A stretch of 64,000 nucleotides of DNA from an uncultured Chloroflexia bacterium. GTDB lineage: Bacteria; Chloroflexota; Limnocylindria; Limnocylindrales; CSP1-4. The DNA lies in contig OY970218.1 of NCBI GenBank assembly GCA_963713975.1, positions 128,001-192,000 of the forward strand. The letters run 5' to 3'. Shown piece by piece: positions 1 through 64,000 of the stretch (its first letter is position 1; the number at the start of each line of letters is the position of its first letter). Under the pieces are notes generated by a model. That model was not told where the DNA came from. It worked only from the letters and a program-made list of their open reading frames with translations, and did not search any database. The position numbers were made by a program, and so were the translations under genes.

Positions 1-3892
<3,892 letters not shown>

Positions 3893-3901
3893 GGGAGCCG
3901 G

Positions 3902-3939
3902 AGTATAGGGCTCGACGCACATTTCGTACAGATGTTCTA
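3902..3939 (-). promoter_or_regulatory. lhr promoter: -10 TATACT plus LexA/SOS-box-like site TAGAACATCTGTACGA
   Basis: Minus strand reads TAGAACATCTGTACGA (3939-3924), one mismatch from GAAC-N4-GTTC, over the -35 position; TATACT at 3907-3902 lies 9 nt before the GTG. Confidence 0.65.
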
Positions 3940-4217
3940 GATGGCCGCTCGGCCGCCGCGCGGTGTATCCCTCGGCCGCCGAATCGGAACCGGCGAGCCA
4001 GGGTGGGCCCGCCGGTCCTGTTGCCGGTCGGCCGCGCGGTGGAGGGGGAGGGGGTACGCCGCTCGGTCGACCTGTCAGCGCCAATCATCGGCACGGTGCG
4101 GGCCGGAAGGCGCCTGCCGCATCGCCCGCTGATCGATGACCCGGCGGGCCCAATGGCATGTCGGCCAGCCCGATGGCACGGGTCCGTGCGGCCCCCCAGC
4201 CCGTGCGGCCCCCCAGG

Positions 4218-5984
4218 TCACCGCGCCCGCAGGTAGGCGGCGATGGCGCGGGCGTCGTCGCGGGCGGCGTCCGGTGGCGCGACCCGGTTCTCGAATCCAG
4301 CCCCGACCAGCAGCCGACGTGCGACGTCCAGCCGGATCGCCACGTCATCGGGCTCGACCACGTCGCGCTCCGCGACCCCGACCAGGGCGTCCATCCCCGT
4401 TCGTCGCGGCCGACCATCGACCAGGGCCCGCAACATCGCGAGCCCGAGCCCGGCCTGCCTGTACCCGGGCGCGACCCCGACCGCGAGCAGCGACTCGACC
4501 GCGGGCGCCGTCATGGACGGAGCCGCCACGGCCAGGCCCACGATGACGGATCCGGCGACGGCCCCCACCACCCGGGCGCCGTCGGCCAGCCCGGCCCGGA
4601 GGAGCGTCATGGCATCGTCCACAGCGTACGGCGACACGACCCGGGGCAGGAGCGTGAGCCGGTCGAGGTCGGCGGGGCCCAGGGCGAGGACGACCGGCGC
4701 CAGGGACGGGTCCGGGGCTGCCTCCACGCGGGCCAGCTCAGGCGCCACCCCGCCGCCACCCGCCGACCCCAGCAGCGCCTGCCCGGCCCAGGCGAGGGAC
4801 GGACGCCACCAGCCCCGGTCCTCGGCCTCACGAACGAGACGTGGCAGGACGGCCATCCGCACCCGTGCAAGCGTCGCGAGGGATCGCTCCTCGCCCGCCC
4901 GCTGGGCGCCATCCACCGGTCGTCCCGCGTTCGGCTCGTCGAGCACGGTCGACGGCATTCCGGGGGTTCCGAAGGACGCCGCGTCGGTCGCCCACCGGTC
5001 CCGCCACGCCGCCGGCGTCTCCGCGGGCGGCTCCCGGTGAGCTCCGGCCAGCCAGGTCAGGGCCCAGGCACGCGGCACCACCCGATAGGCGTCATACCCG
5101 CCTCCCCCGGTCGCCAGCCAGCGCCCGGCAGCCCATCGATGGGCGACGGCATCGACGAGCCTTGCCGCCTCGCTCATCGCGGTCGTCGTCACACGCAGGT
5201 GCGCGAGCGGATCCCAGGCGTGCGAGTCGGCCCCGTGCTGCGAGACGACGACCTCCGGACCGAAGACTGCCGCCAGTGACGGAAGCAGCGAGCGGACCGC
5301 CGCCAGCCACGCCTCCTCGCCCGCGTGGGGCTCGAACGGCATGTTCACCACCGATCCCGCTGCCGTTCCATCCCCCAGCTCGTGAACGAAGCCGGTCCCC
5401 GGAAACAGGTATCGCCCGTGCTCATGGAACGAGAGGGTCAGCGTCCCCGGGTCCGCCGCCGTCATCGCCTGGGCGCCGTCACCGTGGTGCACGTCGAGGT
5501 CCACGTACAGGACCCGCAGGCCCTCCGCCCGCGCCCGGACGACCGCCAGCGCCGGATCGTTGTAGACGCAGAACCCGGAGGCCCTCGCCGCCAGCGCGTG
5601 GTGGAGGCCACCGCCGGGGTGGTGCGCGTGCTGGACATCGCCGCGCAGCACCGCCTCCATGGCGCCGAGCGAGCCCCCAGCCACGGTCGCGGCGGCCTCG
5701 TGCATGCCGGCGAAGGCGGGGTTGTCGGCGCTGCCGATGCCCATCGATGCGGGCAACGACGGGTCGGCGGATAGCCGCCGGACCGTGGCGAGGTACTCGG
5801 GGAGGTGGAGGCGGAGCAGGGCATCGTCCGACACCGGCTCCGGGGCGAGCCCGGGCTCCGCACCGAGACGCCGGAGCAGGTCGATGCCCGGTCCGAAGCG
5901 CAGCGGCGTCAGCGGATGCGCGGGGCCGAAGTCGTACCCGAGCGACCCGGGACCGAACACCAGGAGCGGATCAGCGGGTGCCAT
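4218..5984 (-). CDS. acuC: AcuC/HDAC-family deacetylase with C-terminal GNAT-like domain
   Basis: HPLTPLR, GGGLHHA, SGFCVYND, YVDLDVHHGDG, FPGTG, QHGADSHAWDPL and GGGGY motifs; C-terminal VGVAPGYRQAGLGLAML acetyl-CoA-binding motif. Confidence 0.88.
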   Translation of the reverse strand: MAPADPLLVFGPGSLGYDFGPAHPLTPLRFGPGIDLLRRLGAEPGLAPEPVSDDALLRLHLPEYLATVRRLSADPSLPASMGIGSADNPAFAGMHEAAATVAGGSLGAMEAVLRGDVQHAHHPGGGLHHALAARASGFCVYNDPALAVVRARAEGLRVLYVDLDVHHGDGAQAMTAADPGTLTLSFHEHGRYLFPGTGFVHELGDGTAAGSVVNMPFEPHAGEEAWLAAVRSLLPSLAAVFGPEVVVSQHGADSHAWDPLAHLRVTTTAMSEAARLVDAVAHRWAAGRWLATGGGGYDAYRVVPRAWALTWLAGAHREPPAETPAAWRDRWATDAASFGTPGMPSTVLDEPNAGRPVDGAQRAGEERSLATLARVRMAVLPRLVREAEDRGWWRPSLAWAGQALLGSAGGGGVAPELARVEAAPDPSLAPVVLALGPADLDRLTLLPRVVSPYAVDDAMTLLRAGLADGARVVGAVAGSVIVGLAVAAPSMTAPAVESLLAVGVAPGYRQAGLGLAMLRALVDGRPRRTGMDALVGVAERDVVEPDDVAIRLDVARRLLVGAGFENRVAPPDAARDDARAIAAYLRAR

Positions 5985-6048
5985 GACCCGGCCGACGATA
6001 CCCCGTCACCAGCACTGCCGCGCCTCCCACGCTGCTACCATCGCGGCC

Positions 6049-6225
6049 ATGGACCTGATCCTGATCCTGGCCATCGCCCTCATCGTCGTCATCATGTGGC
6101 GCGGCCCCAAGACGCTGCCGTTGCTCGGCAAGGCGTTCGGCCAGGGCGTGAAGGAGGCGAAGAAGGAGATCGACGGGATCAAGGACGACGTCGAGACCCC
6201 CGAGGACGAGTCGAAGTCGTCCTAG
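6049..6225 (+). CDS. tatA: Twin-arginine translocase TatA/E subunit
   Basis: MDLILILAIALIVVIMWRGPKTLPLLGKAFGQGVKEAKKE: TM helix, G hinge, amphipathic helix, acidic tail. Confidence 0.85.
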   Translation: MDLILILAIALIVVIMWRGPKTLPLLGKAFGQGVKEAKKEIDGIKDDVETPEDESKSS

Positions 6226-6303
6226 CGGCGGGCCGGGACGAACCGCGGAGATCGCCTCGCCTCAGCGCGCCAGGGAGCCGCCGACCCGTCGGGCTGCCCC
6301 GCG

Positions 6304-6804
6304 TCACAGGGCCAGTGTGTAGGCCCACAACCTGACCCCCGGCACGGGCTCGAAGTCCCGCGCCGGAGCTCGCTGAAACCCGAGCCGCTCGTAGAGACGC
6401 TGGGCGGTGGTCCATGACGGTTCCGTGGTGATGGCCAGGCCCCGGCGTCCAGCCGTCCGTGCCCGTGCCGCGCAGGCGTCCACCAGGCTCGCCCCGACAC
6501 CCCGGCCCCGTGCCCCCACCGCGACACCGAGCATCCGGAACCCCGCCTCGTCGGGCAGCTCCAGCTCCGCCAGCGGGCTGGCGTGATCACGGACGTAGCT
6601 CACGCACCCCAGCAGCGTCCCGTCGTCGTCCACCGCGACCAGGATGTCCGCATCGCCGGCCCGACCCCTGGCGTCACGCACCTGGTCAAGGTACCCGCCG
6701 GCCTCGTCCATGCCCGGTTGGGTCCGGTACGCATCGGCGACCAACCGACCCGCCGCCTCGAGCTCATCGTCCCGGGCAAGCCGGATCGTGACACCGGTCG
6801 TCAC
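6304..6804 (-). CDS. GNAT family N-acetyltransferase
   Basis: RMLGVAVGARGRGVG and AQRLYERLGF motifs; GTG overlaps the upstream stop (GTGA). Confidence 0.85.
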   Translation of the reverse strand: MTTGVTIRLARDDELEAAGRLVADAYRTQPGMDEAGGYLDQVRDARGRAGDADILVAVDDDGTLLGCVSYVRDHASPLAELELPDEAGFRMLGVAVGARGRGVGASLVDACAARARTAGRRGLAITTEPSWTTAQRLYERLGFQRAPARDFEPVPGVRLWAYTLAL

Positions 6805-8900
6805 GTACCAGCCAGCAGGGCGTCGAGCGCCTCCGGCTCGTGGACCGGCTGGCGGCATGCGAACTCACGGCACACGAAGGCAGTCGCCCGGCCGTGCAGG
6901 GCGAAGCGGTGGATGAGCAGCGGCACGGCGGAGGACGCGGGCGAGACCGACACCGCGAGCACCCTGAATGGGTGGTAGCCGCGGTCCACGACCCGCAGCA
7001 ACTGTCGGGTGTGTGCGTCGGCCGGATCCCCGATGATCGCGACCTCGGTAAGGCCGGCATGGGCGAGCTCGAGCGCGCACAGCCACTGGGCGAAGGCCGT
7101 CGGGTAGCGCGCGAGGTACGGGCCGACCACCGCCAGCGCCCGCTCGGCAGCCGCCAGGTAGCGTGGGTCGCCGGTGAGCGCCGAGAGCCTGATCAGGACG
7201 GTCGCCGCCATCCCGCCACCCGATGGCGTGGCGTTGTCCTGGAGGCCCTTCGGGCGCACGACGAGCGGCTCCCCGTCATCGGACGTGTCGAAGAACCCGC
7301 CTTCCGGGTCGCCGAACCTGGCCAGGATCGTCTCCACCAGCGACACGGCGCCCGAGAACCAGCGCTCGTCCAGTGTGGCCTCGTAGAGCGCCAGCAGCCC
7401 GTCCGCAAGGTTCGCGTGGTCCTCCAGCACGCCGTTCGCGGTAGCGCGTCCGTCCTTCCACGACCGGTGAAGGCGCCCATCTCCATCCAGGAGGCCCCGC
7501 AGCACGGCGTCCGCCGCCGCCACGGCCGCCTCGCGATAGCGGTCTGCCAGCCCGTCCAGGTCGGGGTCGGCGTCCCCCGAGAGCGAGCGTGCCGCGTCGG
7601 CAAGGGCGGCGATCGCGAGACCGTTCCAGGCCGCCAGCACCTTGTCATCCCGCGCGGGCTGCGGCCGGTCTGCGCGACGTTCCAGGAGCCGTGCCCTGCC
7701 TGCCGCGAGACGGCGGGCAACCTCATCCGGCGCCAGGCCGAACCGATCCGCGAGCTCCGCGTCCGATCGGATCCGCGACAGGATCGTGTGGCCCTCCCAG
7801 TTCCCGCCGTCGGTCGCGCCGTAGGCGGCGGCCACCAGCGCCGCGTCGGCTCCGAGCACCTCGCGGATCTCGCCGGCGGACCACACGAACGTGGCGCCCT
7901 CCTCGCCTTCGGTGTCGGCGTCCTGGCTCGCGGCGAAGCCGCCGTCGGGCGTCCGCAGCTCGCGCAGCAGGTAGTCGAGGGTGCCGGTTGCGGTGCCGAG
8001 ATAGGACGGGTCGCTGGTGAGCGCCCACGCGTGGATGTACACCCGTGCCAGCTGGGCGTTGTCGTACAGCATCTGCTCGAAGTGCGGGACCAGCCAGCCG
8101 GCATCCGTGGAATAGCGGTGGAAGCCCCCGCCCAGGTGATCGTGGATGCCGCCCGCGGCCATCGCGTCGAGGCTCCGCCGGGCGATCTCGAGCGGGGCGG
8201 CGTCGCCGGTGGCCACGTGACGGCGGAGCAGCGCCTCGATCGTCATGGCCTGCGGGAACTTCGGTGCCCGACCCCAGCCACCGGTGACCGGGTCGAAGGC
8301 ATCGGCGATCCCGGCAGCCGCATCGGCGAGCGTCTCCGTGGGCGGCAGCCCCGACGCCGGCGACGCCGCCCGCTGCTGCTCGGCCAGCGCCTGCACCAGT
8401 CGTCCACCAGCCTCCTCCAGGTCCGCGCGACGCTCGGTCCAGGCCTGGGTCACGCCAGCCAGGACCTGGCGGAACGACGGCAGGCCATGGCGCGACTCGG
8501 GTGGGAAGTAGGTGCCGCCGAAGAAGGGCCGTCCCTCGGGCGTGAGGAACACGCTCATCGGCCAGCCACCCTGACCGGTGAGCGCCTGCACGGCACCCAT
8601 GTACAGCGCGTCGATGTCCGGCCGTTCCTCGCGGTCAACCTTGATCGCGACGAAGTGCGCGTTGAGCTGCGCTGCGGTCGCACCGTCCTCGAACGACTCG
8701 CGTTCCATCACATGGCACCAGTGGCAGGCCGCATAGCCCACGGACAGGAAGACCGGCCGATCGAGCTCGATGGCCCGGTCCAGCGCCTCACGCCCCCACG
8801 GGTACCAGTCCACGGGATTGCGAGCGTGCTGGAGCAGGTACGGGCTTGTCTCACCCGCGAGACGGTTCGCGCGCTGCGGGGATGGATCGACCACTGCCAT
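6801..8900 (-). CDS. Thioredoxin domain-containing protein (DUF255/YyaL/SPATA20 family)
   Basis: NRLAGETSPYLLQHARNPVDW, CHWCHVMERESF, KVDREERPDID, GGWP, VPHFEQMLYDNA. Confidence 0.92.
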   Translation of the reverse strand: MAVVDPSPQRANRLAGETSPYLLQHARNPVDWYPWGREALDRAIELDRPVFLSVGYAACHWCHVMERESFEDGATAAQLNAHFVAIKVDREERPDIDALYMGAVQALTGQGGWPMSVFLTPEGRPFFGGTYFPPESRHGLPSFRQVLAGVTQAWTERRADLEEAGGRLVQALAEQQRAASPASGLPPTETLADAAAGIADAFDPVTGGWGRAPKFPQAMTIEALLRRHVATGDAAPLEIARRSLDAMAAGGIHDHLGGGFHRYSTDAGWLVPHFEQMLYDNAQLARVYIHAWALTSDPSYLGTATGTLDYLLRELRTPDGGFAASQDADTEGEEGATFVWSAGEIREVLGADAALVAAAYGATDGGNWEGHTILSRIRSDAELADRFGLAPDEVARRLAAGRARLLERRADRPQPARDDKVLAAWNGLAIAALADAARSLSGDADPDLDGLADRYREAAVAAADAVLRGLLDGDGRLHRSWKDGRATANGVLEDHANLADGLLALYEATLDERWFSGAVSLVETILARFGDPEGGFFDTSDDGEPLVVRPKGLQDNATPSGGGMAATVLIRLSALTGDPRYLAAAERALAVVGPYLARYPTAFAQWLCALELAHAGLTEVAIIGDPADAHTRQLLRVVDRGYHPFRVLAVSVSPASSAVPLLIHRFALHGRATAFVCREFACRQPVHEPEALDALLAGT

Positions 8901-9087
8901 GCCTCGATGGTACGCGCGGCCGGTGCACCGGCGCCCCACCAAACGCCCTGCAGGGCCAATCGACCCGGGGGCAGCGGCAAGATTTCTCTGGTCAACCAGA
9001 CGCAGGGCGTCGTAGGCTACGCTTCTCACACCGCCGATTATTCGTGCCCGTCGGCAAGGAGATGGATCGCTGGACCGCTGGCTCCGC

Positions 9088-10902
9088 GTGACGGTCGTCG
9101 CGCTCCTCCTCGCGCTCATCGGCGCGACAGGTGTTCCGGCACCCGCCGCGGCTGCTGCGCGCGTGCCGAAGGTGGCGCTGGTCGTGGGACCCGCCGGCTC
9201 GCTGACCAACACCTACCGTGCCCTGGCGGACGAGGCTGCGACGGCGGCTCGCAACGCCGGCGCCGAGGTGGTCAGGGTCTACTCGCCCAACGCCACGTGG
9301 CCTGCGGTCAAGCAGGCCGTGACGGGCGCCTCGATCGTCGTCTACCTGGGCCACGGAAACGGCTGGCCAAGTCCCTACCGGAATTCGCTGTACCCGCCCA
9401 CCCAGAATGGCTTCGGGTTGAACCCGGTCGCCGGCCGGGATGATTCGACGCACCAGTACTTCGGCGAGGCGTCCGTGGGCAAGCTGCAGCTCGCCCCGAA
9501 CGCCGTCGTGATCCTGAGCCACCTGTGCTATGCGTCCGGCAACGCGGAGCCCGGCCAGTCCGAAGGGACCACCACGCAGGCCGTCCAGCGCGTGGACAAC
9601 TTCGCGGCCGGGTTCCTGAAGGCCGGCGCGAAGGCCGTCGTCGCCGAGGCGTACCTCGGGCCCGCGTACTACGTGCGGTCGCTGCTGGGCGATCGCGGCA
9701 GCATCGAGGCCATCTGGTCGAGGTCCCCTGCCGCAAACGACCGCCACCCGATCGCCGCGCCGAGCGTGCGCACCCCTGGCTACACCCTCCACCTGGATCC
9801 CGACCACGCCGCCAGCGGCTTCGTCCGTTCGCTGGTGTCCCGTGGCGTCACCGCCGCCGAGATGCGCGCAGGCGCGACCGGGAGCGCCGGAGCCGCGCCG
9901 CGAACGGGCCCGTTCACGCCGGTGGCCGGGCCCACGCTGGCCTCGGCAGGCGTCCGGTTCGGTGAGCCTGCGTTCCAGTCACTGCCGATCGCGGGGGATA
10001 GGACGCAGCTGACGCTCCCGTTCACGGCCGGCAACCGCACGCTTGTCCCGGCAGGAACCGAGATGAGCATCCGGTGGGACCTGATCGTGCCCGATCCCGT
10101 GGCCGGGGGCGTGGACAGCGCGGCCGAGCCGACACCCTCCCCCTCGGTCTCACCGGCTCCCACCGAGACCACCGGGCCCGAGCTCGCACCGACCGCGACG
10201 CCCATCCCGGCCGCCCCTGAGGTCGACCTTGTCGTGCCCGAGCAACAGGGCTCCGTCGTGGAACCCGCGCGAGCAACGCGCACCACTGCCGGGCTGCGGC
10301 TGACCGTGCGCTACCCGGCAAAGGCCGGCCTGTACCGCCTGTCACTGATGCTCCACACGCCGGACGGGGTCGCCTACGACTCCGCGACCCAGGACCTCCT
10401 CGTGCCGATGCTGGTCCAGGTCGGCGGCCCGGTCGCTGCCGCGTACGGCGTCAACGGGACCATCGAGCTTGGCGCCGGCTCCTTGGCCGACATGCCCGTC
10501 CGGGTGCTGAACGCGGGCTCCGAGCCGTGGGACAGCACGCTGATCCTGCCGCCGACCGTGGAGAACGGACACGCGGCTCTGCCGTACCGGACCGCGGTCC
10601 TGCCGGCGCAGCTCGTGGCGACGTGGATATCGACGGGCTGGCTGGAGGTGCCCTCTCCCATCTCCGTCGTGATGAGCGCGGAAGCTGCCGCGCCCGGCAG
10701 CAGCACCGAGGTCATGATCCCCCTGGTCGCTCCAGCCCTGCCCGGCGACTACCTCCTCGTGCTCGACGTGCTGTCGTCGGTCGACGGGCCGTTGTCCGCC
10801 CTCGGATCCGCGCCCGCGATCGTCCGCGTCACCGTCGTGGCCCCGCCTTCGCCGTCGGTGTCCCCCATCGCCGTTCCCAAGGCGCCCCAGCCTCTCGATT
10901 GA
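9088..10902 (+). CDS. Secreted protein with N-terminal putative clan-CD (CHAT/gingipain-like) peptidase domain
   Basis: Signal-peptide-like N-terminus; IVVYLGHGNG ... VILSHLCYASG ... FAAGFLKAGAKAVVA; Pro/Thr linker; beta-rich C-terminus. Start codon uncertain. Confidence 0.6.
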   Translation: MTVVALLLALIGATGVPAPAAAAARVPKVALVVGPAGSLTNTYRALADEAATAARNAGAEVVRVYSPNATWPAVKQAVTGASIVVYLGHGNGWPSPYRNSLYPPTQNGFGLNPVAGRDDSTHQYFGEASVGKLQLAPNAVVILSHLCYASGNAEPGQSEGTTTQAVQRVDNFAAGFLKAGAKAVVAEAYLGPAYYVRSLLGDRGSIEAIWSRSPAANDRHPIAAPSVRTPGYTLHLDPDHAASGFVRSLVSRGVTAAEMRAGATGSAGAAPRTGPFTPVAGPTLASAGVRFGEPAFQSLPIAGDRTQLTLPFTAGNRTLVPAGTEMSIRWDLIVPDPVAGGVDSAAEPTPSPSVSPAPTETTGPELAPTATPIPAAPEVDLVVPEQQGSVVEPARATRTTAGLRLTVRYPAKAGLYRLSLMLHTPDGVAYDSATQDLLVPMLVQVGGPVAAAYGVNGTIELGAGSLADMPVRVLNAGSEPWDSTLILPPTVENGHAALPYRTAVLPAQLVATWISTGWLEVPSPISVVMSAEAAAPGSSTEVMIPLVAPALPGDYLLVLDVLSSVDGPLSALGSAPAIVRVTVVAPPSPSVSPIAVPKAPQPLD

Positions 10903-11642
10903 CGACCTTGGCTCCGGGCGTGACAACTGCCGGCACCGTGCACGGCTTCCTGCCGTCCGTCCACGGGCTGCCGTTCTCCAACTCGTTCCCGCCCGGACCC
11001 ACGCTTCGGCTGGGGCCGTTCGACCCCAGGGTCATCGGGTTCGGCGATGCGTCCGCTGGCCTGTGCGGCGGGATGGCGCTGACGGCGCGCGACCTGTTCG
11101 AGGCCGGGCTGACCGGGCCGGCATCGACCGCAGGCCCACCCGAGAACGGCTCCCCGCAGTTCCGCGCGCTGGTCCGTCGCCAGGTGGAGTCACTGGACTG
11201 GCTCCGCGTCCCGTTCCGCTACCTGGATCTGCAGGCCCTGCGGCCGGATCCGCCGACGGGCGTGGCCCGCTGCCTGCGGCGTGAACCGCCACGGGTGGAG
11301 GCCGTCCTCCTGGAGTGGCCCCGGATCCAAGCCGAGATCGACGCCGGGCACCCGGCGGTGGTGGGTCTCATCAGGGCGGCGGGGCTTTCCCCGTGGGCCC
11401 TCACGCAGAACCACCAGGTCCTCGCCTGGGCGTGGGAGGCTGTCGAGGGTGTGACCACCATCCGCGTCTACGATCCGAACCACCCGGGCCGTGACGACGT
11501 GGAGCTGCGGGTGGGAATCGAGGATGACGCGGCCAGGCCATGGCGCGATCGAATCAACCTGGCGCAGTCAACCGGCGAGCCGCTCCTGGGCTTCTTCCGC
11601 CAGCCGTACCCGCCGGTGCGCAGCGTCCGGGCCTGGCGCTAG
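10899..11642 (+). CDS. Hypothetical protein, putative papain-fold cysteine peptidase
   Basis: GLCGGMA ... NHQVLAW ... RVYDPN; TTG start overlaps the upstream TGA. Confidence 0.6.
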   Translation: MTTLAPGVTTAGTVHGFLPSVHGLPFSNSFPPGPTLRLGPFDPRVIGFGDASAGLCGGMALTARDLFEAGLTGPASTAGPPENGSPQFRALVRRQVESLDWLRVPFRYLDLQALRPDPPTGVARCLRREPPRVEAVLLEWPRIQAEIDAGHPAVVGLIRAAGLSPWALTQNHQVLAWAWEAVEGVTTIRVYDPNHPGRDDVELRVGIEDDAARPWRDRINLAQSTGEPLLGFFRQPYPPVRSVRAWR

Positions 11643-11661
11643 CAGTTGGGTGCGGGCCGGC

Positions 11662-12027
11662 TCAGCGGCGCGTGCGCTGGGCCAGGCCGGCGCTCGGGCC
11701 GGCCGGCTCCTCGGCATCCGGCACCGGCGCCTCGAGCTGCTCGCGGCGCCATCCACACCGGTAGCAGTGGTTCGCCGACGCGGTGTTCCGGGAGATGCAG
11801 CGCACGCAGTTCCAGGCAGTCGCCGGCATCCGGGGCCGTCGTCGGAGGACCCCGCGTAGCGCGATGGGTCCGTACTCGCGCCACAGGTCGGCCAGCTCGT
11901 CGCCGATCTGCATCAGCGTCTTGCGCGCGAGGACACCGATCACGCCGATGAGCATCGCCACGAGCACGACCCCAGCGACGACCTCGGGTGCGAAGTCGAG
12001 CCCCTCGGAGGTGACAACGGGCGTCAT
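11662..12027 (-). CDS. Small membrane protein with RanBP2-type zinc finger
   Basis: N-terminal hydrophobic helix VVAGVVLVAMLIGVIGVLA; WNCVRCISRNTASANHCYRC. Confidence 0.65.
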   Translation of the reverse strand: MTPVVTSEGLDFAPEVVAGVVLVAMLIGVIGVLARKTLMQIGDELADLWREYGPIALRGVLRRRPRMPATAWNCVRCISRNTASANHCYRCGWRREQLEAPVPDAEEPAGPSAGLAQRTRR

Positions 12028-12116
12028 GCGTCGATGTTCACGATCCCTCCGGTTGGCCGCAAGCGACCGATGGGGGTAACGCCGGCAGGAACGCGCGACC
12101 GTTCCGCCCGAGATGA

Positions 12117-14813
12117 TCACAGGGCCGGCAGGACCTGGGCGTCCGCCGGGAGTCCCGCCCACAGGTCGCCGACCTCCGCGACACGGTCCGGAAGGCTGCG
12201 GATGGTCCACCGGTCGGGGGCCAGGTCCGGGTCGTCCAGCTCCTCCCAGCGGATGGGTGCCGAGGCCGGCGCGCCCGGTCGCGGCCGGACCGCGTACGGC
12301 GCAACCAGGGTCTTGATCGGTGCGTTCTGCGTGTAGTCCAAGCGGGCGCGACCACCGCGCTCGGCCTTCGCCCACTCCCACGAGACGAGGTCCGGGACGA
12401 TTGCGCCGATCGCCCGTGACAGCTTCTCCACCCAGGCGCTCGTGTCCGCGTAGGTGTAGCGACCACGCTCGATCGGGATCCAGGCCTGAATCCCCCGGCT
12501 GCCGGTCAGCTTCGGATATGCCCGCACGCCCAGGTGGGCGAGCGCGGTCCGGTAGAGCCGGGCGATGGCGAGGGTCTCCTCCCAGGTGGTGGCCGTGCCG
12601 GGATCGATGTCGATGAGGGCATACGTGGGCGTCCAGGGATCGTGGAGCGTGGAGGTCCAGGCGTGGATCTCGAACGCGGCCTGGTTGCCCAGCCAGCACA
12701 GCGCGGACGCCCGGTCAGCGACCAGGTGGTCGTTGGGCTCGCGATCCTCGCGCTCGCGGAAGCCCTGCTCGTGCCAGATCGCCAGCCAGCGCGGCGCCGA
12801 GGAGGGGATGTCCTTCTGCCAGAAGCCGGGCGCACCGGCCCCATTGGGGAACCGCTGGAGGTTGAGCGGACGGTCCACGAGGTGCGGCAGCATCACCGGC
12901 GCGATCCGCGCGAAGTACCGGACCAGGTCGCGCTTGGTCAACGGCTCGTCATCGGTGCCTGGACGCGGGGGGAACAGGACCTTGTCGAGATTCGTGAGCC
13001 GCAGCTCCTGGCCCGCGACCTGCCACGTGCCCTCCGCCTTCAGCTGCGTGAGGGTGTCGAGCTCCGTGGCCGAGACGAGCCAGGCAGCGTCCGGTCCGAC
13101 CGCGGCCCGACCCGTGGCCGCTGGGACCGGCGCGACGACGCTCTCCCCCGCCGCACGCTCCGCCTTCGCCGGGTCGACGGCACGCTCCCGGACGACCTCG
13201 CGGGGATCGCGGCCGGGCTCCAGGCCCTTGAAGGATGTCTGGCGCACATGCCCATCGCGCGTCCACCCCCCGATCTCGGCCCGGATCACCAGGTCCGGCC
13301 GGACCCATCGCACGCCGGCCAGGTCGCCGCCCCAGCGGCCGCGATAGCCGGGCGCGGGTGCGGGGTCGAACGCGGGGGCCTCCGTCTCCAGCGCCTCCAG
13401 CCGGGTCCGCAGGTCCGTGCGAGTCCGCGCATCGAACCCGGATCCCACCTTGCCGGCGAACCGCAGCTGGTCGCCGTCGTAGACCCCCACCACGACCGCA
13501 CCGAGCGGTTCCGCGCTCCCCTTCCCCGGCGTCCAGCCGCCGACCACGAGCTCCTGTTCCGGCCTCGCCTTGATCTTCAGCCAGGTCGAGACCCGCTTAC
13601 CGGGCTCGTACCGGGACCGGCGGTGCTTGGCGACGATCCCCTCGAGCGCCTGTGCCTTGGCCGCCTCGAAGAACGCCACCCCTTCCGTCTCGATCGCCGG
13701 GGCCACCTGGACCCGCGGCGAGGGTCGCACCACCAGCTCCAGGAGCCGCTTCCGCCCCTCGAGGGGGACGTCGAGCAGCGAGCGCCCGTCGAGGTACAGG
13801 AGGTCGAAGGCCTGGAAGACCAGCGGCACCGGCCGGCCGGTGCGCCCGGCGCCGATCCGCTCCTGGAGCAGGCCAAAATCCGGGCGCCCGGCCTCGTCCA
13901 GCGCCACGACCTCACCGTCGACGATGGCCTCCCGCGCATCGATCCAGGACGGCGGGGTCAGCAGCCGGGGGAAGTACGCCTCGGCATCATGACCGTTGCG
14001 GGTGAACAGCGAGACCTGTCCGTCACGCACGACTGCCTCGACCCGGTAGCCGTCCCACTTGACCTCGAACAGCCAGTCCTCGTCTCGAAAGGCGCGGGTC
14101 GCGAGCGTCGCCTTCATCGGCTCGAGGTAGCGGGGCATCGGCGCCTCGCGGGCTCCCGCGAGGTCGATCGCCGCGCTCGCCGCCGGGGCCTCCGATACCC
14201 ACAGCGCCGGTGCGTTCGCCTTGACCTCGTCGTTGGTGCGGCCGGACTTCACGCTCTGGGGATGGTCCTCGGCGTCCCATCCAGCCACGGCGTGCTCGTC
14301 GCGCTTGTGGATCAGGAGCCACTGCTCGCCGTCGTCGTCCTCGAAGGCGGTCCTGGGGGCCGTTCCCGGCCGGCGGCTGGTGCGCACGATGGTGAAGCGG
14401 CCACGGAGCCTCTCCCCGCTGGCACGGAACTTAAGCTCTCCGTTGGCGATGGCGGCGGCGGGATCCGGGGTCTGGGCCTCCGGCTCCCATGTGCCCCAGT
14501 CCCAGACGATGACGTCGCCCGCGCCGTACTGCCTGGCCGGGATCACGCCCTCGAAATCGAAGTACTCGACCGGGTGGTCCTCCACGTGGACCGCCATCCG
14601 ACGCACGTCGGCGTCCAGCGTCGGGCCCTTGGGCACGGCCCACGAGACGAGGACGCCGTCAATCTCGAGCCGGACGTCGTAGTGGAGGCGCGTCGCCCGG
14701 TGCCGCTGGACGACGAACCGGCGGCTCCCCGGATCTGCGGCCAGGACGTCGCCGGGCGCCGGCTCCGGCGTCCTCGCGAAGTCGCGCTTGCGGCGGTACT
14801 CGTCGAGCGGCAT
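12117..14813 (-). CDS. ligD: NHEJ DNA ligase D (phosphoesterase-ligase-polymerase)
   Basis: YRRKRDFARTPEP, FVVQRHRATRLHYD, SWAVPKGP (PE domain); EVKWDGYR, EGIVAK, WLKIK (ligase); LTNLDKVLFP, IDIDP, DYTQN (primase-polymerase). Confidence 0.95.
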   Translation of the reverse strand: MPLDEYRRKRDFARTPEPAPGDVLAADPGSRRFVVQRHRATRLHYDVRLEIDGVLVSWAVPKGPTLDADVRRMAVHVEDHPVEYFDFEGVIPARQYGAGDVIVWDWGTWEPEAQTPDPAAAIANGELKFRASGERLRGRFTIVRTSRRPGTAPRTAFEDDDGEQWLLIHKRDEHAVAGWDAEDHPQSVKSGRTNDEVKANAPALWVSEAPAASAAIDLAGAREAPMPRYLEPMKATLATRAFRDEDWLFEVKWDGYRVEAVVRDGQVSLFTRNGHDAEAYFPRLLTPPSWIDAREAIVDGEVVALDEAGRPDFGLLQERIGAGRTGRPVPLVFQAFDLLYLDGRSLLDVPLEGRKRLLELVVRPSPRVQVAPAIETEGVAFFEAAKAQALEGIVAKHRRSRYEPGKRVSTWLKIKARPEQELVVGGWTPGKGSAEPLGAVVVGVYDGDQLRFAGKVGSGFDARTRTDLRTRLEALETEAPAFDPAPAPGYRGRWGGDLAGVRWVRPDLVIRAEIGGWTRDGHVRQTSFKGLEPGRDPREVVRERAVDPAKAERAAGESVVAPVPAATGRAAVGPDAAWLVSATELDTLTQLKAEGTWQVAGQELRLTNLDKVLFPPRPGTDDEPLTKRDLVRYFARIAPVMLPHLVDRPLNLQRFPNGAGAPGFWQKDIPSSAPRWLAIWHEQGFREREDREPNDHLVADRASALCWLGNQAAFEIHAWTSTLHDPWTPTYALIDIDPGTATTWEETLAIARLYRTALAHLGVRAYPKLTGSRGIQAWIPIERGRYTYADTSAWVEKLSRAIGAIVPDLVSWEWAKAERGGRARLDYTQNAPIKTLVAPYAVRPRPGAPASAPIRWEELDDPDLAPDRWTIRSLPDRVAEVGDLWAGLPADAQVLPAL

Positions 14814-14896
14814 GGGCGGAGTATGCCGGTGCGCCACCGGAAGCGGACCGCTTGGTCACGACCGCACGACCCATGGCGCGTGGCGTCGCCCCGGCG

Positions 14897-15847
14897 CTAC
14901 GCGCTCTTGCGACGACGGGCCGGGCGGGTCTCAACGGGCGCCGGATCGGCAGCGGCCTCGGGCTCCGCGGATGCGTCCGCCTTGGCCTTCGAGGTCCTCG
15001 AGGCCCGCTGCTTCTTGACCTCGGCCACGGACACGGGCGCCCCGCCGTCCTTCGCCTTCTCGTCGGTGGCAGCCTTGACGCTGGCCTGGAGCAGCTTCAT
15101 CAGGTCGACCAGGTTCGCGCTCTCCGCGACCGGCTCCGGTTCCGCGATCTCCACGCCGTCGACCTTGGCCTGGATGACCGACAGGAGGGCGTCGCGGTAC
15201 TCGTCGCGGTACTTGGCGGGGTCGAACGCCTCCGTCATCGTCTCGACAAGCTGCTCGGCCATCTTGATCTCGGCGGGCTTGAAGTCGAGCTCCTCGTCCG
15301 GCAGGTCCAGCTCCTTGGTGGACCGGATCTCGTCCGGCCAGTGGAGCGTCGTGAGCAGCATGGTGTCCTCGAACGGGTCGAGCGCGGCGAGCGCCTCCCG
15401 ATCCCGGATCACGACCTTGCAGATCGCCGTGAGCCCCTTGGCATCAAGAACCGACCGCAGGAGGTAGAACGCCTTGCGGCCGATCTTGTCCGGCTCGATG
15501 TAGTACGCCTGCCGGGTGAACCGGGCGTGCTGCCGGGTGGCATCGTCACGCGGGGCGAACTGCTCGATCTCGATGGAGCGGACGGTCTTGAGCGGGACCT
15601 TCTCGAGATCCTCGTCCGTGATCACCACGTACTGGTCAGGCGCGTACTCGTAGCCCTTCACGGTGTCGCCCCGGGTGATGACCTTCTCGTCCTCGGGGCA
15701 CCAGACCTTCATCTGGATCCGCGTCATGTCCGTCTCGTGGAGCATGTTGAAGCGGATCGTGTAGTCGGACTCGGTAGCCGTGTATAGCTTCACGGGGATG
15801 GTCACGAGGCCGAACTGGATGGCCCCCTTCCACATCGAGCGTGCCAC
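14897..15847 (-). CDS. ku: NHEJ Ku protein
   Basis: RSMWKGAIQFGLVTIPVKLY, KGYEY, LHWPDEIR, FDPAKYRDEY, basic C-terminal tail; upstream of ligD. Confidence 0.95.
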   Translation of the reverse strand: MARSMWKGAIQFGLVTIPVKLYTATESDYTIRFNMLHETDMTRIQMKVWCPEDEKVITRGDTVKGYEYAPDQYVVITDEDLEKVPLKTVRSIEIEQFAPRDDATRQHARFTRQAYYIEPDKIGRKAFYLLRSVLDAKGLTAICKVVIRDREALAALDPFEDTMLLTTLHWPDEIRSTKELDLPDEELDFKPAEIKMAEQLVETMTEAFDPAKYRDEYRDALLSVIQAKVDGVEIAEPEPVAESANLVDLMKLLQASVKAATDEKAKDGGAPVSVAEVKKQRASRTSKAKADASAEPEAAADPAPVETRPARRRKSA

Positions 15848-15972
15848 GGGCGTGCTCCGTCATGGTGCGGTCCGGGTCGGACGGGTCCCGGGCCCACCCG
15901 GTCGGACCGGGACGGTGACTCTACCACTCGGCCGCAACCGGGCCTGCCGTGCGCGGGAGGAGTACGCGCAGC

Positions 15973-18288
15973 CTACGGGACGATGATGAAGGCGTCCACG
16001 TCCACGCGCGGCCGCCCGGACGTGCCGGCCACGACGACCCTCAGGGTGTGCGTGCCGGGAGTGGTCCAGGTGCGCGTGAACACGAGGACCCGGTGTTTGG
16101 CCGACGACCTGCGCAGGTCCACGGCGGCGGCGAGCGATCCGTCGATGTAGACCTTCGCCGTGCCACGCTTGGGACCCTTGGATGCGACCAGGGCGATCGC
16201 ACGACCTGTGAACGCCCGCGTGACGGCTGCGCCCTTGGTTCGCGAGTAGAGGCTCGTCCCACCGGACATCCAACTCGCGCGGTAGCGCGCCCAGCGGCCC
16301 GTGCGGAGGAGCGATGCGCTCGTGTCCTGCGAGCGACCCGGCGTGAAGGCAGGGCTCTCCACCCAGCCGCTCCAGTTGCCCGCACGATCCCGGGCGCGAA
16401 CCCCGAGCGAGTACGTGTGGCCGATGGCCATGGTCCTGGTCACCTGGCGCGTGCCGGAGGGCATCGTCGTCGCCGAACCGAGGGACCCGTCCACGCGCCA
16501 CCGGGCCTGGTAGGCCGCGGCCGACCCTCCAGGATCGGAGGCGGCGGCCCACGTGCCCGTGGCCTCCACGGCCGATGAGCGCAGGAGCGAGCCGGTCCGC
16601 AGCCTGAGGATCGGTGCGGATATGGCTGGCCGGACGCTGTCCACGGTGACGGGGAACGAAGATGTCCGCCGTCGCGAGCCGTCGGTTGCCGTCACCTTCA
16701 CGGCGTAGGTGCCGCTCGGCGTTGCTGGTGGGACCTTCACGGCCACGGACGTGGCCGTCCCTCCCGGGCCGGCCAGCACCGAGTCCCCGAGGGTCGCCAC
16801 GAGCGGCGCCTCCGCGATGACCTGGAGATCCACCTCGCCCGGGAAGTCCTCCGCCCTGACGACGGCAACCGGAAGCTTCAGGGTCCCGCCCGCCGCGCCA
16901 ACCAGTGCGCCGTGCGATGTCCCGGGCGTGGCATCGACGGTGAAGTCGCCCAGGGCGAGGATGTGGGAGACGTCAAGCAGGGGCTCATGGGTCGAGTCCG
17001 GGTCCGACGCGGTGTTCCAGTCCAGGTTGCCCGCCGCCCGGAGCGCGAGGCGCACCTGCGCCGGTGTTGCCAGCGGACGGGATGCCTTGTACAGGGCCGC
17101 AGCGCCCGCTACGTGTGGCGCTGCCATGGACGTGCCCGAGATATAGCCGTACCGGTTGCCGGGCAGCGTGGACCAGATGCACTTGCCCGGGGCGATCAGG
17201 TCGACGTCGCCCCCGTAGTTGGAGAAGTCGGCAAACGTGTCGTCCCGATCGTAGGTGCCCCACGAGTAGCACAACGCGCCACCCAGCCCGCCGGGCTTGC
17301 CGTCCGTATCCGCGAGCGCGGACACCGTGATGACCTCGTTGTAGCTCGCGGGCTTGAGCTTGGCGGCGCTGAAGCCGTTGTTGCCCGCCGCCGCGACGAC
17401 GGTGACGCCCGACGCGACCAGGCGGCAGATCGCCTGGTGGATCAGGTCCTTGTTCGTCAGGCCGCAGTTGCGGTCGTCGGTGCCCGCCTTGGCAACCGAC
17501 ATGTTGACCGCCTCGAACAGCGGCCGAGTGGGATCGACCGGGTCGCGCTGTGCCGTGATCCAGTCGAGGCCGCAGACGTACCACGACACGAGGCCGTTGC
17601 CGGCGGAGTCCAGGATCCGGACGGACCACAGGCGGACACCGGGTGCGGTGCCCACGACGCCCGTCCCGTTGTCGAGCGCCCCGACGGTGCCGGCGACATG
17701 CGTCCCGTGGCCGTTGCCATCGCCCCATGCGTTGGGATTGCTGGTCGAGCAGTTGATGCCACCGGCGACGTTCAGGTCGTCGTGGGACTTGTCGATGCCG
17801 GTGTCCACGATGGCGACGTCGGCATCGACGCGCTCGGCCGATCCGTCCGGGCCGTCCTTGCCGTCGATCGCGGCGATCAGGCTCTGGCGACCGTCGATGC
17901 GGCGCACGCCCGTGGGCACGGACTGCCCGGCGATCGAGATCACCTCGTCCGGGATCACCGCCTCGACGTCGGGCTCGCCGCGCAGGCTGGCAACCTGGTC
18001 CGGGTCGAGACGCGCGGCATACCCCTTGACGGCGTGGCTGAAGGAGCGGTCCGGCTTGACGCCCAGCCTCGCGGCACGGCCGGTCGCGAGACCCAGGCTC
18101 TTCCCGGGGCGCAGCAGCACGATGAACCGGCCGGCGGCGGACAAGGGCGCCGTGTCCCCTTTCGCGTCGCGAGACGGGCTGTCTGAGGGCGCACCGGACC
18201 CGGGCGCCGCGGCCGCTGGCCGGGGCGCGGTGGGAATCGCGGCGATCGCGATCAGGCACGCGATCGCCAGCGGTGCGGCGCGTCGCAT
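15973..18288 (-). CDS. Secreted subtilisin-like S8 serine peptidase with I9 propeptide and C-terminal beta domains
   Basis: Catalytic motifs VAIVDTGID, HGTHVAG, AAAGN, GTSMAAPHVAG; signal peptide MRRAAPLAIACLIAIAA. Confidence 0.92.
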   Translation of the reverse strand: MRRAAPLAIACLIAIAAIPTAPRPAAAAPGSGAPSDSPSRDAKGDTAPLSAAGRFIVLLRPGKSLGLATGRAARLGVKPDRSFSHAVKGYAARLDPDQVASLRGEPDVEAVIPDEVISIAGQSVPTGVRRIDGRQSLIAAIDGKDGPDGSAERVDADVAIVDTGIDKSHDDLNVAGGINCSTSNPNAWGDGNGHGTHVAGTVGALDNGTGVVGTAPGVRLWSVRILDSAGNGLVSWYVCGLDWITAQRDPVDPTRPLFEAVNMSVAKAGTDDRNCGLTNKDLIHQAICRLVASGVTVVAAAGNNGFSAAKLKPASYNEVITVSALADTDGKPGGLGGALCYSWGTYDRDDTFADFSNYGGDVDLIAPGKCIWSTLPGNRYGYISGTSMAAPHVAGAAALYKASRPLATPAQVRLALRAAGNLDWNTASDPDSTHEPLLDVSHILALGDFTVDATPGTSHGALVGAAGGTLKLPVAVVRAEDFPGEVDLQVIAEAPLVATLGDSVLAGPGGTATSVAVKVPPATPSGTYAVKVTATDGSRRRTSSFPVTVDSVRPAISAPILRLRTGSLLRSSAVEATGTWAAASDPGGSAAAYQARWRVDGSLGSATTMPSGTRQVTRTMAIGHTYSLGVRARDRAGNWSGWVESPAFTPGRSQDTSASLLRTGRWARYRASWMSGGTSLYSRTKGAAVTRAFTGRAIALVASKGPKRGTAKVYIDGSLAAAVDLRRSSAKHRVLVFTRTWTTPGTHTLRVVVAGTSGRPRVDVDAFIIVP

Positions 18289-18412
18289 TTGCCCTCCATG
18301 TGCGTTCGATCCACCCTGGCGGACGCTCTCGCCGCCCGGGACGGGGATCATAGTGTCCCACCGGGTGGACAGGCGGAGTATGGCCCAGTGGTCCTGGCTC
18401 ACCTGCCGACGA

Positions 18413-19708
18413 TCAGGCGGCCTGGGCGACCACCCTGAGCTCAGCCTCGGCCTCGGCGACGCGAGCGAGGATCCCAGTCCGCATGCCGTCCAGGCCCTCC
18501 GACACCGCCTTCGTGACGTTGCTGACCGATGTCAACTGCGTCTTCAGGGCACGGATGGCCTCCAGCTGCTCCTTGACACCCGCCAGCGCCCGGCCGATGG
18601 CCCGCGCGTCAACCTCGACGTCGCGCTCCCCGAGCTTGGCGAGCGCGAGCAGCCGGGCGAGACGGACCGCCGCCTCCAGGTACGCGCCATCCGGGGCGTC
18701 GGGGTCCACGACCACGTGCACGTCCTCCCCGACCACGGTGAAGGGTGCGATGCCGGCCGGCGCATGCCTGGCGCTCCAGGCCGCGATCGCCACGGACGCG
18801 CCCCGGTTCTCACGAGCCTCACGCAGCTCCTCGCGCATGGCCCGCGGCGACATCACCCGGTCCTTGGCCTCGAGGACGATGCGGACGTCGGCGCCACGCG
18901 TGAGCCGGGCGTCAAGGGTGAGGACGAAGTCGCCCTTCTTGGAGCCGACCAGCGAACCCGACTCGGTGCCCGTCCGGTCCAGGAGATCCCCGGCGCCGCG
19001 AGCCAGGTCCCCGAGCATGCCCCCGAGGAGGTCCTCGAAGTCCGCGCCCTTGGCCGTGCCCTTCGAGCGCTCGTCGGCGCGAGCCCGGCTGGCCGCCTCG
19101 ATCGCCGCGAGCCGCTCGTGGATGCCCTTGAACCCCTCGGAGATCTCCTGGCGGAACTGGTGGAGCGGCGACCCCAGGCGTGTCGGGTCGAGGAGCACGG
19201 CCAGCCTGGAGCTGTCCCCGTCGAAGTAGGTGCCCAGCAGCCCGCCGATGCGCCCGATGGCCGAGTCGCGCTTGGTCTCGTCGAACAGGTCGTTCACGAA
19301 CTTCTGCAGCGCGCCGCGGTCTCCCAGGAACTTCTCGAGCGTCCTCGGCAACCGGCCATCCCCGTCCGCGAAGTTGGCGCGCAGGACGTCCTCGACGGTC
19401 CGGGCTGCCTGCTCGTTGACCGCGGCGGTCTGGGCGACGAGCTTGTCGAACTCGCGGCGGACGACGTCCGTGTCCATGGAGGTGGTGGCGTCCTGCAGGG
19501 CGAGAAGGCCGATCCGCAGGGCTCGCTCGACCACCGCCGTTCGGTCCGCCTCGTCCCGTTCCGCGAGGGCTGCGGCGAGGGCGGCGTCCGCGAGGACCAC
19601 GCGCTCCACGATGATGCGCTCCCCGTCCACGCGGACGGATGCCACGGCGGGCAGCGATCGCACCGCGGGGGCCGAAGGGTTCGACAGCGGGAGGATTCGT
19701 GCTTCCAT
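18413..19708 (-). CDS. RmuC/DUF2130-like coiled-coil protein with PD-(D/E)xK nuclease-like domain
   Basis: Helical N-terminus, then KGADFED ... KGDFVL ... IVLEAKD, and a C-terminal coiled coil. Confidence 0.6.
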   Translation of the reverse strand: MEARILPLSNPSAPAVRSLPAVASVRVDGERIIVERVVLADAALAAALAERDEADRTAVVERALRIGLLALQDATTSMDTDVVRREFDKLVAQTAAVNEQAARTVEDVLRANFADGDGRLPRTLEKFLGDRGALQKFVNDLFDETKRDSAIGRIGGLLGTYFDGDSSRLAVLLDPTRLGSPLHQFRQEISEGFKGIHERLAAIEAASRARADERSKGTAKGADFEDLLGGMLGDLARGAGDLLDRTGTESGSLVGSKKGDFVLTLDARLTRGADVRIVLEAKDRVMSPRAMREELREARENRGASVAIAAWSARHAPAGIAPFTVVGEDVHVVVDPDAPDGAYLEAAVRLARLLALAKLGERDVEVDARAIGRALAGVKEQLEAIRALKTQLTSVSNVTKAVSEGLDGMRTGILARVAEAEAELRVVAQAA

Positions 19709-19777
19709 GCAACGGATCCTGGACGTCGCCCGTGCCACCTAGGCTGTCACACCGGAAGGCGTGCCATCGCCAAGCTG

Positions 19778-20332
19778 CTAGGTCGTGCCGGGAACCTGTC
19801 CGCAGGCGGTGCCGTGACGCAGCATTGCGCCGTCCGTGGGAACCTGGGCCGAGCCGAGCTCATCGGCGATCTCGGCCGCCCATGCCCGCACGCGCTGCAG
19901 GTTCACGGGCCCCAGGCGGTCGATGAGATCCGAGCCCGCGGCCACCCCGATCGGTCCGAAGACTGCCGCACCACGGGCGCCGACGGCGCGGGCGACTGCC
20001 ACCACGCTGCACTCGTCGGCGGCGCTCGCCGCGCTGCCGGTCACGCAGCGGCCCCTGCCGATCGGCCCCGCGCAGAACAGCCAGACCGGTCGCGAGGCGA
20101 GGGCCGCCTCGTGGCGGGCCAGGAAGCCGCCGCCGTCCGAACGACGCCGGGTCACGAACACGCCGCTGCCGAGGATGACGGCGCTGTACGGAGAGACGTC
20201 CACGACATCACCCGCGGCCCGGCAGTCCACCGCGAGACCGGACCGGACGAGGACGGTGGCGATGGCGCCGGCGATCCCTGCGGTCGACCCCGCCTGGTTC
20301 GCGAACGCGACGAGCACTCGCTGGTCGCCCAT
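19778..20332 (-). CDS. Flavodoxin-domain protein (HemG/flavodoxin_5-like)
   Basis: VLVAFANQAGSTAGIA (FMN loop), YSAVILGSGV, PVWLF, VRAWA; SD AAGGGAG before the ATG. Confidence 0.8.
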   Translation of the reverse strand: MGDQRVLVAFANQAGSTAGIAGAIATVLVRSGLAVDCRAAGDVVDVSPYSAVILGSGVFVTRRRSDGGGFLARHEAALASRPVWLFCAGPIGRGRCVTGSAASAADECSVVAVARAVGARGAAVFGPIGVAAGSDLIDRLGPVNLQRVRAWAAEIADELGSAQVPTDGAMLRHGTACGQVPGTT

Positions 20333-20553
20333 GGCCACTCCCTTGCTGTGCGGGGATCGTCGGTTGCGGGAGTGGCGGGCGGGAGGGCCCTTGGTCCCCC
20401 ATCCGCGGGCCGCCGACCACGCGGACCCGGGCGGCTCGGCCCGGGCCATCCGGCTCAGCCGCCGTGGGCCCGGTCCCGGTCCGGGCACAGGGCACGCACC
20501 CGAAGCGCCCGGGGCGGATCGGCATCCGCCACCGTGGGGGTACGATCCGCTGC

Positions 20554-21957
20554 ATGTCGGCCAACCCAGTCCGCCGCCTCGCCGCCGTGACCCTGCTGGC
20601 GATCGTCACGGTCGCCGGACCGGCCCCGTTCGGCCCCGTGACGGCGCAGGCGTCGGGCCCTGTCGCCGCGCCCGACGTGCGGGATCTCCCGGTGCAGGTC
20701 ACCCCTGCCGGGACCTCGATCGTTGCCGGCAGCGTGGGTCGCAGCTCCATCCGGATGCTCGCCACCTACGACGTGACGGCGAGTCTCGCGGTCGCAGCCC
20801 GCACGCTGAGTGGCCGCGTGACGATCAAGGCCGAGAACCGGTCCGGGAGTGCCGTCGACCGCGTCCGGCTGAACACCGTGATGGGACCGCTCGGCCGCCT
20901 CCGGCTCGGTGCCGTCACGGTCGACGGGCGGCGGGTCGCCGCGACACGGCGCGGCCAGACGATCACGGTCCCGCTTGGTGGCGTCCTCCCGGATCGCGCC
21001 TCGGTGGTCCTCGTGGTGCCGTTCACCGCGACCCTGCGCTCGACCACCGGCGGCTCCACGTGGCTGTTCACCCGGGCGGGCGGCGTCACGAGCCTGTACC
21101 GCTGGGTGCCCTGGATCAGCCGCAGCACGGCGTTCGAGCGGCCCAACTTCGGTGATCCCTTCGTGACCCCGGCCAGCCCGAAGGTCACCCTCCGGTTCCG
21201 GACGGACCGGCGGGTCAAGGTCGTCGTCAACGGCAGCAGGACATCGATCTCGGCGGACCGGCTGACCTCGACCTGGACCGCGGCGAACGTCCGCGACCTG
21301 ATCGTCAACGCTGCAGCGGACTACCGGACGCGCTCGCGGCGGGTCGGCGACACGGACGTCCGGGTGATCACGCGACCGGGCGCCCCGTCGGCAGCCCTGC
21401 TCTCGGCAGCGGTCAACGCGGTATCCAGGCTGGAGGCGAAGCTGGGCCCGTACCCGTGGCCCGTCCTGAGGATCGTCCAGTCCTCCGGGGGGCTGGGCAT
21501 GGAGGGACCGGGCATCGTCTGGATCCCGCCTGGCGTCGCGGCCTCGAACCTGCGCTACCTCGTGATGCACGAGGTGGCCCACCAGTGGTTCTACGGACTC
21601 GTCGGCAACGATCAGGCCCGCGAGCCCTTCGCCGACGAGGCCATCACGGACATGGTCGCGCGGTTCCTCACGGGCACCCGGCGGGCATCGCGCTGCGCGA
21701 GCGGAACGCTGGACCGGACCATCTATGGCTACTCGGCGTCCTGCTACTACGAGCAGGTCTACATCCAGGGCGGCAACAAGTTGGACAACGCGCGTCGCAA
21801 GATGGGCACCACGGCCTTCTTCGCGGCCGTCCGCCGCTACCTTGCAGACAACCGCTGGCAGCTGGTCCACACGCGGACGCTGCTCGACGCGCTGGACGCC
21901 GCCACGCCGCTCAACCTCGCCGCCGGCTGGCGCGCAAGGTTCCCCACCCTGTACTGA
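20554..21957 (+). CDS. Secreted M1-family (gluzincin) metallopeptidase
   Basis: GMEGPG and HEVAHQWFYGLVGNDQAREPFADE (HExxH-x18-E); signal peptide. Confidence 0.85.
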   Translation: MSANPVRRLAAVTLLAIVTVAGPAPFGPVTAQASGPVAAPDVRDLPVQVTPAGTSIVAGSVGRSSIRMLATYDVTASLAVAARTLSGRVTIKAENRSGSAVDRVRLNTVMGPLGRLRLGAVTVDGRRVAATRRGQTITVPLGGVLPDRASVVLVVPFTATLRSTTGGSTWLFTRAGGVTSLYRWVPWISRSTAFERPNFGDPFVTPASPKVTLRFRTDRRVKVVVNGSRTSISADRLTSTWTAANVRDLIVNAAADYRTRSRRVGDTDVRVITRPGAPSAALLSAAVNAVSRLEAKLGPYPWPVLRIVQSSGGLGMEGPGIVWIPPGVAASNLRYLVMHEVAHQWFYGLVGNDQAREPFADEAITDMVARFLTGTRRASRCASGTLDRTIYGYSASCYYEQVYIQGGNKLDNARRKMGTTAFFAAVRRYLADNRWQLVHTRTLLDALDAATPLNLAAGWRARFPTLY

Positions 21958-21965
21958 GCCGCGTC

Positions 21966-22586
21966 GTGTCCACCGCCAGCACCCGGCCCCGCGTCCGCCT
22001 CGCGACGCCGGCCGACGGTGAGGCGTGCGCCGCCGTCTACGCCCCGTACGTCACCGATACCTCGATCTCGTTCGAGCTCGTGCCGCCTGACGGCGCGGCG
22101 ATGGCGACCCGGATCACCCGCACGATCGAGCGCACGCCGTGGGTGGTGGTCGAGGTCGACGGCGTGGTCCGCGCGTACGCGTACGGCACGCGGCACCGTG
22201 ATCGCGTGGCCTACGACTGGACGGTCGAGACGACCGTGTACGTCGACCGCGAACATGCCCGGCGCGGCCTCGGAAGGCTCGCGATGGCCGCCCTCCTGGC
22301 GGTCCTTCGCCTCCAGGGTGCACATCTCGCCGTGGCCGGGATCACGCCGCCCAACGAGGCGTCGGTCCGGCTGCATGAGGCGCTGGGTTTCGAGCGGATC
22401 GGGCTGTTCGAGGCCATCGGCTGGAAGCAGGACCGCTGGCACGGGGTGGAGTGGTTCGCCGTGGAGCTGGGGGAGCGCGCCGAGGTCCCCGTTCCGCTGG
22501 TCCCCCTGCCCCGGTTGCTGGGGACGCCGGCCCTGGAGTCCGTGCTCGCGGACCCTGCCGGGCGCCAGGCCCGGCGCCCGAGCTAG
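21966..22586 (+). CDS. Phosphinothricin/YncA-type GNAT N-acetyltransferase
   Basis: YVTDTSISFE, AYDWTVETTVYV, RRGLGR, PNEASVRLHEALGF, GWKQDRWH. Confidence 0.9.
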   Translation: MSTASTRPRVRLATPADGEACAAVYAPYVTDTSISFELVPPDGAAMATRITRTIERTPWVVVEVDGVVRAYAYGTRHRDRVAYDWTVETTVYVDREHARRGLGRLAMAALLAVLRLQGAHLAVAGITPPNEASVRLHEALGFERIGLFEAIGWKQDRWHGVEWFAVELGERAEVPVPLVPLPRLLGTPALESVLADPAGRQARRPS

Positions 22587-23227
22587 CGGTCGCTCGGCCG
22601 ACGGCCGACGACCCACCAGGCCGCCGGGAAGACGAGGGCGGCGGCGACCAGCTTCACGGTGTCGACGATGACGAACGGCAGCAGCCCGACGGCGATCGCC
22701 TCACCGGCGGATATGCCGGTCACGACTGCCAGCCACGGGACGCCGATCGCGTAGATGACGGTCGTCCCGAGCATGGTCGCTCCGAGCGAGCCGCCCAGTC
22801 TCCGGTCCCAGCCGAGCTCGGCGAGCCGTCCCACGGTGGCCCCGGCCAGGATGAAGCCGACGAGGTAGCCGCCGGTGGCGCCCAGGACCACGTCCACCCC
22901 ACCAGAGCCCTGGGCGAAGAACGGCAGGCCGACAACGCCGAGCATGACGTAGAGCAACGCGGCCAGCCCGCCGCGACGCAGCCCCAGGCCCCCGCCCGCG
23001 ACGAGGACGCCGAAGGTCTGGAGCGTGTACGGAACCGGGTTGCCGGGGATCACGAAGGAGACCTGCGCGGTCAGGAAGATCAGGAGCGCGCCCGCGATGA
23101 CGAGGCCGACGTTCCGCAGCCGCGGCGAGGTGCGCTCACCGACCCTGACCGGCACAAGGAAGTCAGCGATCGTCAGACCCTTCTCGGTGGCGGGCACCCG
23201 CGTCAGCGACGGGATCGCGTTGGACAT
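22583..23227 (-). CDS. bioY: Biotin transporter BioY
   Basis: PVPYTLQTFGV, GLPFFA, TGGYLVGF; SD GGAGG. Confidence 0.92.
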   Translation of the reverse strand: MSNAIPSLTRVPATEKGLTIADFLVPVRVGERTSPRLRNVGLVIAGALLIFLTAQVSFVIPGNPVPYTLQTFGVLVAGGGLGLRRGGLAALLYVMLGVVGLPFFAQGSGGVDVVLGATGGYLVGFILAGATVGRLAELGWDRRLGGSLGATMLGTTVIYAIGVPWLAVVTGISAGEAIAVGLLPFVIVDTVKLVAAALVFPAAWWVVGRRPSDR

Positions 23228-23335
23228 GACCTCCCTCACGCGCCGACGACGTCGGGCCGACGCTGCGCGGAGTCTACCGGCTGGCCGCGGGCCATACCAG
23301 CGAGAGCCGCCCGGCGAGAGCCGCCCGGCCCCGCC

Positions 23336-25891
23336 CTACTCGCCCCGGATCGCGCCCACGATGGACCGGCGACCGGCGATGCGGGCGGGCTGGGCTGCCG
23401 CGACCATCGCGAGCGCCACGCCCCCGACGATCGCGATGGCGATCGTCGGCCAGGGCACCTGGATCCCGACCGCGACGCGACCACCCGCGGTGGCCACGAG
23501 GAGGAGGCCGACGGCAATCCCGGTCACGCAGCCCACCAGCGAGCCGATCAGCCCGAGGATCCCTGCCTCCACGACCACGCTGCGCCACACCTGGCGCCGG
23601 CTCATGCCCACGGCACGCAGCATGCCCAGCTCCCGGACCCGCTCCCAGGTGTCCATGGAGAGGGCATTGACGATCCCGAGTGCGGCGATCACCACCGCGG
23701 CGAGCGCGAGGATGTCAAGCAGGCCGAACACGCGGTCAAGGGCGTCGCTCACGGCGCCCTCCACGCCGGCGATGGGGGTCACGGTGAGTGCGGCCTCGGC
23801 TGCGAGCGCGGCAGCGGCGGGTGCGGCCTCGGCCATGCGACCTGGCTCGTAGCGGACCGCAAAGGCGTCCGCCCCGGTCACGTCGAGGCGCGATGTCGCA
23901 TCGCTCCAGCCCACCAGCGCCGTCTCGCCCGAGCGACCCGGGAACGAGCGCTCGACGATCCCCGCCACCTGCAGCTCCAGCGTCCCGGTCGACGTCGCCA
24001 CGTCGACGCTGTCGCCCACGCCCACGCCCATGCGCAGGGCGCGGGAGCGAGGCAGGATCACGGCGCCACCCGCGTCCAGGGCGTCCAGCGCGACAGCGCG
24101 GTCACCGGCCGTGAACGTCAGGCGTCCATCGGCCTCGAGATCCGCGCCACGGATGGCCGTCGCCTCGAGGCGGGTCCCCCGCCAGGCGAGGTCGAACGAC
24201 GCAAGGGGCGCGACGAGCGCGACCCCGTCGATGGCGGCCAGCTGCGCATCCACGCCGTCCTCGCCCAGCGGTACCGGGGCGATCGCCGTCAGCACCTCGT
24301 CGCCGGGTACGACGTCGGAGAGCCATGCCGTGCCCGCAACGCGGGCATTCGCGCCCACGGCGGCCAGCGCCACGATCATCGCGACACCCACCACGAGCGT
24401 TCCGATCGTGATCGTCGTCCGGCCGCGGTCGCGGGCGATGGCTGCCCGGGCCAGGCGCTCCTCCAGCCGCATCACGACGGAGAACGGCAGCCCGGCGAGC
24501 CGGCCGAGCGGCGTCAACAGCACCGGCGTGACCAGGACGCCGAACAGTAGCAGGGCGTAGACGGCGACGGCGCGCGCCGGTCCGATGGGCGACCCCTCCC
24601 CCACCGGCAGCAGCAGGACGCCGACCGCACCGACGATGAGCACGATCGCGATGAGCCAGCTGAGGTGTGCGCGTGCCGCGAGCGCCGGGTCCGACCGGGC
24701 CCGCAGCGCCACCACCGGGCTCACGGACGCCGCGCGTCGCGCGGGTTCGAGGGACGCGACCATCGTGAGCAGGATCCCTGCCGCCAGCCCGGCGACCAGG
24801 ACCGGCGGGGACAGCTCGGGTGCGTCGAGGACGACGCCGGCGGCGGACCGCAGCCAGGTGGCGACGATGAGCGCCAGCGCACCACCCAGCGCGAGCCCGA
24901 CGAGCGAGCCCGTCACGCCCATGAAGAGCGCCTGGGCCTCGACGACCCGGACCACCTGGCCCCGGTCCGCCCCCGCGGCCCGAAGCAGGCCCAGCTCCCG
25001 CACGCGCTCGACGACGGTCATCGCGAGGGTGTTGAGCACCAGGAAGGCCGCCGCGAACAGCGCGATCGATGCGAGCAGCGCCATCGTTCCCCGGATCTCG
25101 GCCGTGGAGGCGCGCATCGACACAGCGATGTCGCCCGGCGCGGAGAGCACGTACGGCTCCACCACGAGGGCCGCGCCGATCGCCTCGGTCACCACGGCCG
25201 GATCCGTGCCGGCCGCCAGGACCACGTCCACGCGGGTGATCCCGTTCAGCGTGTCGTCCGACGGCGGTTCCTCTCCGTCGGCAAGCGCCAGGCGCTGCGC
25301 GCTCATCAGCGGCAGGACGATCGTCCGGCCGGAGGATCCGAGCTCAGGTCCATCGCCGGCGAGGATCCCGGCGACGTGCACGCTCTCGGGCGCCCCCGCG
25401 CCGAAGATCGTGAGCTGCGATCCGACGTCCAGCCCCTCGGCGGCCGCAAGGCGTTCGGTGACGAGGGCAGCGTCTCCGTCCAGGCCCTCGAGCGGCTCGC
25501 CGCTCGCCAGCGGGAGGTCGCGGACGCGCGACTCCCGGGACGGGTCGATCCCCAGGACGGTCACCGGCTCGGTCACCGTGGGTCGGCCCGGCGCCGAGCC
25601 GAGGTACGACCGGCGCTCGATGGCCGGCGCCGTGAGCGCGACCCCGGGGACCGCGTCCAGCGCCGTCAGGGTGACGTCCGACAGGCCCGCCCTGGTGAAG
25701 GCGGCGACCCGCAGGTCCGCGCGGCCCGTGAGCGAGGACACGGTCCGGTCGATCGAGGCGTCCAGGCCCGCGCTCACCGCGAGGGCGGACACGAGGACAC
25801 CGACCCCGATCGCGATGCCCAGGATCGTCAGCAGCGTCCGCGCGGGCCGCGCGGCGAGGCTGCGCCAGGCGTACGGGACGAGGCCGCGCAT
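23336..25891 (-). CDS. ABC transporter permease (duplicated FtsX/MacB type)
   Basis: Two ERVRELG(L/M)LRA(A/V)G FtsX motifs, multiple TM segments, RTLLTILGIAIGVG. Confidence 0.9.
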   Translation of the reverse strand: MRGLVPYAWRSLAARPARTLLTILGIAIGVGVLVSALAVSAGLDASIDRTVSSLTGRADLRVAAFTRAGLSDVTLTALDAVPGVALTAPAIERRSYLGSAPGRPTVTEPVTVLGIDPSRESRVRDLPLASGEPLEGLDGDAALVTERLAAAEGLDVGSQLTIFGAGAPESVHVAGILAGDGPELGSSGRTIVLPLMSAQRLALADGEEPPSDDTLNGITRVDVVLAAGTDPAVVTEAIGAALVVEPYVLSAPGDIAVSMRASTAEIRGTMALLASIALFAAAFLVLNTLAMTVVERVRELGLLRAAGADRGQVVRVVEAQALFMGVTGSLVGLALGGALALIVATWLRSAAGVVLDAPELSPPVLVAGLAAGILLTMVASLEPARRAASVSPVVALRARSDPALAARAHLSWLIAIVLIVGAVGVLLLPVGEGSPIGPARAVAVYALLLFGVLVTPVLLTPLGRLAGLPFSVVMRLEERLARAAIARDRGRTTITIGTLVVGVAMIVALAAVGANARVAGTAWLSDVVPGDEVLTAIAPVPLGEDGVDAQLAAIDGVALVAPLASFDLAWRGTRLEATAIRGADLEADGRLTFTAGDRAVALDALDAGGAVILPRSRALRMGVGVGDSVDVATSTGTLELQVAGIVERSFPGRSGETALVGWSDATSRLDVTGADAFAVRYEPGRMAEAAPAAAALAAEAALTVTPIAGVEGAVSDALDRVFGLLDILALAAVVIAALGIVNALSMDTWERVRELGMLRAVGMSRRQVWRSVVVEAGILGLIGSLVGCVTGIAVGLLLVATAGGRVAVGIQVPWPTIAIAIVGGVALAMVAAAQPARIAGRRSIVGAIRGE

Positions 25892-25899
25892 CGTTGGCG

Positions 25900-26703
25900 C
25901 TAGAGGCCCAGCGGGGCGAGGCGGTCGATGAGGGGCGCCGCGGTGTGGTCGTCCCGACGGCCGAGCATGATCTCGTCCTGGATGACACCGTCACCGATGA
26001 CCATGACCCGGTCCGCGTACGCGGCCGCCTTCGCGTCGTGGGTGACGAGCACGATCGTCTGCCCGCGCTCGACGCAGGTCCGCCACAGGGCGTCAAGGAT
26101 GTCCTTGCCGGTCCGGAAGTCCAGGTTGCCGGTCGGCTCGTCGGCGAACAGGATCGCCGGACGGGTGACGATGGCCCGTGCGACGGCCACGCGCTGTTGC
26201 TCGCCCGCGGACAGCTGCTCGGGCTTGTGGCGCTCCTTGCCCGTCAGGTCCACCTGGGCGATGGCATCCCGGACACGCGTCGCCGCGTCTCCGGATCGCG
26301 GATCCTGGCCGGCGATCGCGAACGGCAGGCCGACGTTCTCCACGACGTCCAGCAGCGGGATCAGGTTGAACGACTGGAACACGAAGCCCGTGCGCTCCCG
26401 CCGGAGTCGCGTGGCCTGGTCGTCCGAGAGGCTGCCGATCGACTCCCCCTCGAGCAGGACCTCGCCGGCCGTCGGGCGGTCAAGGCCTCCGAGCAGCTGG
26501 AGAAGGGTGCTCTTGCCCGACCCGGAGGGGCCCATCAGGGCCACGAACTCGCCGGCCATCACCTGGAGTGCCACGCCCCGGACGGCCTCCACGACCTCGC
26601 CGGGCATCTCGTACCTCCGGCTGAGGCCGCGGGCTTCCAGGATCGGCAGCGCGCCCGGGCCGTTGTGCGCGGTCGCGGTGGGAACCGTCGGGGACTGCAT
26701 CAT
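25900..26703 (-). CDS. ABC transporter ATP-binding protein (LolD/MacB-like)
   Basis: GPSGSGKST, FVFQSFNL, LSAGEQQRVA, LFADEPTGNLD. Confidence 0.93.
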   Translation of the reverse strand: MMQSPTVPTATAHNGPGALPILEARGLSRRYEMPGEVVEAVRGVALQVMAGEFVALMGPSGSGKSTLLQLLGGLDRPTAGEVLLEGESIGSLSDDQATRLRRERTGFVFQSFNLIPLLDVVENVGLPFAIAGQDPRSGDAATRVRDAIAQVDLTGKERHKPEQLSAGEQQRVAVARAIVTRPAILFADEPTGNLDFRTGKDILDALWRTCVERGQTIVLVTHDAKAAAYADRVMVIGDGVIQDEIMLGRRDDHTAAPLIDRLAPLGL

Positions 26704-26844
26704 GCGCGGGTTGGGCTCCAGGCTGGTTGTTGCCGGTTCGTACCCTAGCGGTGGACTCCGGTGCAGTCCCCGGGCCGATGGTCCGGGTGGGCGGGAGGAC
26801 CCGAATGGATCGCCGCGCTGCCGGGCGGAGGCGGCAGGCCCGCG

Positions 26845-27837
26845 TCAGCCGCCGAAGTAGCGGGCCGAGATCGTCGAGAGGATCGAGTCGACGAGGCCCT
26901 GGCCGGCCGGCGGGTCGACGAGGCGGAGACCCGTCGACGGCGCGTCGTCGCCCCATGCCGGAGCGGGCGGCGCGGGCGGGACGACGGCGTCGGGCGCCCG
27001 GAACGTGGGCCTGGGCGAGGCCGTGGGCGCCGCGGTGGGCGGCCTCGTCACGACGAGCGACGGAGTCGGTGATGGCGTCGGGGACGGCGTGGCCGTGGGC
27101 CGGGGCTTCCTGGTGGGCCGTGGCGTGGGCTTGGCGGTCGGCCGCGGGGTGGGCTTGGGCCTGGCCGTCGCCTTCGCGGTTGGCTCGGGCTTGGGCTTCG
27201 CGGTGGGTTTCGGCGTGGGCTTGGGCGTCGGCTTGGGCGTCGCCTTGGGGGTCGTGCCGCACTTGTCCGCGAACAGGACGGTCCACACGTAGTGGTCGCC
27301 CTTGGTGCGGTAGGCACCGACCGCCACGACGTCCCACGCCTTGCCCATGATGTTGGCCCTGTGCCCCGAGGAGTCCATGAACAGGCCGAAGATATAGCTC
27401 GTCACGTCCGCCTCGGTGGCTCCCGGCCAGGTCGCCTGGCCGATGTTCTCGCCCGCCACCTTGAAGCAGTAGTCGTACTTGTACTGCAGGTACCAGAAGA
27501 CGTTGTGGTCCGCGCCGTCGCCCGGGATCGTGTGCGAGAAGTAGTCCCGCTCGACCATGTCCTTGCTCCGCCAGCGGGCGGCGGTCCGCAGCGCCGTGTC
27601 GAGCTTGAGGGACTTCAGCCCCCCGGAGGCGCGCGCCTGGTTCTGGAGGGAGATGAGCCGGGACTCGGACCCGGAGCTGAAGTCGTTCACGTCCCAGGCG
27701 AGGACCGTGGGGGCCGTCAGGAGCCCCACCGAGGTCACACCGAACATGAGGGCCAGGGCGATCGCCGCGCGCCGGATCGCTGCGGGCGCGACCAGGGCGG
27801 CGAGGAACGAGCCGATCGGGCTTTGGTTGGCGCTCAT
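26845..27837 (-). CDS. CAP/SCP-domain secreted protein with Pro/Thr/Lys-rich tail
   Basis: [34 protein letters not shown]. Confidence 0.88.
27050..27255 (-). repeat. Low-complexity [12 protein letters not shown]-coding tandem repeats in the CAP protein
   Basis: Imperfect 12-nt units such as ggcgtgggcttg. Confidence 0.8.
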
Positions 27838-28171
27838 GTGCGGCTGGATGTCTCGCTGCGGGTGCGCCGGTCGATCCCCGGCTCCCGGCTATCGTCGACC
27901 CGGCAGCGCGTGCGGTCCGTCGCGCAATGGTCCCAACCGGACCCATCCCTGGTACCAGTTGCCGGTCAGGGCGACAATTGCCCACACCGGACCCCACCGG
28001 AGCGCCCGCCCGAGCGAGCCCGGTCGACAGGTACGGCCGGAGGGCCCCCAAAGTGGTGAGCCCACCGGCCCTCCCGCCTGCGTTCCGACAGGGCCATCGT
28101 GGCAGGCCACGAGGCGGAGCATCCGCGTCCCGGCCCGGAGACCGGCAAGCGAGAACCGGAGGAGCAGATCG

Positions 28172-29536
28172 ATGACGACGGCCGACAAGGCGACGCCCAG
28201 CGCCCCGCCCGACAAGGCGACCGCCGCCGCGGCCGATGCCAAGGAGACCAGCACCGAGGCGGCCGAGCTGCGGGTCGGCGACCAGACCCTGGTCCTGCCG
28301 ATCGAGAAGGCGGTCGCGGGCCAGTCGACGATCAACATCGGCACGCTGCTCAAGGACGGCCACGTGACCGCCCTCGACTACGGGTACGCCAACACCGCGT
28401 CATGCCGCAGCGCGATCACGTACCTCGACGGCGATGCCGGCATCCTGCGCTACCGCGGATACCCGATCGAGCAGCTGGCGGATCGCTCCACATTCCTCGA
28501 GACGGCCTACCTCCTGATCTACGGCGAGCTCCCGACCGCCCGCCAGCTCTCGGACTGGACGTCCCTGATCACGCGCCACACCCTGCTCCACGAGGAGTTC
28601 AAGCGGTTCTTCGACGGCTTCCCGATGAATGCCCACCCGATGGGCATCCTCACCTCGGCCGTGGCGGCGTTGTCCACCTTCTACCAGGACTCCTCGGACC
28701 CGCACGACGCCGAGGGCGTCGAGATGACCACCGTCCGCCTGATCGCGAAGATGCCGACCATCGCGGCGTTCGCGCACAAGAAGTCGATCGGCCAGCCGTT
28801 CGTCTACCCGGACAACAGCCTCGACTACGAGAAGAACTTCCTGCGGATGATGTTCTCGCTGCCGACGGAGCCCTACGTCATCGACGGCGACGCGTCCCGG
28901 GCCCTGCGGGTGCTGTTGATCCTCCACGCGGATCACGAGCAGAACTGCTCCACCTCCACCGTGCGCATGGCCGGCTCCAGCATGGCCAACCTGTACGCCT
29001 CTATCTCCGCGGGGATCGCGGCGCTGTGGGGCCCGCTCCATGGCGGCGCGAACCAGGAGGTCCTGGAGATGCTCCAGGGGATCGCCGACCACGGTGGTGA
29101 CGTCGCCCCGTACATCGACCGGGCGAAGAACCATGACGACCCGTTCCGCCTCATGGGGTTCGGGCACAGGGTCTACAAGAACTACGATCCCCGGGCACAG
29201 ATCATCAAGGAGGCGGCCGATCGGGTGCTGGCGAAGCTCGGGACGCGCGACCCCCTGCTGGACATCGCGCTCGAGCTCGAGAGCGTCGCCCTCAGCGACC
29301 CCTACTTCGTGTCCAAGAAGCTCTACCCGAACGTTGACTTCTACAGCGGGCTGATCTATCGGGCCCTGGGCTTCCCGGTCAACATGTTCACCGTGCTATT
29401 CGCCATCGGGCGCCTGCCCGGCTGGATCGCCCAGTGGCGCGAGATGCTCCATGACCCGGACTCGCGGATCGGCCGCCCGCGCCAGCTCTACATCGGCCCG
29501 CCCGAGCGCCGATACCGACCGCTGTCGGAGCGGTAG
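28172..29536 (+). CDS. gltA: Citrate synthase
   Basis: SAITYLDGDAGILRYRGYPIEQL, HADHEQNCSTST, GPLHGGAN, MGFGHRVYK, YPNVDFYSG; SD GGAGGAG. Confidence 0.96.
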   Translation: MTTADKATPSAPPDKATAAAADAKETSTEAAELRVGDQTLVLPIEKAVAGQSTINIGTLLKDGHVTALDYGYANTASCRSAITYLDGDAGILRYRGYPIEQLADRSTFLETAYLLIYGELPTARQLSDWTSLITRHTLLHEEFKRFFDGFPMNAHPMGILTSAVAALSTFYQDSSDPHDAEGVEMTTVRLIAKMPTIAAFAHKKSIGQPFVYPDNSLDYEKNFLRMMFSLPTEPYVIDGDASRALRVLLILHADHEQNCSTSTVRMAGSSMANLYASISAGIAALWGPLHGGANQEVLEMLQGIADHGGDVAPYIDRAKNHDDPFRLMGFGHRVYKNYDPRAQIIKEAADRVLAKLGTRDPLLDIALELESVALSDPYFVSKKLYPNVDFYSGLIYRALGFPVNMFTVLFAIGRLPGWIAQWREMLHDPDSRIGRPRQLYIGPPERRYRPLSER

Positions 29537-29649
29537 ACCTGCGTCGGACCAGCTCCCGCCGGTCGCCGCCACGCGCGCGAGGGCCGGTCGGGTACACTGC
29601 GCGTCGCCCCGCAGGTTCGTGCGCCCTGGCGCTCGTGACCCCGGTGCAT

Positions 29650-29725
29650 GGTGGCCTTAGCTCAATGGCAGAGCATCGGATTGTGGCTCCGAAGGTTACG
29701 GGTTCGAGCCCCGTAGGCCACCCCA
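29650..29725 (+). tRNA. tRNA-His (GTG)
   Basis: G-1 then GTGGCCT acceptor stem, TAGCTCAATGGCAGAGC D-arm, TCGGA-TTGTGGC-TCCGA anticodon arm, GGTTCGAGCCC T-loop, 3' CCA. Confidence 0.96.
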
Positions 29726-29753
29726 ACGCCTGATCGGTCGGCCGGGCCCCGGG

Positions 29754-30788
29754 CTAGGCTCCGGGCAGCGAGCGCCGCACCCTCCGCGCCGCACGCCGCC
29801 AGGCGGGCGCCTTCGCCTTGGGGCCGGCACCATCAGCGCCACGGCCCTTGGTGGGTGTCGGGGCGGTCTTGTCGATGGCCGTCAGCCAGTTGCTGTCGAC
29901 TTCCGCCAGGTGCAGCGAAGGGTCGGCAAACAGGCGCAGGAACTCCGAGACGATGTAGCGGACGGCGTCCCGGCGCACGTGACGGCCATCGTTCTTGAAG
30001 TAGTCGCTCTGGCGCTCAGCAGTGACCACCATCTCGTACGAGTGGAAATAGTGGACGTCCGGGTGCCGGTCGATGAGCTCGGAGATCGCCGCCCGGATCC
30101 GGCTCTTGGACTCGGTGTTGGCGACCCGAACATCCAGCTCGGTGAACGTCGTGTGCAGCGGCACGGGTGAGGTCGTCACCACCAGCTCGGCGCCGATCCG
30201 GTCACGCACCACCGTGCGGATTCGCTCGAGGTCGTCCACCATCTCGGCCACGGTCAGCCGGTGGAACGCCGCACCGAGCGTTGGAAACACCGAGGGGTGG
30301 GGAATCTGGCGGAAGGTGTTGCCGGTGGCGGACGAGCGCCACGTCTCGATAAGGCCCAGGGTCACCACGACCACGCCCGCGCCCTTGAAGACGTCGTCGG
30401 CGGCGGCATCCGCGGCCGCGCGGGCGGCGAGGAGCGCGGCCTCGTCCGGGTAGGCCGTGTCGTAGTCGCGAAACGGGTCGATCAGGCCCCTGTCGATGGC
30501 CCACGAGGGCTCACGACCGCGCTCCTCCCAGCCTCCGACGAGGCGCTCCAGCTCCTGGCGGATCGTGGCGGTGGAGTAGAAGAGGCCACCGGGGTGCATC
30601 GCCCCGCGGATCCCCACCTGGCCCATCGTCTCGGCCAGCTCGGCGGCGAAGCAACTGCCGATCGTGGCGACGCGGGTCTCCGGGCGAACGATGACCACCT
30701 GCGGCGCCCGCATCACGAGGGCCCGCTCGGACCACGCGTGGACGTGCTCGAGGTTCCAGTCCCCGAGCCGGCTGTGCAGGACGGGCAT
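29754..30788 (-). CDS. GSCFA-domain protein (SGNH-like)
   Basis: ATIGSCFA, VVTLGLIETW, TTSPVPL, ANTESKS, YFHSYE, DGRH. Confidence 0.88.
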   Translation of the reverse strand: MPVLHSRLGDWNLEHVHAWSERALVMRAPQVVIVRPETRVATIGSCFAAELAETMGQVGIRGAMHPGGLFYSTATIRQELERLVGGWEERGREPSWAIDRGLIDPFRDYDTAYPDEAALLAARAAADAAADDVFKGAGVVVVTLGLIETWRSSATGNTFRQIPHPSVFPTLGAAFHRLTVAEMVDDLERIRTVVRDRIGAELVVTTSPVPLHTTFTELDVRVANTESKSRIRAAISELIDRHPDVHYFHSYEMVVTAERQSDYFKNDGRHVRRDAVRYIVSEFLRLFADPSLHLAEVDSNWLTAIDKTAPTPTKGRGADGAGPKAKAPAWRRAARRVRRSLPGA

Positions 30789-30839
30789 GCGGGCGAGCAT
30801 ACCGCGTCGACCCGGGACATATGGCATCGTTGCCCTCCG

Positions 30840-33800
30840 ATGACATCCCCGCCCCGATCGCCGGCGCCGCGGCCGCGTCTCGCGATCCTCTCGCACTCCT
30901 CCGGCGAGTACGACGCGCGCTCGCTCAGGGTGGCTCGATCGGCGGTGGCGGCGGGATATGACGTCACGATCTATGCCCGCCTGCATCCGGGCCTGTCGTC
31001 GGTGGAGGAGCACGAGGGCTTTCGGCTGGTCCGGGCGGAGTTCGACTGGCGGCTCGCGATCCCGGGGCTGCGCGCCGGCGCCCGGAGACGCTCGGCGGTG
31101 CGCACGACGAATGCGGCCGGGTTGCAGCCGCGCGCCGCCGACCCGCATGTGGGCCTGGGCGGTCGCGGCGCAGGTGATGAGGAGGCCAGCGCAGGCCGCG
31201 GAGCGCGCGGTGGTCCGCTGCTCGCCCCGATGCGGCTGGGGCGGCGAGTCGAAAGGCGGTTCAGCAGGAGGATCCGGCGCTGGCGCTCGACCATCCTGAT
31301 GTTCCCGCTCCGACCGATGGGCTGGGCCGTGGCGCTCGAATCCGTCGTCGAGCCGGCGGATGTCTGGCACGGGATGTGGGCCGGATCCCTGCCCGCGCTC
31401 AAGCGCATGCGCAGGCTCCACGGGGGGCGGACGGTCTACGACAGTCGCGATGTCTACATGCACTCGCGGGACTTCGCCCGCCTCGAGTGGCCCCTCCGCC
31501 CGATCCTCGCCCACCTGGAGCGCCGCTGGGCGCGCGGTGCCGACCGCGTGCTCACGGTGAACGATGCCTATGCGGGTCTGATCGCGACGCAATTGGGGGT
31601 TCCACGGCCGGCCGTCGTCATCAACACGCCGGAGCGATGGACGCCACCCGTCCCGGCCCCCGACCGGATCCGCGAGACCACCGGCGTGCCCGCCGACACA
31701 CTGGTCGCCCTGTACCAGGGCAAGCTGACCACGGATCGGGGGATCGAGCAGGCGATGGAGGCCATCCTGCAGTGCCCCGGCACGGTCCTCGCGCTGCTCG
31801 GATTCGGCGAGCGCGAGGCCAGGCTCCGGACCCTGGCTGCGAGCGCGCCGTACCAGGGCAAGGTGTACGTCCTGCCGGCGGTTCCGCCCTCGGAGCTGCT
31901 TGCGTGGACCGCCTCAGCGGACGTCATGGTGATGCCCATCCAGCCGACGTCGCGGAACCACGAGCTCACGACTCCGCAGAAGCTGTGGGAGGCGATCGCC
32001 GCCGGGGTGCCCGTCGTCGCCTCGGATCTGCCGGGCATGGCGGACGTGGTGCGAGCGTCGGCCATCGGCGTCGTGTGCGACCCGACGAGCCCGGCCGCCA
32101 TCGCCGCGTCGATCCGCACGGTGCTGGGACAGCCTGAGGCGGCGCGCGCCGCGATGAGGGCCCACGTGCTGGCCGTCGCGCACGAGCGCTACACCTGGGA
32201 GCGCCAGCTGGCAACCCTGTTCGGGCTGTACGAGGAGCTCGGGTTCGGGCCCGTGATCCCGCCTCCGGACGACGCGCCCGCCTCGATCGTCGCCGTCCCC
32301 GGCACGGCCACGCAAACGGAGGGCCCGCGGCTCAGGTTCCTGTCGGTTGCGCCGACCGGCCGGGCGCCCGCCGGCGACGCGTCAACGACCCGGATCGTGC
32401 TCGACACCGCGTGGACGCCCAGGGAGGAGGACGCTGCCGGTCTCGTGCTCCTGCGCGACGTGGTCGAAGAGATCATGCGCCGGCGGGACCTCATCGCGGA
32501 CGCCGCGCGAACCCTCGACGACTGGGCCGAGGCGTCCGGGATCTCGAGCCGCATGGTCCACGAGGGCGTCTCGTTCTGGTATGGGGCCCGGCTGGGCTGC
32601 TGGATGTGGGTCCTCGACCAGATCCTGTGGCTCGGGGTCCTCGACCACCTCCTCGCGATGCACCCCGGCACGCGCGTGCTGGAGCTCGACGCGGGCTCGG
32701 ACGCGCTCCTTGTCGCCGCGGCCCGGCAGGTCGCGGCACGCGACGGCCTCGTGCTCGAAGGGGCCGGCGCGCTGGCCGGCACCGGGGCCGCCGGGGCCGC
32801 CGTCGTCGGGAAGGCGCCGTCCGGCCCGGGCCAGGCTCCGGCGCGAGAGCGAGGAGCAGGCGGCCGCGTCCGCGGAAGGGGACTCGTCGGCCGGATCCGG
32901 CGACGGCTCCGGCCGTCCGCGCTGGAGCGGCAGCGGAGGCTCGTCATGGCCCGGGTGGACGCGCTGGCGAGCGACCCGGCCCGACGCCTGCTGGTGGTGC
33001 AGGCCCACGCGCGCCAGCAAATCGAGACGCCGGACGGCCCGCGTCAGTTGAACGTGTACGTCGGGCCGATCCAGGAGCGGCTCCGTGGCTCCGCGCTCGA
33101 CCCGATGGAGGTGGACATCCGGAGCGCGCTGGCGGATCACGGGACATCGGCTCGCCTGGATGGACCCGACGGCGACCGGTACCTGCCGTCGGACGTGCTG
33201 CCGCTGGTCGCGCCGGGCGTCGACGACGCTGGGAGCAAGGCCGCGGCTGCCGCAATGGCCGAAGGCGTGGCGGCGCTCCAGATTCCGATGATGGTGGCCG
33301 GCGTGGACCTGGGCCCGGCGCTCTCCGCACGCGTCGCGGGGCGGATCGCCACGACCCACGCCCGGAGCATCAGGGACACGGCCCGGATCCGGAGCCTGCT
33401 CCGCCGGTTGCATCCGGCCGGCATCCTGCTCGCCGACGAGTACCATCGGCAGGACTGGCTGGCCGCGGCGCTGGCAGAGAGCGTGCCCGTGGCGGCCGTC
33501 CAGCACGGCGTGATCTACCGGTGGCACAACGGCTACATGCACCGAACCAGACCGGACGAGCTTCGACTGCCAGGACGGACGTATGTCTTCGGACCATGGG
33601 AGCGCGACCTCCTCGTCGACACCAGCGTCTACGAGCCCGCCGAGGTCGTGGTCGGTGGCTCGCCCCGGCTGGACCATCTCGGCCCCGTGGAGCCCGACAC
33701 CGCCGCCGTGCGGGAGGAGCTGGGCATCGCGGACGGCGACCGCATGGTTGTCCTGTCCGGGACCTGGGGAGCCATGTACCGCCGCTTCCACTACCCCATC

Positions 33801-34268
33801 GCCCTGGCCCACCTGTTCGCGCGACCGCTCGAGCGGGTCCACCTCGTGGTCAAGCTGCATCCGTCCGAGCGGGACGAGGGGCCATATCGCAGGATCGTGG
33901 AGGGCATGGCCGCCGCGGGCGGGTTCGATCCTCCGCCGATCACGGTGGTGAAGGACGTGGACCTGTATCGCCTCCTCGCCGCCGCCGATGCCCATCTCGG
34001 GATCCATTCGACGGTCCTGACGGAGGCCGTCGTCACCGGCACGCCGAACCTCCTGGCGACCGGCCTCGTGGCAGCAGACCTGCTGGGCTACGTGGATGCG
34101 CGGGTCGCGGTCCCGGTGGAGACGCCGGAGGACCTCGTCACGGCGCTGGACATGCCGCGCTCGCAGATCTCGGAGCCGGCCAACCGGGAGGCCTTCCTGC
34201 GCACCCACTTCGAGCCCGGAGACGCCAGCGCACGGATCGCCAACGACCTCCTGGGATGGCTGGCGTGA
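30840..34268 (+). CDS. Two-domain glycosyltransferase: GT4 plus putative nonulosonic-acid transferase (GT-B)
   Basis: N-terminal YDSRD, YQGKLTTDRG, PQKLWEAIAAGVPVVAS (GT4); C-terminal QHGVI, GSPRLD, VKLHPSE, STVLTEA. Confidence 0.75.
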   Translation: MTSPPRSPAPRPRLAILSHSSGEYDARSLRVARSAVAAGYDVTIYARLHPGLSSVEEHEGFRLVRAEFDWRLAIPGLRAGARRRSAVRTTNAAGLQPRAADPHVGLGGRGAGDEEASAGRGARGGPLLAPMRLGRRVERRFSRRIRRWRSTILMFPLRPMGWAVALESVVEPADVWHGMWAGSLPALKRMRRLHGGRTVYDSRDVYMHSRDFARLEWPLRPILAHLERRWARGADRVLTVNDAYAGLIATQLGVPRPAVVINTPERWTPPVPAPDRIRETTGVPADTLVALYQGKLTTDRGIEQAMEAILQCPGTVLALLGFGEREARLRTLAASAPYQGKVYVLPAVPPSELLAWTASADVMVMPIQPTSRNHELTTPQKLWEAIAAGVPVVASDLPGMADVVRASAIGVVCDPTSPAAIAASIRTVLGQPEAARAAMRAHVLAVAHERYTWERQLATLFGLYEELGFGPVIPPPDDAPASIVAVPGTATQTEGPRLRFLSVAPTGRAPAGDASTTRIVLDTAWTPREEDAAGLVLLRDVVEEIMRRRDLIADAARTLDDWAEASGISSRMVHEGVSFWYGARLGCWMWVLDQILWLGVLDHLLAMHPGTRVLELDAGSDALLVAAARQVAARDGLVLEGAGALAGTGAAGAAVVGKAPSGPGQAPARERGAGGRVRGRGLVGRIRRRLRPSALERQRRLVMARVDALASDPARRLLVVQAHARQQIETPDGPRQLNVYVGPIQERLRGSALDPMEVDIRSALADHGTSARLDGPDGDRYLPSDVLPLVAPGVDDAGSKAAAAAMAEGVAALQIPMMVAGVDLGPALSARVAGRIATTHARSIRDTARIRSLLRRLHPAGILLADEYHRQDWLAAALAESVPVAAVQHGVIYRWHNGYMHRTRPDELRLPGRTYVFGPWERDLLVDTSVYEPAEVVVGGSPRLDHLGPVEPDTAAVREELGIADGDRMVVLSGTWGAMYRRFHYPIALAHLFARPLERVHLVVKLHPSERDEGPYRRIVEGMAAAGGFDPPPITVVKDVDLYRLLAAADAHLGIHSTVLTEAVVTGTPNLLATGLVAADLLGYVDARVAVPVETPEDLVTALDMPRSQISEPANREAFLRTHFEPGDASARIANDLLGWLA

Positions 34269-35998
34269 CGGGCAGCATCCTATTCCTGGTCCCCGCTCGC
34301 GGCGGGAGTCGCCGGGTTCCCGGCAAGAACCTGCGCCCGATCGGCGGCATCCCGCTCGTCGGTCGGGCGGTGCGGACTGGCCTCGCCGCGGCGGCCGCGC
34401 TGGACGGGGGCAGCCACCGGGTCGTGTGCAGCACCGATGACGACGCCATCGGCGTCGCGGCCAGGGCCTGGGGCGCCGACGTCCTCCGCCGTCCCGCCGA
34501 GCTTGCGACGGACCGGGCGACGTCGGCCGCGGTCGCCGTGCACGCGCTCGACGAGCTGGAAGCAACGATGGGCCCGATCACGACACTCGTCCTGCTCCAG
34601 CCGACCTCGCCCCTGACCGATCCGGCGGACGTCATCGCGGCCGTCCGGCGCCACCGCGCCGGCGGGGGCGTCGCGGTGACCTCCACCGTCGCGGCGCACC
34701 CGGGCACGTGGCATCACGGATCCGGGGCCGGTGGGGTCCTGACCCCGGCCGGGGCCGTGGACGGCGAGGACCAGCTGCTCGCCGGTGCCTTCTACGTCGT
34801 CGCGGCCTCCGACCTCCGTCGTGACGGCATGTTCGTGGCCCCCGGACGCACGCTGGGCCATCCGGTGCCCGCTTCCCGCGCCATCGACGTGGACGAGGAA
34901 CTGGACCTGCTGGTCGCCGAGGCCGTCCTCGCCGCCCGGCCCGTCCGGCCAATCCACCTCGGCGAGCGGTCGATCGGTGACGGCCCCGTGTTTGTCATCG
35001 CGGAGGCCGGGGTCAATCACAACGGCGACGTCGCACTGGCACGCCGCCTGATCGATGCCGCGGCCTCGGCCGGCGCCGACGCGGTGAAGTTCCAGACCTT
35101 CGATCCGGATGCACTCGCCGCGGCCGGCGCACCGACCGCCGGGTACCAGCGCCGCGCCGGCGTCGTGGCGACCGACCAGCGCGAGATGCTCGCCGCCCTT
35201 GCGCTGCCCCCGGCAGCCTGGTCGGAACTCCAGGCGCACGCCCGGGCCCGCGACCTCGTGTTCCTGTCCACGCCGTTCGATGACGGGTCGGCGGAGCTGC
35301 TGGACCAGCTGGGTGTGCCCGCGTTCAAGGTCGGGTCGGGGGAGCTCACCAACACGCCGTTCATCACGCGGCTCGCGAGCCGCGGCAGGCCGCTGCTGAT
35401 CTCGACCGGCATGGCGGACATGGTGGAGGTCGCAGCGGCGGTCGATGCGGTCCGCGCCGGTGGGGACGTCCCGCTGGCGCTGTTCCACTGCGTCTCGAGC
35501 TACCCGGCGGCCCCGGAGGACGCGAACCTGCGGGCGATCGAGACCATGCGGCGGGCGTTTGGGGTGCCGGTGGGCTGGTCCGATCACACCCCGGGCACCG
35601 AGCTCTCGCTGGCCGCCATCGCCGCCGGGGCGTCGCTCGTGGAGAAGCACATCACGCTCGACCGGGCCCTGCCAGGCCCCGACCACCAGGCGTCGCTGGA
35701 GCCCGAGGAGTTCGGCGCGATGGTCGCCGGGATCCGGGCCGTCGAGAGGGCCCTGGGTACGGGTGCGAAAGCGCCGGTGCCCGCCGAGCTCGACGTGGCG
35801 AGGGTGGCGAGACGGAGCCTCCACTGGACGGTGTCGATGGACGCCGGCCGGGTCGTCGCCCCGGGCGATGTCGCGATCCTTCGCCCCGGAACGGGGATGG
35901 CCCCGGCACGCCTGGACGAGGTCGTCGGGCGACGCACCGCCCGCGCAGTGATGGCCGGGACCGCCGTCGCGCCGCGCGACGTCGAGGGCGGCTCGTGA
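34265..35998 (+). CDS. Fused CMP-nonulosonate synthetase (NeuA) and nonulosonate synthase (NeuB)
   Basis: VPARGGSRRVPGKN, LLQPTSPL, IDVD, then in the same frame IAEAGVNHNGD, AVKFQTF, STPFD, HCVSSYP, SDHT, EKHITLDR, GPDHQASL and a SAF domain. Confidence 0.9.
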   Translation: MTGSILFLVPARGGSRRVPGKNLRPIGGIPLVGRAVRTGLAAAAALDGGSHRVVCSTDDDAIGVAARAWGADVLRRPAELATDRATSAAVAVHALDELEATMGPITTLVLLQPTSPLTDPADVIAAVRRHRAGGGVAVTSTVAAHPGTWHHGSGAGGVLTPAGAVDGEDQLLAGAFYVVAASDLRRDGMFVAPGRTLGHPVPASRAIDVDEELDLLVAEAVLAARPVRPIHLGERSIGDGPVFVIAEAGVNHNGDVALARRLIDAAASAGADAVKFQTFDPDALAAAGAPTAGYQRRAGVVATDQREMLAALALPPAAWSELQAHARARDLVFLSTPFDDGSAELLDQLGVPAFKVGSGELTNTPFITRLASRGRPLLISTGMADMVEVAAAVDAVRAGGDVPLALFHCVSSYPAAPEDANLRAIETMRRAFGVPVGWSDHTPGTELSLAAIAAGASLVEKHITLDRALPGPDHQASLEPEEFGAMVAGIRAVERALGTGAKAPVPAELDVARVARRSLHWTVSMDAGRVVAPGDVAILRPGTGMAPARLDEVVGRRTARAVMAGTAVAPRDVEGGS

Positions 35999-37182
35999 TA
36001 TTCGCCACGCCTGGCCCGTTGGCAGCGCGGACCATCGCCGTGCTCACGACCGGCCGTCAGGACTGGGGCATCCTGCGCTCACCGTGCGCCGCGATCCGCG
36101 CGGAAGGCGGCCTCGCCCTGGTCCTTGCGGCCGGAGGGATGCACCTGTCGCCTGCCCACGGCCACACCGTCGATGGGATCCGGGCAGACGGCTTCGAGCT
36201 CGATGCCGAGCTGGCGTGGCTGCCGAAGGATGACGGGGCGCCGGACCCGGAGCCCGAGATGCAGGCCGCGCATGCGCTCGAGGCGGTCGGTGGCTGGCTG
36301 CGCCGGACCCGCCCGGACGCGCTCCTGCTCGTCGGCGACCGGCTGGAGACGGCCGCGGCCGCGCTGGGGGCGACGGTCACCGGCGTGCCGCTGGTGCACC
36401 TGCACGGGGGCGAGCAGACGCTCGGTGCCTTCGATGACGCGCTGCGCCACGCGATCACGAAGCTCACCCACCTCCACCTCGTCAGCCACGAGGAGCATGC
36501 CCGGCGGGTGATCGCGATGGGCGAGGACCCGGCAAGCGTTCATGTGGTCGGCGCCCCGGGCCTCGACAACCTCTTCCGGTCGGACCTGCCCGGCCGCCAC
36601 GACCTGGAGGTCATCGCCGGGATCGCGCTCGAGCCGCCGGTCGTCGTGGTCACGGTCCATCCCGAGACGCTGGGTGCAGACCCCGCCGGGGCGGCACGGG
36701 CGGTCGCTTCGGCGATGGACCTCGTGGCGGCCACGTACGTCGTCACGCTCCCGAACGTGGACCCCGGCGGCTCCACCGTGACGGACGTCATGCGCCGGGC
36801 GGTCGCGGCCGGACCGCGTCGGGTCGCCGTGCCGGCGCTGGGCGACCGTGCCTACTGGGGGCTGCTCCGACAGGCCGATGCGATGCTGGGCAACAGCTCG
36901 AGCGGGCTGATCGAGGCTCCCGCCGTCGGCCTGCCCGTGATCAACGTCGGCGACCGCCAGGCGGGCCGACGCAGGGAGCCAAACGTGCTGGACGTGCCCG
37001 CCGACGGACCCGCCGCCGCGGCGGCGCTCCACCGCGGCCTCGACCCGGCGTTCCGCACGTCCCTGCCACCCCTGGACCCGCGCCTGGTCGACGGGCGCGC
37101 CGGCGAGCGGGTGGCCCGTATCATCGCTGCATGGCAACCCCCGCACCCCCCGCGCAAGCCAGCCGTGCGGATCGACCCGTGA
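35995..37182 (+). CDS. neuC: Hydrolysing NDP-GlcNAc/bacillosamine 2-epimerase (NeuC/LegG)
   Basis: TTGRQDWGIL, GMHLSP, GDRLE, HLHGGE, RHAITKL, GNSSSG. Confidence 0.92.
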   Translation: MIFATPGPLAARTIAVLTTGRQDWGILRSPCAAIRAEGGLALVLAAGGMHLSPAHGHTVDGIRADGFELDAELAWLPKDDGAPDPEPEMQAAHALEAVGGWLRRTRPDALLLVGDRLETAAAALGATVTGVPLVHLHGGEQTLGAFDDALRHAITKLTHLHLVSHEEHARRVIAMGEDPASVHVVGAPGLDNLFRSDLPGRHDLEVIAGIALEPPVVVVTVHPETLGADPAGAARAVASAMDLVAATYVVTLPNVDPGGSTVTDVMRRAVAAGPRRVAVPALGDRAYWGLLRQADAMLGNSSSGLIEAPAVGLPVINVGDRQAGRRREPNVLDVPADGPAAAAALHRGLDPAFRTSLPPLDPRLVDGRAGERVARIIAAWQPPHPPRKPAVRIDP

Positions 37183-37871
37183 GCCGACCCCTCGTGATCG
37201 CCGGGGTGGGCGAGCACGCGGCGGTCGTGGCTGATGCCGCCGCGGCGGCCGGCTGGCGGCCGATCGGCTGGATCGGACCGGGCGCGGGACGTGGCGCGGA
37301 ACCAGGCGAGGATCCCGGCGCGGGCCGCGACCCCGGCCTTCCGTGGCTCGGGACCGACGAGCAGTTCGCCGCCCGGCTCGCCGCGACGGATCCGGCGGAT
37401 CGGCCCGCACTGGTCCTGGGCTTTGGCGGCCCGGCCGCCACCCGGAGACGTGCGGCCGAGGTTCTCGGCTCCGCGGCGACCTGGGCCACGATCGTCCATC
37501 CGGCCGCCTGGGTCTCGCCCAGCGCCGTGCTCGGGCCCGGCACCGTCGTGCTGGCCGGGGCGATCGTCAACACCGGCGCGGTGGTCGGCGTCCATGCCAT
37601 CGTCAACTCAGGCGCCGTCATCGAACACCACGTCCGCGTCGGGGATCACGCCCACGTCGCTCCGGGCGCGGCGGTCGGCGGCGGGGCAGCCATCGGCGAG
37701 GATGCGCTCATCGGCCTCAACGCCGCCATCCGGGATCACGTCTCCATCGGCGCCGGGAGCACCGTCGGCATGGGGGCAGCGGTCGTCTCGGACGTCCCAC
37801 CGGGCGTGGTGGTCACCGGCGTCCCGGCGAGCGTCGCCACCCCGACCATGGAACGGACGTCGCATGGCTGA
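37179..37871 (+). CDS. neuD: NeuD/PglD-type hexapeptide acetyltransferase
   Basis: GVGEHA, IVHPAA, IVNSGAVIEHH, left-handed beta-helix repeats, GVPA. Confidence 0.88.
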   Translation: MSRPLVIAGVGEHAAVVADAAAAAGWRPIGWIGPGAGRGAEPGEDPGAGRDPGLPWLGTDEQFAARLAATDPADRPALVLGFGGPAATRRRAAEVLGSAATWATIVHPAAWVSPSAVLGPGTVVLAGAIVNTGAVVGVHAIVNSGAVIEHHVRVGDHAHVAPGAAVGGGAAIGEDALIGLNAAIRDHVSIGAGSTVGMGAAVVSDVPPGVVVTGVPASVATPTMERTSHG

Positions 37872-38901
37872 GAACCTCCAGGGCTGCATCGTCCCTGCCT
37901 CGGGGACCGTCCGCGATGCCCTGGCCGCCGTGGACCGTGGCGCCGCCGGGATCGCGCTGGCGGTCGACGGGACCGGCAGGCTGGTGGGTGTCGCGACCGA
38001 CGGTGACCTGCGTCGGGCGCTGCTGCGGGGGGCCGAGCTCTCGGCGCCGCTGCTGCCGGTGCTGAACAGCCACTTCGTCGCGCTCGGGCGCAACCAGGCC
38101 CGCGCCGACGTCCTCGACCAGATGGTCGCTCGCCACATCGACGCCGTGCCCGTGGTCGACGGCGACGGGCGTCCGGTGGCCCTGCACCTGCTGCACGCGT
38201 TCCTGGAGCCCGTGTCACGCAGGAACTGGGCCGTGGTCATGGCGGGCGGCCGGGGCGCGCGGCTGCGGCCCCTGACGGACACCGTCCCCAAGCCGATGCT
38301 CCGGGTCGCGGGCCGGCCGATCCTCGAGCGGATCGTCCTGCACCTCGCGGGCCACGGCATCCACCGGATCTTCCTGTCCGTGAACTACCTCGCACCCGTG
38401 ATCGAGGACCACTTCGGCGACGGGCGGACGCTCGGCGTCGAGATCGAGTATCTCCGCGAGGAGGAGCCCCTGGGAACCGCGGGCGCCCTCGGCCTCCTTC
38501 GAGAGGCTCCGGACCGGACCATGGTCGTGCTCAACGGCGACCTCGTCACGTCGGTCGACATCGCTGGCCTGATCGGGCTCCACGAGCAGGGAGGGTTCGC
38601 CGCCACCGTCGGCACCCGCCGCTACGTCCACACGGTCCCGTTCGGATGTGTCGAGCGCGACGGCGACCGGATCGTGGGGCTCGAGGAGAAGCCGGCGATC
38701 CACCGCGAGGTCAACACGGGCATCTATGCGCTGGCCCCGCATGTCGTGGGCCTGGTGTCGTCCGGAGAGGCGATCACCATGCCGGAGCTTGTCGGCCGGG
38801 TGCTCGGACGCGGGGAGCCGGTTGGCGCCTTCGAGGTCGAGGACGACTGGGTGGATATCGGGCACCGGGACCAGCTGGCTCGTGCACGGGAGGGCGGCTG
38901 A
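37864..38901 (+). CDS. CBS-domain nucleotidyltransferase (PtmE/LegX-like)
   Basis: CBS pair (TDGDLRR), MAGGRGARLRPLTDTVPKPML, PLGTAG, NGDLVT. Confidence 0.9.
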   Translation: MAENLQGCIVPASGTVRDALAAVDRGAAGIALAVDGTGRLVGVATDGDLRRALLRGAELSAPLLPVLNSHFVALGRNQARADVLDQMVARHIDAVPVVDGDGRPVALHLLHAFLEPVSRRNWAVVMAGGRGARLRPLTDTVPKPMLRVAGRPILERIVLHLAGHGIHRIFLSVNYLAPVIEDHFGDGRTLGVEIEYLREEEPLGTAGALGLLREAPDRTMVVLNGDLVTSVDIAGLIGLHEQGGFAATVGTRRYVHTVPFGCVERDGDRIVGLEEKPAIHREVNTGIYALAPHVVGLVSSGEAITMPELVGRVLGRGEPVGAFEVEDDWVDIGHRDQLARAREGG

Positions 38902-39896
38902 TGAGCCTGCGAGGCGTTCGGGCACTGGTCACGGGGGCGGACGGCTTCATCGGGAGCCACCTCGTCGAGCGGCTCGTGGAAGAGGGTGCGGACGTCCGCG
39001 CATTCTGCGTCTACAACTCGCGAGGCTCGGCCGGGTGGCTGGACGAGTCCGCCACAACGACCCGCGCCGCCCTGGACATCCGCCTCGGCGACGTCCGCGA
39101 CGCCGGGTTCGTGGAACAGGCGATGGACGGGGTCGAGATCGTGTTCCACCTCGCCGCCCTGATCGCGATCCCCTACTCCTACATCGCCGCCGAGTCCTTC
39201 GTCGACACGAACATCCACGGCACGCGCAACGTCCTCGAGGGTGCCCGGAGCGCGGGCGTCGGCCGCGTCATCGTGACCTCCACCTCCGAGGTCTACGGGA
39301 CGCCGGACGAGCTGCCGATCCGCGAGACGCACCCGCTCAACGCCCAATCGCCGTACGCAGCGACGAAGGTCGCCGCGGACCAGCTGGCCCTCGCCTTCCA
39401 CCGCAGCTACGAGATGCCAGTGGTGGTCCTCCGGCCGTTCAACACTTACGGCCCGCGCCAGTCCGACCGCGCCGTCCTGCCGACGATGATCCGGCAGCTG
39501 CTTGCAGGCCGGGACGAGATCCGGCTGGGGCGCCTGGACACCCGTCGGGACCTCACGTTCGTCGGGGACACCGTCGATGGCTTCGTCCGCGCCGCCACGA
39601 CACCTGGGATCGAGGGGCGGACGATCCAGCTTGGAACCGGACGCTCCGAGACCATCGGCGACCTGTTCGAGATCGCCCGCCGGCTCACCGGCAGCGACGC
39701 CCGGGTGGTCCAGGACGCGGACCGGCTGCGACCCGACGGGAGCGAGGTGCTCGCGCTCCTCTCCGATCCGTCCCTCGCACGTGATGTCCTGGGCTGGGAG
39801 GCAGGAACCGGCCTCGAGGAGGGCATCGCGGCCACCATCGACTGGATGCGGACCCAGCCGGCGCCGTCGACGGATGTCGCCCATGCTCAGCTCTGA
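38901..39896 (+). CDS. legB: NAD-dependent 4,6-dehydratase (LegB-like)
   Basis: VTGADGFIGSHL, HLAALIAIPYSY, TSTSEVYG, QSPYAATK, RPFNTYGPRQS. Confidence 0.88.
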   Translation: MSLRGVRALVTGADGFIGSHLVERLVEEGADVRAFCVYNSRGSAGWLDESATTTRAALDIRLGDVRDAGFVEQAMDGVEIVFHLAALIAIPYSYIAAESFVDTNIHGTRNVLEGARSAGVGRVIVTSTSEVYGTPDELPIRETHPLNAQSPYAATKVAADQLALAFHRSYEMPVVVLRPFNTYGPRQSDRAVLPTMIRQLLAGRDEIRLGRLDTRRDLTFVGDTVDGFVRAATTPGIEGRTIQLGTGRSETIGDLFEIARRLTGSDARVVQDADRLRPDGSEVLALLSDPSLARDVLGWEAGTGLEEGIAATIDWMRTQPAPSTDVAHAQL

Positions 39897-41037
39897 GCCG
39901 CGGATCCCCCTCGCCGAACCAAGCATCGGCGGCAACGCCCGCGACTACCTCCTGGAGTGCCTGGAGACCAACTTCGTGTCCTCGGTCGGGCCGTTCGTGG
40001 GACGGTTCGAGGAGGCCTTCGCGGCGGCGGTTGGAGCGCGGCACGCCGTGGCCTGTGCCTCGGGAACGGCCGCCATCCACCTGGCCCTCCGGGTGCTGGA
40101 CGTGGGTCCTGGCGCCGAGGTCATGGTCCCCACGCTGACCTTCGTGGCATCCGCGAACCCTATCCAGTACGTGGGCGCGACGCCCGTGTTCGTGGACTCG
40201 GAGGCAGACACGTACAACCTCGACCCGGCCCTGGTGGCCGAGGAGCTGGACCGCCGTGCCCGCACGGGGCAACGCCAGCCGGCCGCCATCGAGGTCGTCC
40301 ACCTGCTGGGCCACCCGGCCGACATCGCCCCGGTGATGGAGGCCGCCGCCCGCTACGAGATTCCCGTGTTCGAGGACGCATCCGAGGCGCTGGGCGCTTC
40401 CTACACCGGCGGCCCGTACGCGGACCGACAGGTGGGAACCATCGGCCGGATGGGCTGCTTCTCGTTCAATGGCAACAAGCTGATCACAACCGGTGGCGGC
40501 GGGATGCTGGTCACCGATGACGAGGCGCTCGCCCGACGGGCGCGTCATCTCTCGACGCAGGCGCGGCTGCCGGGCCGTGCTTACGATCATGACGAGGTGG
40601 GCTACAATTACCGGCTCACGAATGTCGCGGCCGCGCTCGGCCTGGCCCAGCTCGAGGAGCTTGACGACCTGCTGGGCGGGCGGCGGGCGAATGCCGCGGC
40701 CTACGACGCCGGGATCGACGGGCTGCCATGGCTGCGTCCTGCGCCGCGCGCCCAATGGGCGGACCCCTCGTTCTGGCTCTACACGTGTGCGGTGGGCCCC
40801 GAGGGAGGCCCGGGAACCAGGGACCGGGTGCTCGACTCGCTGACGGCCGCCGGGATCGATGCCCGTCCCATCTGGACTCCGCTCCATCGGACCCGCCTGT
40901 GGCGTGATGCACCCCGCATCGGGGGGACGGTTGCCGACGCCATCTTCGAGGTTGCCTTCAGCCTCCCGTCGTCATCCAGCCTGGACGACGCTCGACGCAC
41001 CCGGGTGATCGCCGGACTCGTGGCCGCGGCCGCCTGA
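39883..41037 (+). CDS. legC: DegT/DnrJ PLP aminotransferase (LegC-like)
   Basis: FVSSVGPFV, SGTAAIH, TFVASAN, EDASEALG, SFNGNKLITTGGGG, GYNYRL. Confidence 0.88.
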   Translation: MLSSEPRIPLAEPSIGGNARDYLLECLETNFVSSVGPFVGRFEEAFAAAVGARHAVACASGTAAIHLALRVLDVGPGAEVMVPTLTFVASANPIQYVGATPVFVDSEADTYNLDPALVAEELDRRARTGQRQPAAIEVVHLLGHPADIAPVMEAAARYEIPVFEDASEALGASYTGGPYADRQVGTIGRMGCFSFNGNKLITTGGGGMLVTDDEALARRARHLSTQARLPGRAYDHDEVGYNYRLTNVAAALGLAQLEELDDLLGGRRANAAAYDAGIDGLPWLRPAPRAQWADPSFWLYTCAVGPEGGPGTRDRVLDSLTAAGIDARPIWTPLHRTRLWRDAPRIGGTVADAIFEVAFSLPSSSSLDDARRTRVIAGLVAAAA

Positions 41038-41064
41038 CCGGCGTTCGCCGCAGCGGCCAACCGC

Positions 41065-42291
41065 TCAACCGGCGGATCGCGCCCCGCTCCTGGGCCAGCG
41101 TGCGACCAGCACGCGTCGGCGGGCCGCGAGCCACAGCAGGGCGCCCGCGGCGATCCTGCCGCCACGGCCCCGGAACCGGCGCACGAGCCGCACGGCCATC
41201 CGCGGCACCCGCCCTCGCCCGAGATGGCGGTTGCGGTCGTCCCCGGGCCGGAGCAGCGGATCCGCCATCCTCCAGTACGCCGCCTTGGCCGAGCCCGGCA
41301 CGCGATCCCAGCGTGCGAGCGGCGGCCAGAACACGCGCTCGACGAGCGCCGCCGAGCCGTTGACCACATCGGCCGGCGCCGCCGCGATGAAGTCGCCGAG
41401 CGCCGTGAACAGGCGTCCCGTGCCCGGATCGGAGGCGTCGAGCGCCCGCGTCACGGGTCCCGCGAAGTCCGCACGCACCAGCCGGTCGAAGTAGCCCACC
41501 CGGATGACCTGGCGGGAAGCCTCGTCCGGGTACACGAGCGCCGCCTCGTCGCACACCGTCCGAAGCGCACCGACTGCGACGTCCACTGCGTCCGCCGCGC
41601 GTGCTGCGGAGGCGTGCTTGTCGGCCGTGATCGTCGACACGCGTTCGCCCGGGGCGGGCCTCGTCCACTCGTAGACCGTGTCGCCGATCACCTCGACGCG
41701 GTCTCGGGCACGCAGCAGCGCCCTGAGCGTCCACGGCTGATCGCCGAGCACCCTGCCCTCGAAGGTCAGCCCTTCGATGATGGAGCGATGGAAGAGCTTG
41801 CCCGTCCCGGAGGCGTAGAACAACAGCCCGGGATTGCGGACCAGCGACTTCCGCCCGGGATCCCGGATGTCGGGCTGGTCGTACAGGGTCGTGATCCACG
41901 TGTGCTCGCCGTCCGACCACACACGCTGGCCAATCACGGCGAGCGCGTCCGTCGCCCGTGCTGCCTGGACCAGGGCGGTGAGGCCCCCCGGCATCATCCG
42001 GTCATCGCTGTCCAGGAAGGTCAGCCATTCGCCCCGGATCAGCGGCAGCCCGAGATTGCGAGCCGCGGACGCCCCCCCGTTCTCTGGAGCGCGGACCAGG
42101 ACAACGCGCGGGTCGCGACCGGCGATCTCCTCCACGACGTCCGCCGTCCCGTCCGGCGACGCGTCGTCCACCACCACACATCGGACGTCGACCTCCGCCT
42201 CGTCCAGCACCGACGCGAGGGCCCGCACGATCGTGCCGGCAGCGTTCCAGCATGGGATGAGGACAGTGACCTGGGGTTCGGGATCGGCCAA
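41065..42291 (-). CDS. GT2 family glycosyltransferase
   Basis: VLIPCWN, VVDDASPD, NGGASAARNLG, FLDSDD. Confidence 0.88.
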   Translation of the reverse strand: MADPEPQVTVLIPCWNAAGTIVRALASVLDEAEVDVRCVVVDDASPDGTADVVEEIAGRDPRVVLVRAPENGGASAARNLGLPLIRGEWLTFLDSDDRMMPGGLTALVQAARATDALAVIGQRVWSDGEHTWITTLYDQPDIRDPGRKSLVRNPGLLFYASGTGKLFHRSIIEGLTFEGRVLGDQPWTLRALLRARDRVEVIGDTVYEWTRPAPGERVSTITADKHASAARAADAVDVAVGALRTVCDEAALVYPDEASRQVIRVGYFDRLVRADFAGPVTRALDASDPGTGRLFTALGDFIAAAPADVVNGSAALVERVFWPPLARWDRVPGSAKAAYWRMADPLLRPGDDRNRHLGRGRVPRMAVRLVRRFRGRGGRIAAGALLWLAARRRVLVARWPRSGARSAG

Positions 42292-42351
42292 CGGAGCTGC
42301 CCTCGATTGATGACGGATACGTGAGGATACGCTCTGTCCGGTCGACCACGA

Positions 42352-43197
42352 TCACCGGCGGCCCGCGTCCGGCCACGGGCCGCGGAGCCATTGCGACGAA
42401 ACCGCTCGCCGGAGGCGGCGCGCGACATCATCGAAGGCCGGGAGCGGGTGTCCGGTGGTCTCGTCGGCGTAGATCCCCCGCCGTACCTCGAGCATCACCG
42501 AGGCGACGCGGGCGTCCGTGCAGTGCCACGGGAGCGGGACCAGCGCTCCGCTGAATGGCCGGTCGACGGCGACCCGGAACCCCTCCACCTCGAGCGCGGC
42601 GCTAATGCCCGCCACCAGCCCCCGCGGCGTGTGGAACGGGTCCGTCCCCAGGCAGACATCCGGGCGGTCGGGATCCTGGTCCGGCTCCGAGGTAAGGGGC
42701 GCGCTCGCGAACGAGTGACAGTCCATGACCAGGCAGCGGCCAAACGCGTCCAGCATCTCCCCCACCAGCGCCGACAGGCCGGCGTGGTACGGCGCGTACC
42801 AGCGGTCGAGGAGGCGCTCGCGTTCGTGCGGGTCGTCCGAGCGAAGGGGCAGGCCGCTCGTGGTTCGCGTGTACACGGCGCCCTGGCCCATGCGGGCCAT
42901 CGGCTCGGCCGTGTCGTCCGGGAACCGCTCCGGGTCCACCACCAGCCTCGACACCCGGTTGACGAACAGGGTGCCGCCAAGGGTCCGGATCCACGCGACG
43001 AGGCGGTCGGTGTGCCAGTCCGTCATCCGCAGCAGCTCGGCCTCGAGGGCGCGATCGTCAAGCAGGATCCCGTTCCGCTCGCCGGCCGGGATCACTGCGG
43101 ACGCGTGCGGCACGTGACCGACGATCGGAAGCGGTGGGGCGGTGGGTCCGAGGATCTCGAACGCGGAGCGGCCGGGTTCGTCGCTCGCGTTGACCAA
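42352..43197 (-). CDS. N-formylglutamate amidohydrolase family protein
   Basis: HVPHAS, TDWHTD, SRLVVDPERF, YAPYH, DCHSF, PDVCLGT, MLEVRR; start approximate. Confidence 0.88.
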   Translation of the reverse strand: MVNASDEPGRSAFEILGPTAPPLPIVGHVPHASAVIPAGERNGILLDDRALEAELLRMTDWHTDRLVAWIRTLGGTLFVNRVSRLVVDPERFPDDTAEPMARMGQGAVYTRTTSGLPLRSDDPHERERLLDRWYAPYHAGLSALVGEMLDAFGRCLVMDCHSFASAPLTSEPDQDPDRPDVCLGTDPFHTPRGLVAGISAALEVEGFRVAVDRPFSGALVPLPWHCTDARVASVMLEVRRGIYADETTGHPLPAFDDVARRLRRAVSSQWLRGPWPDAGRR

Positions 43198-43212
43198 GCG
43201 TCCATTCTCCCG

Positions 43213-43229
43213 TATGCTCGATAATCGAT
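43213..43229 (+). promoter_or_regulatory. -10 TATGCT plus putative GntR operator TCGATAATCGAT
   Basis: AT-rich motif recurring at 58835-58856 and 59886-59897. Confidence 0.65.
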
Positions 43230-43274
43230 GATCTGGCGCAGGGCGGTGCCTGGCAGGTCCGAGAAGGAGCATAG

Positions 43275-44060
43275 ATGAGCTATCTCGACAGCTTTAGCCT
43301 CGAGGGCAAGGTGGCCCTGGTCCCCGGTGGTGGCGGCGCGATCGGGGCGGCCATCGCGGGGGCACTGGCGGGCGCGGGCGCGAGGGTCGCCGTCGTGGAC
43401 GTGACCCAGGACCGCGCCGACGCATCCGCGGACACCATCCGCGCCAACGGCGCCGACGTCCTGGCGCTCGCCGCCGACGTGACCAGCGAGGCCGACTGCG
43501 AGCGCATCGTCGCTGCCACGGTGGAGCGGTTCGGCAGGCTAGACATCATCGTCAACTGCGTCGGCGGCGGCGCCGGCAAGGTGCTCCACGACGCCCAGGA
43601 CTACCCGCGGAACGACTGGGACTGGATCATGGAGCTCAACGTCCGCTCCACGCTGCTCGCGACCCAGGCCGCGGTGAAGGCGATGATCAAGGCCGGCAAC
43701 GGCGGTGCGGTCGTCAACATCAGCTCCGTGCGGGCCGACCTCGGCATCAACGCGGGTTACTCGGCGTACGTGGCGGCGAAGGGGGCGATCAGCTCCCTCA
43801 CTCGCCAGTGGGCCACCGAGTGGGCCAAGCACGGGATCCGGGTCAACGCCATCCGCCCCACGTTCGTGGACACGCCCCAGGTCGCCATGCTGCTTGACGA
43901 TCCGGCCTTCAAGGCCGGCGTCGTCGGCCGCATCCCGCTCGGGCGCGTGGGCGACACCGCCGACATGACCGGCCCCGTGGTGTTCCTGTGCTCGAACGCC
44001 GCTTCATTCGTCACCGGCCAGGTCCTGGGCGTCGACGGCGGACTGACCGCCACCCAGTAG
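43275..44060 (+). CDS. Short-chain dehydrogenase/reductase (SDR)
   Basis: GGGGAIG, NISS, YVAAK, IRVNAI, VTGQVLGVDGG; SD AAGGAG. Confidence 0.92.
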   Translation: MSYLDSFSLEGKVALVPGGGGAIGAAIAGALAGAGARVAVVDVTQDRADASADTIRANGADVLALAADVTSEADCERIVAATVERFGRLDIIVNCVGGGAGKVLHDAQDYPRNDWDWIMELNVRSTLLATQAAVKAMIKAGNGGAVVNISSVRADLGINAGYSAYVAAKGAISSLTRQWATEWAKHGIRVNAIRPTFVDTPQVAMLLDDPAFKAGVVGRIPLGRVGDTADMTGPVVFLCSNAASFVTGQVLGVDGGLTATQ

Positions 44061-44082
44061 TCCATTAGAGGGAGCCCACGCC

Positions 44083-44976
44083 ATGCAGCAGGTCACCGAC
44101 CGCATCTTCGCCGAGACGAAGGTGCGCGGCTGCAACCCGTCCTTCGTGCTCACGTCCAAGGGTCCCGTGGTCATCGACACCCCGCAGTTGCCGACGAAGG
44201 CCGTCGAGATGCGCAAGGCGGTCGAGGAGCACGGGACGATCCAGTACGTCATCAACACCGAGCACCACGTCGACCACATCTTCGGCAACTACTGGTTCAA
44301 GGGCGCCGGCCCGATCATCCACCACCAGGGCGTGCACGAGCGGTTCATGACCGTCTACCCGGAGCTGGACCCGTTCGCCTATGCGCTCGAGGCCCTGCCC
44401 ACCGACGACCCGGACGGCGCCGCGCTGGTGCCCGACCGCGAGACCTACTACGCGAACATGGGCACGGCCGACATCGTCTTCTCCGGCGATGTGACCCTCA
44501 AGGTCGGCGACCGGACCTTCCACCTGCTCCATACCCCGGGTCACACGCCGGGCCAGGTCGCGGTGTACGTGCCCGAAGAGCGGGCCGTGTTCACGGGCGA
44601 CACCATCTTCTCCGAGTGCACGACGTGGCTGATGACCTCGGACGTGGAGCAGTGGATCGCGGCGCTCGACCGGATCCGCGCCCTCGACATCGACATCGTC
44701 ATCCCGGGCCACGGTCCGGTCCAGGACAAGGCCTACCTCGCGACCCAGCGCTCGTTCATGCTCGAGTGGAAGGCCGCCGTGGCGGTGGCCGTGGCCAAGG
44801 GCTGGTCCCGCGAGGAGACCATGGCGCGGGTGAGCTTCGCCGAGCGCTATCCGGTGGACATCGGGCAGGAATACATGATGGATTACATCCAGGAGCGGAA
44901 CGCCGGGGCCCTCTACGACAAGTTCACGGCCCCCACCAACACGACCTATCCCGCCAAGGAAGCGCCGCCGCGCTGA
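44083..44976 (+). CDS. Metallo-beta-lactamase-fold hydrolase
   Basis: VIDT, NTEHHVDHIFGN, TPGHT, FTGD, IPGHG. Confidence 0.9.
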   Translation: MQQVTDRIFAETKVRGCNPSFVLTSKGPVVIDTPQLPTKAVEMRKAVEEHGTIQYVINTEHHVDHIFGNYWFKGAGPIIHHQGVHERFMTVYPELDPFAYALEALPTDDPDGAALVPDRETYYANMGTADIVFSGDVTLKVGDRTFHLLHTPGHTPGQVAVYVPEERAVFTGDTIFSECTTWLMTSDVEQWIAALDRIRALDIDIVIPGHGPVQDKAYLATQRSFMLEWKAAVAVAVAKGWSREETMARVSFAERYPVDIGQEYMMDYIQERNAGALYDKFTAPTNTTYPAKEAPPR

Positions 44977-45037
44977 TCGCCTCGCCGGCGTGGCCGGACC
45001 GCCTGGCGTCCGGCCAACCATCTGAAGGAGGCATCAC

Positions 45038-45351
45038 GATGTCCGCCCTGCCTGCCACGATGGAGGCCCTCGTCGTCCTCGAGCCCTCGGTGCTCGAGAT
45101 CCAGGAGGTCCCCGTCCCGGTGCCCGGACCCAACGAGGTCCTCGCGCGGGTCCGCGCCGTGTCCATCTGCGGCACCGACGCCCACCTCATCCGGGGCGAC
45201 TACCCGGGCTTCTGGCCGCCCGCATTCCCGTTCATCCCGGGCCACGAGTGGGCGGGCGAGATCGCGGCTCTGGGCCCCGGTGCCGAGCGCTTCGGCTGGC
45301 AGGTGGGCGACCGCGTGGCCGGCACCAGCCACGACGCCTGCGGCGTGTGCC
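45038..45351 (+). repeat. 314-bp inverted repeat, left copy (partner 50401-50714)
   Basis: Read by eye as identical to the reverse complement of 50401-50714, including wobble positions. Confidence 0.88.
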
Positions 45352-46103
45352 GCGAATGCGTGGAAGGCCGCTACAACCTGTGCGAGAACTACGGGCGCGA
45401 GGGGCTGCACCGCCAGTACGGCCACAGCGTCCAGGGTGCCAATGCCACATACGTGGTCCAGGGCGTCAAGACCATCTTCGCGCTCCCCAACGGCCTCACG
45501 TTCGAGGACGGGGCGCTGATCGATCCGGCGTCCATCGCCCTCCACGTCGCCAACCGCGGCAACATCACCCCGGGCGACACCGTGGCCATCACCGGCGCCG
45601 GGGCGATCGGGCTCCTGGGCGGCGACGCCGCGCGCATCCGCGGCGCCGGCCGCGTGATCGTGGTGGGCCGGGGCCACCGCCTCCAGAAGGCGGCGGCGAT
45701 GGGCTTCGAGACCGTCAACACCGCCGCCGGCGATCCGGTTGGCCAGGTCCGGGCGATGACCGGCGGCCTCGGCGCTGACGTCGTGCTCGAGTGCGCCGGC
45801 GTCCCGCAGATGGTCGAGGCGGCGCTCGAGATGCTCCGGCGCGGGGGCCGGTGCGCGGCCGTCGGCATCCCCACGGTGGGCGTGGAGATCGCCATGCAGC
45901 GTCTTGTCCTGGACGAGCTGGAGCTGGTTGGCTCACGGGCCTCGGCGGGCGAGATGCGCCGCGTGATCCCGCACGTCGAGCAGGGCAACATGCGCGTCCG
46001 CGAGATGGTGACGCACCGGTTTGCGCTGGTGGACTACGCGGAGGCCCTGGCGACCTTCAACGACCGTTCGAGCGGGGCGATCAAGATCCTCGTCAACCCG
46101 TAA
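45039..46103 (+). CDS. Zn-dependent dehydrogenase (MDR; threonine/sorbitol DH-like), copy 1
   Basis: ICGTD, GHE, CGVCRECVEGRYNLC, GAGAIG; SD AAGGAGG. Confidence 0.92.
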   Translation: MSALPATMEALVVLEPSVLEIQEVPVPVPGPNEVLARVRAVSICGTDAHLIRGDYPGFWPPAFPFIPGHEWAGEIAALGPGAERFGWQVGDRVAGTSHDACGVCRECVEGRYNLCENYGREGLHRQYGHSVQGANATYVVQGVKTIFALPNGLTFEDGALIDPASIALHVANRGNITPGDTVAITGAGAIGLLGGDAARIRGAGRVIVVGRGHRLQKAAAMGFETVNTAAGDPVGQVRAMTGGLGADVVLECAGVPQMVEAALEMLRRGGRCAAVGIPTVGVEIAMQRLVLDELELVGSRASAGEMRRVIPHVEQGNMRVREMVTHRFALVDYAEALATFNDRSSGAIKILVNP

Positions 46104-46115
46104 GGAGCGCCTCAC

Positions 46116-46622
46116 GTGTCACCTGGCAAGCCGACGCTCGACCCGTCACCGGTCGTCTACCGGTCGCTGGTCCGGATCGAGCCCGGTCCCGACAAGTCGA
46201 AGCTGGTATTCCTCCCCGCCGAGGAGGATCCGGTGATCATGGGCTTTCAGGGCGACCTGGCCCCGCGCTTCGGGCTTGTCGAGGGGTCCTACACGCCGCG
46301 GGCTTCGACGCTCGACTACCTCGTCGGGGCAACGGCCGGATGCATGACGGGGGTCTTCGCCGCCGGCCTGAAGGCCCGCTCCATCCCGGTCGACCGCGAC
46401 AGCCTCGAGGTCGAGGCCACTGGGGAGGTCGAGACCGAGGGAGGCATCCTCGTACTCCGGCGGATCCACGTGGTGCTGCACCTCCGCGCGAGGGAGACCG
46501 ACCGCGCTGCCGCGACGCGGTTGGCCGCGACCTACGAACAGGCGTGTCCGGTCTACCGCTCGCTGCACTCGACGATCGACATCACCTCGGAGCTCGACTT
46601 CCGGGCGATCGCCGACCAGTAG
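46116..46622 (+). CDS. OsmC/Ohr family protein
   Basis: ATAGCMTG and EQACPVY two-Cys pattern. Confidence 0.85.
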   Translation: MSPGKPTLDPSPVVYRSLVRIEPGPDKSKLVFLPAEEDPVIMGFQGDLAPRFGLVEGSYTPRASTLDYLVGATAGCMTGVFAAGLKARSIPVDRDSLEVEATGEVETEGGILVLRRIHVVLHLRARETDRAAATRLAATYEQACPVYRSLHSTIDITSELDFRAIADQ

Positions 46623-46682
46623 CGCGGGCGCGCATACGGATCCTGGTTTGCCAGCAGCTGGCGGCCGCTGGCCGGCACAGGT

Positions 46683-47453
46683 TCAGATCGCGTCCGACAA
46701 CCCCAGGGTCAGCCCGCCGTCGATGTCGATGACCGCGCCGGTCACCCAGCGCCCGCCGTCGCCCGCGAGCCAGGCCACGGCCTCGGCGATGTCGCTCCCC
46801 TGCCCCACCGATGACAGGGCCTGACGGCCGAAGTGCATGCCGGTCTCGAACCGGGTCCGCTCCTCGTCCTCCGTTGCCCCGCGCAGCTCCGACGGGATGA
46901 TGCCCGGGCGGATGCAGTTGACGCGGATCCCGTCGCGGCCGAGATCCGCAGCAAGGGCTCGGGTCATCGCCTCGACCGCGGCCTTGCTGGCCACGTAACC
47001 GAACCGTCCGTGCGGCGGCCGGCCGACCACCGTCGACCCGAGGTTGACGACCATCCCGCGGCTCCGCCGGAGCTCCGGGAGGGCGGCACGGATCATCAGG
47101 AACACGCTCACGACGTTCCCGCGCAGCATGCCCTCGAGGTCCGCGAGGGCGAGCTGCTCCAGGCCGCCCTGGACCTCGGCGCCGGCGTTGTTGACCAGGA
47201 CGTCGATGCCGCCCAGCTCATGGACTGCCGCCGCCACGAGGGCCTCCACGTCGGCCTCGACCGTGACGTCCGCACGGCATGGGACCACGCGGCCGGGGAC
47301 GCCGGCAAGCTCCGAGGCGAGTGCCTCGAGCCGCTCGAGGCGGCGACCGACGGCGACGACCTGCGCACCGCGACCGGCAAGCATCCGGACGGTGTGTGCA
47401 CCCAGCCCTGCCGACGCGCCGGTGACGATGATCCGGCGACCCTCGATGGTCAT
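46683..47453 (-). CDS. Short-chain dehydrogenase/reductase (SDR)
   Basis: TGASAGLG, NNAG, YVASK, IRVN, VTGAVIDIDGG. Confidence 0.92.
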   Translation of the reverse strand: MTIEGRRIIVTGASAGLGAHTVRMLAGRGAQVVAVGRRLERLEALASELAGVPGRVVPCRADVTVEADVEALVAAAVHELGGIDVLVNNAGAEVQGGLEQLALADLEGMLRGNVVSVFLMIRAALPELRRSRGMVVNLGSTVVGRPPHGRFGYVASKAAVEAMTRALAADLGRDGIRVNCIRPGIIPSELRGATEDEERTRFETGMHFGRQALSSVGQGSDIAEAVAWLAGDGGRWVTGAVIDIDGGLTLGLSDAI

Positions 47454-47472
47454 TGCCTCACCTCCGCCGCGG

Positions 47473-49605
47473 TCAGGCCCGGCCCGCCGCCACCTCACCG
47501 GCCCGGGTGCGGCCGGCCAGGAGGATCAGGTCCTCGTGGAGCTCGAACCAGACACCGTGGTAGCTGTCAACACGCGGCGACGCGATGTACTTGCCGTTCC
47601 CGCCGGCTGCGGCGGCGGCTGCCGCCCCCAGGCGCGCCCCGTAGTGGGCGAGCCGCTGCAGGCCGGTGACCAGGGGGCTGAGCCACGCATCGACATCGGC
47701 GTGGAGCTCGGCCAGACTGGCGAGCACGGCGGCGTCGTAGGCCGCATCGGCGTGGTCGTTGATCTGGCCCTCGCCCTTCATCTGCCAGGAGGTGACGATC
47801 TGCTTCATCCGCTTGTCGAGCGCCACGAACGCGTCCAGCGCGGCCCCGGCCGCCTCGGTGCCCCACGCCGTCCTGTCCTCTGCGAGCCGCTCTATCCCCA
47901 CCGACTTGCCGTCGGCGGTCAGCCGGAATGAGCCCGCGGCGAGCTCCGCAAGTCCATCGGCGACAAGCCGGTCGAGGAGCGCCGCGGCATCCTCGGCGCC
48001 GCAGCCCAGCGCCGCGGCCATGCCGGCGGCATCGCAATAGCCCTTGATCGCCAGCACGCGGATGGCGAGCTCCGGGGAGGCACCGTCGCCGGTGCCCGGG
48101 ACCCGCTCCGTCATGGTCGCCTCCTCCGTCGCGGTCCCCTCTCCCGCCAGCTCGATGCCAAGCTCGTGTGCCCAAGCGGCCAGGATCTTCGCCTCGGGAA
48201 CGACCGTCGCCACGCCGGCGGCCATGCCCTCGAACACCTCGCCGGTCGCCCCGTCGATCGTGATGACCGTGCCGGCCGCCAACGTCAGTCCGCCCATGCT
48301 GACGCCCCCGGCGCCGATCATGACACCCGAGGCGCCCACCACGGCCGGGATCCCCCAGCCACGCGCAACCACCGCCGCGTGCGACGCGAAGCCGCCGGTC
48401 GTGGTCAGGATGCCCCGGCTGCGGGACATGCCGTGGACGTCGTCGGGCGAGGTCTCGGCCCGCACAAGGATCGCATCCCGGCCGGCGTCGGCGACGGCAA
48501 CCGCGTCCTCGGGCGTGAGGCATATCTCGCCGCAGGCGACGCCCGGCGAGGCCGGCAGGCCGGTGGCCAAGACCGGCCCGGCGTCGGAGCGCTCGCTCAC
48601 CGTGCTCGGCGGGGCGGCGAGGATCGCAGTCACCCGGCGCACCGCCTCCGCGCGGGTCAGTGGGAACTCCGGGTCTTCGGCCATCTCCAAGGCCATCCGC
48701 AGGGCGGCCTGCGGGGTGCGCTTGCCGATCCGGACCTGGAGCATCCACAGCCGGCCCTGCTCGATCGTGAACTCGATGTCGCAGCAGTCACGGTAGTGCT
48801 GCTCGAGCGTTTCGGCGTAGCGGCGCAGCTCCGCCGCCACCTCCGGCAGCTGCCTGTCGAGGCACGTGATCGGCTCGGTCGAGTGCGTCCCTGCGACGAC
48901 GTCCTCGCCCTGGGCGTCGAACATCACGTCACCGTAGAGCGTGTCCTCGCCGGTCGCGGGGTTGCGGGTGAACAGCACGCCGGTCCCGGAGTCGGCACCG
49001 CGATTGCCGAATACCATCGCCTGGACCGTCACGCCGGTACCCAGCTCGTCGCTGATGCCCTCGTGCTCGCGATACGCCTTGGCCCGGGGCGAGTTCCAAG
49101 ACCGGAACACCGCCTCGATGGCGCCTCGAAGCTGTGCCCACGGGTCGACCGGCACCTCGTCCACGCCCACGACGTCCCGGTAGATTGCGTGGAAGCGGTC
49201 GTGGCAGTTGCGTGCGAACCCGGGGTTCCCCGAGACGGTCGCGAGGCCAGCCTCGGTGTCGCGGTTGAGTCCGAGATTGAGGATCGTGTCCATCATCCCC
49301 GGCATGGACCGAGGGGCCCCGCTCCGAACCGACACCAAGAGCGGGTCGGCGGGATCGCCGAACCGCCGCCCGACCTGGGCCTCGAGGGCGACCATCGCCG
49401 TGCGCAGCTCGGCGTCGAGACCGTTTGGCCAGCCGGTCGCGAGGTAGGCCTTGCAGGCCTCGGTCGTGATCGTGAACGCCGGGGGAACCGGGAGGCAGAG
49501 GTCCACGGCCATCGTCGCGATGTTCGCGGCCTTGCCGCCCAGCAGCAGCGTGGTCGCGGCAGGGTCGAGGTCGTGGCGGTGATCGTAGGCGTAGACGTAC
49601 GGCAC
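47473..49605 (-). CDS. PPDK-like protein (ATP-grasp and phospho-His domains) lacking the pyruvate-binding barrel, fused to a wHTH/helical domain
   Basis: GGKAAN, SVRSGA, SMPGMMDT, QAMVFGN, AQGEDVVAG, DIEFT, GGFASHAAVVARG; ends in a ~210-aa domain with NDH...YD and DSYHGVWFELHEDL. Confidence 0.85.
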   Translation of the reverse strand: MPYVYAYDHRHDLDPAATTLLLGGKAANIATMAVDLCLPVPPAFTITTEACKAYLATGWPNGLDAELRTAMVALEAQVGRRFGDPADPLLVSVRSGAPRSMPGMMDTILNLGLNRDTEAGLATVSGNPGFARNCHDRFHAIYRDVVGVDEVPVDPWAQLRGAIEAVFRSWNSPRAKAYREHEGISDELGTGVTVQAMVFGNRGADSGTGVLFTRNPATGEDTLYGDVMFDAQGEDVVAGTHSTEPITCLDRQLPEVAAELRRYAETLEQHYRDCCDIEFTIEQGRLWMLQVRIGKRTPQAALRMALEMAEDPEFPLTRAEAVRRVTAILAAPPSTVSERSDAGPVLATGLPASPGVACGEICLTPEDAVAVADAGRDAILVRAETSPDDVHGMSRSRGILTTTGGFASHAAVVARGWGIPAVVGASGVMIGAGGVSMGGLTLAAGTVITIDGATGEVFEGMAAGVATVVPEAKILAAWAHELGIELAGEGTATEEATMTERVPGTGDGASPELAIRVLAIKGYCDAAGMAAALGCGAEDAAALLDRLVADGLAELAAGSFRLTADGKSVGIERLAEDRTAWGTEAAGAALDAFVALDKRMKQIVTSWQMKGEGQINDHADAAYDAAVLASLAELHADVDAWLSPLVTGLQRLAHYGARLGAAAAAAAGGNGKYIASPRVDSYHGVWFELHEDLILLAGRTRAGEVAAGRA

Positions 49606-49645
49606 GGGAGCTGGCTCTCCTCGGAACGTGGGTTAGATCTGGCCC

Positions 49646-50713
49646 TCAGGGCTCGACGATGATCTTGATCGCTCCGCTGCCGGGGTCGTTGAACGTCGCC
49701 AGGGCGGACGGGTAGTCGCTCAGCGGGAAGTGGTGCGTGATGACGTCGTCGACCCTGATCCGGTTCTGCTCGACCAGGGGCATCACACGCCGCATCTCGC
49801 CCGCGGTCGCGCGGCAACCGACAAGCTCGAGCTCGTCCAGGACCAGGCGCTGCATCGCGATCTCGACACCGGTTGTGGGGATCCCGACGGCCGCGCACCG
49901 TCCGCCGCGGCGGAGCATGCCGAGGGCCATCTGCACAGTGACGGGCACGCCTGCGCATTCGAGGACCACGTCCACGCCCAGGCCGCCGGTCATCGCCCGC
50001 ACGGTGGCCACGGGGTCTCCGGCGCCCGAGTCGACCGCCTCGAAGCCCATCGAGCGGGCCTTTGCGAGGCGACCGGGGTTGTTCTCCAGCAGGATCACGC
50101 GGCCGGCGCCACGGACGAGCGCGGCGTCGCCGCCCAGGAGCCCGATCGCCCCGGCGCCGGTGATGGCCACGGTGTCGCCCGGGGTGATGTTGCCGCGGTT
50201 GGCGACGTGGAGGGCGATGGACGCCGGATCGATGACGGCACCCTGCGCGAAGGACAGGCCATCCGGCAGGGGGAACACGCACTTCACCCCGTGGACCGCG
50301 TAGGTGGCGTCCACGCCCTGGACGCTGTGGCCGTACTGCTTGTGGAGGCCGGGCTTGCCGTAGTTGTCGCAGAGGTTGTAGCGGCCTTCCACGCACATCT
50401 GGCACACGCCGCAGGCGTCGTGGCTGGTGCCGGCCACGCGGTCGCCCACCTGCCAGCCGAAGCGCTCGGCACCGGGGCCCAGAGCCGCGATCTCGCCCGC
50501 CCACTCGTGGCCCGGGATGAACGGGAATGCGGGCGGCCAGAAGCCCGGGTAGTCGCCCCGGATGAGGTGGGCGTCGGTGCCGCAGATGGACACGGCGCGG
50601 ACCCGCGCGAGGACCTCGTTGGGTCCGGGCACCGGGACGGGGACCTCCTGGATCTCGAGCACCGAGGGCTCGAGGACGACGAGGGCCTCCATCGTGGCAG
50701 GCAGGGCGGACAT
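49646..50713 (-). CDS. Zn-dependent dehydrogenase (MDR), copy 2
   Basis: Same motifs as copy 1; first ~104 aa identical. Confidence 0.92.
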   Translation of the reverse strand: MSALPATMEALVVLEPSVLEIQEVPVPVPGPNEVLARVRAVSICGTDAHLIRGDYPGFWPPAFPFIPGHEWAGEIAALGPGAERFGWQVGDRVAGTSHDACGVCQMCVEGRYNLCDNYGKPGLHKQYGHSVQGVDATYAVHGVKCVFPLPDGLSFAQGAVIDPASIALHVANRGNITPGDTVAITGAGAIGLLGGDAALVRGAGRVILLENNPGRLAKARSMGFEAVDSGAGDPVATVRAMTGGLGVDVVLECAGVPVTVQMALGMLRRGGRCAAVGIPTTGVEIAMQRLVLDELELVGCRATAGEMRRVMPLVEQNRIRVDDVITHHFPLSDYPSALATFNDPGSGAIKIIVEP

Positions 50714-50714
50714 C
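50401..50714 (-). repeat. 314-bp inverted repeat, right copy (partner 45038-45351)
   Basis: Direct comparison of the two sequences. Confidence 0.88.
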
Positions 50715-50746
50715 AGTGCTGGCTCCTCTTGGGGCGGACGCGGGGA

Positions 50747-51637
50747 CTAGATGACGGCGATCGGGTCGACCATCGACCCCGTGGCGCCGCGGATCTTGAC
50801 CGGGAGGGCGACGAACAGGAACTCGTAGATCCGCTGGCGGGCCAGCTCCTCGAGATCCAGGCTCTCCATGATGTAGACGCCCTTCTCGATGAGCAGCGCC
50901 GTGTGTACGGGCTGGGGGTTCCCCTCGGGACCGGGATCGGGCGCAGGCTGGACCTCGAAGGTCTTGGTGTCGGATCCGGCCGCGATCACGCCGCGCTCCA
51001 GCATCCAGCGGGCGGCCGACACGTCGGGACCCGCGGTCTTGTGCTCGGCCATGCGGTCTGCATCGGGCCACAGGCCCATGTAGCCGGTCCTGATCACGAC
51101 GACGTCCCAGGGCCGGACCTCCACCCCCTGCGCGGCGCAGATGGCATCCATCTCGGCGGCGTCGATCGGCGCGCCCTTGGGCAGGCAGTCGACACCGCGA
51201 TAGGTCGGGGCATCGATCAGCACACCACGGGTGAAGAAGGGCGGCATCTTGGCAGCGTCGCCGTGCACGGGCCCGAAGTCGGTGAGGTGCTCGTCGGCAT
51301 TGCCGCCGCCGTACCAGTGCATGTCGTCGGAGAGGGTCATATGGGCGAGGGCGTCCATGTGCGCGCCCGAGTGGCTCGTCGCCATGACGTACTCGGCCAT
51401 GTAGCCGAGACCCGCGTCGTTGACCGGGCCCCACGGCTCCGCCCCGGTCACCCGGATCCCGCGCGGGGTCCGGTAGTTGAGCACCTGGAACGGCGGGTGT
51501 CCCGGGAACAGCGGCATGCCGGGGAACCGGGTCGCAGCCAGCGACACCATGCGTCCCTCGCGGACGAGCGCGGCGGCCTTCACAACCTGCTCGGCAGGCA
51601 TCTCGCCCACCGGCCCGATCTCCTTGCCGAACCTCAT
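50747..51637 (-). CDS. Cyclase family metal-dependent hydrolase (kynurenine formamidase-like)
   Basis: HSGAHMDALAH, RGVLID, IRTG, PVH..LL, ESLDL, GATGSMVDPIA. Confidence 0.9.
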   Translation of the reverse strand: MRFGKEIGPVGEMPAEQVVKAAALVREGRMVSLAATRFPGMPLFPGHPPFQVLNYRTPRGIRVTGAEPWGPVNDAGLGYMAEYVMATSHSGAHMDALAHMTLSDDMHWYGGGNADEHLTDFGPVHGDAAKMPPFFTRGVLIDAPTYRGVDCLPKGAPIDAAEMDAICAAQGVEVRPWDVVVIRTGYMGLWPDADRMAEHKTAGPDVSAARWMLERGVIAAGSDTKTFEVQPAPDPGPEGNPQPVHTALLIEKGVYIMESLDLEELARQRIYEFLFVALPVKIRGATGSMVDPIAVI

Positions 51638-53913
51638 GAGCCTGCCTCCCCTTGCCCGGTCGAGCCGGGGTCCTCGTGAATGGCCCGCCACACACGCTCT
51701 GGCGTCAGCGGGAGATCGCAGATCCGGGCGCCGGTGGCCTCGCGGACGGCGGCCGCCACAGCGGGGGCGACGCACAGCAGCGCGCCCTCGCTCATGCCCT
51801 TGGCGCCGTAGGGCCCGGGTCCGTCGGCGTTCTCCACCGCCTCGCTGTGGAGCTCGAGCGGCAGGTCCATGCTGGTGGGGATCCGGTAGTCGATGGCGCC
51901 CAGGTTCCGGATCCGTCCCCGCTCGTCGAAAATGTAGTGCTCCATCAGCGTGTGGCCGAGGCCCATGATCGCCGCGCCCTCGTCCTGCATCCGGACCTGG
52001 AGCGGGTTGATGGCCTTGCCCACGTCGCTGACGGTGATGTGGCGGTCGATGGTCACGTCGCCGGTCTCGCGGTCGACCTCCGCCTCGATGACGGTGCAGT
52101 TGAACTCGAAGAAGGCAGCCGAACCGCCGAGCGGATGTCCGGGCTCTGCCTCCTTGCGCGCCTCACCGAGACCGGTGAGCTCGCCGCCCAGCTTGCCGAG
52201 ACCCGGGGTGAGCACCTCGAGCGGCGTGAGCCGGCGACCGTCGGGCAGGAGCACCACGCCCGCATCCACGATGACACCCTCCTCGTCCACCTCGTGGAGG
52301 CGGGCCGCCATCGCGCGCAGGTCGCCCTGGATCGCACGGCAGGCCGCCAGAACGGCGTTGCCCATCAGGACGGTGGATCGCGAGGCCGAAGTCTGCTGGT
52401 CATAGGGGACGACCGCGGTGTCGCCCATCACGACCGTGACCCAGTCCAGCGGCGCCCCCAGCTCCTGGGCGGCGATCTGGGCGAGCACGGTCCGGGCACC
52501 CTGCCCCATGTCCGACGTGCCCGCGTAGACGACGACCGAGCCGTCCACGAGGAGCCGGACGATGGAGTGGCTAAGGCCCGTCGTGGGACCGGACTTGATC
52601 CCCAGCGCGATCCCGCGGCCGCGTCCCTCGGGCAGGGGCGACCCCCACCCGATCCGCTCGGCGGCGAGCCGGACCGTGTCCTCCCAGTCGCCGTCGCAGG
52701 GCGTGTCGAACGGGATGAACCGGTCGCCCTTGCGGGCGAGGTTGCGCAGCCGGATCTCCAGGCGATCAATGCCCAGGGCTAGGGCTCCCTCGTCCAGCGT
52801 CGACTCCACCGCCCAGTTGATCTGGGGGTTGCCAAAGCCGCGGAAGGCGGTGGACGGCACGGTGTGGGAGAGGATCGAGCGGGCGAGGATCCGGACCGCG
52901 GGGATCGTGTAGGGGCCCGCCGCAGGGTACGAGCCCTTGCCCACCACGCGATCGGCGATGTCCGCGTAGGCGCCGATGAGGTAGTCGGCCTCTATGTCCT
53001 GGAACAGGATCCGGCCGTCGCGGTCGAACCCGGTCCGGACCCGGGATTCGCACGCGGTCCGGCGGGCCGCCTGGAACGACTCCTCGAGGGTGAGCACCAG
53101 GCGCACCGGCCGGCCCAGGATCAGCGCCGCGAAGGCCACGGCCGGCTCGAGCTTGGTGTGCTGCTTGCCGCCGAAGCCGCCGCCCGGATCGGGGGCATAG
53201 ACGCGAACCTTGGACAACGGCATGTCCACCAGGCCGGCGATCAGCTTCTGGAGCCAGTTGGGGTGCTGGATCGTGCTCCAGATCGCGAGGCCGTCCCCAT
53301 CGGGGGCCGCCATGAACGCGTGGGGCTCGATGGCGAAGTGGGTCACCATCGGGAACGTGTAGCGCCCCTCCACCACGAGGTGCGCCCGTCCGGCCTCGGC
53401 CTCGACGTCGCCCCAACCGACCCGGTGCTCGGTGAGGACGTTGGTGTCCGCGAGCCGGTCATCGGGCCGCAGGGCCGCGTCCTGGACGAGCGGGGCGTCA
53501 GGAGCGAGGGCGCCCGACACCGTGAACACGGCCGGCAGCTCCTCGTGGTCCACCCGGACGAGGTGCGCCGCGCGTTCGGCCAGGTCCCGGGTGTCTGCGA
53601 CCACCAGGGCGACGGCCTCGCCGTGGAACTTGGTCTCGCCGACGGCAAGCACGGGCCGGTCTTGCTTCTGCGGCCCGAACCGGGGCATCGGCTTGGGCAG
53701 GTCGTCTGCGGTCATCACGAGGTGGACGCCGGGCAGGGCGAGCGCCTCTGAGGCGTCAATGCCCAGGATCCGCGCCCGGGCGCAGTCCAGCGTCACCAGC
53801 TTCGCGTGCAGGGCGTCGGCCACCGGCAGGTCCGCCAGGTAGCGCTGGGCGCCGGTGACGCGGTCGATGCCGCCCACGCGGTTGGGAGAGTCGCCGACGC
53901 GCGCCGCGCTCAT
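51634..53913 (-). CDS. Xanthine dehydrogenase-family molybdopterin-binding large subunit
   Basis: GGGFGGK, AFRGFG, DMGQG, SASRST, DVGKAINP, DYRIP, GAKGMSE. Confidence 0.92.
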   Translation of the reverse strand: MSAARVGDSPNRVGGIDRVTGAQRYLADLPVADALHAKLVTLDCARARILGIDASEALALPGVHLVMTADDLPKPMPRFGPQKQDRPVLAVGETKFHGEAVALVVADTRDLAERAAHLVRVDHEELPAVFTVSGALAPDAPLVQDAALRPDDRLADTNVLTEHRVGWGDVEAEAGRAHLVVEGRYTFPMVTHFAIEPHAFMAAPDGDGLAIWSTIQHPNWLQKLIAGLVDMPLSKVRVYAPDPGGGFGGKQHTKLEPAVAFAALILGRPVRLVLTLEESFQAARRTACESRVRTGFDRDGRILFQDIEADYLIGAYADIADRVVGKGSYPAAGPYTIPAVRILARSILSHTVPSTAFRGFGNPQINWAVESTLDEGALALGIDRLEIRLRNLARKGDRFIPFDTPCDGDWEDTVRLAAERIGWGSPLPEGRGRGIALGIKSGPTTGLSHSIVRLLVDGSVVVYAGTSDMGQGARTVLAQIAAQELGAPLDWVTVVMGDTAVVPYDQQTSASRSTVLMGNAVLAACRAIQGDLRAMAARLHEVDEEGVIVDAGVVLLPDGRRLTPLEVLTPGLGKLGGELTGLGEARKEAEPGHPLGGSAAFFEFNCTVIEAEVDRETGDVTIDRHITVSDVGKAINPLQVRMQDEGAAIMGLGHTLMEHYIFDERGRIRNLGAIDYRIPTSMDLPLELHSEAVENADGPGPYGAKGMSEGALLCVAPAVAAAVREATGARICDLPLTPERVWRAIHEDPGSTGQGEAGS

Positions 53914-54386
53914 CGACCGGCCCCGTCTGCGGTGGTGCGGATGGCGTCGAAGATCTGCTCGTAGCAGGCACAGCGGCAGAGGTTGCCTGCCATGCCCTCC
54001 TCGATCTCGGTCTGGCTGGGATGCGGATGCTCCTCGAGCAGCGCGTGCGCCGAGACGAGTTGCCCCGGGATGCAGAACCCGCACTGCACCGCCCCCTGGT
54101 CAAGGAACGCGGCCTGCAACGGCGAGAGCACGCCGGCGTCGGCCAGGCCCTCGACGGTGAGGATCTCGGACCCGTCCGCCTCCACGGCCAGGACGAGACA
54201 CGAATCCACCGTCCGGCCATCCACCATCACGGTGCAGGCGCCACACTCGCCCACCAGGCAGCACTCCTTGGCGCCGGTGAGGGCCAGGTCGTCGCGCAGG
54301 ACGTCGAGCAGCGTGTGGTTCGGGGCCACGTCCACCGTGCGGGGCGCGCCGTTGATCGTGACCTCGATGGGGATGTTCGGGATCAT
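53910..54386 (-). CDS. Xanthine dehydrogenase-family 2Fe-2S subunit
   Basis: CCLVGECGACT, QCGFC, GNLCRC. Confidence 0.93.
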   Translation of the reverse strand: MIPNIPIEVTINGAPRTVDVAPNHTLLDVLRDDLALTGAKECCLVGECGACTVMVDGRTVDSCLVLAVEADGSEILTVEGLADAGVLSPLQAAFLDQGAVQCGFCIPGQLVSAHALLEEHPHPSQTEIEEGMAGNLCRCACYEQIFDAIRTTADGAGR

Positions 54387-55252
54387 GCCTGCCCCTCTGT
54401 CTCATGGCGTTCCAACGCCGTGGCCAGCGCTCGCCGGCCGAGGACGCGGAGCATCGCGAGCCGGTACTCGGGACCGGCGCGCATGGAGCGGACCGAGGGG
54501 CTCGCGTCCGCAAAGATGCGTTCGAAGATGGCCGCACGGGCGTCGTCCGACGAACCCGGGTTGGCCAGGGTGCCCGTCGTGTCCAAGCGGAGCAGTGGCC
54601 GGGGTCCGACGCTCCCGTACGCGACCCGCGTGGTGCCCGTGGCGTCCACCCCACAGGCGACGGTGACGGACGCCAGGTCGTGCCCCCGGCGTCGGGTCCG
54701 ACGCTGGTGGGCGCTCGCGATCCGGTCGGCGGGCAGCGGCAGCTCGATCGCCGTGACCAGCTCCCCGCGGAGGAGGGTGGTCACGCCGGAGCGGACGAAC
54801 AGGTCGTCCACCGGGATACGCCGCGTCCCATCCGGCCCGGCCGCCACCACCACCGCGCCGTGCACGAGCAGGGCCGGCACCGTGTCGGCGGCAGGCGAGG
54901 CGTTGCACACGTTGCCGGCCAGCGTGGCCCGATTCCGGATCTGGACCGAGCCCACCACGGCGGCGGACTCGGCCAGCGCGGGCGCATGGAGTCCCACGAG
55001 TGGATCAGCGGCCACGTCGGTCATGACGGTCGTGGCCCCGATCACCAGGGTGCTACCGTCGATGCGGATCCCGGGCGCGAGCTCGGGGATCCGCTTGACG
55101 TCCACCACCAGACCTGGTGCCACGGTGCCGTCACGGAGCCGGATGACCAGGTCCGTGCCACCGGCGAGGACGCGCGCCCCGGGCCCGTGTTCCGCGAGCA
55201 GGGCGACGGCCTCGGCGAGCGAAGCGGGCCGGGCGTATTCGAAGGGGTGCAT
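54383..55252 (-). CDS. Xanthine dehydrogenase-family FAD-binding subunit
   Basis: AGGTDL, QIRNRATLAGN, ASPAAD. Confidence 0.92.
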   Translation of the reverse strand: MHPFEYARPASLAEAVALLAEHGPGARVLAGGTDLVIRLRDGTVAPGLVVDVKRIPELAPGIRIDGSTLVIGATTVMTDVAADPLVGLHAPALAESAAVVGSVQIRNRATLAGNVCNASPAADTVPALLVHGAVVVAAGPDGTRRIPVDDLFVRSGVTTLLRGELVTAIELPLPADRIASAHQRRTRRRGHDLASVTVACGVDATGTTRVAYGSVGPRPLLRLDTTGTLANPGSSDDARAAIFERIFADASPSVRSMRAGPEYRLAMLRVLGRRALATALERHETEGQA

Positions 55253-55268
55253 GCTTCCGAGAGCTCCG

Positions 55269-56156
55269 CTAGAGGATCTTGTCAACCTCGTCCAGGAGGA
55301 CCTGGGGGGTCGCTGCCCGGATGAAGAAGAACGGCCGCTCGCAGAAGCGGGCCACGAAGTCCGCCCGCCGCGCGCGCAGGACGTCGTTGTCCACCATCGG
55401 CATGACATGGCCCGGGGCCAGCAGCTCGTTGGTCAGGAAGTAGTTCTGCAGGGAGTGCAGGAACTGGAACTGGCGCTCGAACGGGATCAGCTCGTTTGTC
55501 GCCGGATCGAAGTTGCCGTCGATCGCGGGGACGATGACGAGGTCGATGATGGGGGCGCCCTCGTACATGCCCCAGGACGGCATCTCGCCCCAGAACTTCT
55601 CGACGCCCTTGTTGGGGGCGGCCTTGTCGGAGCGCTCGGTGCCCTCGGTGCGCTTCACGAGGAACGTGTCCACGGATCCCATGGCGGCACGGCCGTCCTC
55701 GTCGATGACCGTGGTCTCGGAAGCGACCTGGAGCGCGCCGCGCACGCCGGCCTCGATGAGGCCCATGCTCTTGCCGTGGTTGGACTCGCCGCCAAGGAAC
55801 ACCAGCGTCTTGCCGCGGTAGTTGACGGCGGCGCTATGGGACGGGTGGAGACCCACTGCCTCCATGCGCAAGGCGAGGACGGCAACGATCACCTTCTGGA
55901 TCGGGCCCGCGGGCCACTGACCGGTGAACGAGACCGTTCGCCCGTCGTAGGTCACGGCCTTGTCGCCGTCCTGGTTCCAGACGATGTCGGGATCGGCCAG
56001 CGTGACTTCCGGGGAGATGCGGACGTCGGCGAGGCGGTAGTTGAGGAAGGTCAGGTCGTCGAGCACGTGCTCACGCGGTTCGCCGCCGTACACGTCCACG
56101 CGCAGGCGGGCGGCGCCTGCCGAGAACTCCTCCGTCAGTTGCAGCTTGTCGTTCAT
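55269..56156 (-). CDS. HPr kinase-like P-loop protein of unknown function
   Basis: HSAAVNYRGKTLVFLG-GESNHGKS (Walker A preceded by the HprK-like H-x-x-x-V strand); SD AAAGGA. Confidence 0.6.
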   Translation of the reverse strand: MNDKLQLTEEFSAGAARLRVDVYGGEPREHVLDDLTFLNYRLADVRISPEVTLADPDIVWNQDGDKAVTYDGRTVSFTGQWPAGPIQKVIVAVLALRMEAVGLHPSHSAAVNYRGKTLVFLGGESNHGKSMGLIEAGVRGALQVASETTVIDEDGRAAMGSVDTFLVKRTEGTERSDKAAPNKGVEKFWGEMPSWGMYEGAPIIDLVIVPAIDGNFDPATNELIPFERQFQFLHSLQNYFLTNELLAPGHVMPMVDNDVLRARRADFVARFCERPFFFIRAATPQVLLDEVDKIL

Positions 56157-56172
56157 CGTGTCCTTTCGCTGG

Positions 56173-56910
56173 TCATGCCGCTCCGGCACTGGTCGGGGCT
56201 GCGCGCGTCGCGTGCGGCTGTGTTGCGGTCTGCGGCGCGTCCGCCAACTCGGCCTCGTCGGCCCAGAGCCCGGCGAGCATGAGACTGGCATCAGTGAAGT
56301 GGTCGCGGATGGCGGCGTCGGCCCGATCGGCGTCGTGGGCGCGGAGCGCCTCCAGCACGGGAGCGTGCCGCTCGGCGATCAGGTGCCGGTCCGACCCGGG
56401 GACCGCGATCGTGATGTAGGTGCGGGAGTACGGCTCGAGCAGGCCCCAGACCCGCTTGAGCGTGGGATTGCCGGCCCGATCGATGAGGTAGCCGTGGAAG
56501 GCGGCGTCCGCGGACGCTTCTCCGACAGCATCACCGGCCGCCGCGGCCCGACGCATGTCGGCGAGGTACGTCGCGAGCTGATCGAGATCGCCGTCGGTCA
56601 TGCTGGGAACCGCCAGCCGGACACCGAGCGCCTCGAGCTCCGCGCGAACGACGTACGCCTCGAGGAGCTCGCTACGCGAGGGATGCCGGACCCTGGCGCC
56701 ACGGAACGGCGCGATCTCCACGACCCCGAGTGCCTCGAGGTCGCGGAGCGCCTCCCGGACGGGCGCCTGGCTCGTCCCGAACTCACGGGCCGCCCGGGTC
56801 TCAACGATCCGGGACCCGGGTGGATAGCGGCCGTCAAGGATCGCCTCCAGGAGGCGGTCCTTGACGGTGTCGCTCAGGACGCTGCGTGAGATGGGGTTCT
56901 CGGCAGGCAT
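56173..56910 (-). CDS. GntR family (FCD) transcriptional regulator
   Basis: ILDGRYPPGSRI, FGTSQAPVREAL, FH...AGN, H..VLEAL, H. Confidence 0.93.
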   Translation of the reverse strand: MPAENPISRSVLSDTVKDRLLEAILDGRYPPGSRIVETRAAREFGTSQAPVREALRDLEALGVVEIAPFRGARVRHPSRSELLEAYVVRAELEALGVRLAVPSMTDGDLDQLATYLADMRRAAAAGDAVGEASADAAFHGYLIDRAGNPTLKRVWGLLEPYSRTYITIAVPGSDRHLIAERHAPVLEALRAHDADRADAAIRDHFTDASLMLAGLWADEAELADAPQTATQPHATRAAPTSAGAA

Positions 56911-56943
56911 CCTGGTTGTTCCTATCCTCCGCTGATCGGGGTG

Positions 56944-58677
56944 CTAGAGGATCTCGACCACGCCGGCGTTGCCGTCGACGCGGATCCGATCCCCGGTCTT
57001 GATCCGGTAGGTGCCGACGGACGTGCCAACGACGGCCGGGATCTCGTACTCGCGGGCGAGCACCGCCGGGTGGGCGACGAGGTCGCCCGCGTTGGTCACC
57101 ACCGCGATGATCTTCCCGTACAGGACCTGCCAGGCCGGGTTGGTCATCTCGCACACGAGGATCTCGCCCGGGACGAGGCTGTCGAACTCGTCGGTCGACA
57201 TGACGACGCGCGCCACGCCCTCGACGACGCCCGGCGAGCCGCCGATGCCGACGATCGTGTCGCCTTCCATCTCGCGCGGCCGGTTGAACTTGTCCGGGAA
57301 GCCCCAGAGGTTCAGGTACGGGAAGGCGAGCTGCGTCTGGGTGACGGTGCCGACCCAGTCCTTCGGCCGGACCTGCTCGGCCGCGGCCCGCTTTGCCCGG
57401 GCGGCCTCGGCGATCGCACGCCCGCTCTCGGCATCCGGTGCCCCCATGAACTCGCGGAGCCCGTTGTAGCGGAACAGGATCGTGTCGTCCGGCCGATCGA
57501 GCATGCCCATCTCGACCAGCTTCTCGCCGATGGCGACGAGGACGAGACGGACGTGCGCGTTGGCGCCCTGGTCGATGTAGAAGTGGTGATCAGGCGTGAG
57601 CGGCGCCATCTTGAGGTTGATCTCGTTGGCGGCGCGCATCTTCTCGAGCGCCTCGCCCTCGAGCCCCTCGAGGATCTGTGCCGCCGCGGCCTCGATGTCG
57701 GCCTTGAGGGCCGCGACCTTGGACGGGTAGTCGTAGTCCGACGTGTACTGGTCCCGCACGAGCTGGATGACCGGGTTCATGTCCTCGCGGAAGGAGGGGT
57801 AGATGAACTCGTGGCTCCAGACGGCGTGCCAGCCGAACTCTTTCTGGTACGGGACGACCTTCTCGGCGAGGAACCGCCGGCCCGTCTCGGTGGCCTCGAG
57901 GGCCGGGACGATCGACGTGGCGCCCACCTTGGCGAAGGCGGCCTGCAGCTCCGCGCTGGTCTTGACCTCCTCCTTCATCTCCCACAGGGCGCGGATCTTG
58001 TCCCAGTTGCGGTCGTCCGCGGAGTTCTGGAGACGGCCCAGGAGGACGTTGTCGATCTTGCCGTGGGTCTCCTCCATGACCGCCCGCAGGTTGAGCGTCG
58101 CGCTGAGCTGCGCGAAGTTCAGCATCCAGTGGATCTTCCAGTGGCGGTCATGCATGTCGATGGCGTCCTCGAGGAGGACGGCCAGGTCGGCGAGGGAGAG
58201 GTCCGCCTTCCGGTCGAGCATGCTCTCGATATAGTCGAAGTTGCGCTGCATCTCCGGCACGAAGCGCGTCTTCCACCAGAAGGTGAAGTTCTGGCCGTAG
58301 ACCGGCAGGACGAGGCCGAGGTACGCCCCGATCTTGGCTGCGTACTCGTTGTCCTCGGGGACGATGGGGTGGGTCTGGTAGTTGTACTCCTGCGTGGCGA
58401 CGTCGACGCCGGCCTCGGCCGGGATGGCGGTCGTGTACAGGTAGCCGTTGATGTTCTTGTAGATCCAGTCCGACGCGAACGGGGTTCCGAAGCGGCGGAA
58501 CATGTGGTCGCACGAGAGCCACCAGCCGCCGATGTCCTCATACATCGGGCTCAGCGGCTTGGGGCAGTGGAGGTCGTCGAAGACCCAGAACAGCAGCTTC
58601 TCGGTCTCGGACGTCCACTCGATCGGGAACGACTCGTCCCCCAGGAACTCGCCGAGGACTTCTTCCTTCAGGGGCAC
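56944..58677 (-). CDS. PEP-utilising phospho-His protein resembling phenylphosphate synthase alpha subunit
   Basis: FWVFDDLHCPKPLSP N-terminus, PDHHFYID, C-terminal GSPGVVEG, ILVCEMTNP, AHPAVLAREYEIPAVVG, RVDG..G.V; no ATP-grasp domain. Confidence 0.8.
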   Translation of the reverse strand: MPLKEEVLGEFLGDESFPIEWTSETEKLLFWVFDDLHCPKPLSPMYEDIGGWWLSCDHMFRRFGTPFASDWIYKNINGYLYTTAIPAEAGVDVATQEYNYQTHPIVPEDNEYAAKIGAYLGLVLPVYGQNFTFWWKTRFVPEMQRNFDYIESMLDRKADLSLADLAVLLEDAIDMHDRHWKIHWMLNFAQLSATLNLRAVMEETHGKIDNVLLGRLQNSADDRNWDKIRALWEMKEEVKTSAELQAAFAKVGATSIVPALEATETGRRFLAEKVVPYQKEFGWHAVWSHEFIYPSFREDMNPVIQLVRDQYTSDYDYPSKVAALKADIEAAAAQILEGLEGEALEKMRAANEINLKMAPLTPDHHFYIDQGANAHVRLVLVAIGEKLVEMGMLDRPDDTILFRYNGLREFMGAPDAESGRAIAEAARAKRAAAEQVRPKDWVGTVTQTQLAFPYLNLWGFPDKFNRPREMEGDTIVGIGGSPGVVEGVARVVMSTDEFDSLVPGEILVCEMTNPAWQVLYGKIIAVVTNAGDLVAHPAVLAREYEIPAVVGTSVGTYRIKTGDRIRVDGNAGVVEIL

Positions 58678-58834
58678 CGCTGCTTCCTCCTAGTTTGGGG
58701 TTGATCGGCGACACCCTGGCCGCCGGTTTCCTGGTGCTGGCCTGGCCGGACGCCCGCCGGGCCCTTGATCCGCTGGAACGACTGTTGCTCGCTGATCGCC
58801 CCGATCGTCTGCCTCCACCGACATGCGGCAATGG

Positions 58835-58885
58835 ATCGATAATCGATTGTCGATAACACTAGGGCCCTTCTCCTCCCGCAGTCAA
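58835..58885 (-). promoter_or_regulatory. Promoter TTGACT-N18-TAGTGT with triple TCGA operator array
   Basis: Plus strand atcgataatcgattgtcgataa (58835-58856) lies directly downstream of the minus-strand -10. Confidence 0.7.
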
Positions 58886-59812
58886 GGGCGATCTCGCAGG
58901 CGCCGGGCGCTGGGCGAGGACGACCGCCACGAGGATCGCGCACCCGCCGGCCATCTCCGCGACGGTCAGCCGCTGGCCCAGAACCACGGCCGCTACGACG
59001 ACCGCGACGACCGGTTCCATCAGCAGTGCCACCGCCGCCCGCGTGCTGCCGATCAGGCGCACGCCGCCCATGATCCACACCTTGGGCAGCGCGCCGACGG
59101 TCCCGGCACACAGGATCGCGACCCAGGCGACCGGCGATGCCAGCCACTCGCCCGCCACGCCGGCCCCGTACATCACGAGCGAGGCGGTGCCCGAGATCGC
59201 CAGCCCGCCCGCGAGGACGAGCGAGGTGGCCTGGACGCCGGGGACGTCGTCGAACCCGCCGCGGATCGCCACGAGGTACACCGCGTGGCAGGCCGATGCG
59301 ATGCCGGCAAGCGCGATGCCCACCGCGGTCGCGTGGGCCCCGGGGCCCAGCTGGCTGCCGAGGATCAGGGCGATGCCGGCAAGCGCCATGGCGAGCGCGA
59401 CGATCCGGGGCCGCGTCAGTCGCTCCCGGCCGAGTGCGGCAGACATCAGGGCCACGAGCGTCGGGTAGCAGTAGTAGACGGCCATGACCAGCGCGACGGC
59501 CATCGCCCCGAAGGCAAAGAACAGGACGAGGTTCATCGCTCCGTTGACGGCCATCGCCAGCGCGAGCATGACCTTCTGTCGACTCGGCAGCCGAGCGAGG
59601 CTGACCGATGGCTGTCGCCCGGAGATCACGAGCGCGCCGAGGATGGACATCCCGATGGCCGCCCGAAGCGCGCTGAAGGTCGCCGGGTCCACCCCCTCGG
59701 TGTAGGCCACCGCGGCGACCGGTCCGAGCGTGCCCATCGCGGCCGCCGCCGCAAGCACCTTGAGCAGGCCGCCGGCACCCCGGTCGCGCGCCATCAACCC
59801 GGTGACCGCCAT
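58859..59812 (-). CDS. EamA/DMT family transporter
   Basis: About 10 TM segments, YYCYPTLV...GRE and EPVVAV...LGQ motifs. Confidence 0.88.
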   Translation of the reverse strand: MAVTGLMARDRGAGGLLKVLAAAAAMGTLGPVAAVAYTEGVDPATFSALRAAIGMSILGALVISGRQPSVSLARLPSRQKVMLALAMAVNGAMNLVLFFAFGAMAVALVMAVYYCYPTLVALMSAALGRERLTRPRIVALAMALAGIALILGSQLGPGAHATAVGIALAGIASACHAVYLVAIRGGFDDVPGVQATSLVLAGGLAISGTASLVMYGAGVAGEWLASPVAWVAILCAGTVGALPKVWIMGGVRLIGSTRAAVALLMEPVVAVVVAAVVLGQRLTVAEMAGGCAILVAVVLAQRPAPARSPLTAGGEGP

Positions 59813-59853
59813 GGTGTCCTCCGCCCCCGTTCCGCAACCCCGGCGAATTCTGC

Positions 59854-59912
59854 TTGCAATCCGGCACTCGGGCCTACTACTATCCTCGATTATCGATGAT
59901 TGTTCATCATCG
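59854..59912 (+). promoter_or_regulatory. Promoter TTGCAA-N18-TACTAT with operator TCGATTATCGAT
   Basis: Same motif as at 43218 and 58835; also an inverted pair CGATGA...TCATCG. Confidence 0.65.
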
Positions 59913-60094
59913 AGCATCAAGCACCGAACGGGTCCTGAGCATGTGCAGATGGCAATGAGCCCGGTGGCTGGCACCGGCTCCATCGTGACGGCGGCGCCGA
60001 GACCGGGGCACGCGTCGAAGTCGGCCGGTCCGGGCGGCTTCGCGCCGACGACGATCGTCGGCGGACGCTGGCCGCGAACGGCCGGTGACGCCTG

Positions 60095-60967
60095 ATGGAG
60101 TTCATCACCCAATCCCTCGTCATCGGGCTCACCGAGAACGCGCCCCTGGTCCTCGCCGCGATCGGCTTCGCCCTGCTGTACCGCCTCACCGGGCTCATCA
60201 ACGTCGCCTACGCGGAGACCATCACGCTCGGGGCCTACTTCGGGATGTGGATCAACACCACGTACGGCCTCGACTTCTACGCCGTCCTGATCCCGACCGG
60301 GCTCCTGGCGGGTACGCTCAGCGTCATCACGTACCTGGCAATCTTCCGACCGGCGAAACGCCGCAACGTGGGCGGTCTCGAGATGATCATCATCTCCTTC
60401 GGGCTGGCCATCTTCCTGCGCCACGGGCTGCAGTTCGTGTTCGGCTACCCGCAGCGGTTCTATGACGTCCCACCGCCGGACACGATCATGATCCTGGGGG
60501 TCGGCGCGACGTCGTTCCGCATGGTCGCCCTCGCGAGCGTCGCGGCACTCTCGCTCGTGCTGTACCTGTTCATCCAGCGAACCAGCTACGGCCTCAAGGT
60601 ACGGGCCCTGGCCAGCGACGAGGACCTGGCTCGGGTCAGCGGGATCCGGCCCCTCGTCGTCACCGTGATGATCTGGTTCATCGCCGGCGTCGCCGGCGGA
60701 TTGGCCGGCGCGTTCTATGGAGTTGGTTCGGCCGTCTCACCGCTGCTCGGCTCGCGCCAGTTCCTGCTCATCCTGATGGTGGCTCTCGTGGGAGGTAGCT
60801 GGGGGCTTGGCGGCGTCATCCTCGTCGGGGTGGGCACCGGAGTGGCGCTGGTCGCCATGGCGCTCCAGTTCGACCAGGTCCTGTATGCGCAGCTGGTACT
60901 GATCGTCGCCTTCGTCATCGTCCTGAAGCTGCGCGGCACGCGGCTCACCGAGAAGGCAAAGGTGTAG
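60095..60967 (+). CDS. livH: Branched-chain amino acid-type ABC permease
   Basis: AIGFAL...GLINVAY, GLKVRALASD, VALVGG. Confidence 0.85.
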   Translation: MEFITQSLVIGLTENAPLVLAAIGFALLYRLTGLINVAYAETITLGAYFGMWINTTYGLDFYAVLIPTGLLAGTLSVITYLAIFRPAKRRNVGGLEMIIISFGLAIFLRHGLQFVFGYPQRFYDVPPPDTIMILGVGATSFRMVALASVAALSLVLYLFIQRTSYGLKVRALASDEDLARVSGIRPLVVTVMIWFIAGVAGGLAGAFYGVGSAVSPLLGSRQFLLILMVALVGGSWGLGGVILVGVGTGVALVAMALQFDQVLYAQLVLIVAFVIVLKLRGTRLTEKAKV

Positions 60968-60971
60968 CGCG

Positions 60972-61922
60972 ATGACGCTTGACTGGCTCGACGCCTTCCT
61001 GATCACCGGGCTCTTCCAGGTCGTGATGGTGACCGGCCTCGCGTTGCTGCTCCACCTCCAGCTGGGACTCACACGGATCGCCAACTTCGGCGTGGTCGGC
61101 TTCTGGGGCATCGGGATGTACGTCTTCGGCGTCCTGTACGTTCAGGTCGACTGGCCGTTCGGGGACCCTTGGCTGTTCCTCGCCTGCGCCGCCGCCGCCA
61201 CGCTGGTCACGGGTGCAGCCGGGCTCCTCGTCGGATGGCTGGTCTCCGATCTGGACACGGACGGCGTGCTGGTGGGCACGCTCGGCTTCGCCACCGCCGT
61301 CCAGATCCTGGCGACCACCCAGGACGACATCACCGGTGGTGCCCGGGGCATGGGAGGGCTCGCCTTCCCCTTCGACATCGGCAAGGTGAAGGAAAACGAG
61401 TTCCTGTGGCTGGTGATCACGGCCGTCGTCGTCGCCGCGATCCTGTTCTTCGTCTGGCGGGTCCACCGCTCGCCCTATGGACGCCTCCTCATCGCCGTGG
61501 GCGGCAACGAGCCGCTGGCGCGCAGCCTTGGGAAGTCGACCTTCCGCACCAAGCTCGGGCTGTTCGCCATCACGTCGGCTGGCATGGGACTACTCGGTGC
61601 GATGAACGGAGTGATGGTGCGCTACCTGGACATCGGCAGCCTCGGGATCGGCATCACCCTCGCCGCGATGGCAGGGCTGATCCTGGGCGGCACGGCGCGA
61701 GTCTGGGGCGCGGTCGTCGGGGTGATCCTCACGGTTGGCCTGTTCGACATCGTGATCCAGTCCTACGTGCCGTTCCCCCGGGAGTGGTACACGCAGGCGA
61801 TCCCCGTGCTCAGGGAGGCCGTGTTCGGCCTGACACTGATCCTCGTCCTGATGTTCCGACCGTTGGGCATCCTGGGCGACATGCGGCGCGACAAGATGAT
61901 GGAAAAGCTCCATGGTCGCTGA
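60972..61922 (+). CDS. livM: Branched-chain amino acid-type ABC permease
   Basis: NFGVVGFWGIG, TLGFA, TGGARG, SPYGR, ILGG, RPLGI. Confidence 0.85.
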   Translation: MTLDWLDAFLITGLFQVVMVTGLALLLHLQLGLTRIANFGVVGFWGIGMYVFGVLYVQVDWPFGDPWLFLACAAAATLVTGAAGLLVGWLVSDLDTDGVLVGTLGFATAVQILATTQDDITGGARGMGGLAFPFDIGKVKENEFLWLVITAVVVAAILFFVWRVHRSPYGRLLIAVGGNEPLARSLGKSTFRTKLGLFAITSAGMGLLGAMNGVMVRYLDIGSLGIGITLAAMAGLILGGTARVWGAVVGVILTVGLFDIVIQSYVPFPREWYTQAIPVLREAVFGLTLILVLMFRPLGILGDMRRDKMMEKLHGR

Positions 61923-62706
61923 CGTCGTCGATACCGTGGCCGTGACCCGCGCCCGGATCCGGATCCAGGGCGCGGTCAAGAGCTTCTCAGGCAGGGTTGT
62001 CGTGGATGTCGACGACGTCCTTCTGGGCGAGCGGCCGATCGGGGGCTTGATCGGCCCCAATGGCGCCGGCAAGACAACGCTGATGCGCATGATCATGCGC
62101 TCCACGCCGCTCGATCGCGGCCGGATCACCCTCCTCCCACCGAGTGGCCAGGAGGTGGTGCTGTCGAGCCTGCCGGCACACCGGCACGCGGACCACGGCG
62201 TCGTGAAGTCCAACCAGGTGATCATGGACTTCGAGAAGCTCACGATCTGGGACTCGCTGCTGCTGGCCGTGGCCGAGGCGAGGTACGAGCAGCCCCACCG
62301 GATCTTCAGCGAGCGAAAGGTCTTCAAGCAGCACGAGGACGAGATCCGGCACTATCTGGACTACTTCGGGTTCGCCGACCCGACGGCGTTCGCGCTGTCG
62401 GCCGGCGAGAAGAAGCTCCTCGACATCGTGCGCTGCCTGCTCCTGAAGCCGGCCTTCCTGCTGCTCGACGAGCCGACGGCGGGCCTTCCCGACGACCTGA
62501 CCGAGAAGGTCATGACCGTGGTCCGGGACCTCGCGGCCGCCGGCACCTCGGTCGTCATCGTGGAGCACGACCTCAACCTCATCTGGAACCTCTGCGACGA
62601 GGTCCTGTTCATGGCCGAGGGGAGCGTCATCTTGCGGGGCGACCCACAGGACATCCGCGAGCACCGGACCGTCGTTGAGAAGTACCTGGGCGAGGGCCAT
62701 GTCTGA
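61912..62706 (+). CDS. livG: ABC ATP-binding protein (LivG-like)
   Basis: GLIGPNGAGKTT, LSAGEKK, LLDEPTAG, VEH. Confidence 0.88.
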   Translation: MVADVVDTVAVTRARIRIQGAVKSFSGRVVVDVDDVLLGERPIGGLIGPNGAGKTTLMRMIMRSTPLDRGRITLLPPSGQEVVLSSLPAHRHADHGVVKSNQVIMDFEKLTIWDSLLLAVAEARYEQPHRIFSERKVFKQHEDEIRHYLDYFGFADPTAFALSAGEKKLLDIVRCLLLKPAFLLLDEPTAGLPDDLTEKVMTVVRDLAAAGTSVVIVEHDLNLIWNLCDEVLFMAEGSVILRGDPQDIREHRTVVEKYLGEGHV

Positions 62707-63415
62707 GACATCCGGATCCGTCATGCTTCAGGTCGAGGGGCTGCGCAGCGGCTACCACGGGGTTACCGTCCTCAAGGGGCTCGACTTCACGGTCGGCAAC
62801 GAGATCTTTACCGTGCTGGGCGCCAACGGGGCGGGCAAGACGACGCTGCTTGCGACCCTGGCGCGCCTGATCCCCCTCATGGCGGGGGGGATCCGGTTCC
62901 AGGGTGCGGACGTGTCGTCCCTGCGCCCGTACGAAACCGCCGGCCGGGGGATCGGATATGTGCCCCAGGAGAAGGGCGTCTTCGCCGACCTGACCGTCGT
63001 CGAGAACCTCACCGTGGGGGGAATGATCGGCAAGCGCTCCCGCGAGGAGCGGATGGCCGAGGTGTTCGACCTGTTCCCGGACCTGCAGGCCCTCCGGGCA
63101 CAGAAGGCGGGGACCCTCAGCGGCGGCGAGTCGCGCATGGTGGCCTGCGGGCGGGCCCTGATGCAGGACCCCAAGATGCTGCTCCTTGATGAGCCCACGG
63201 CTGGCCTCTCCCCGCTCTACGTGGACCTGTTCTTCGACAAGATCAAGGAGATCCACGAGACCAAAGGGGTCGCGATCGTCCTCGCCGAGCAGAACGCCAC
63301 CAAGGCGCTCCAGGTCGCCGACCGGGTGATGGTACTCAGCCTCGGCCAGGCATCCGCCGTGGTGGACGCCGCAGAGATGACCACGCAACAACTCAAGGAG
63401 GGCTACCGGATCTGA
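62699..63415 (+). CDS. livF: ABC ATP-binding protein (LivF-like)
   Basis: GANGAGKTT, YVPQ, TVVENL, LSGGE, LLDEPTAGLSP, EQN. Confidence 0.9.
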   Translation: MSETSGSVMLQVEGLRSGYHGVTVLKGLDFTVGNEIFTVLGANGAGKTTLLATLARLIPLMAGGIRFQGADVSSLRPYETAGRGIGYVPQEKGVFADLTVVENLTVGGMIGKRSREERMAEVFDLFPDLQALRAQKAGTLSGGESRMVACGRALMQDPKMLLLDEPTAGLSPLYVDLFFDKIKEIHETKGVAIVLAEQNATKALQVADRVMVLSLGQASAVVDAAEMTTQQLKEGYRI

Positions 63416-63452
63416 GACCCATCCTTCAGGGTAGGACACAGGAGGAGATGCA

Positions 63453-64000
63453 ATGAGGGTCATTGGCACCACGGCGGGCCGAACCGTCGTTTCCATCGCC
63501 GCACTCGCGCTGCTCGTGTCAGCGTGCAACAACGGTGGTGCCGCAACCGCGGCACCCGCGGAGTCAGCCGCGGCGCCGGGCGCCGAATCGGCGGCTCCGA
63601 GCGCGGCGGCCGAGTCGCCCGCCGCGGGACCGGTGACGGTCTGCGAGCTTGCCTACTACACCGGTGCGTTTGCCGCGTACGGTCCGGCGCTCACCAACGA
63701 CGTTCGCTTCCCGATCGAAGAGGTCATCAATCTCGACCCGCCGCTCGGACGCACCTGGGAGCTGGTCTCCGAGGACATCGGCGACGACCATGAGGGCCAG
63801 GCAGCCAAGATCTGCCTCGAGCAGCACAAGGCCGAGATCGTGGTGAGCATCGCCCACCAGTACCGGACCTACCGCGACTACATGATGGAGTGGTGGCAGG
63901 AGAACGACTCACCGCTCGGGCCGTCGGTCCACGGCGGCGCCATCCCCGGCAACCTCGGCGGCAAGGGCGAGGAGCCGATCTTCCGGGCCCAGGGCCTTGA
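63453..64000 (+). CDS. ABC substrate-binding lipoprotein (partial, runs off window)
   Basis: Manual translation: MRVIGTTAGRTVVSIAALALLVSAC (lipobox), Ala/Pro/Ser linker, YYTGAFAAYG; SD GGAGGAG. Confidence 0.85.
   Translation, partial: MRVIGTTAGRTVVSIAALALLVSACNNGGAATAAPAESAAAPGAESAAPSAAAESPAAGPVTVCELAYYTGAFAAYGPALTNDVRFPIEEVINLDPPLGRTWELVSEDIGDDHEGQAAKICLEQHKAEIVVSIAHQYRTYRDYMMEWWQENDSPLGPSVHGGAIPGNLGGKGEEPIFRAQGL

Follow-up and report, generated by a model that had tools for sequence, protein, structure and literature searches.

A conserved, co-regulated gene island in Chloroflexota combines two phosphotransfer proteins with a molybdenum hydroxylase of the xanthine dehydrogenase family

What would a bacterium do with two dikinase-type phosphotransfer proteins encoded beside a molybdenum hydroxylase of the xanthine dehydrogenase (XDH) family, and does such a pairing amount to a new kind of pathway? 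The question is raised by a gene cluster near the end of a 64,000-nucleotide stretch of Chloroflexota DNA (hereafter the window), which a sequence-only reading had put forward as an undescribed catabolic island. Gene calls based on GC3 frame plots, Pfam, NCBIfam and inspection of start codons and ribosome-binding sites (RBS) recovered every gene type that it had named, at slightly changed coordinates (Table 1). Ten minus-strand genes, separated by gaps of at most 40 nt or overlapping, form an operon in which the 577-aa gene is first and SDR2 last, and in which the start of the cyclase gene abuts the XDH_L stop. The two Zn-dependent alcohol dehydrogenases (ADHs) are inverted paralogues with 82% amino acid identity, the first 357 nt of their genes being 98% identical. 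One member, the N-formylglutamate amidohydrolase family (FGase-family) gene, lies outside the earlier coordinates; it is divergent from SDR1, and operator copy 1 is common to both. The island also extends past the window end, where the binding protein gene is followed by a cupin, a split transketolase, a second GntR and a pair consisting of a MarK-like UPF0261 protein and a PEP hydrolase.

Table 1. Island features and their positions in the window.
Feature	Position	Strand	Basis and remarks
N-formylglutamate amidohydrolase family (PF05013) gene	42352..43197	-	Pfam 1.7e-50; likely start TTG 43197
Operator copy 1 (TCGATAATCGA)	43218..43228	.	77-bp divergent region, FGase-family gene / SDR1
SDR oxidoreductase SDR1	43275..44060	+	Pfam adh_short_C2 3e-62
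Metallo-beta-lactamase-fold (MBL) hydrolase	44083..44976	+	Pfam Lactamase_B 8.7e-27; 14/80 loci
Zn-dependent alcohol dehydrogenase ADH1	45039..46103	+	Pfam ADH_N, ADH_zinc_N; ATG 45039, RBS AAGGAGG
OsmC-family protein	46116..46622	+	Pfam OsmC 1.7e-13
SDR oxidoreductase SDR2	46683..47453	-	Pfam adh_short 4.1e-50; start ATG 47453
710-aa PPDK_N + swivel fusion	47473..49605	-	Pfam PPDK_N, PEP-utilizers
Zn-dependent alcohol dehydrogenase ADH2	49646..50713	-	Pfam
Cyclase-family (PF04199) metal hydrolase	50747..51637	-	Pfam 5.6e-22; start ATG 51637
XDH-family molybdopterin-binding large subunit (XDH_L)	51634..53913	-	Pfam Ald_Xan_dh_C, MoCoBD_1, MoCoBD_2
XDH-family [2Fe-2S] small subunit (XDH_S)	53910..54386	-	Pfam Fer2_2, Fer2
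XDH-family FAD-binding medium subunit (XDH_M)	54383..55252	-	Pfam FAD_binding_5, CO_deh_flav_C
295-aa P-loop protein (GESNHGKS)	55269..56156	-	no Pfam or NCBIfam family
GntR/FCD transcription regulator	56173..56910	-	Pfam GntR, FCD
577-aa PpsA/RPH-like swivel-His protein	56944..58677	-	Pfam PEP-utilizers, residues 503-572
Operator copy 2 (TCGATAATCGA) + overlapping one-mismatch copy	58836..58853	.	159 nt upstream of 577-aa gene
EamA/DMT transporter	58859..59812	-	Pfam EamA 9.7e-21; start ATG 59812; 13/80 loci
Operator copy 3 (TCGATTATCGA)	59886..59896	.	divergent DMT / ABC-importer region
LivH-, LivM-, LivG-, LivF-like ABC importer	60095..63415	+	Pfam BPD_transp_2 x2 (permeases), ABC_tran x2 (ATPases)
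Peripla_BP_6 substrate-binding protein, 467 aa, 5' part	63453..64000	+	ends 856 nt past window

That these genes share one operator, as had been proposed, is borne out. The operator is an 11-nt palindrome, TCGAT[A/T]ATCGA, with three exact copies in the window (at 43218, 58836 and 59886), where 0.08 would be expected; none of 100 shuffles gave as many. All three are intergenic and promoter-side, the first being 21 nt upstream of the FGase-family gene. A fourth copy lies just past the window, before the cupin gene (window-equivalent 65032), and four of the five sites in the 3.62-Mb genome fall in the island. Across 1.37 Mb from 80 related loci, the palindrome has 120 sites spread over 63 of the loci, with positions kept at about -170, -1230 and -6350 relative to the 577-aa gene. 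The co-encoded GntR/FCD protein is presumed to be its binder.

These 80 loci, from related Chloroflexota (Limnocylindria-type) MAGs, were compared for synteny; because all come from one lineage, the counts are not independent events. The conserved core consists of the PpsA-like protein, GntR (70 loci), the P-loop protein (70), the XDH trio (XDH_M and XDH_S, 66 each; XDH_L, 55), the truncated PPDK fusion (51), the cyclase (45) and a Zn-ADH (44). Co-occurrence in other genomes, which the sequence-only reading had offered as a check, was thus found, with core members each in 44 to 70 of the 80 loci, and these counts together with the operator support its claim of a catabolic island that is co-regulated and conserved. 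The MBL hydrolase and its SDR, SDR1 (13 loci, identity at least 64%), are optional members. Homologues of SDR2 occur in 5 loci (identity at least 67%) and of LivH in 26 (identity at least 70%); the Peripla_BP_6 binding protein, for which no informative solved relative was found, occurs in 27. The FGase-family gene, at a distance of over 10 kb from the anchor, was left out of these counts for that reason.

The core contains two phosphotransfer proteins. In the 577-aa protein, an N-terminal substrate-binding region precedes a C-terminal swivel domain that bears the catalytic histidine (TNAGDLVAH). Residues 377-577 of the protein match two solved RPHs, 5hv2 and 5fbs (E 4e-20), and its NCBIfam matches (PRK08296, RedH, PigC and RPH) all score below cut-offs. 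Across 41 sequences T528, G531 and H536 do not vary, and they belong to a T/SxxGGxxxH-type swivel motif, as is described for HpeH, CreH and PpsA (PMC12167813). Characterised two-component phenol dikinases are PpsAB, CreHI and HpeHI. The 710-aa fusion consists of a PPDK-type ATP-grasp, a swivel-His domain of its own (GGFASHAAVVAR) and, at the C terminus, a further domain of ~200 aa, with no PEP/pyruvate barrel. It passes the NCBIfam truncated-PPDK family NF004531 (515 bits; cut-off 456), its best PDB match is PPDK 1ggo (410 bits) with the catalytic histidine kept, and the fused form is found in 37 loci at a coverage of at least 90%. Whereas the characterised two-component dikinases use a PEP-synthase-like, swivel-less ATP component, the PPDK-type protein of the island has its own histidine, so that a relay from this ATP-binding partner to the 577-aa protein is an extrapolation. 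A complex prediction with the C-terminal domain of the fusion on the 577-aa protein scored 0.40 (best control 0.00). In the benchmark overall, the mark was reached for 116 of 157 solved complexes and for 2 of 215 mismatches; at scores of 0.60 or below, only 18 of the 157 solved complexes reached it, as did both passing mismatches. At least 76% of contacts are common to the runs and partner pLDDT is at least 86; the prediction lends weak support to docking. Domain matches and synteny thus bear out the proposed coupling of PpsA-like, PPDK-derived and XDH-family proteins.

The explanation we favour, to which we give about an even chance, is that the two phosphotransfer proteins use ATP to phosphorylate the hydroxyl of an imported aromatic or N-heteroaromatic compound, whose ring the molybdenum hydroxylase would then oxidise with water. 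The kinases might instead act on proteins, regulating or maturing the molybdenum enzyme by phosphorylating, for example, a hydroxylase subunit or the P-loop protein and so switching the pathway on. Counted against our explanation, and in keeping with kinases that act on proteins, VadK, which is a truncated PPDK and shares its NCBIfam family with the fusion, autophosphorylates on histidine and is described as a regulatory kinase that binds methylcitrate-cycle enzymes and not as a small-molecule kinase (PMC13400623). The C-terminal domain of the fusion is also predicted to be winged-helix-like plus helical (pLDDT 89.9), a fold for macromolecular contacts, although no Foldseek match reached E 0.001 and those to winged helices had E >0.01; and start inspection placed the P-loop gene overlapping or adjoining the FAD-subunit gene. 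This P-loop protein, earlier labelled HprK-like, resembles a miniature PEP carboxykinase (PEPCK) more closely: its AF2 model (pLDDT 84.4) gave ATP-PEPCK as the top Foldseek match (E 1.7e-7, as compared to 1.8e-4 for HprK/P), hhalign aligned it to the genome's own PEPCK (E 3.9e-4), and its Atlas neighbours are automatically named PEPCK family. However, the stretch of ~470 residues that precedes the swivel domain in the 577-aa protein shows homology to the part of RPH, PigC and RedH that binds ligands, and its mean conservation of 80% fits a small-molecule site. HpeH, moreover, moves phosphate between phenols by itself (PMC12167813), and a second, unrelated family of characterised phenol kinases, UPF0261 (MarK; PMC12624787), recurs in the same islands. 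We therefore regard protein targets as quite unlikely.

The molybdenum enzyme looks competent by its motifs: GGGFGGK and the catalytic Glu of GMSEGAL in XDH_L align to the templates. The best solved relatives of XDH_L are enzymes that act on aromatic rings, 4-hydroxybenzoyl-CoA reductase (1rm6_A, 323 bits) and quinoline oxidoreductase (1t3q_B, 240 bits), and its best NCBIfam relative is the 4-hydroxybenzoyl-CoA reductase alpha model TIGR03194, at 444 bits, below the cut-off of 995. This ranking would suit an enzyme working in reverse, in which the phosphorylated ring hydroxyl is a leaving group that is removed reductively. The identity to HcrA is only moderate, however, and the hallmark of the 4-hydroxybenzoyl-CoA reductase beta subunit, a Cys-rich insertion with a [4Fe-4S] cluster, is absent from the sequence of XDH_M (289 aa, two cysteines). 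The island also has no CoA ligase, ferredoxin or UbiD carboxylase; the lack of UbiD in the window, noted earlier, extends to the whole genome (one contig, 92% estimated completeness). A reductive role would surprise us greatly.

The accessory genes could instead point to a sugar-like compound or cyclitol as the substrate. The XDH-family enzyme would then serve as a dehydrogenase of aldehydes or aldoses, and the dikinase, in the manner of glucan-water dikinases, would place its phosphate on a hydroxyl of a carbohydrate. For both Zn-ADHs the top-scoring models are those of scyllo-inosose 3-dehydrogenase IolM and threonine dehydrogenase (196-205 bits, below cut-offs; for ADH2, IolM at 196 bits with a cut-off of 450), and the XDH subunits also match archaeal glyceraldehyde dehydrogenase models below cut-offs. 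A cupin and split transketolase are found in 35-44 of the 80 loci, and transaldolase, FGGY kinase and aldehyde dehydrogenase in some of them; such sugar-like genes count against the explanation we favour. The sole PDB relative of the cyclase is the uncharacterised protein 5ibz. Against a sugar, all of the nearest characterised relatives of the kinase components have phenolic or enolic hydroxyls on aromatic compounds as their targets, the solved relatives of the molybdenum subunit are aromatic-ring enzymes, and more distant versions of the cluster bear genes typical of aromatic pathways (FAH, VOC, Amidohydro_2 and MarK-like UPF0261). In Thermomicrobium roseum and a second genome (G111), a 45-53% identical PpsA-like gene is paired with an XDH trio, a cyclase and a PpsB-like ATP-grasp, along with FAH, histidine phosphatase and UPF0261 plus PEP hydrolase, and a third cluster (G007) adds a CoxG/SRPBCC gene. 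A sugar-like substrate is thus an unlikely reading, if one with several genes in its favour.

The CoxG/SRPBCC gene is likewise found in 3hpd, the 3-hydroxypyridine cluster of Ensifer adhaerens HP1, and it is this system that bears most directly on novelty. The sequence-only reading recognised no characterised pathway of this kind, but in HP1 an XDH-family 3-hydroxypyridine dehydrogenase, HpdA1-4, requires orf9 ("pyruvate-phosphate dikinase") and orf10 ("PEP-utilizing mobile subunit"), with GntR and ABC transporter genes adjoining (10.1101/2020.01.08.898148). The order proposed earlier, hydroxylation and then phosphorylation, runs opposite to what the HP1 genetics suggest, in which the hydroxylation step already depends on the kinase pair. 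In that study, no phosphorylated intermediate was detected, which counts against our explanation and suits kinases that act on proteins, and the authors left the role of the kinases open (10.1101/2020.01.08.898148). By gene kinds the island is alike in its XDH-family subunits, PPDK-like protein, PEP-utilizing protein, GntR and ABC transporter, and 3hpd-like clusters are reported in several phyla, so one could take it for a plain orthologue that converts 3-hydroxypyridine via 2,5-dihydroxypyridine to maleamate. Chloroflexota is, however, not among the taxa that its authors list, and HpdA3, the SRPBCC/CoxG subunit, is essential in HP1 (10.1101/2020.01.08.898148), whereas the window has no such gene. 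The island has no maleamate-pathway genes either, and its conserved downstream genes are a cyclase and Zn-ADH; by gene content it therefore cannot be matched to 3hpd gene by gene. A maleamate-pathway dioxygenase was not found, the Peptidase_M29 family, which we take to be the fold of the 2,5-dihydroxypyridine dioxygenase NicX, being absent from the whole genome (one contig, 92% completeness). Orthology to 3hpd is thus very unlikely, and the VadK-type PPDK with its own swivel histidine and ~200-aa fused domain, together with the mini-PEPCK-like protein, sets the island further apart.

Under the explanation we favour, phosphorylation of an aromatic hydroxyl followed by ring oxidation, the GntR/FCD protein would bind the palindrome and let go of it once the substrate or an intermediate appears, and uptake of the compound would fall to the ABC importer and its binding protein, perhaps assisted by the DMT carrier. 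Like its relative VadK, the 710-aa protein would use ATP to phosphorylate its own swivel histidine. Docked on the 577-aa protein by way of its C-terminal domain, it would then charge the histidine there, from which the phosphoryl group would pass to the substrate hydroxyl, as with PpsA, CreH and HpeH. By our own chemical reasoning, the phosphate ester would withdraw electrons so that the Mo-OH group could attack the ring, and the cyclase-family hydrolase, Zn-ADH, SDRs, MBL hydrolase, cupin and split transketolase would process the product. The pairing of a kinase with a molybdenum hydroxylase has one published genetic precedent, in 3-hydroxypyridine breakdown, where the chemistry is still unexplained; beside it, the island counts as a variant that neither copies 3hpd nor amounts to a system of a new kind.

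The catabolic island at the end of the window is real, conserved and co-regulated. Genes were called by third-position GC content (GC3), named with Pfam and NCBIfam, and given starts refined by inspection of ribosome-binding sites, in DNA whose GC content is 67–75% across the window; the genome is a single contig of 3.62 Mb. Every kind of gene that the sequence-only reading had listed was found in the window by these means, most of them in one long minus-strand operon with intergenic gaps of at most 40 nt or overlaps. The nearest public relatives of the window are metagenome-assembled genomes, mostly titled Chloroflexota, Chloroflexia or Candidatus Limnocylindrales.

Features of the island and its surroundings (window coordinates; C1 is contig OY970218.1; operon genes are numbered in operon order)
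Feature	Position	Strand	Remark
Large ORF, 1360 aa	2-4084	-	coding-type GC3
Large ORF, 1335 aa	30261-34268	+	coding-type GC3
GT2 glycosyltransferase	41065-42291
N-formylglutamate amidohydrolase family (FGase) gene	42352-43197	-
Operator copy 1	43218		77-bp divergent region, FGase-family gene / first SDR
Unit of SDR, MBL, second Zn-ADH, OsmC	43275-46622	+
ADH1 (Zn-ADH of this unit)	45039-46103	+	inverted copy of ADH2; repeat 45038-46105
Long operon	58677-46683	-	genes 1 to 10
577-aa swivel-His protein	56944-58677	-	operon gene 1
GntR/FCD regulator		-	operon gene 2
295-aa P-loop protein	55269-56156	-	operon gene 3
XDH FAD subunit		-	operon gene 4
XDH 2Fe-2S subunit		-	operon gene 5
XDH Mo subunit		-	operon gene 6
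Cyclase		-	operon gene 7
ADH2 (Zn-ADH)	49646-50713	-	operon gene 8; repeat 49644-50714
710-aa PPDK-like fusion	47473-49605	-	operon gene 9
SDR		-	operon gene 10
Operator copy 2	58836		159 nt upstream of 577-aa gene
EamA/DMT transporter	58859-59812	-	faces importer
Operator copy 3	59886		divergent DMT / importer region
LivHMGF-like importer	60095-63415		faces EamA/DMT gene
Peripla_BP_6 binding protein of importer	starts 63453		ends beyond window
Island past window (locus L086)	C1:192001-198152 (window-equivalent 64001-70152)		rest of binding protein, cupin, split transketolase, second GntR/FCD, UPF0261 (MarK-like), PEP-hydrolase-like; then calcineurin-like phosphoesterase
A/T-centred operator copy outside island	C1:468060		surroundings coding-like

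Ahead of the island, several very large open reading frames with coding-type GC3 occupy window positions 1-41000 and are followed by a GT2 glycosyltransferase. Operator copy 1 is common to the FGase gene and the SDR-MBL-ADH-OsmC unit, and a deformylase or amidase of the N-formylglutamate amidohydrolase kind would fit a nitrogen-containing ring-cleavage product. The two Zn-ADH genes are copies of each other in inverted orientation, alike over stretches of 357 nt (98% identity), 265 nt (85%) and 428 nt (74%), and they enclose OsmC, the second SDR and the PPDK fusion; their near-identical 5' ends suggest recent gene conversion, and the intervening 3.5-kb segment could invert. Of the 44 related loci with an ADH, 41 carry a single one and the other three a tandem pair.

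The palindrome TCGAT[A/T]ATCGA occurs in exact form three times in the window against 0.08 expected, a number reached in 0 of 100 shuffles, and with one mismatch allowed there are seven matches against 2.4 expected. It was recognised by reading intergenic DNA, and a repeat search of the window (seed 10, minimum length 14) did not show it. The whole genome holds 15 copies with any central base and five with a central A or T; four of these five lie within 22 kb at the island, the fourth of them just past the window and before the cupin gene. Among the related loci described below, 63 of 80 carry the palindrome (120 sites in 1.37 Mb), at positions that recur about 170, 1230 and 6350 nt upstream of the 577-aa gene, and many of the 17 loci without a site either have no upstream DNA or are the most divergent. 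The co-encoded regulator has an N-terminal GntR winged helix-turn-helix and a C-terminal FCD domain, placing it in the FCD subfamily of the GntR family, and is 65% identical to the second GntR/FCD protein encoded past the window; we infer that it would be the binder of this putative operator.

Conservation was assessed by tblastn of the window proteins (E ≤1e-10, coverage ≥60%) against 80 loci surrounding relatives of the 577-aa protein, all of one lineage, so that their counts are of non-independent events, and with flanks of at most 10 kb per side that are in many cases cut by contig ends. The gene-neighbourhood check that the sequence-only reading had proposed bore out its expectation that the core genes co-occur in related genomes: GntR and the P-loop protein were each present in 70 of the 80 loci, and the PPDK fusion in 51. 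The FAD and 2Fe-2S subunits of the XDH-family enzyme were each found in 66 loci and the Mo subunit in 55, followed by the cyclase (45), Zn-ADH (44), LivH at ≥70% identity (26), MBL (14), DMT (13) and the two SDRs (13 at ≥64% and 5 at ≥67% identity). Genes of the extension past the window, counted at ≥45% identity, were also frequent, with the cupin in 44/80 loci, the N- and C-terminal transketolase parts in 40 and 35, UPF0261 in 28, the binding protein in 27 and the PEP hydrolase in 22. No locus was counted for the FGase gene, OsmC or GT2, which says nothing about their conservation because their window positions are at the limit of the 10-kb flank or outside it.

Of a wider sample of 301 Chloroflexota genomes, 45 encode a protein matching the 577-aa one at E ≤1e-30, and 22, this one included, do so at ≥48% identity (21 full-length, one cut by a contig end). 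The P-loop protein was found in eight of the 301, each time about 1 kb or less from the 577-aa gene; these were eight of the nine genomes with a 577-aa homologue at least 63% identical, and none of the others searched had it. The 577-aa protein has more than 4200 relatives, the best 120 listed being 80–94% identical, and the cluster type is strongly conserved and common in an uncultured Chloroflexota class. Two metatranscriptome-labelled runs (X1 and X2) contained about one-twentieth of the sampled words; their contigs are fragments of relatives, 88–99% alike, which cover 27 (X1) and 17 (X2) of 30 bins, come mostly from the 577-aa, P-loop and XDH genes (window 54000-60000) and do not by themselves show transcription.

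The central idea of the sequence-only reading, a coupling of phosphohistidine proteins to a Mo hydroxylase, has a precedent in the 3hpd cluster of Ensifer adhaerens HP1, and the protein families are known (PpsAB, CreHI, HpeHI, MarK). According to the HP1 preprint of Wang et al., the conversion of 3-hydroxypyridine to 2,5-dihydroxypyridine by the XDH-family enzyme HpdA1A2A3A4, whose SRPBCC subunit is a separate protein, depends on both orf9 ("pyruvate-phosphate dikinase") and orf10 ("PEP-utilizing mobile subunit"); both are required for growth of HP1, no intermediate was detected, and the role of orf9 and orf10 was left open (10.1101/2020.01.08.898148). Both clusters encode an XDH-family Mo, FeS and FAD enzyme beside PPDK-like and PEP-utilizing proteins, GntR and ABC transporter genes, and the genetics of HP1 show that hydroxylation there requires the kinase-like pair. 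On the other hand, in a comparison by gene kind, the SRPBCC (CoxG-like) subunit HpdA3 is essential in HP1 whereas no island protein has a COXG/SRPBCC match in Pfam, and the maleamate-pathway genes hpdBCDE of HP1 have no counterpart among the island's Pfam assignments. Conversely, the P-loop protein, the cyclase and Zn-ADH are conserved members here, and the PPDK-like protein carries an additional fused domain. The genome also contains no detectable Peptidase_M29 (PF02073) gene, presumably the fold of 2,5-dihydroxypyridine dioxygenase. Strict orthology with the 3-hydroxypyridine pathway, for which the common set of gene kinds would speak, is thus in our view very unlikely. A vitamin-B6 substrate (a 3-hydroxypyridine with hydroxymethyl groups) was also considered and set aside, as the idea rests on weak NCBIfam matches below cut-off (the second SDR to pyridoxal dehydrogenase, 152 bits against 325; MBL to pyridoxolactonase, 34 against 325). 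Particular to the island are a PPDK-derived, fused partner with its own swivel domain, the PEPCK-like P-loop protein, the lack of an SRPBCC subunit, and a conserved cyclase and Zn-ADH instead of maleamate genes. Our literature search turned up no publication that treats clusters of this type in Chloroflexota, and a search for work following up 3hpd returned as relevant only the 3hpd preprint and the HpeHI paper.

The XDH trio is complete, with a hammerhead domain, two MoCo-binding domains, two [2Fe-2S] domains and an FAD domain in Pfam, and its large subunit retains GGGFGGK and a Glu aligned with the conserved active-site Glu of the templates. Among solved structures, the large subunit scores highest against the alpha subunit of 4-hydroxybenzoyl-CoA reductase (323 bits) and next highest against quinoline 2-oxidoreductase (240 bits), and the first of these would suit a reductive dehydroxylation rather than a hydroxylation. 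However, the trio scores below every NCBIfam equivalog cut-off, including those of that reductase (alpha 444 bits against 995, beta 130 against 405, gamma 155 against 258), and the FAD subunit lacks the Cys-rich insertion that is a feature of the reductase's beta subunit; we consider reductive dehydroxylation highly improbable. The absence of a UbiD-type carboxylase, which the earlier reading had noted for the window, extends to the entire genome (one contig, 92% estimated completeness), in which no UbiD gene was found.

The 577-aa protein has as its sole Pfam domain a C-terminal PEP-utilizers swivel (PF00391, residues 503-572), and its residues 377-577 match structures of rifampin phosphotransferase (RPH; PDB 5hv2, 5fbs). 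Its swivel and a portion of its ligand-binding region recur in RPH and in PigC/RedH, but those are single polypeptides with an N-terminal ATP-grasp, and the matches of the 577-aa protein to the PRK08296, RedH, PigC and RPH models are far below the NCBIfam cut-offs. Closer in layout are the two-component phenolic dikinases, of which PpsAB (phenol), CreHI (4-cresol) and HpeHI are reported as biochemically defined (PMC12167813), HpeHI and AcvAB acting on acetovanillone and 4-hydroxyacetophenone (PMC12167813; see also PMC9618137 and 10.1101/2022.04.28.489975); HpeH alone is reported to move phosphate from phenol to phenol (PMC12167813). The 577-aa protein has the layout of their H/A component, namely an RPH-like substrate-binding region and a C-terminal swivel with catalytic His, and here as in PpsAB, CreHI and HpeHI ATP binding lies on a separate protein. 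Its swivel motif TNAGDLVAH, in which T528, G531 and H536 are invariant among 41 sequences, fits the T/SxxGGxxxH motif reported for HpeH, CreH and PpsA (PMC12167813). Two differences stand out: the ATP-grasp partners of the characterised dikinases are PEP-synthase-like proteins of about 340 aa and swivel-less, whereas the partner here is PPDK-type, 710 aa long, and has its own swivel His and a 200-aa extra domain; and the downstream enzyme is a Mo hydroxylase rather than the carboxylase or P450 of the known two-component systems. That the phosphotransfer proteins of the island serve a regulatory purpose is an alternative to such a catalytic role; set beside the likeness of the 577-aa protein to a substrate-binding dikinase component, it seems to us doubtful.

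A further known aromatic kinase is relevant here. MarK (Saro_1862) of Novosphingobium aromaticivorans has been described as a UPF0261-family multiple aromatic kinase (PDB 9MPY; PMC12624787), which shows UPF0261 proteins to be phenol kinases, and the UPF0261 protein encoded just outside the window scores 258 bits to 9mpy_A and keeps the N-terminal DTK. This gene recurs with the PEP-hydrolase-like gene in 22–28 of the 80 related loci and in two more distant clusters, those of T. roseum and G111. The UPF0261 fold and mechanism (ATP to ADP) differ, however, from those of the dikinase parts, and the gene lies beyond the stretch that the sequence-only reading had delimited.

The 710-aa fusion belongs over residues 20-470 to the truncated PPDK family NF004531 (515.4 bits against a cut-off of 456), and its best solved relatives are true PPDKs (410 bits). 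It keeps the ATP-grasp and the catalytic His in GGFASHAAVVAR, has no Pfam match to PEP-utilizers_C, the PEP/pyruvate domain, and carries an Ala at what we take to be the position of the regulatory Thr of PPDK. These features liken it to VadK, although it differs from VadK in its fused C-terminal 200–240 or so residues and in sitting in a catalytic operon with a PpsA-like partner. For VadK (Rv1127c) of M. tuberculosis, itself a truncated PPDK, autophosphorylation of His422 with ATP and Mg is reported (PMC13400623). The C-terminal domain of the fusion has stand-alone counterparts of about 200 aa (39–40% identity) encoded on plasmids of Diaphorobacter, Rhodococcus and M. branderi, where the gene is annotated as "hypothetical", as "MarR" or as the C-terminus of an AMP-binding protein and adjoins truncated PPDK and PEP-utilizing genes. 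The module on these three plasmids is without XDH genes and adjoins Rieske oxygenases, acyl-CoA dehydrogenases or SDR/VOC genes; a match on a Rubrobacter plasmid was ruled out as a relative, being an ordinary full-length ppdK. The structural model of the C-terminal domain is confident (pLDDT 89.9) and has no Foldseek match at E ≤0.001, with weak matches to winged-helix repressors. Modelled in complex with the 577-aa protein, this domain scored 0.40 against 0.00 for the best control. Among solved complexes 116 of 157 attain the method's mark, and among mismatches 2 of 215; at scores up to 0.60 it was attained by only 18 of the 157 and by both passing mismatches. With at least 76% of contacts in common between runs and a partner pLDDT of at least 86, the prediction lends weak support to docking of the domain on the 577-aa protein.

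The P-loop protein, with the Walker A motif GESNHGKS, has no Pfam match even at E 5, none in NCBIfam and no PDB sequence match; among the best 120 listed of its 2776 homologues, the named ones are called hypothetical and none has a Pfam domain. The earlier label "HprK-like" holds at the level of the fold superfamily but not for the closest fold: the AlphaFold model (pLDDT 84.4) finds ATP-dependent PEPCK as its best Foldseek match (E 1.7e-7, TM 0.45 on query) and HprK/P more weakly (E 1.8e-4, TM 0.23), and no Hpr_kinase_C domain was detected by Pfam. In profile comparison, residues 74-130 align with residues 166-222 of the genuine PEPCK encoded elsewhere in the genome (32% identity, E 3.9e-4, probability 36%), a stretch that spans AGxIxK, a conserved His and the P-loop, and the closest clusters in the Atlas carry the automatic name "PEP carboxykinase family protein". 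Its likeness to PEPCK is confined to the fold and this local profile similarity, as the protein is, at 295 aa, about half the size of a full-length PF01293 protein (~530 aa). Judged by predicted fold and profile, "mini-PEPCK" is nonetheless a closer description than "HprK-like". Searched with an HMM of the protein, the loci of T. roseum, Diaphorobacter, Rhodococcus and M. branderi gave no match.

More distant versions of the cluster bear on what the shared parts may do. On the Thermomicrobium roseum megaplasmid (NC_011961, 56-73 kb), a PEP-utilizing gene 45% identical to the 577-aa protein lies in a run of LivHM, binding protein, LivGF, Tm-1-like, PEP hydrolase, GntR, cyclase, a 323-aa PPDK_N-only protein (PpsB-like ATP-grasp), a 205-aa hypothetical protein, XDH_M (the FAD subunit), FAH, ABM, the PEP-utilizing gene, XDH_L (Mo) and XDH_S (2Fe-2S). 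The Chloroflexota genome G111 (53% identity) follows a T. roseum-like logic with a second cyclase, a histidine phosphatase, MoaC and Amidohydro_2 in addition, and in the Chloroflexota genome G007 (48%) a CoxG/SRPBCC gene and a VOC gene adjoin the XDH trio, the CoxG gene recalling 3hpd. All three clusters encode 304–323-aa proteins with the PPDK_N domain alone. Because these three have it, the combination of PpsA-like protein and XDH trio reaches beyond the Limnocylindria-type cluster, and in these relatives it sits with typical aromatic-pathway genes. As a cultured carrier of a related cluster, T. roseum may offer an experimental handle.

Our leading reading, in which we have about even confidence, is that the island hydroxylates, with the help of its kinases, an imported aromatic or N-heteroaromatic compound that already bears a hydroxyl group. 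By analogy with the HP1 genetics and on chemical grounds, phosphorylation would precede hydroxylation. Sequence searches of the PDB were uninformative on the substrate, with a single match for the binding protein (E 3.8e-4), the uncharacterised protein 5ibz for the cyclase and weak matches for the cupin. A sugar or cyclitol as substrate is kept alive by transketolase, transaldolase, FGGY and IolM-like genes; weighed against the aromatic-pathway company of the distant PpsA-like/XDH pairs, we regard it as unlikely. Within the preferred reading of kinase-assisted hydroxylation, a bolder version, which we offer as a long shot, is that the phosphate serves as a traceless, recyclable activator for ring hydroxylation by the Mo enzyme. 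Phosphate would pass from ATP to the His of the VadK-like fusion, on to the His of the PpsA-like protein and from there to the hydroxyl on the ring; only the phospho-ester would be accepted by the Mo enzyme; and in the final step the mini-PEPCK would return the phosphoryl group to ADP, or carry out a PEPCK-like carboxylation with the aryl or enol phosphate. If true, the mini-PEPCK step would be an enzyme activity undescribed for the PEPCK-like fold.

Since the 3-hydroxypyridine study there has been no explanation of why a Mo hydroxylase would depend on an ATP-driven phosphohistidine system. The cluster described here is a cleaner set of parts for that question, comprising a PPDK-derived autokinase, a PpsA-like carrier, an orphan mini-PEPCK and the hydroxylase, together with a defined operator and regulator and a dedicated binding protein. 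An answer would put a name to the substrate of a pathway abundant in the environment and would show whether substrate phosphorylation generally readies hydroxylated rings for Mo-dependent oxidation.
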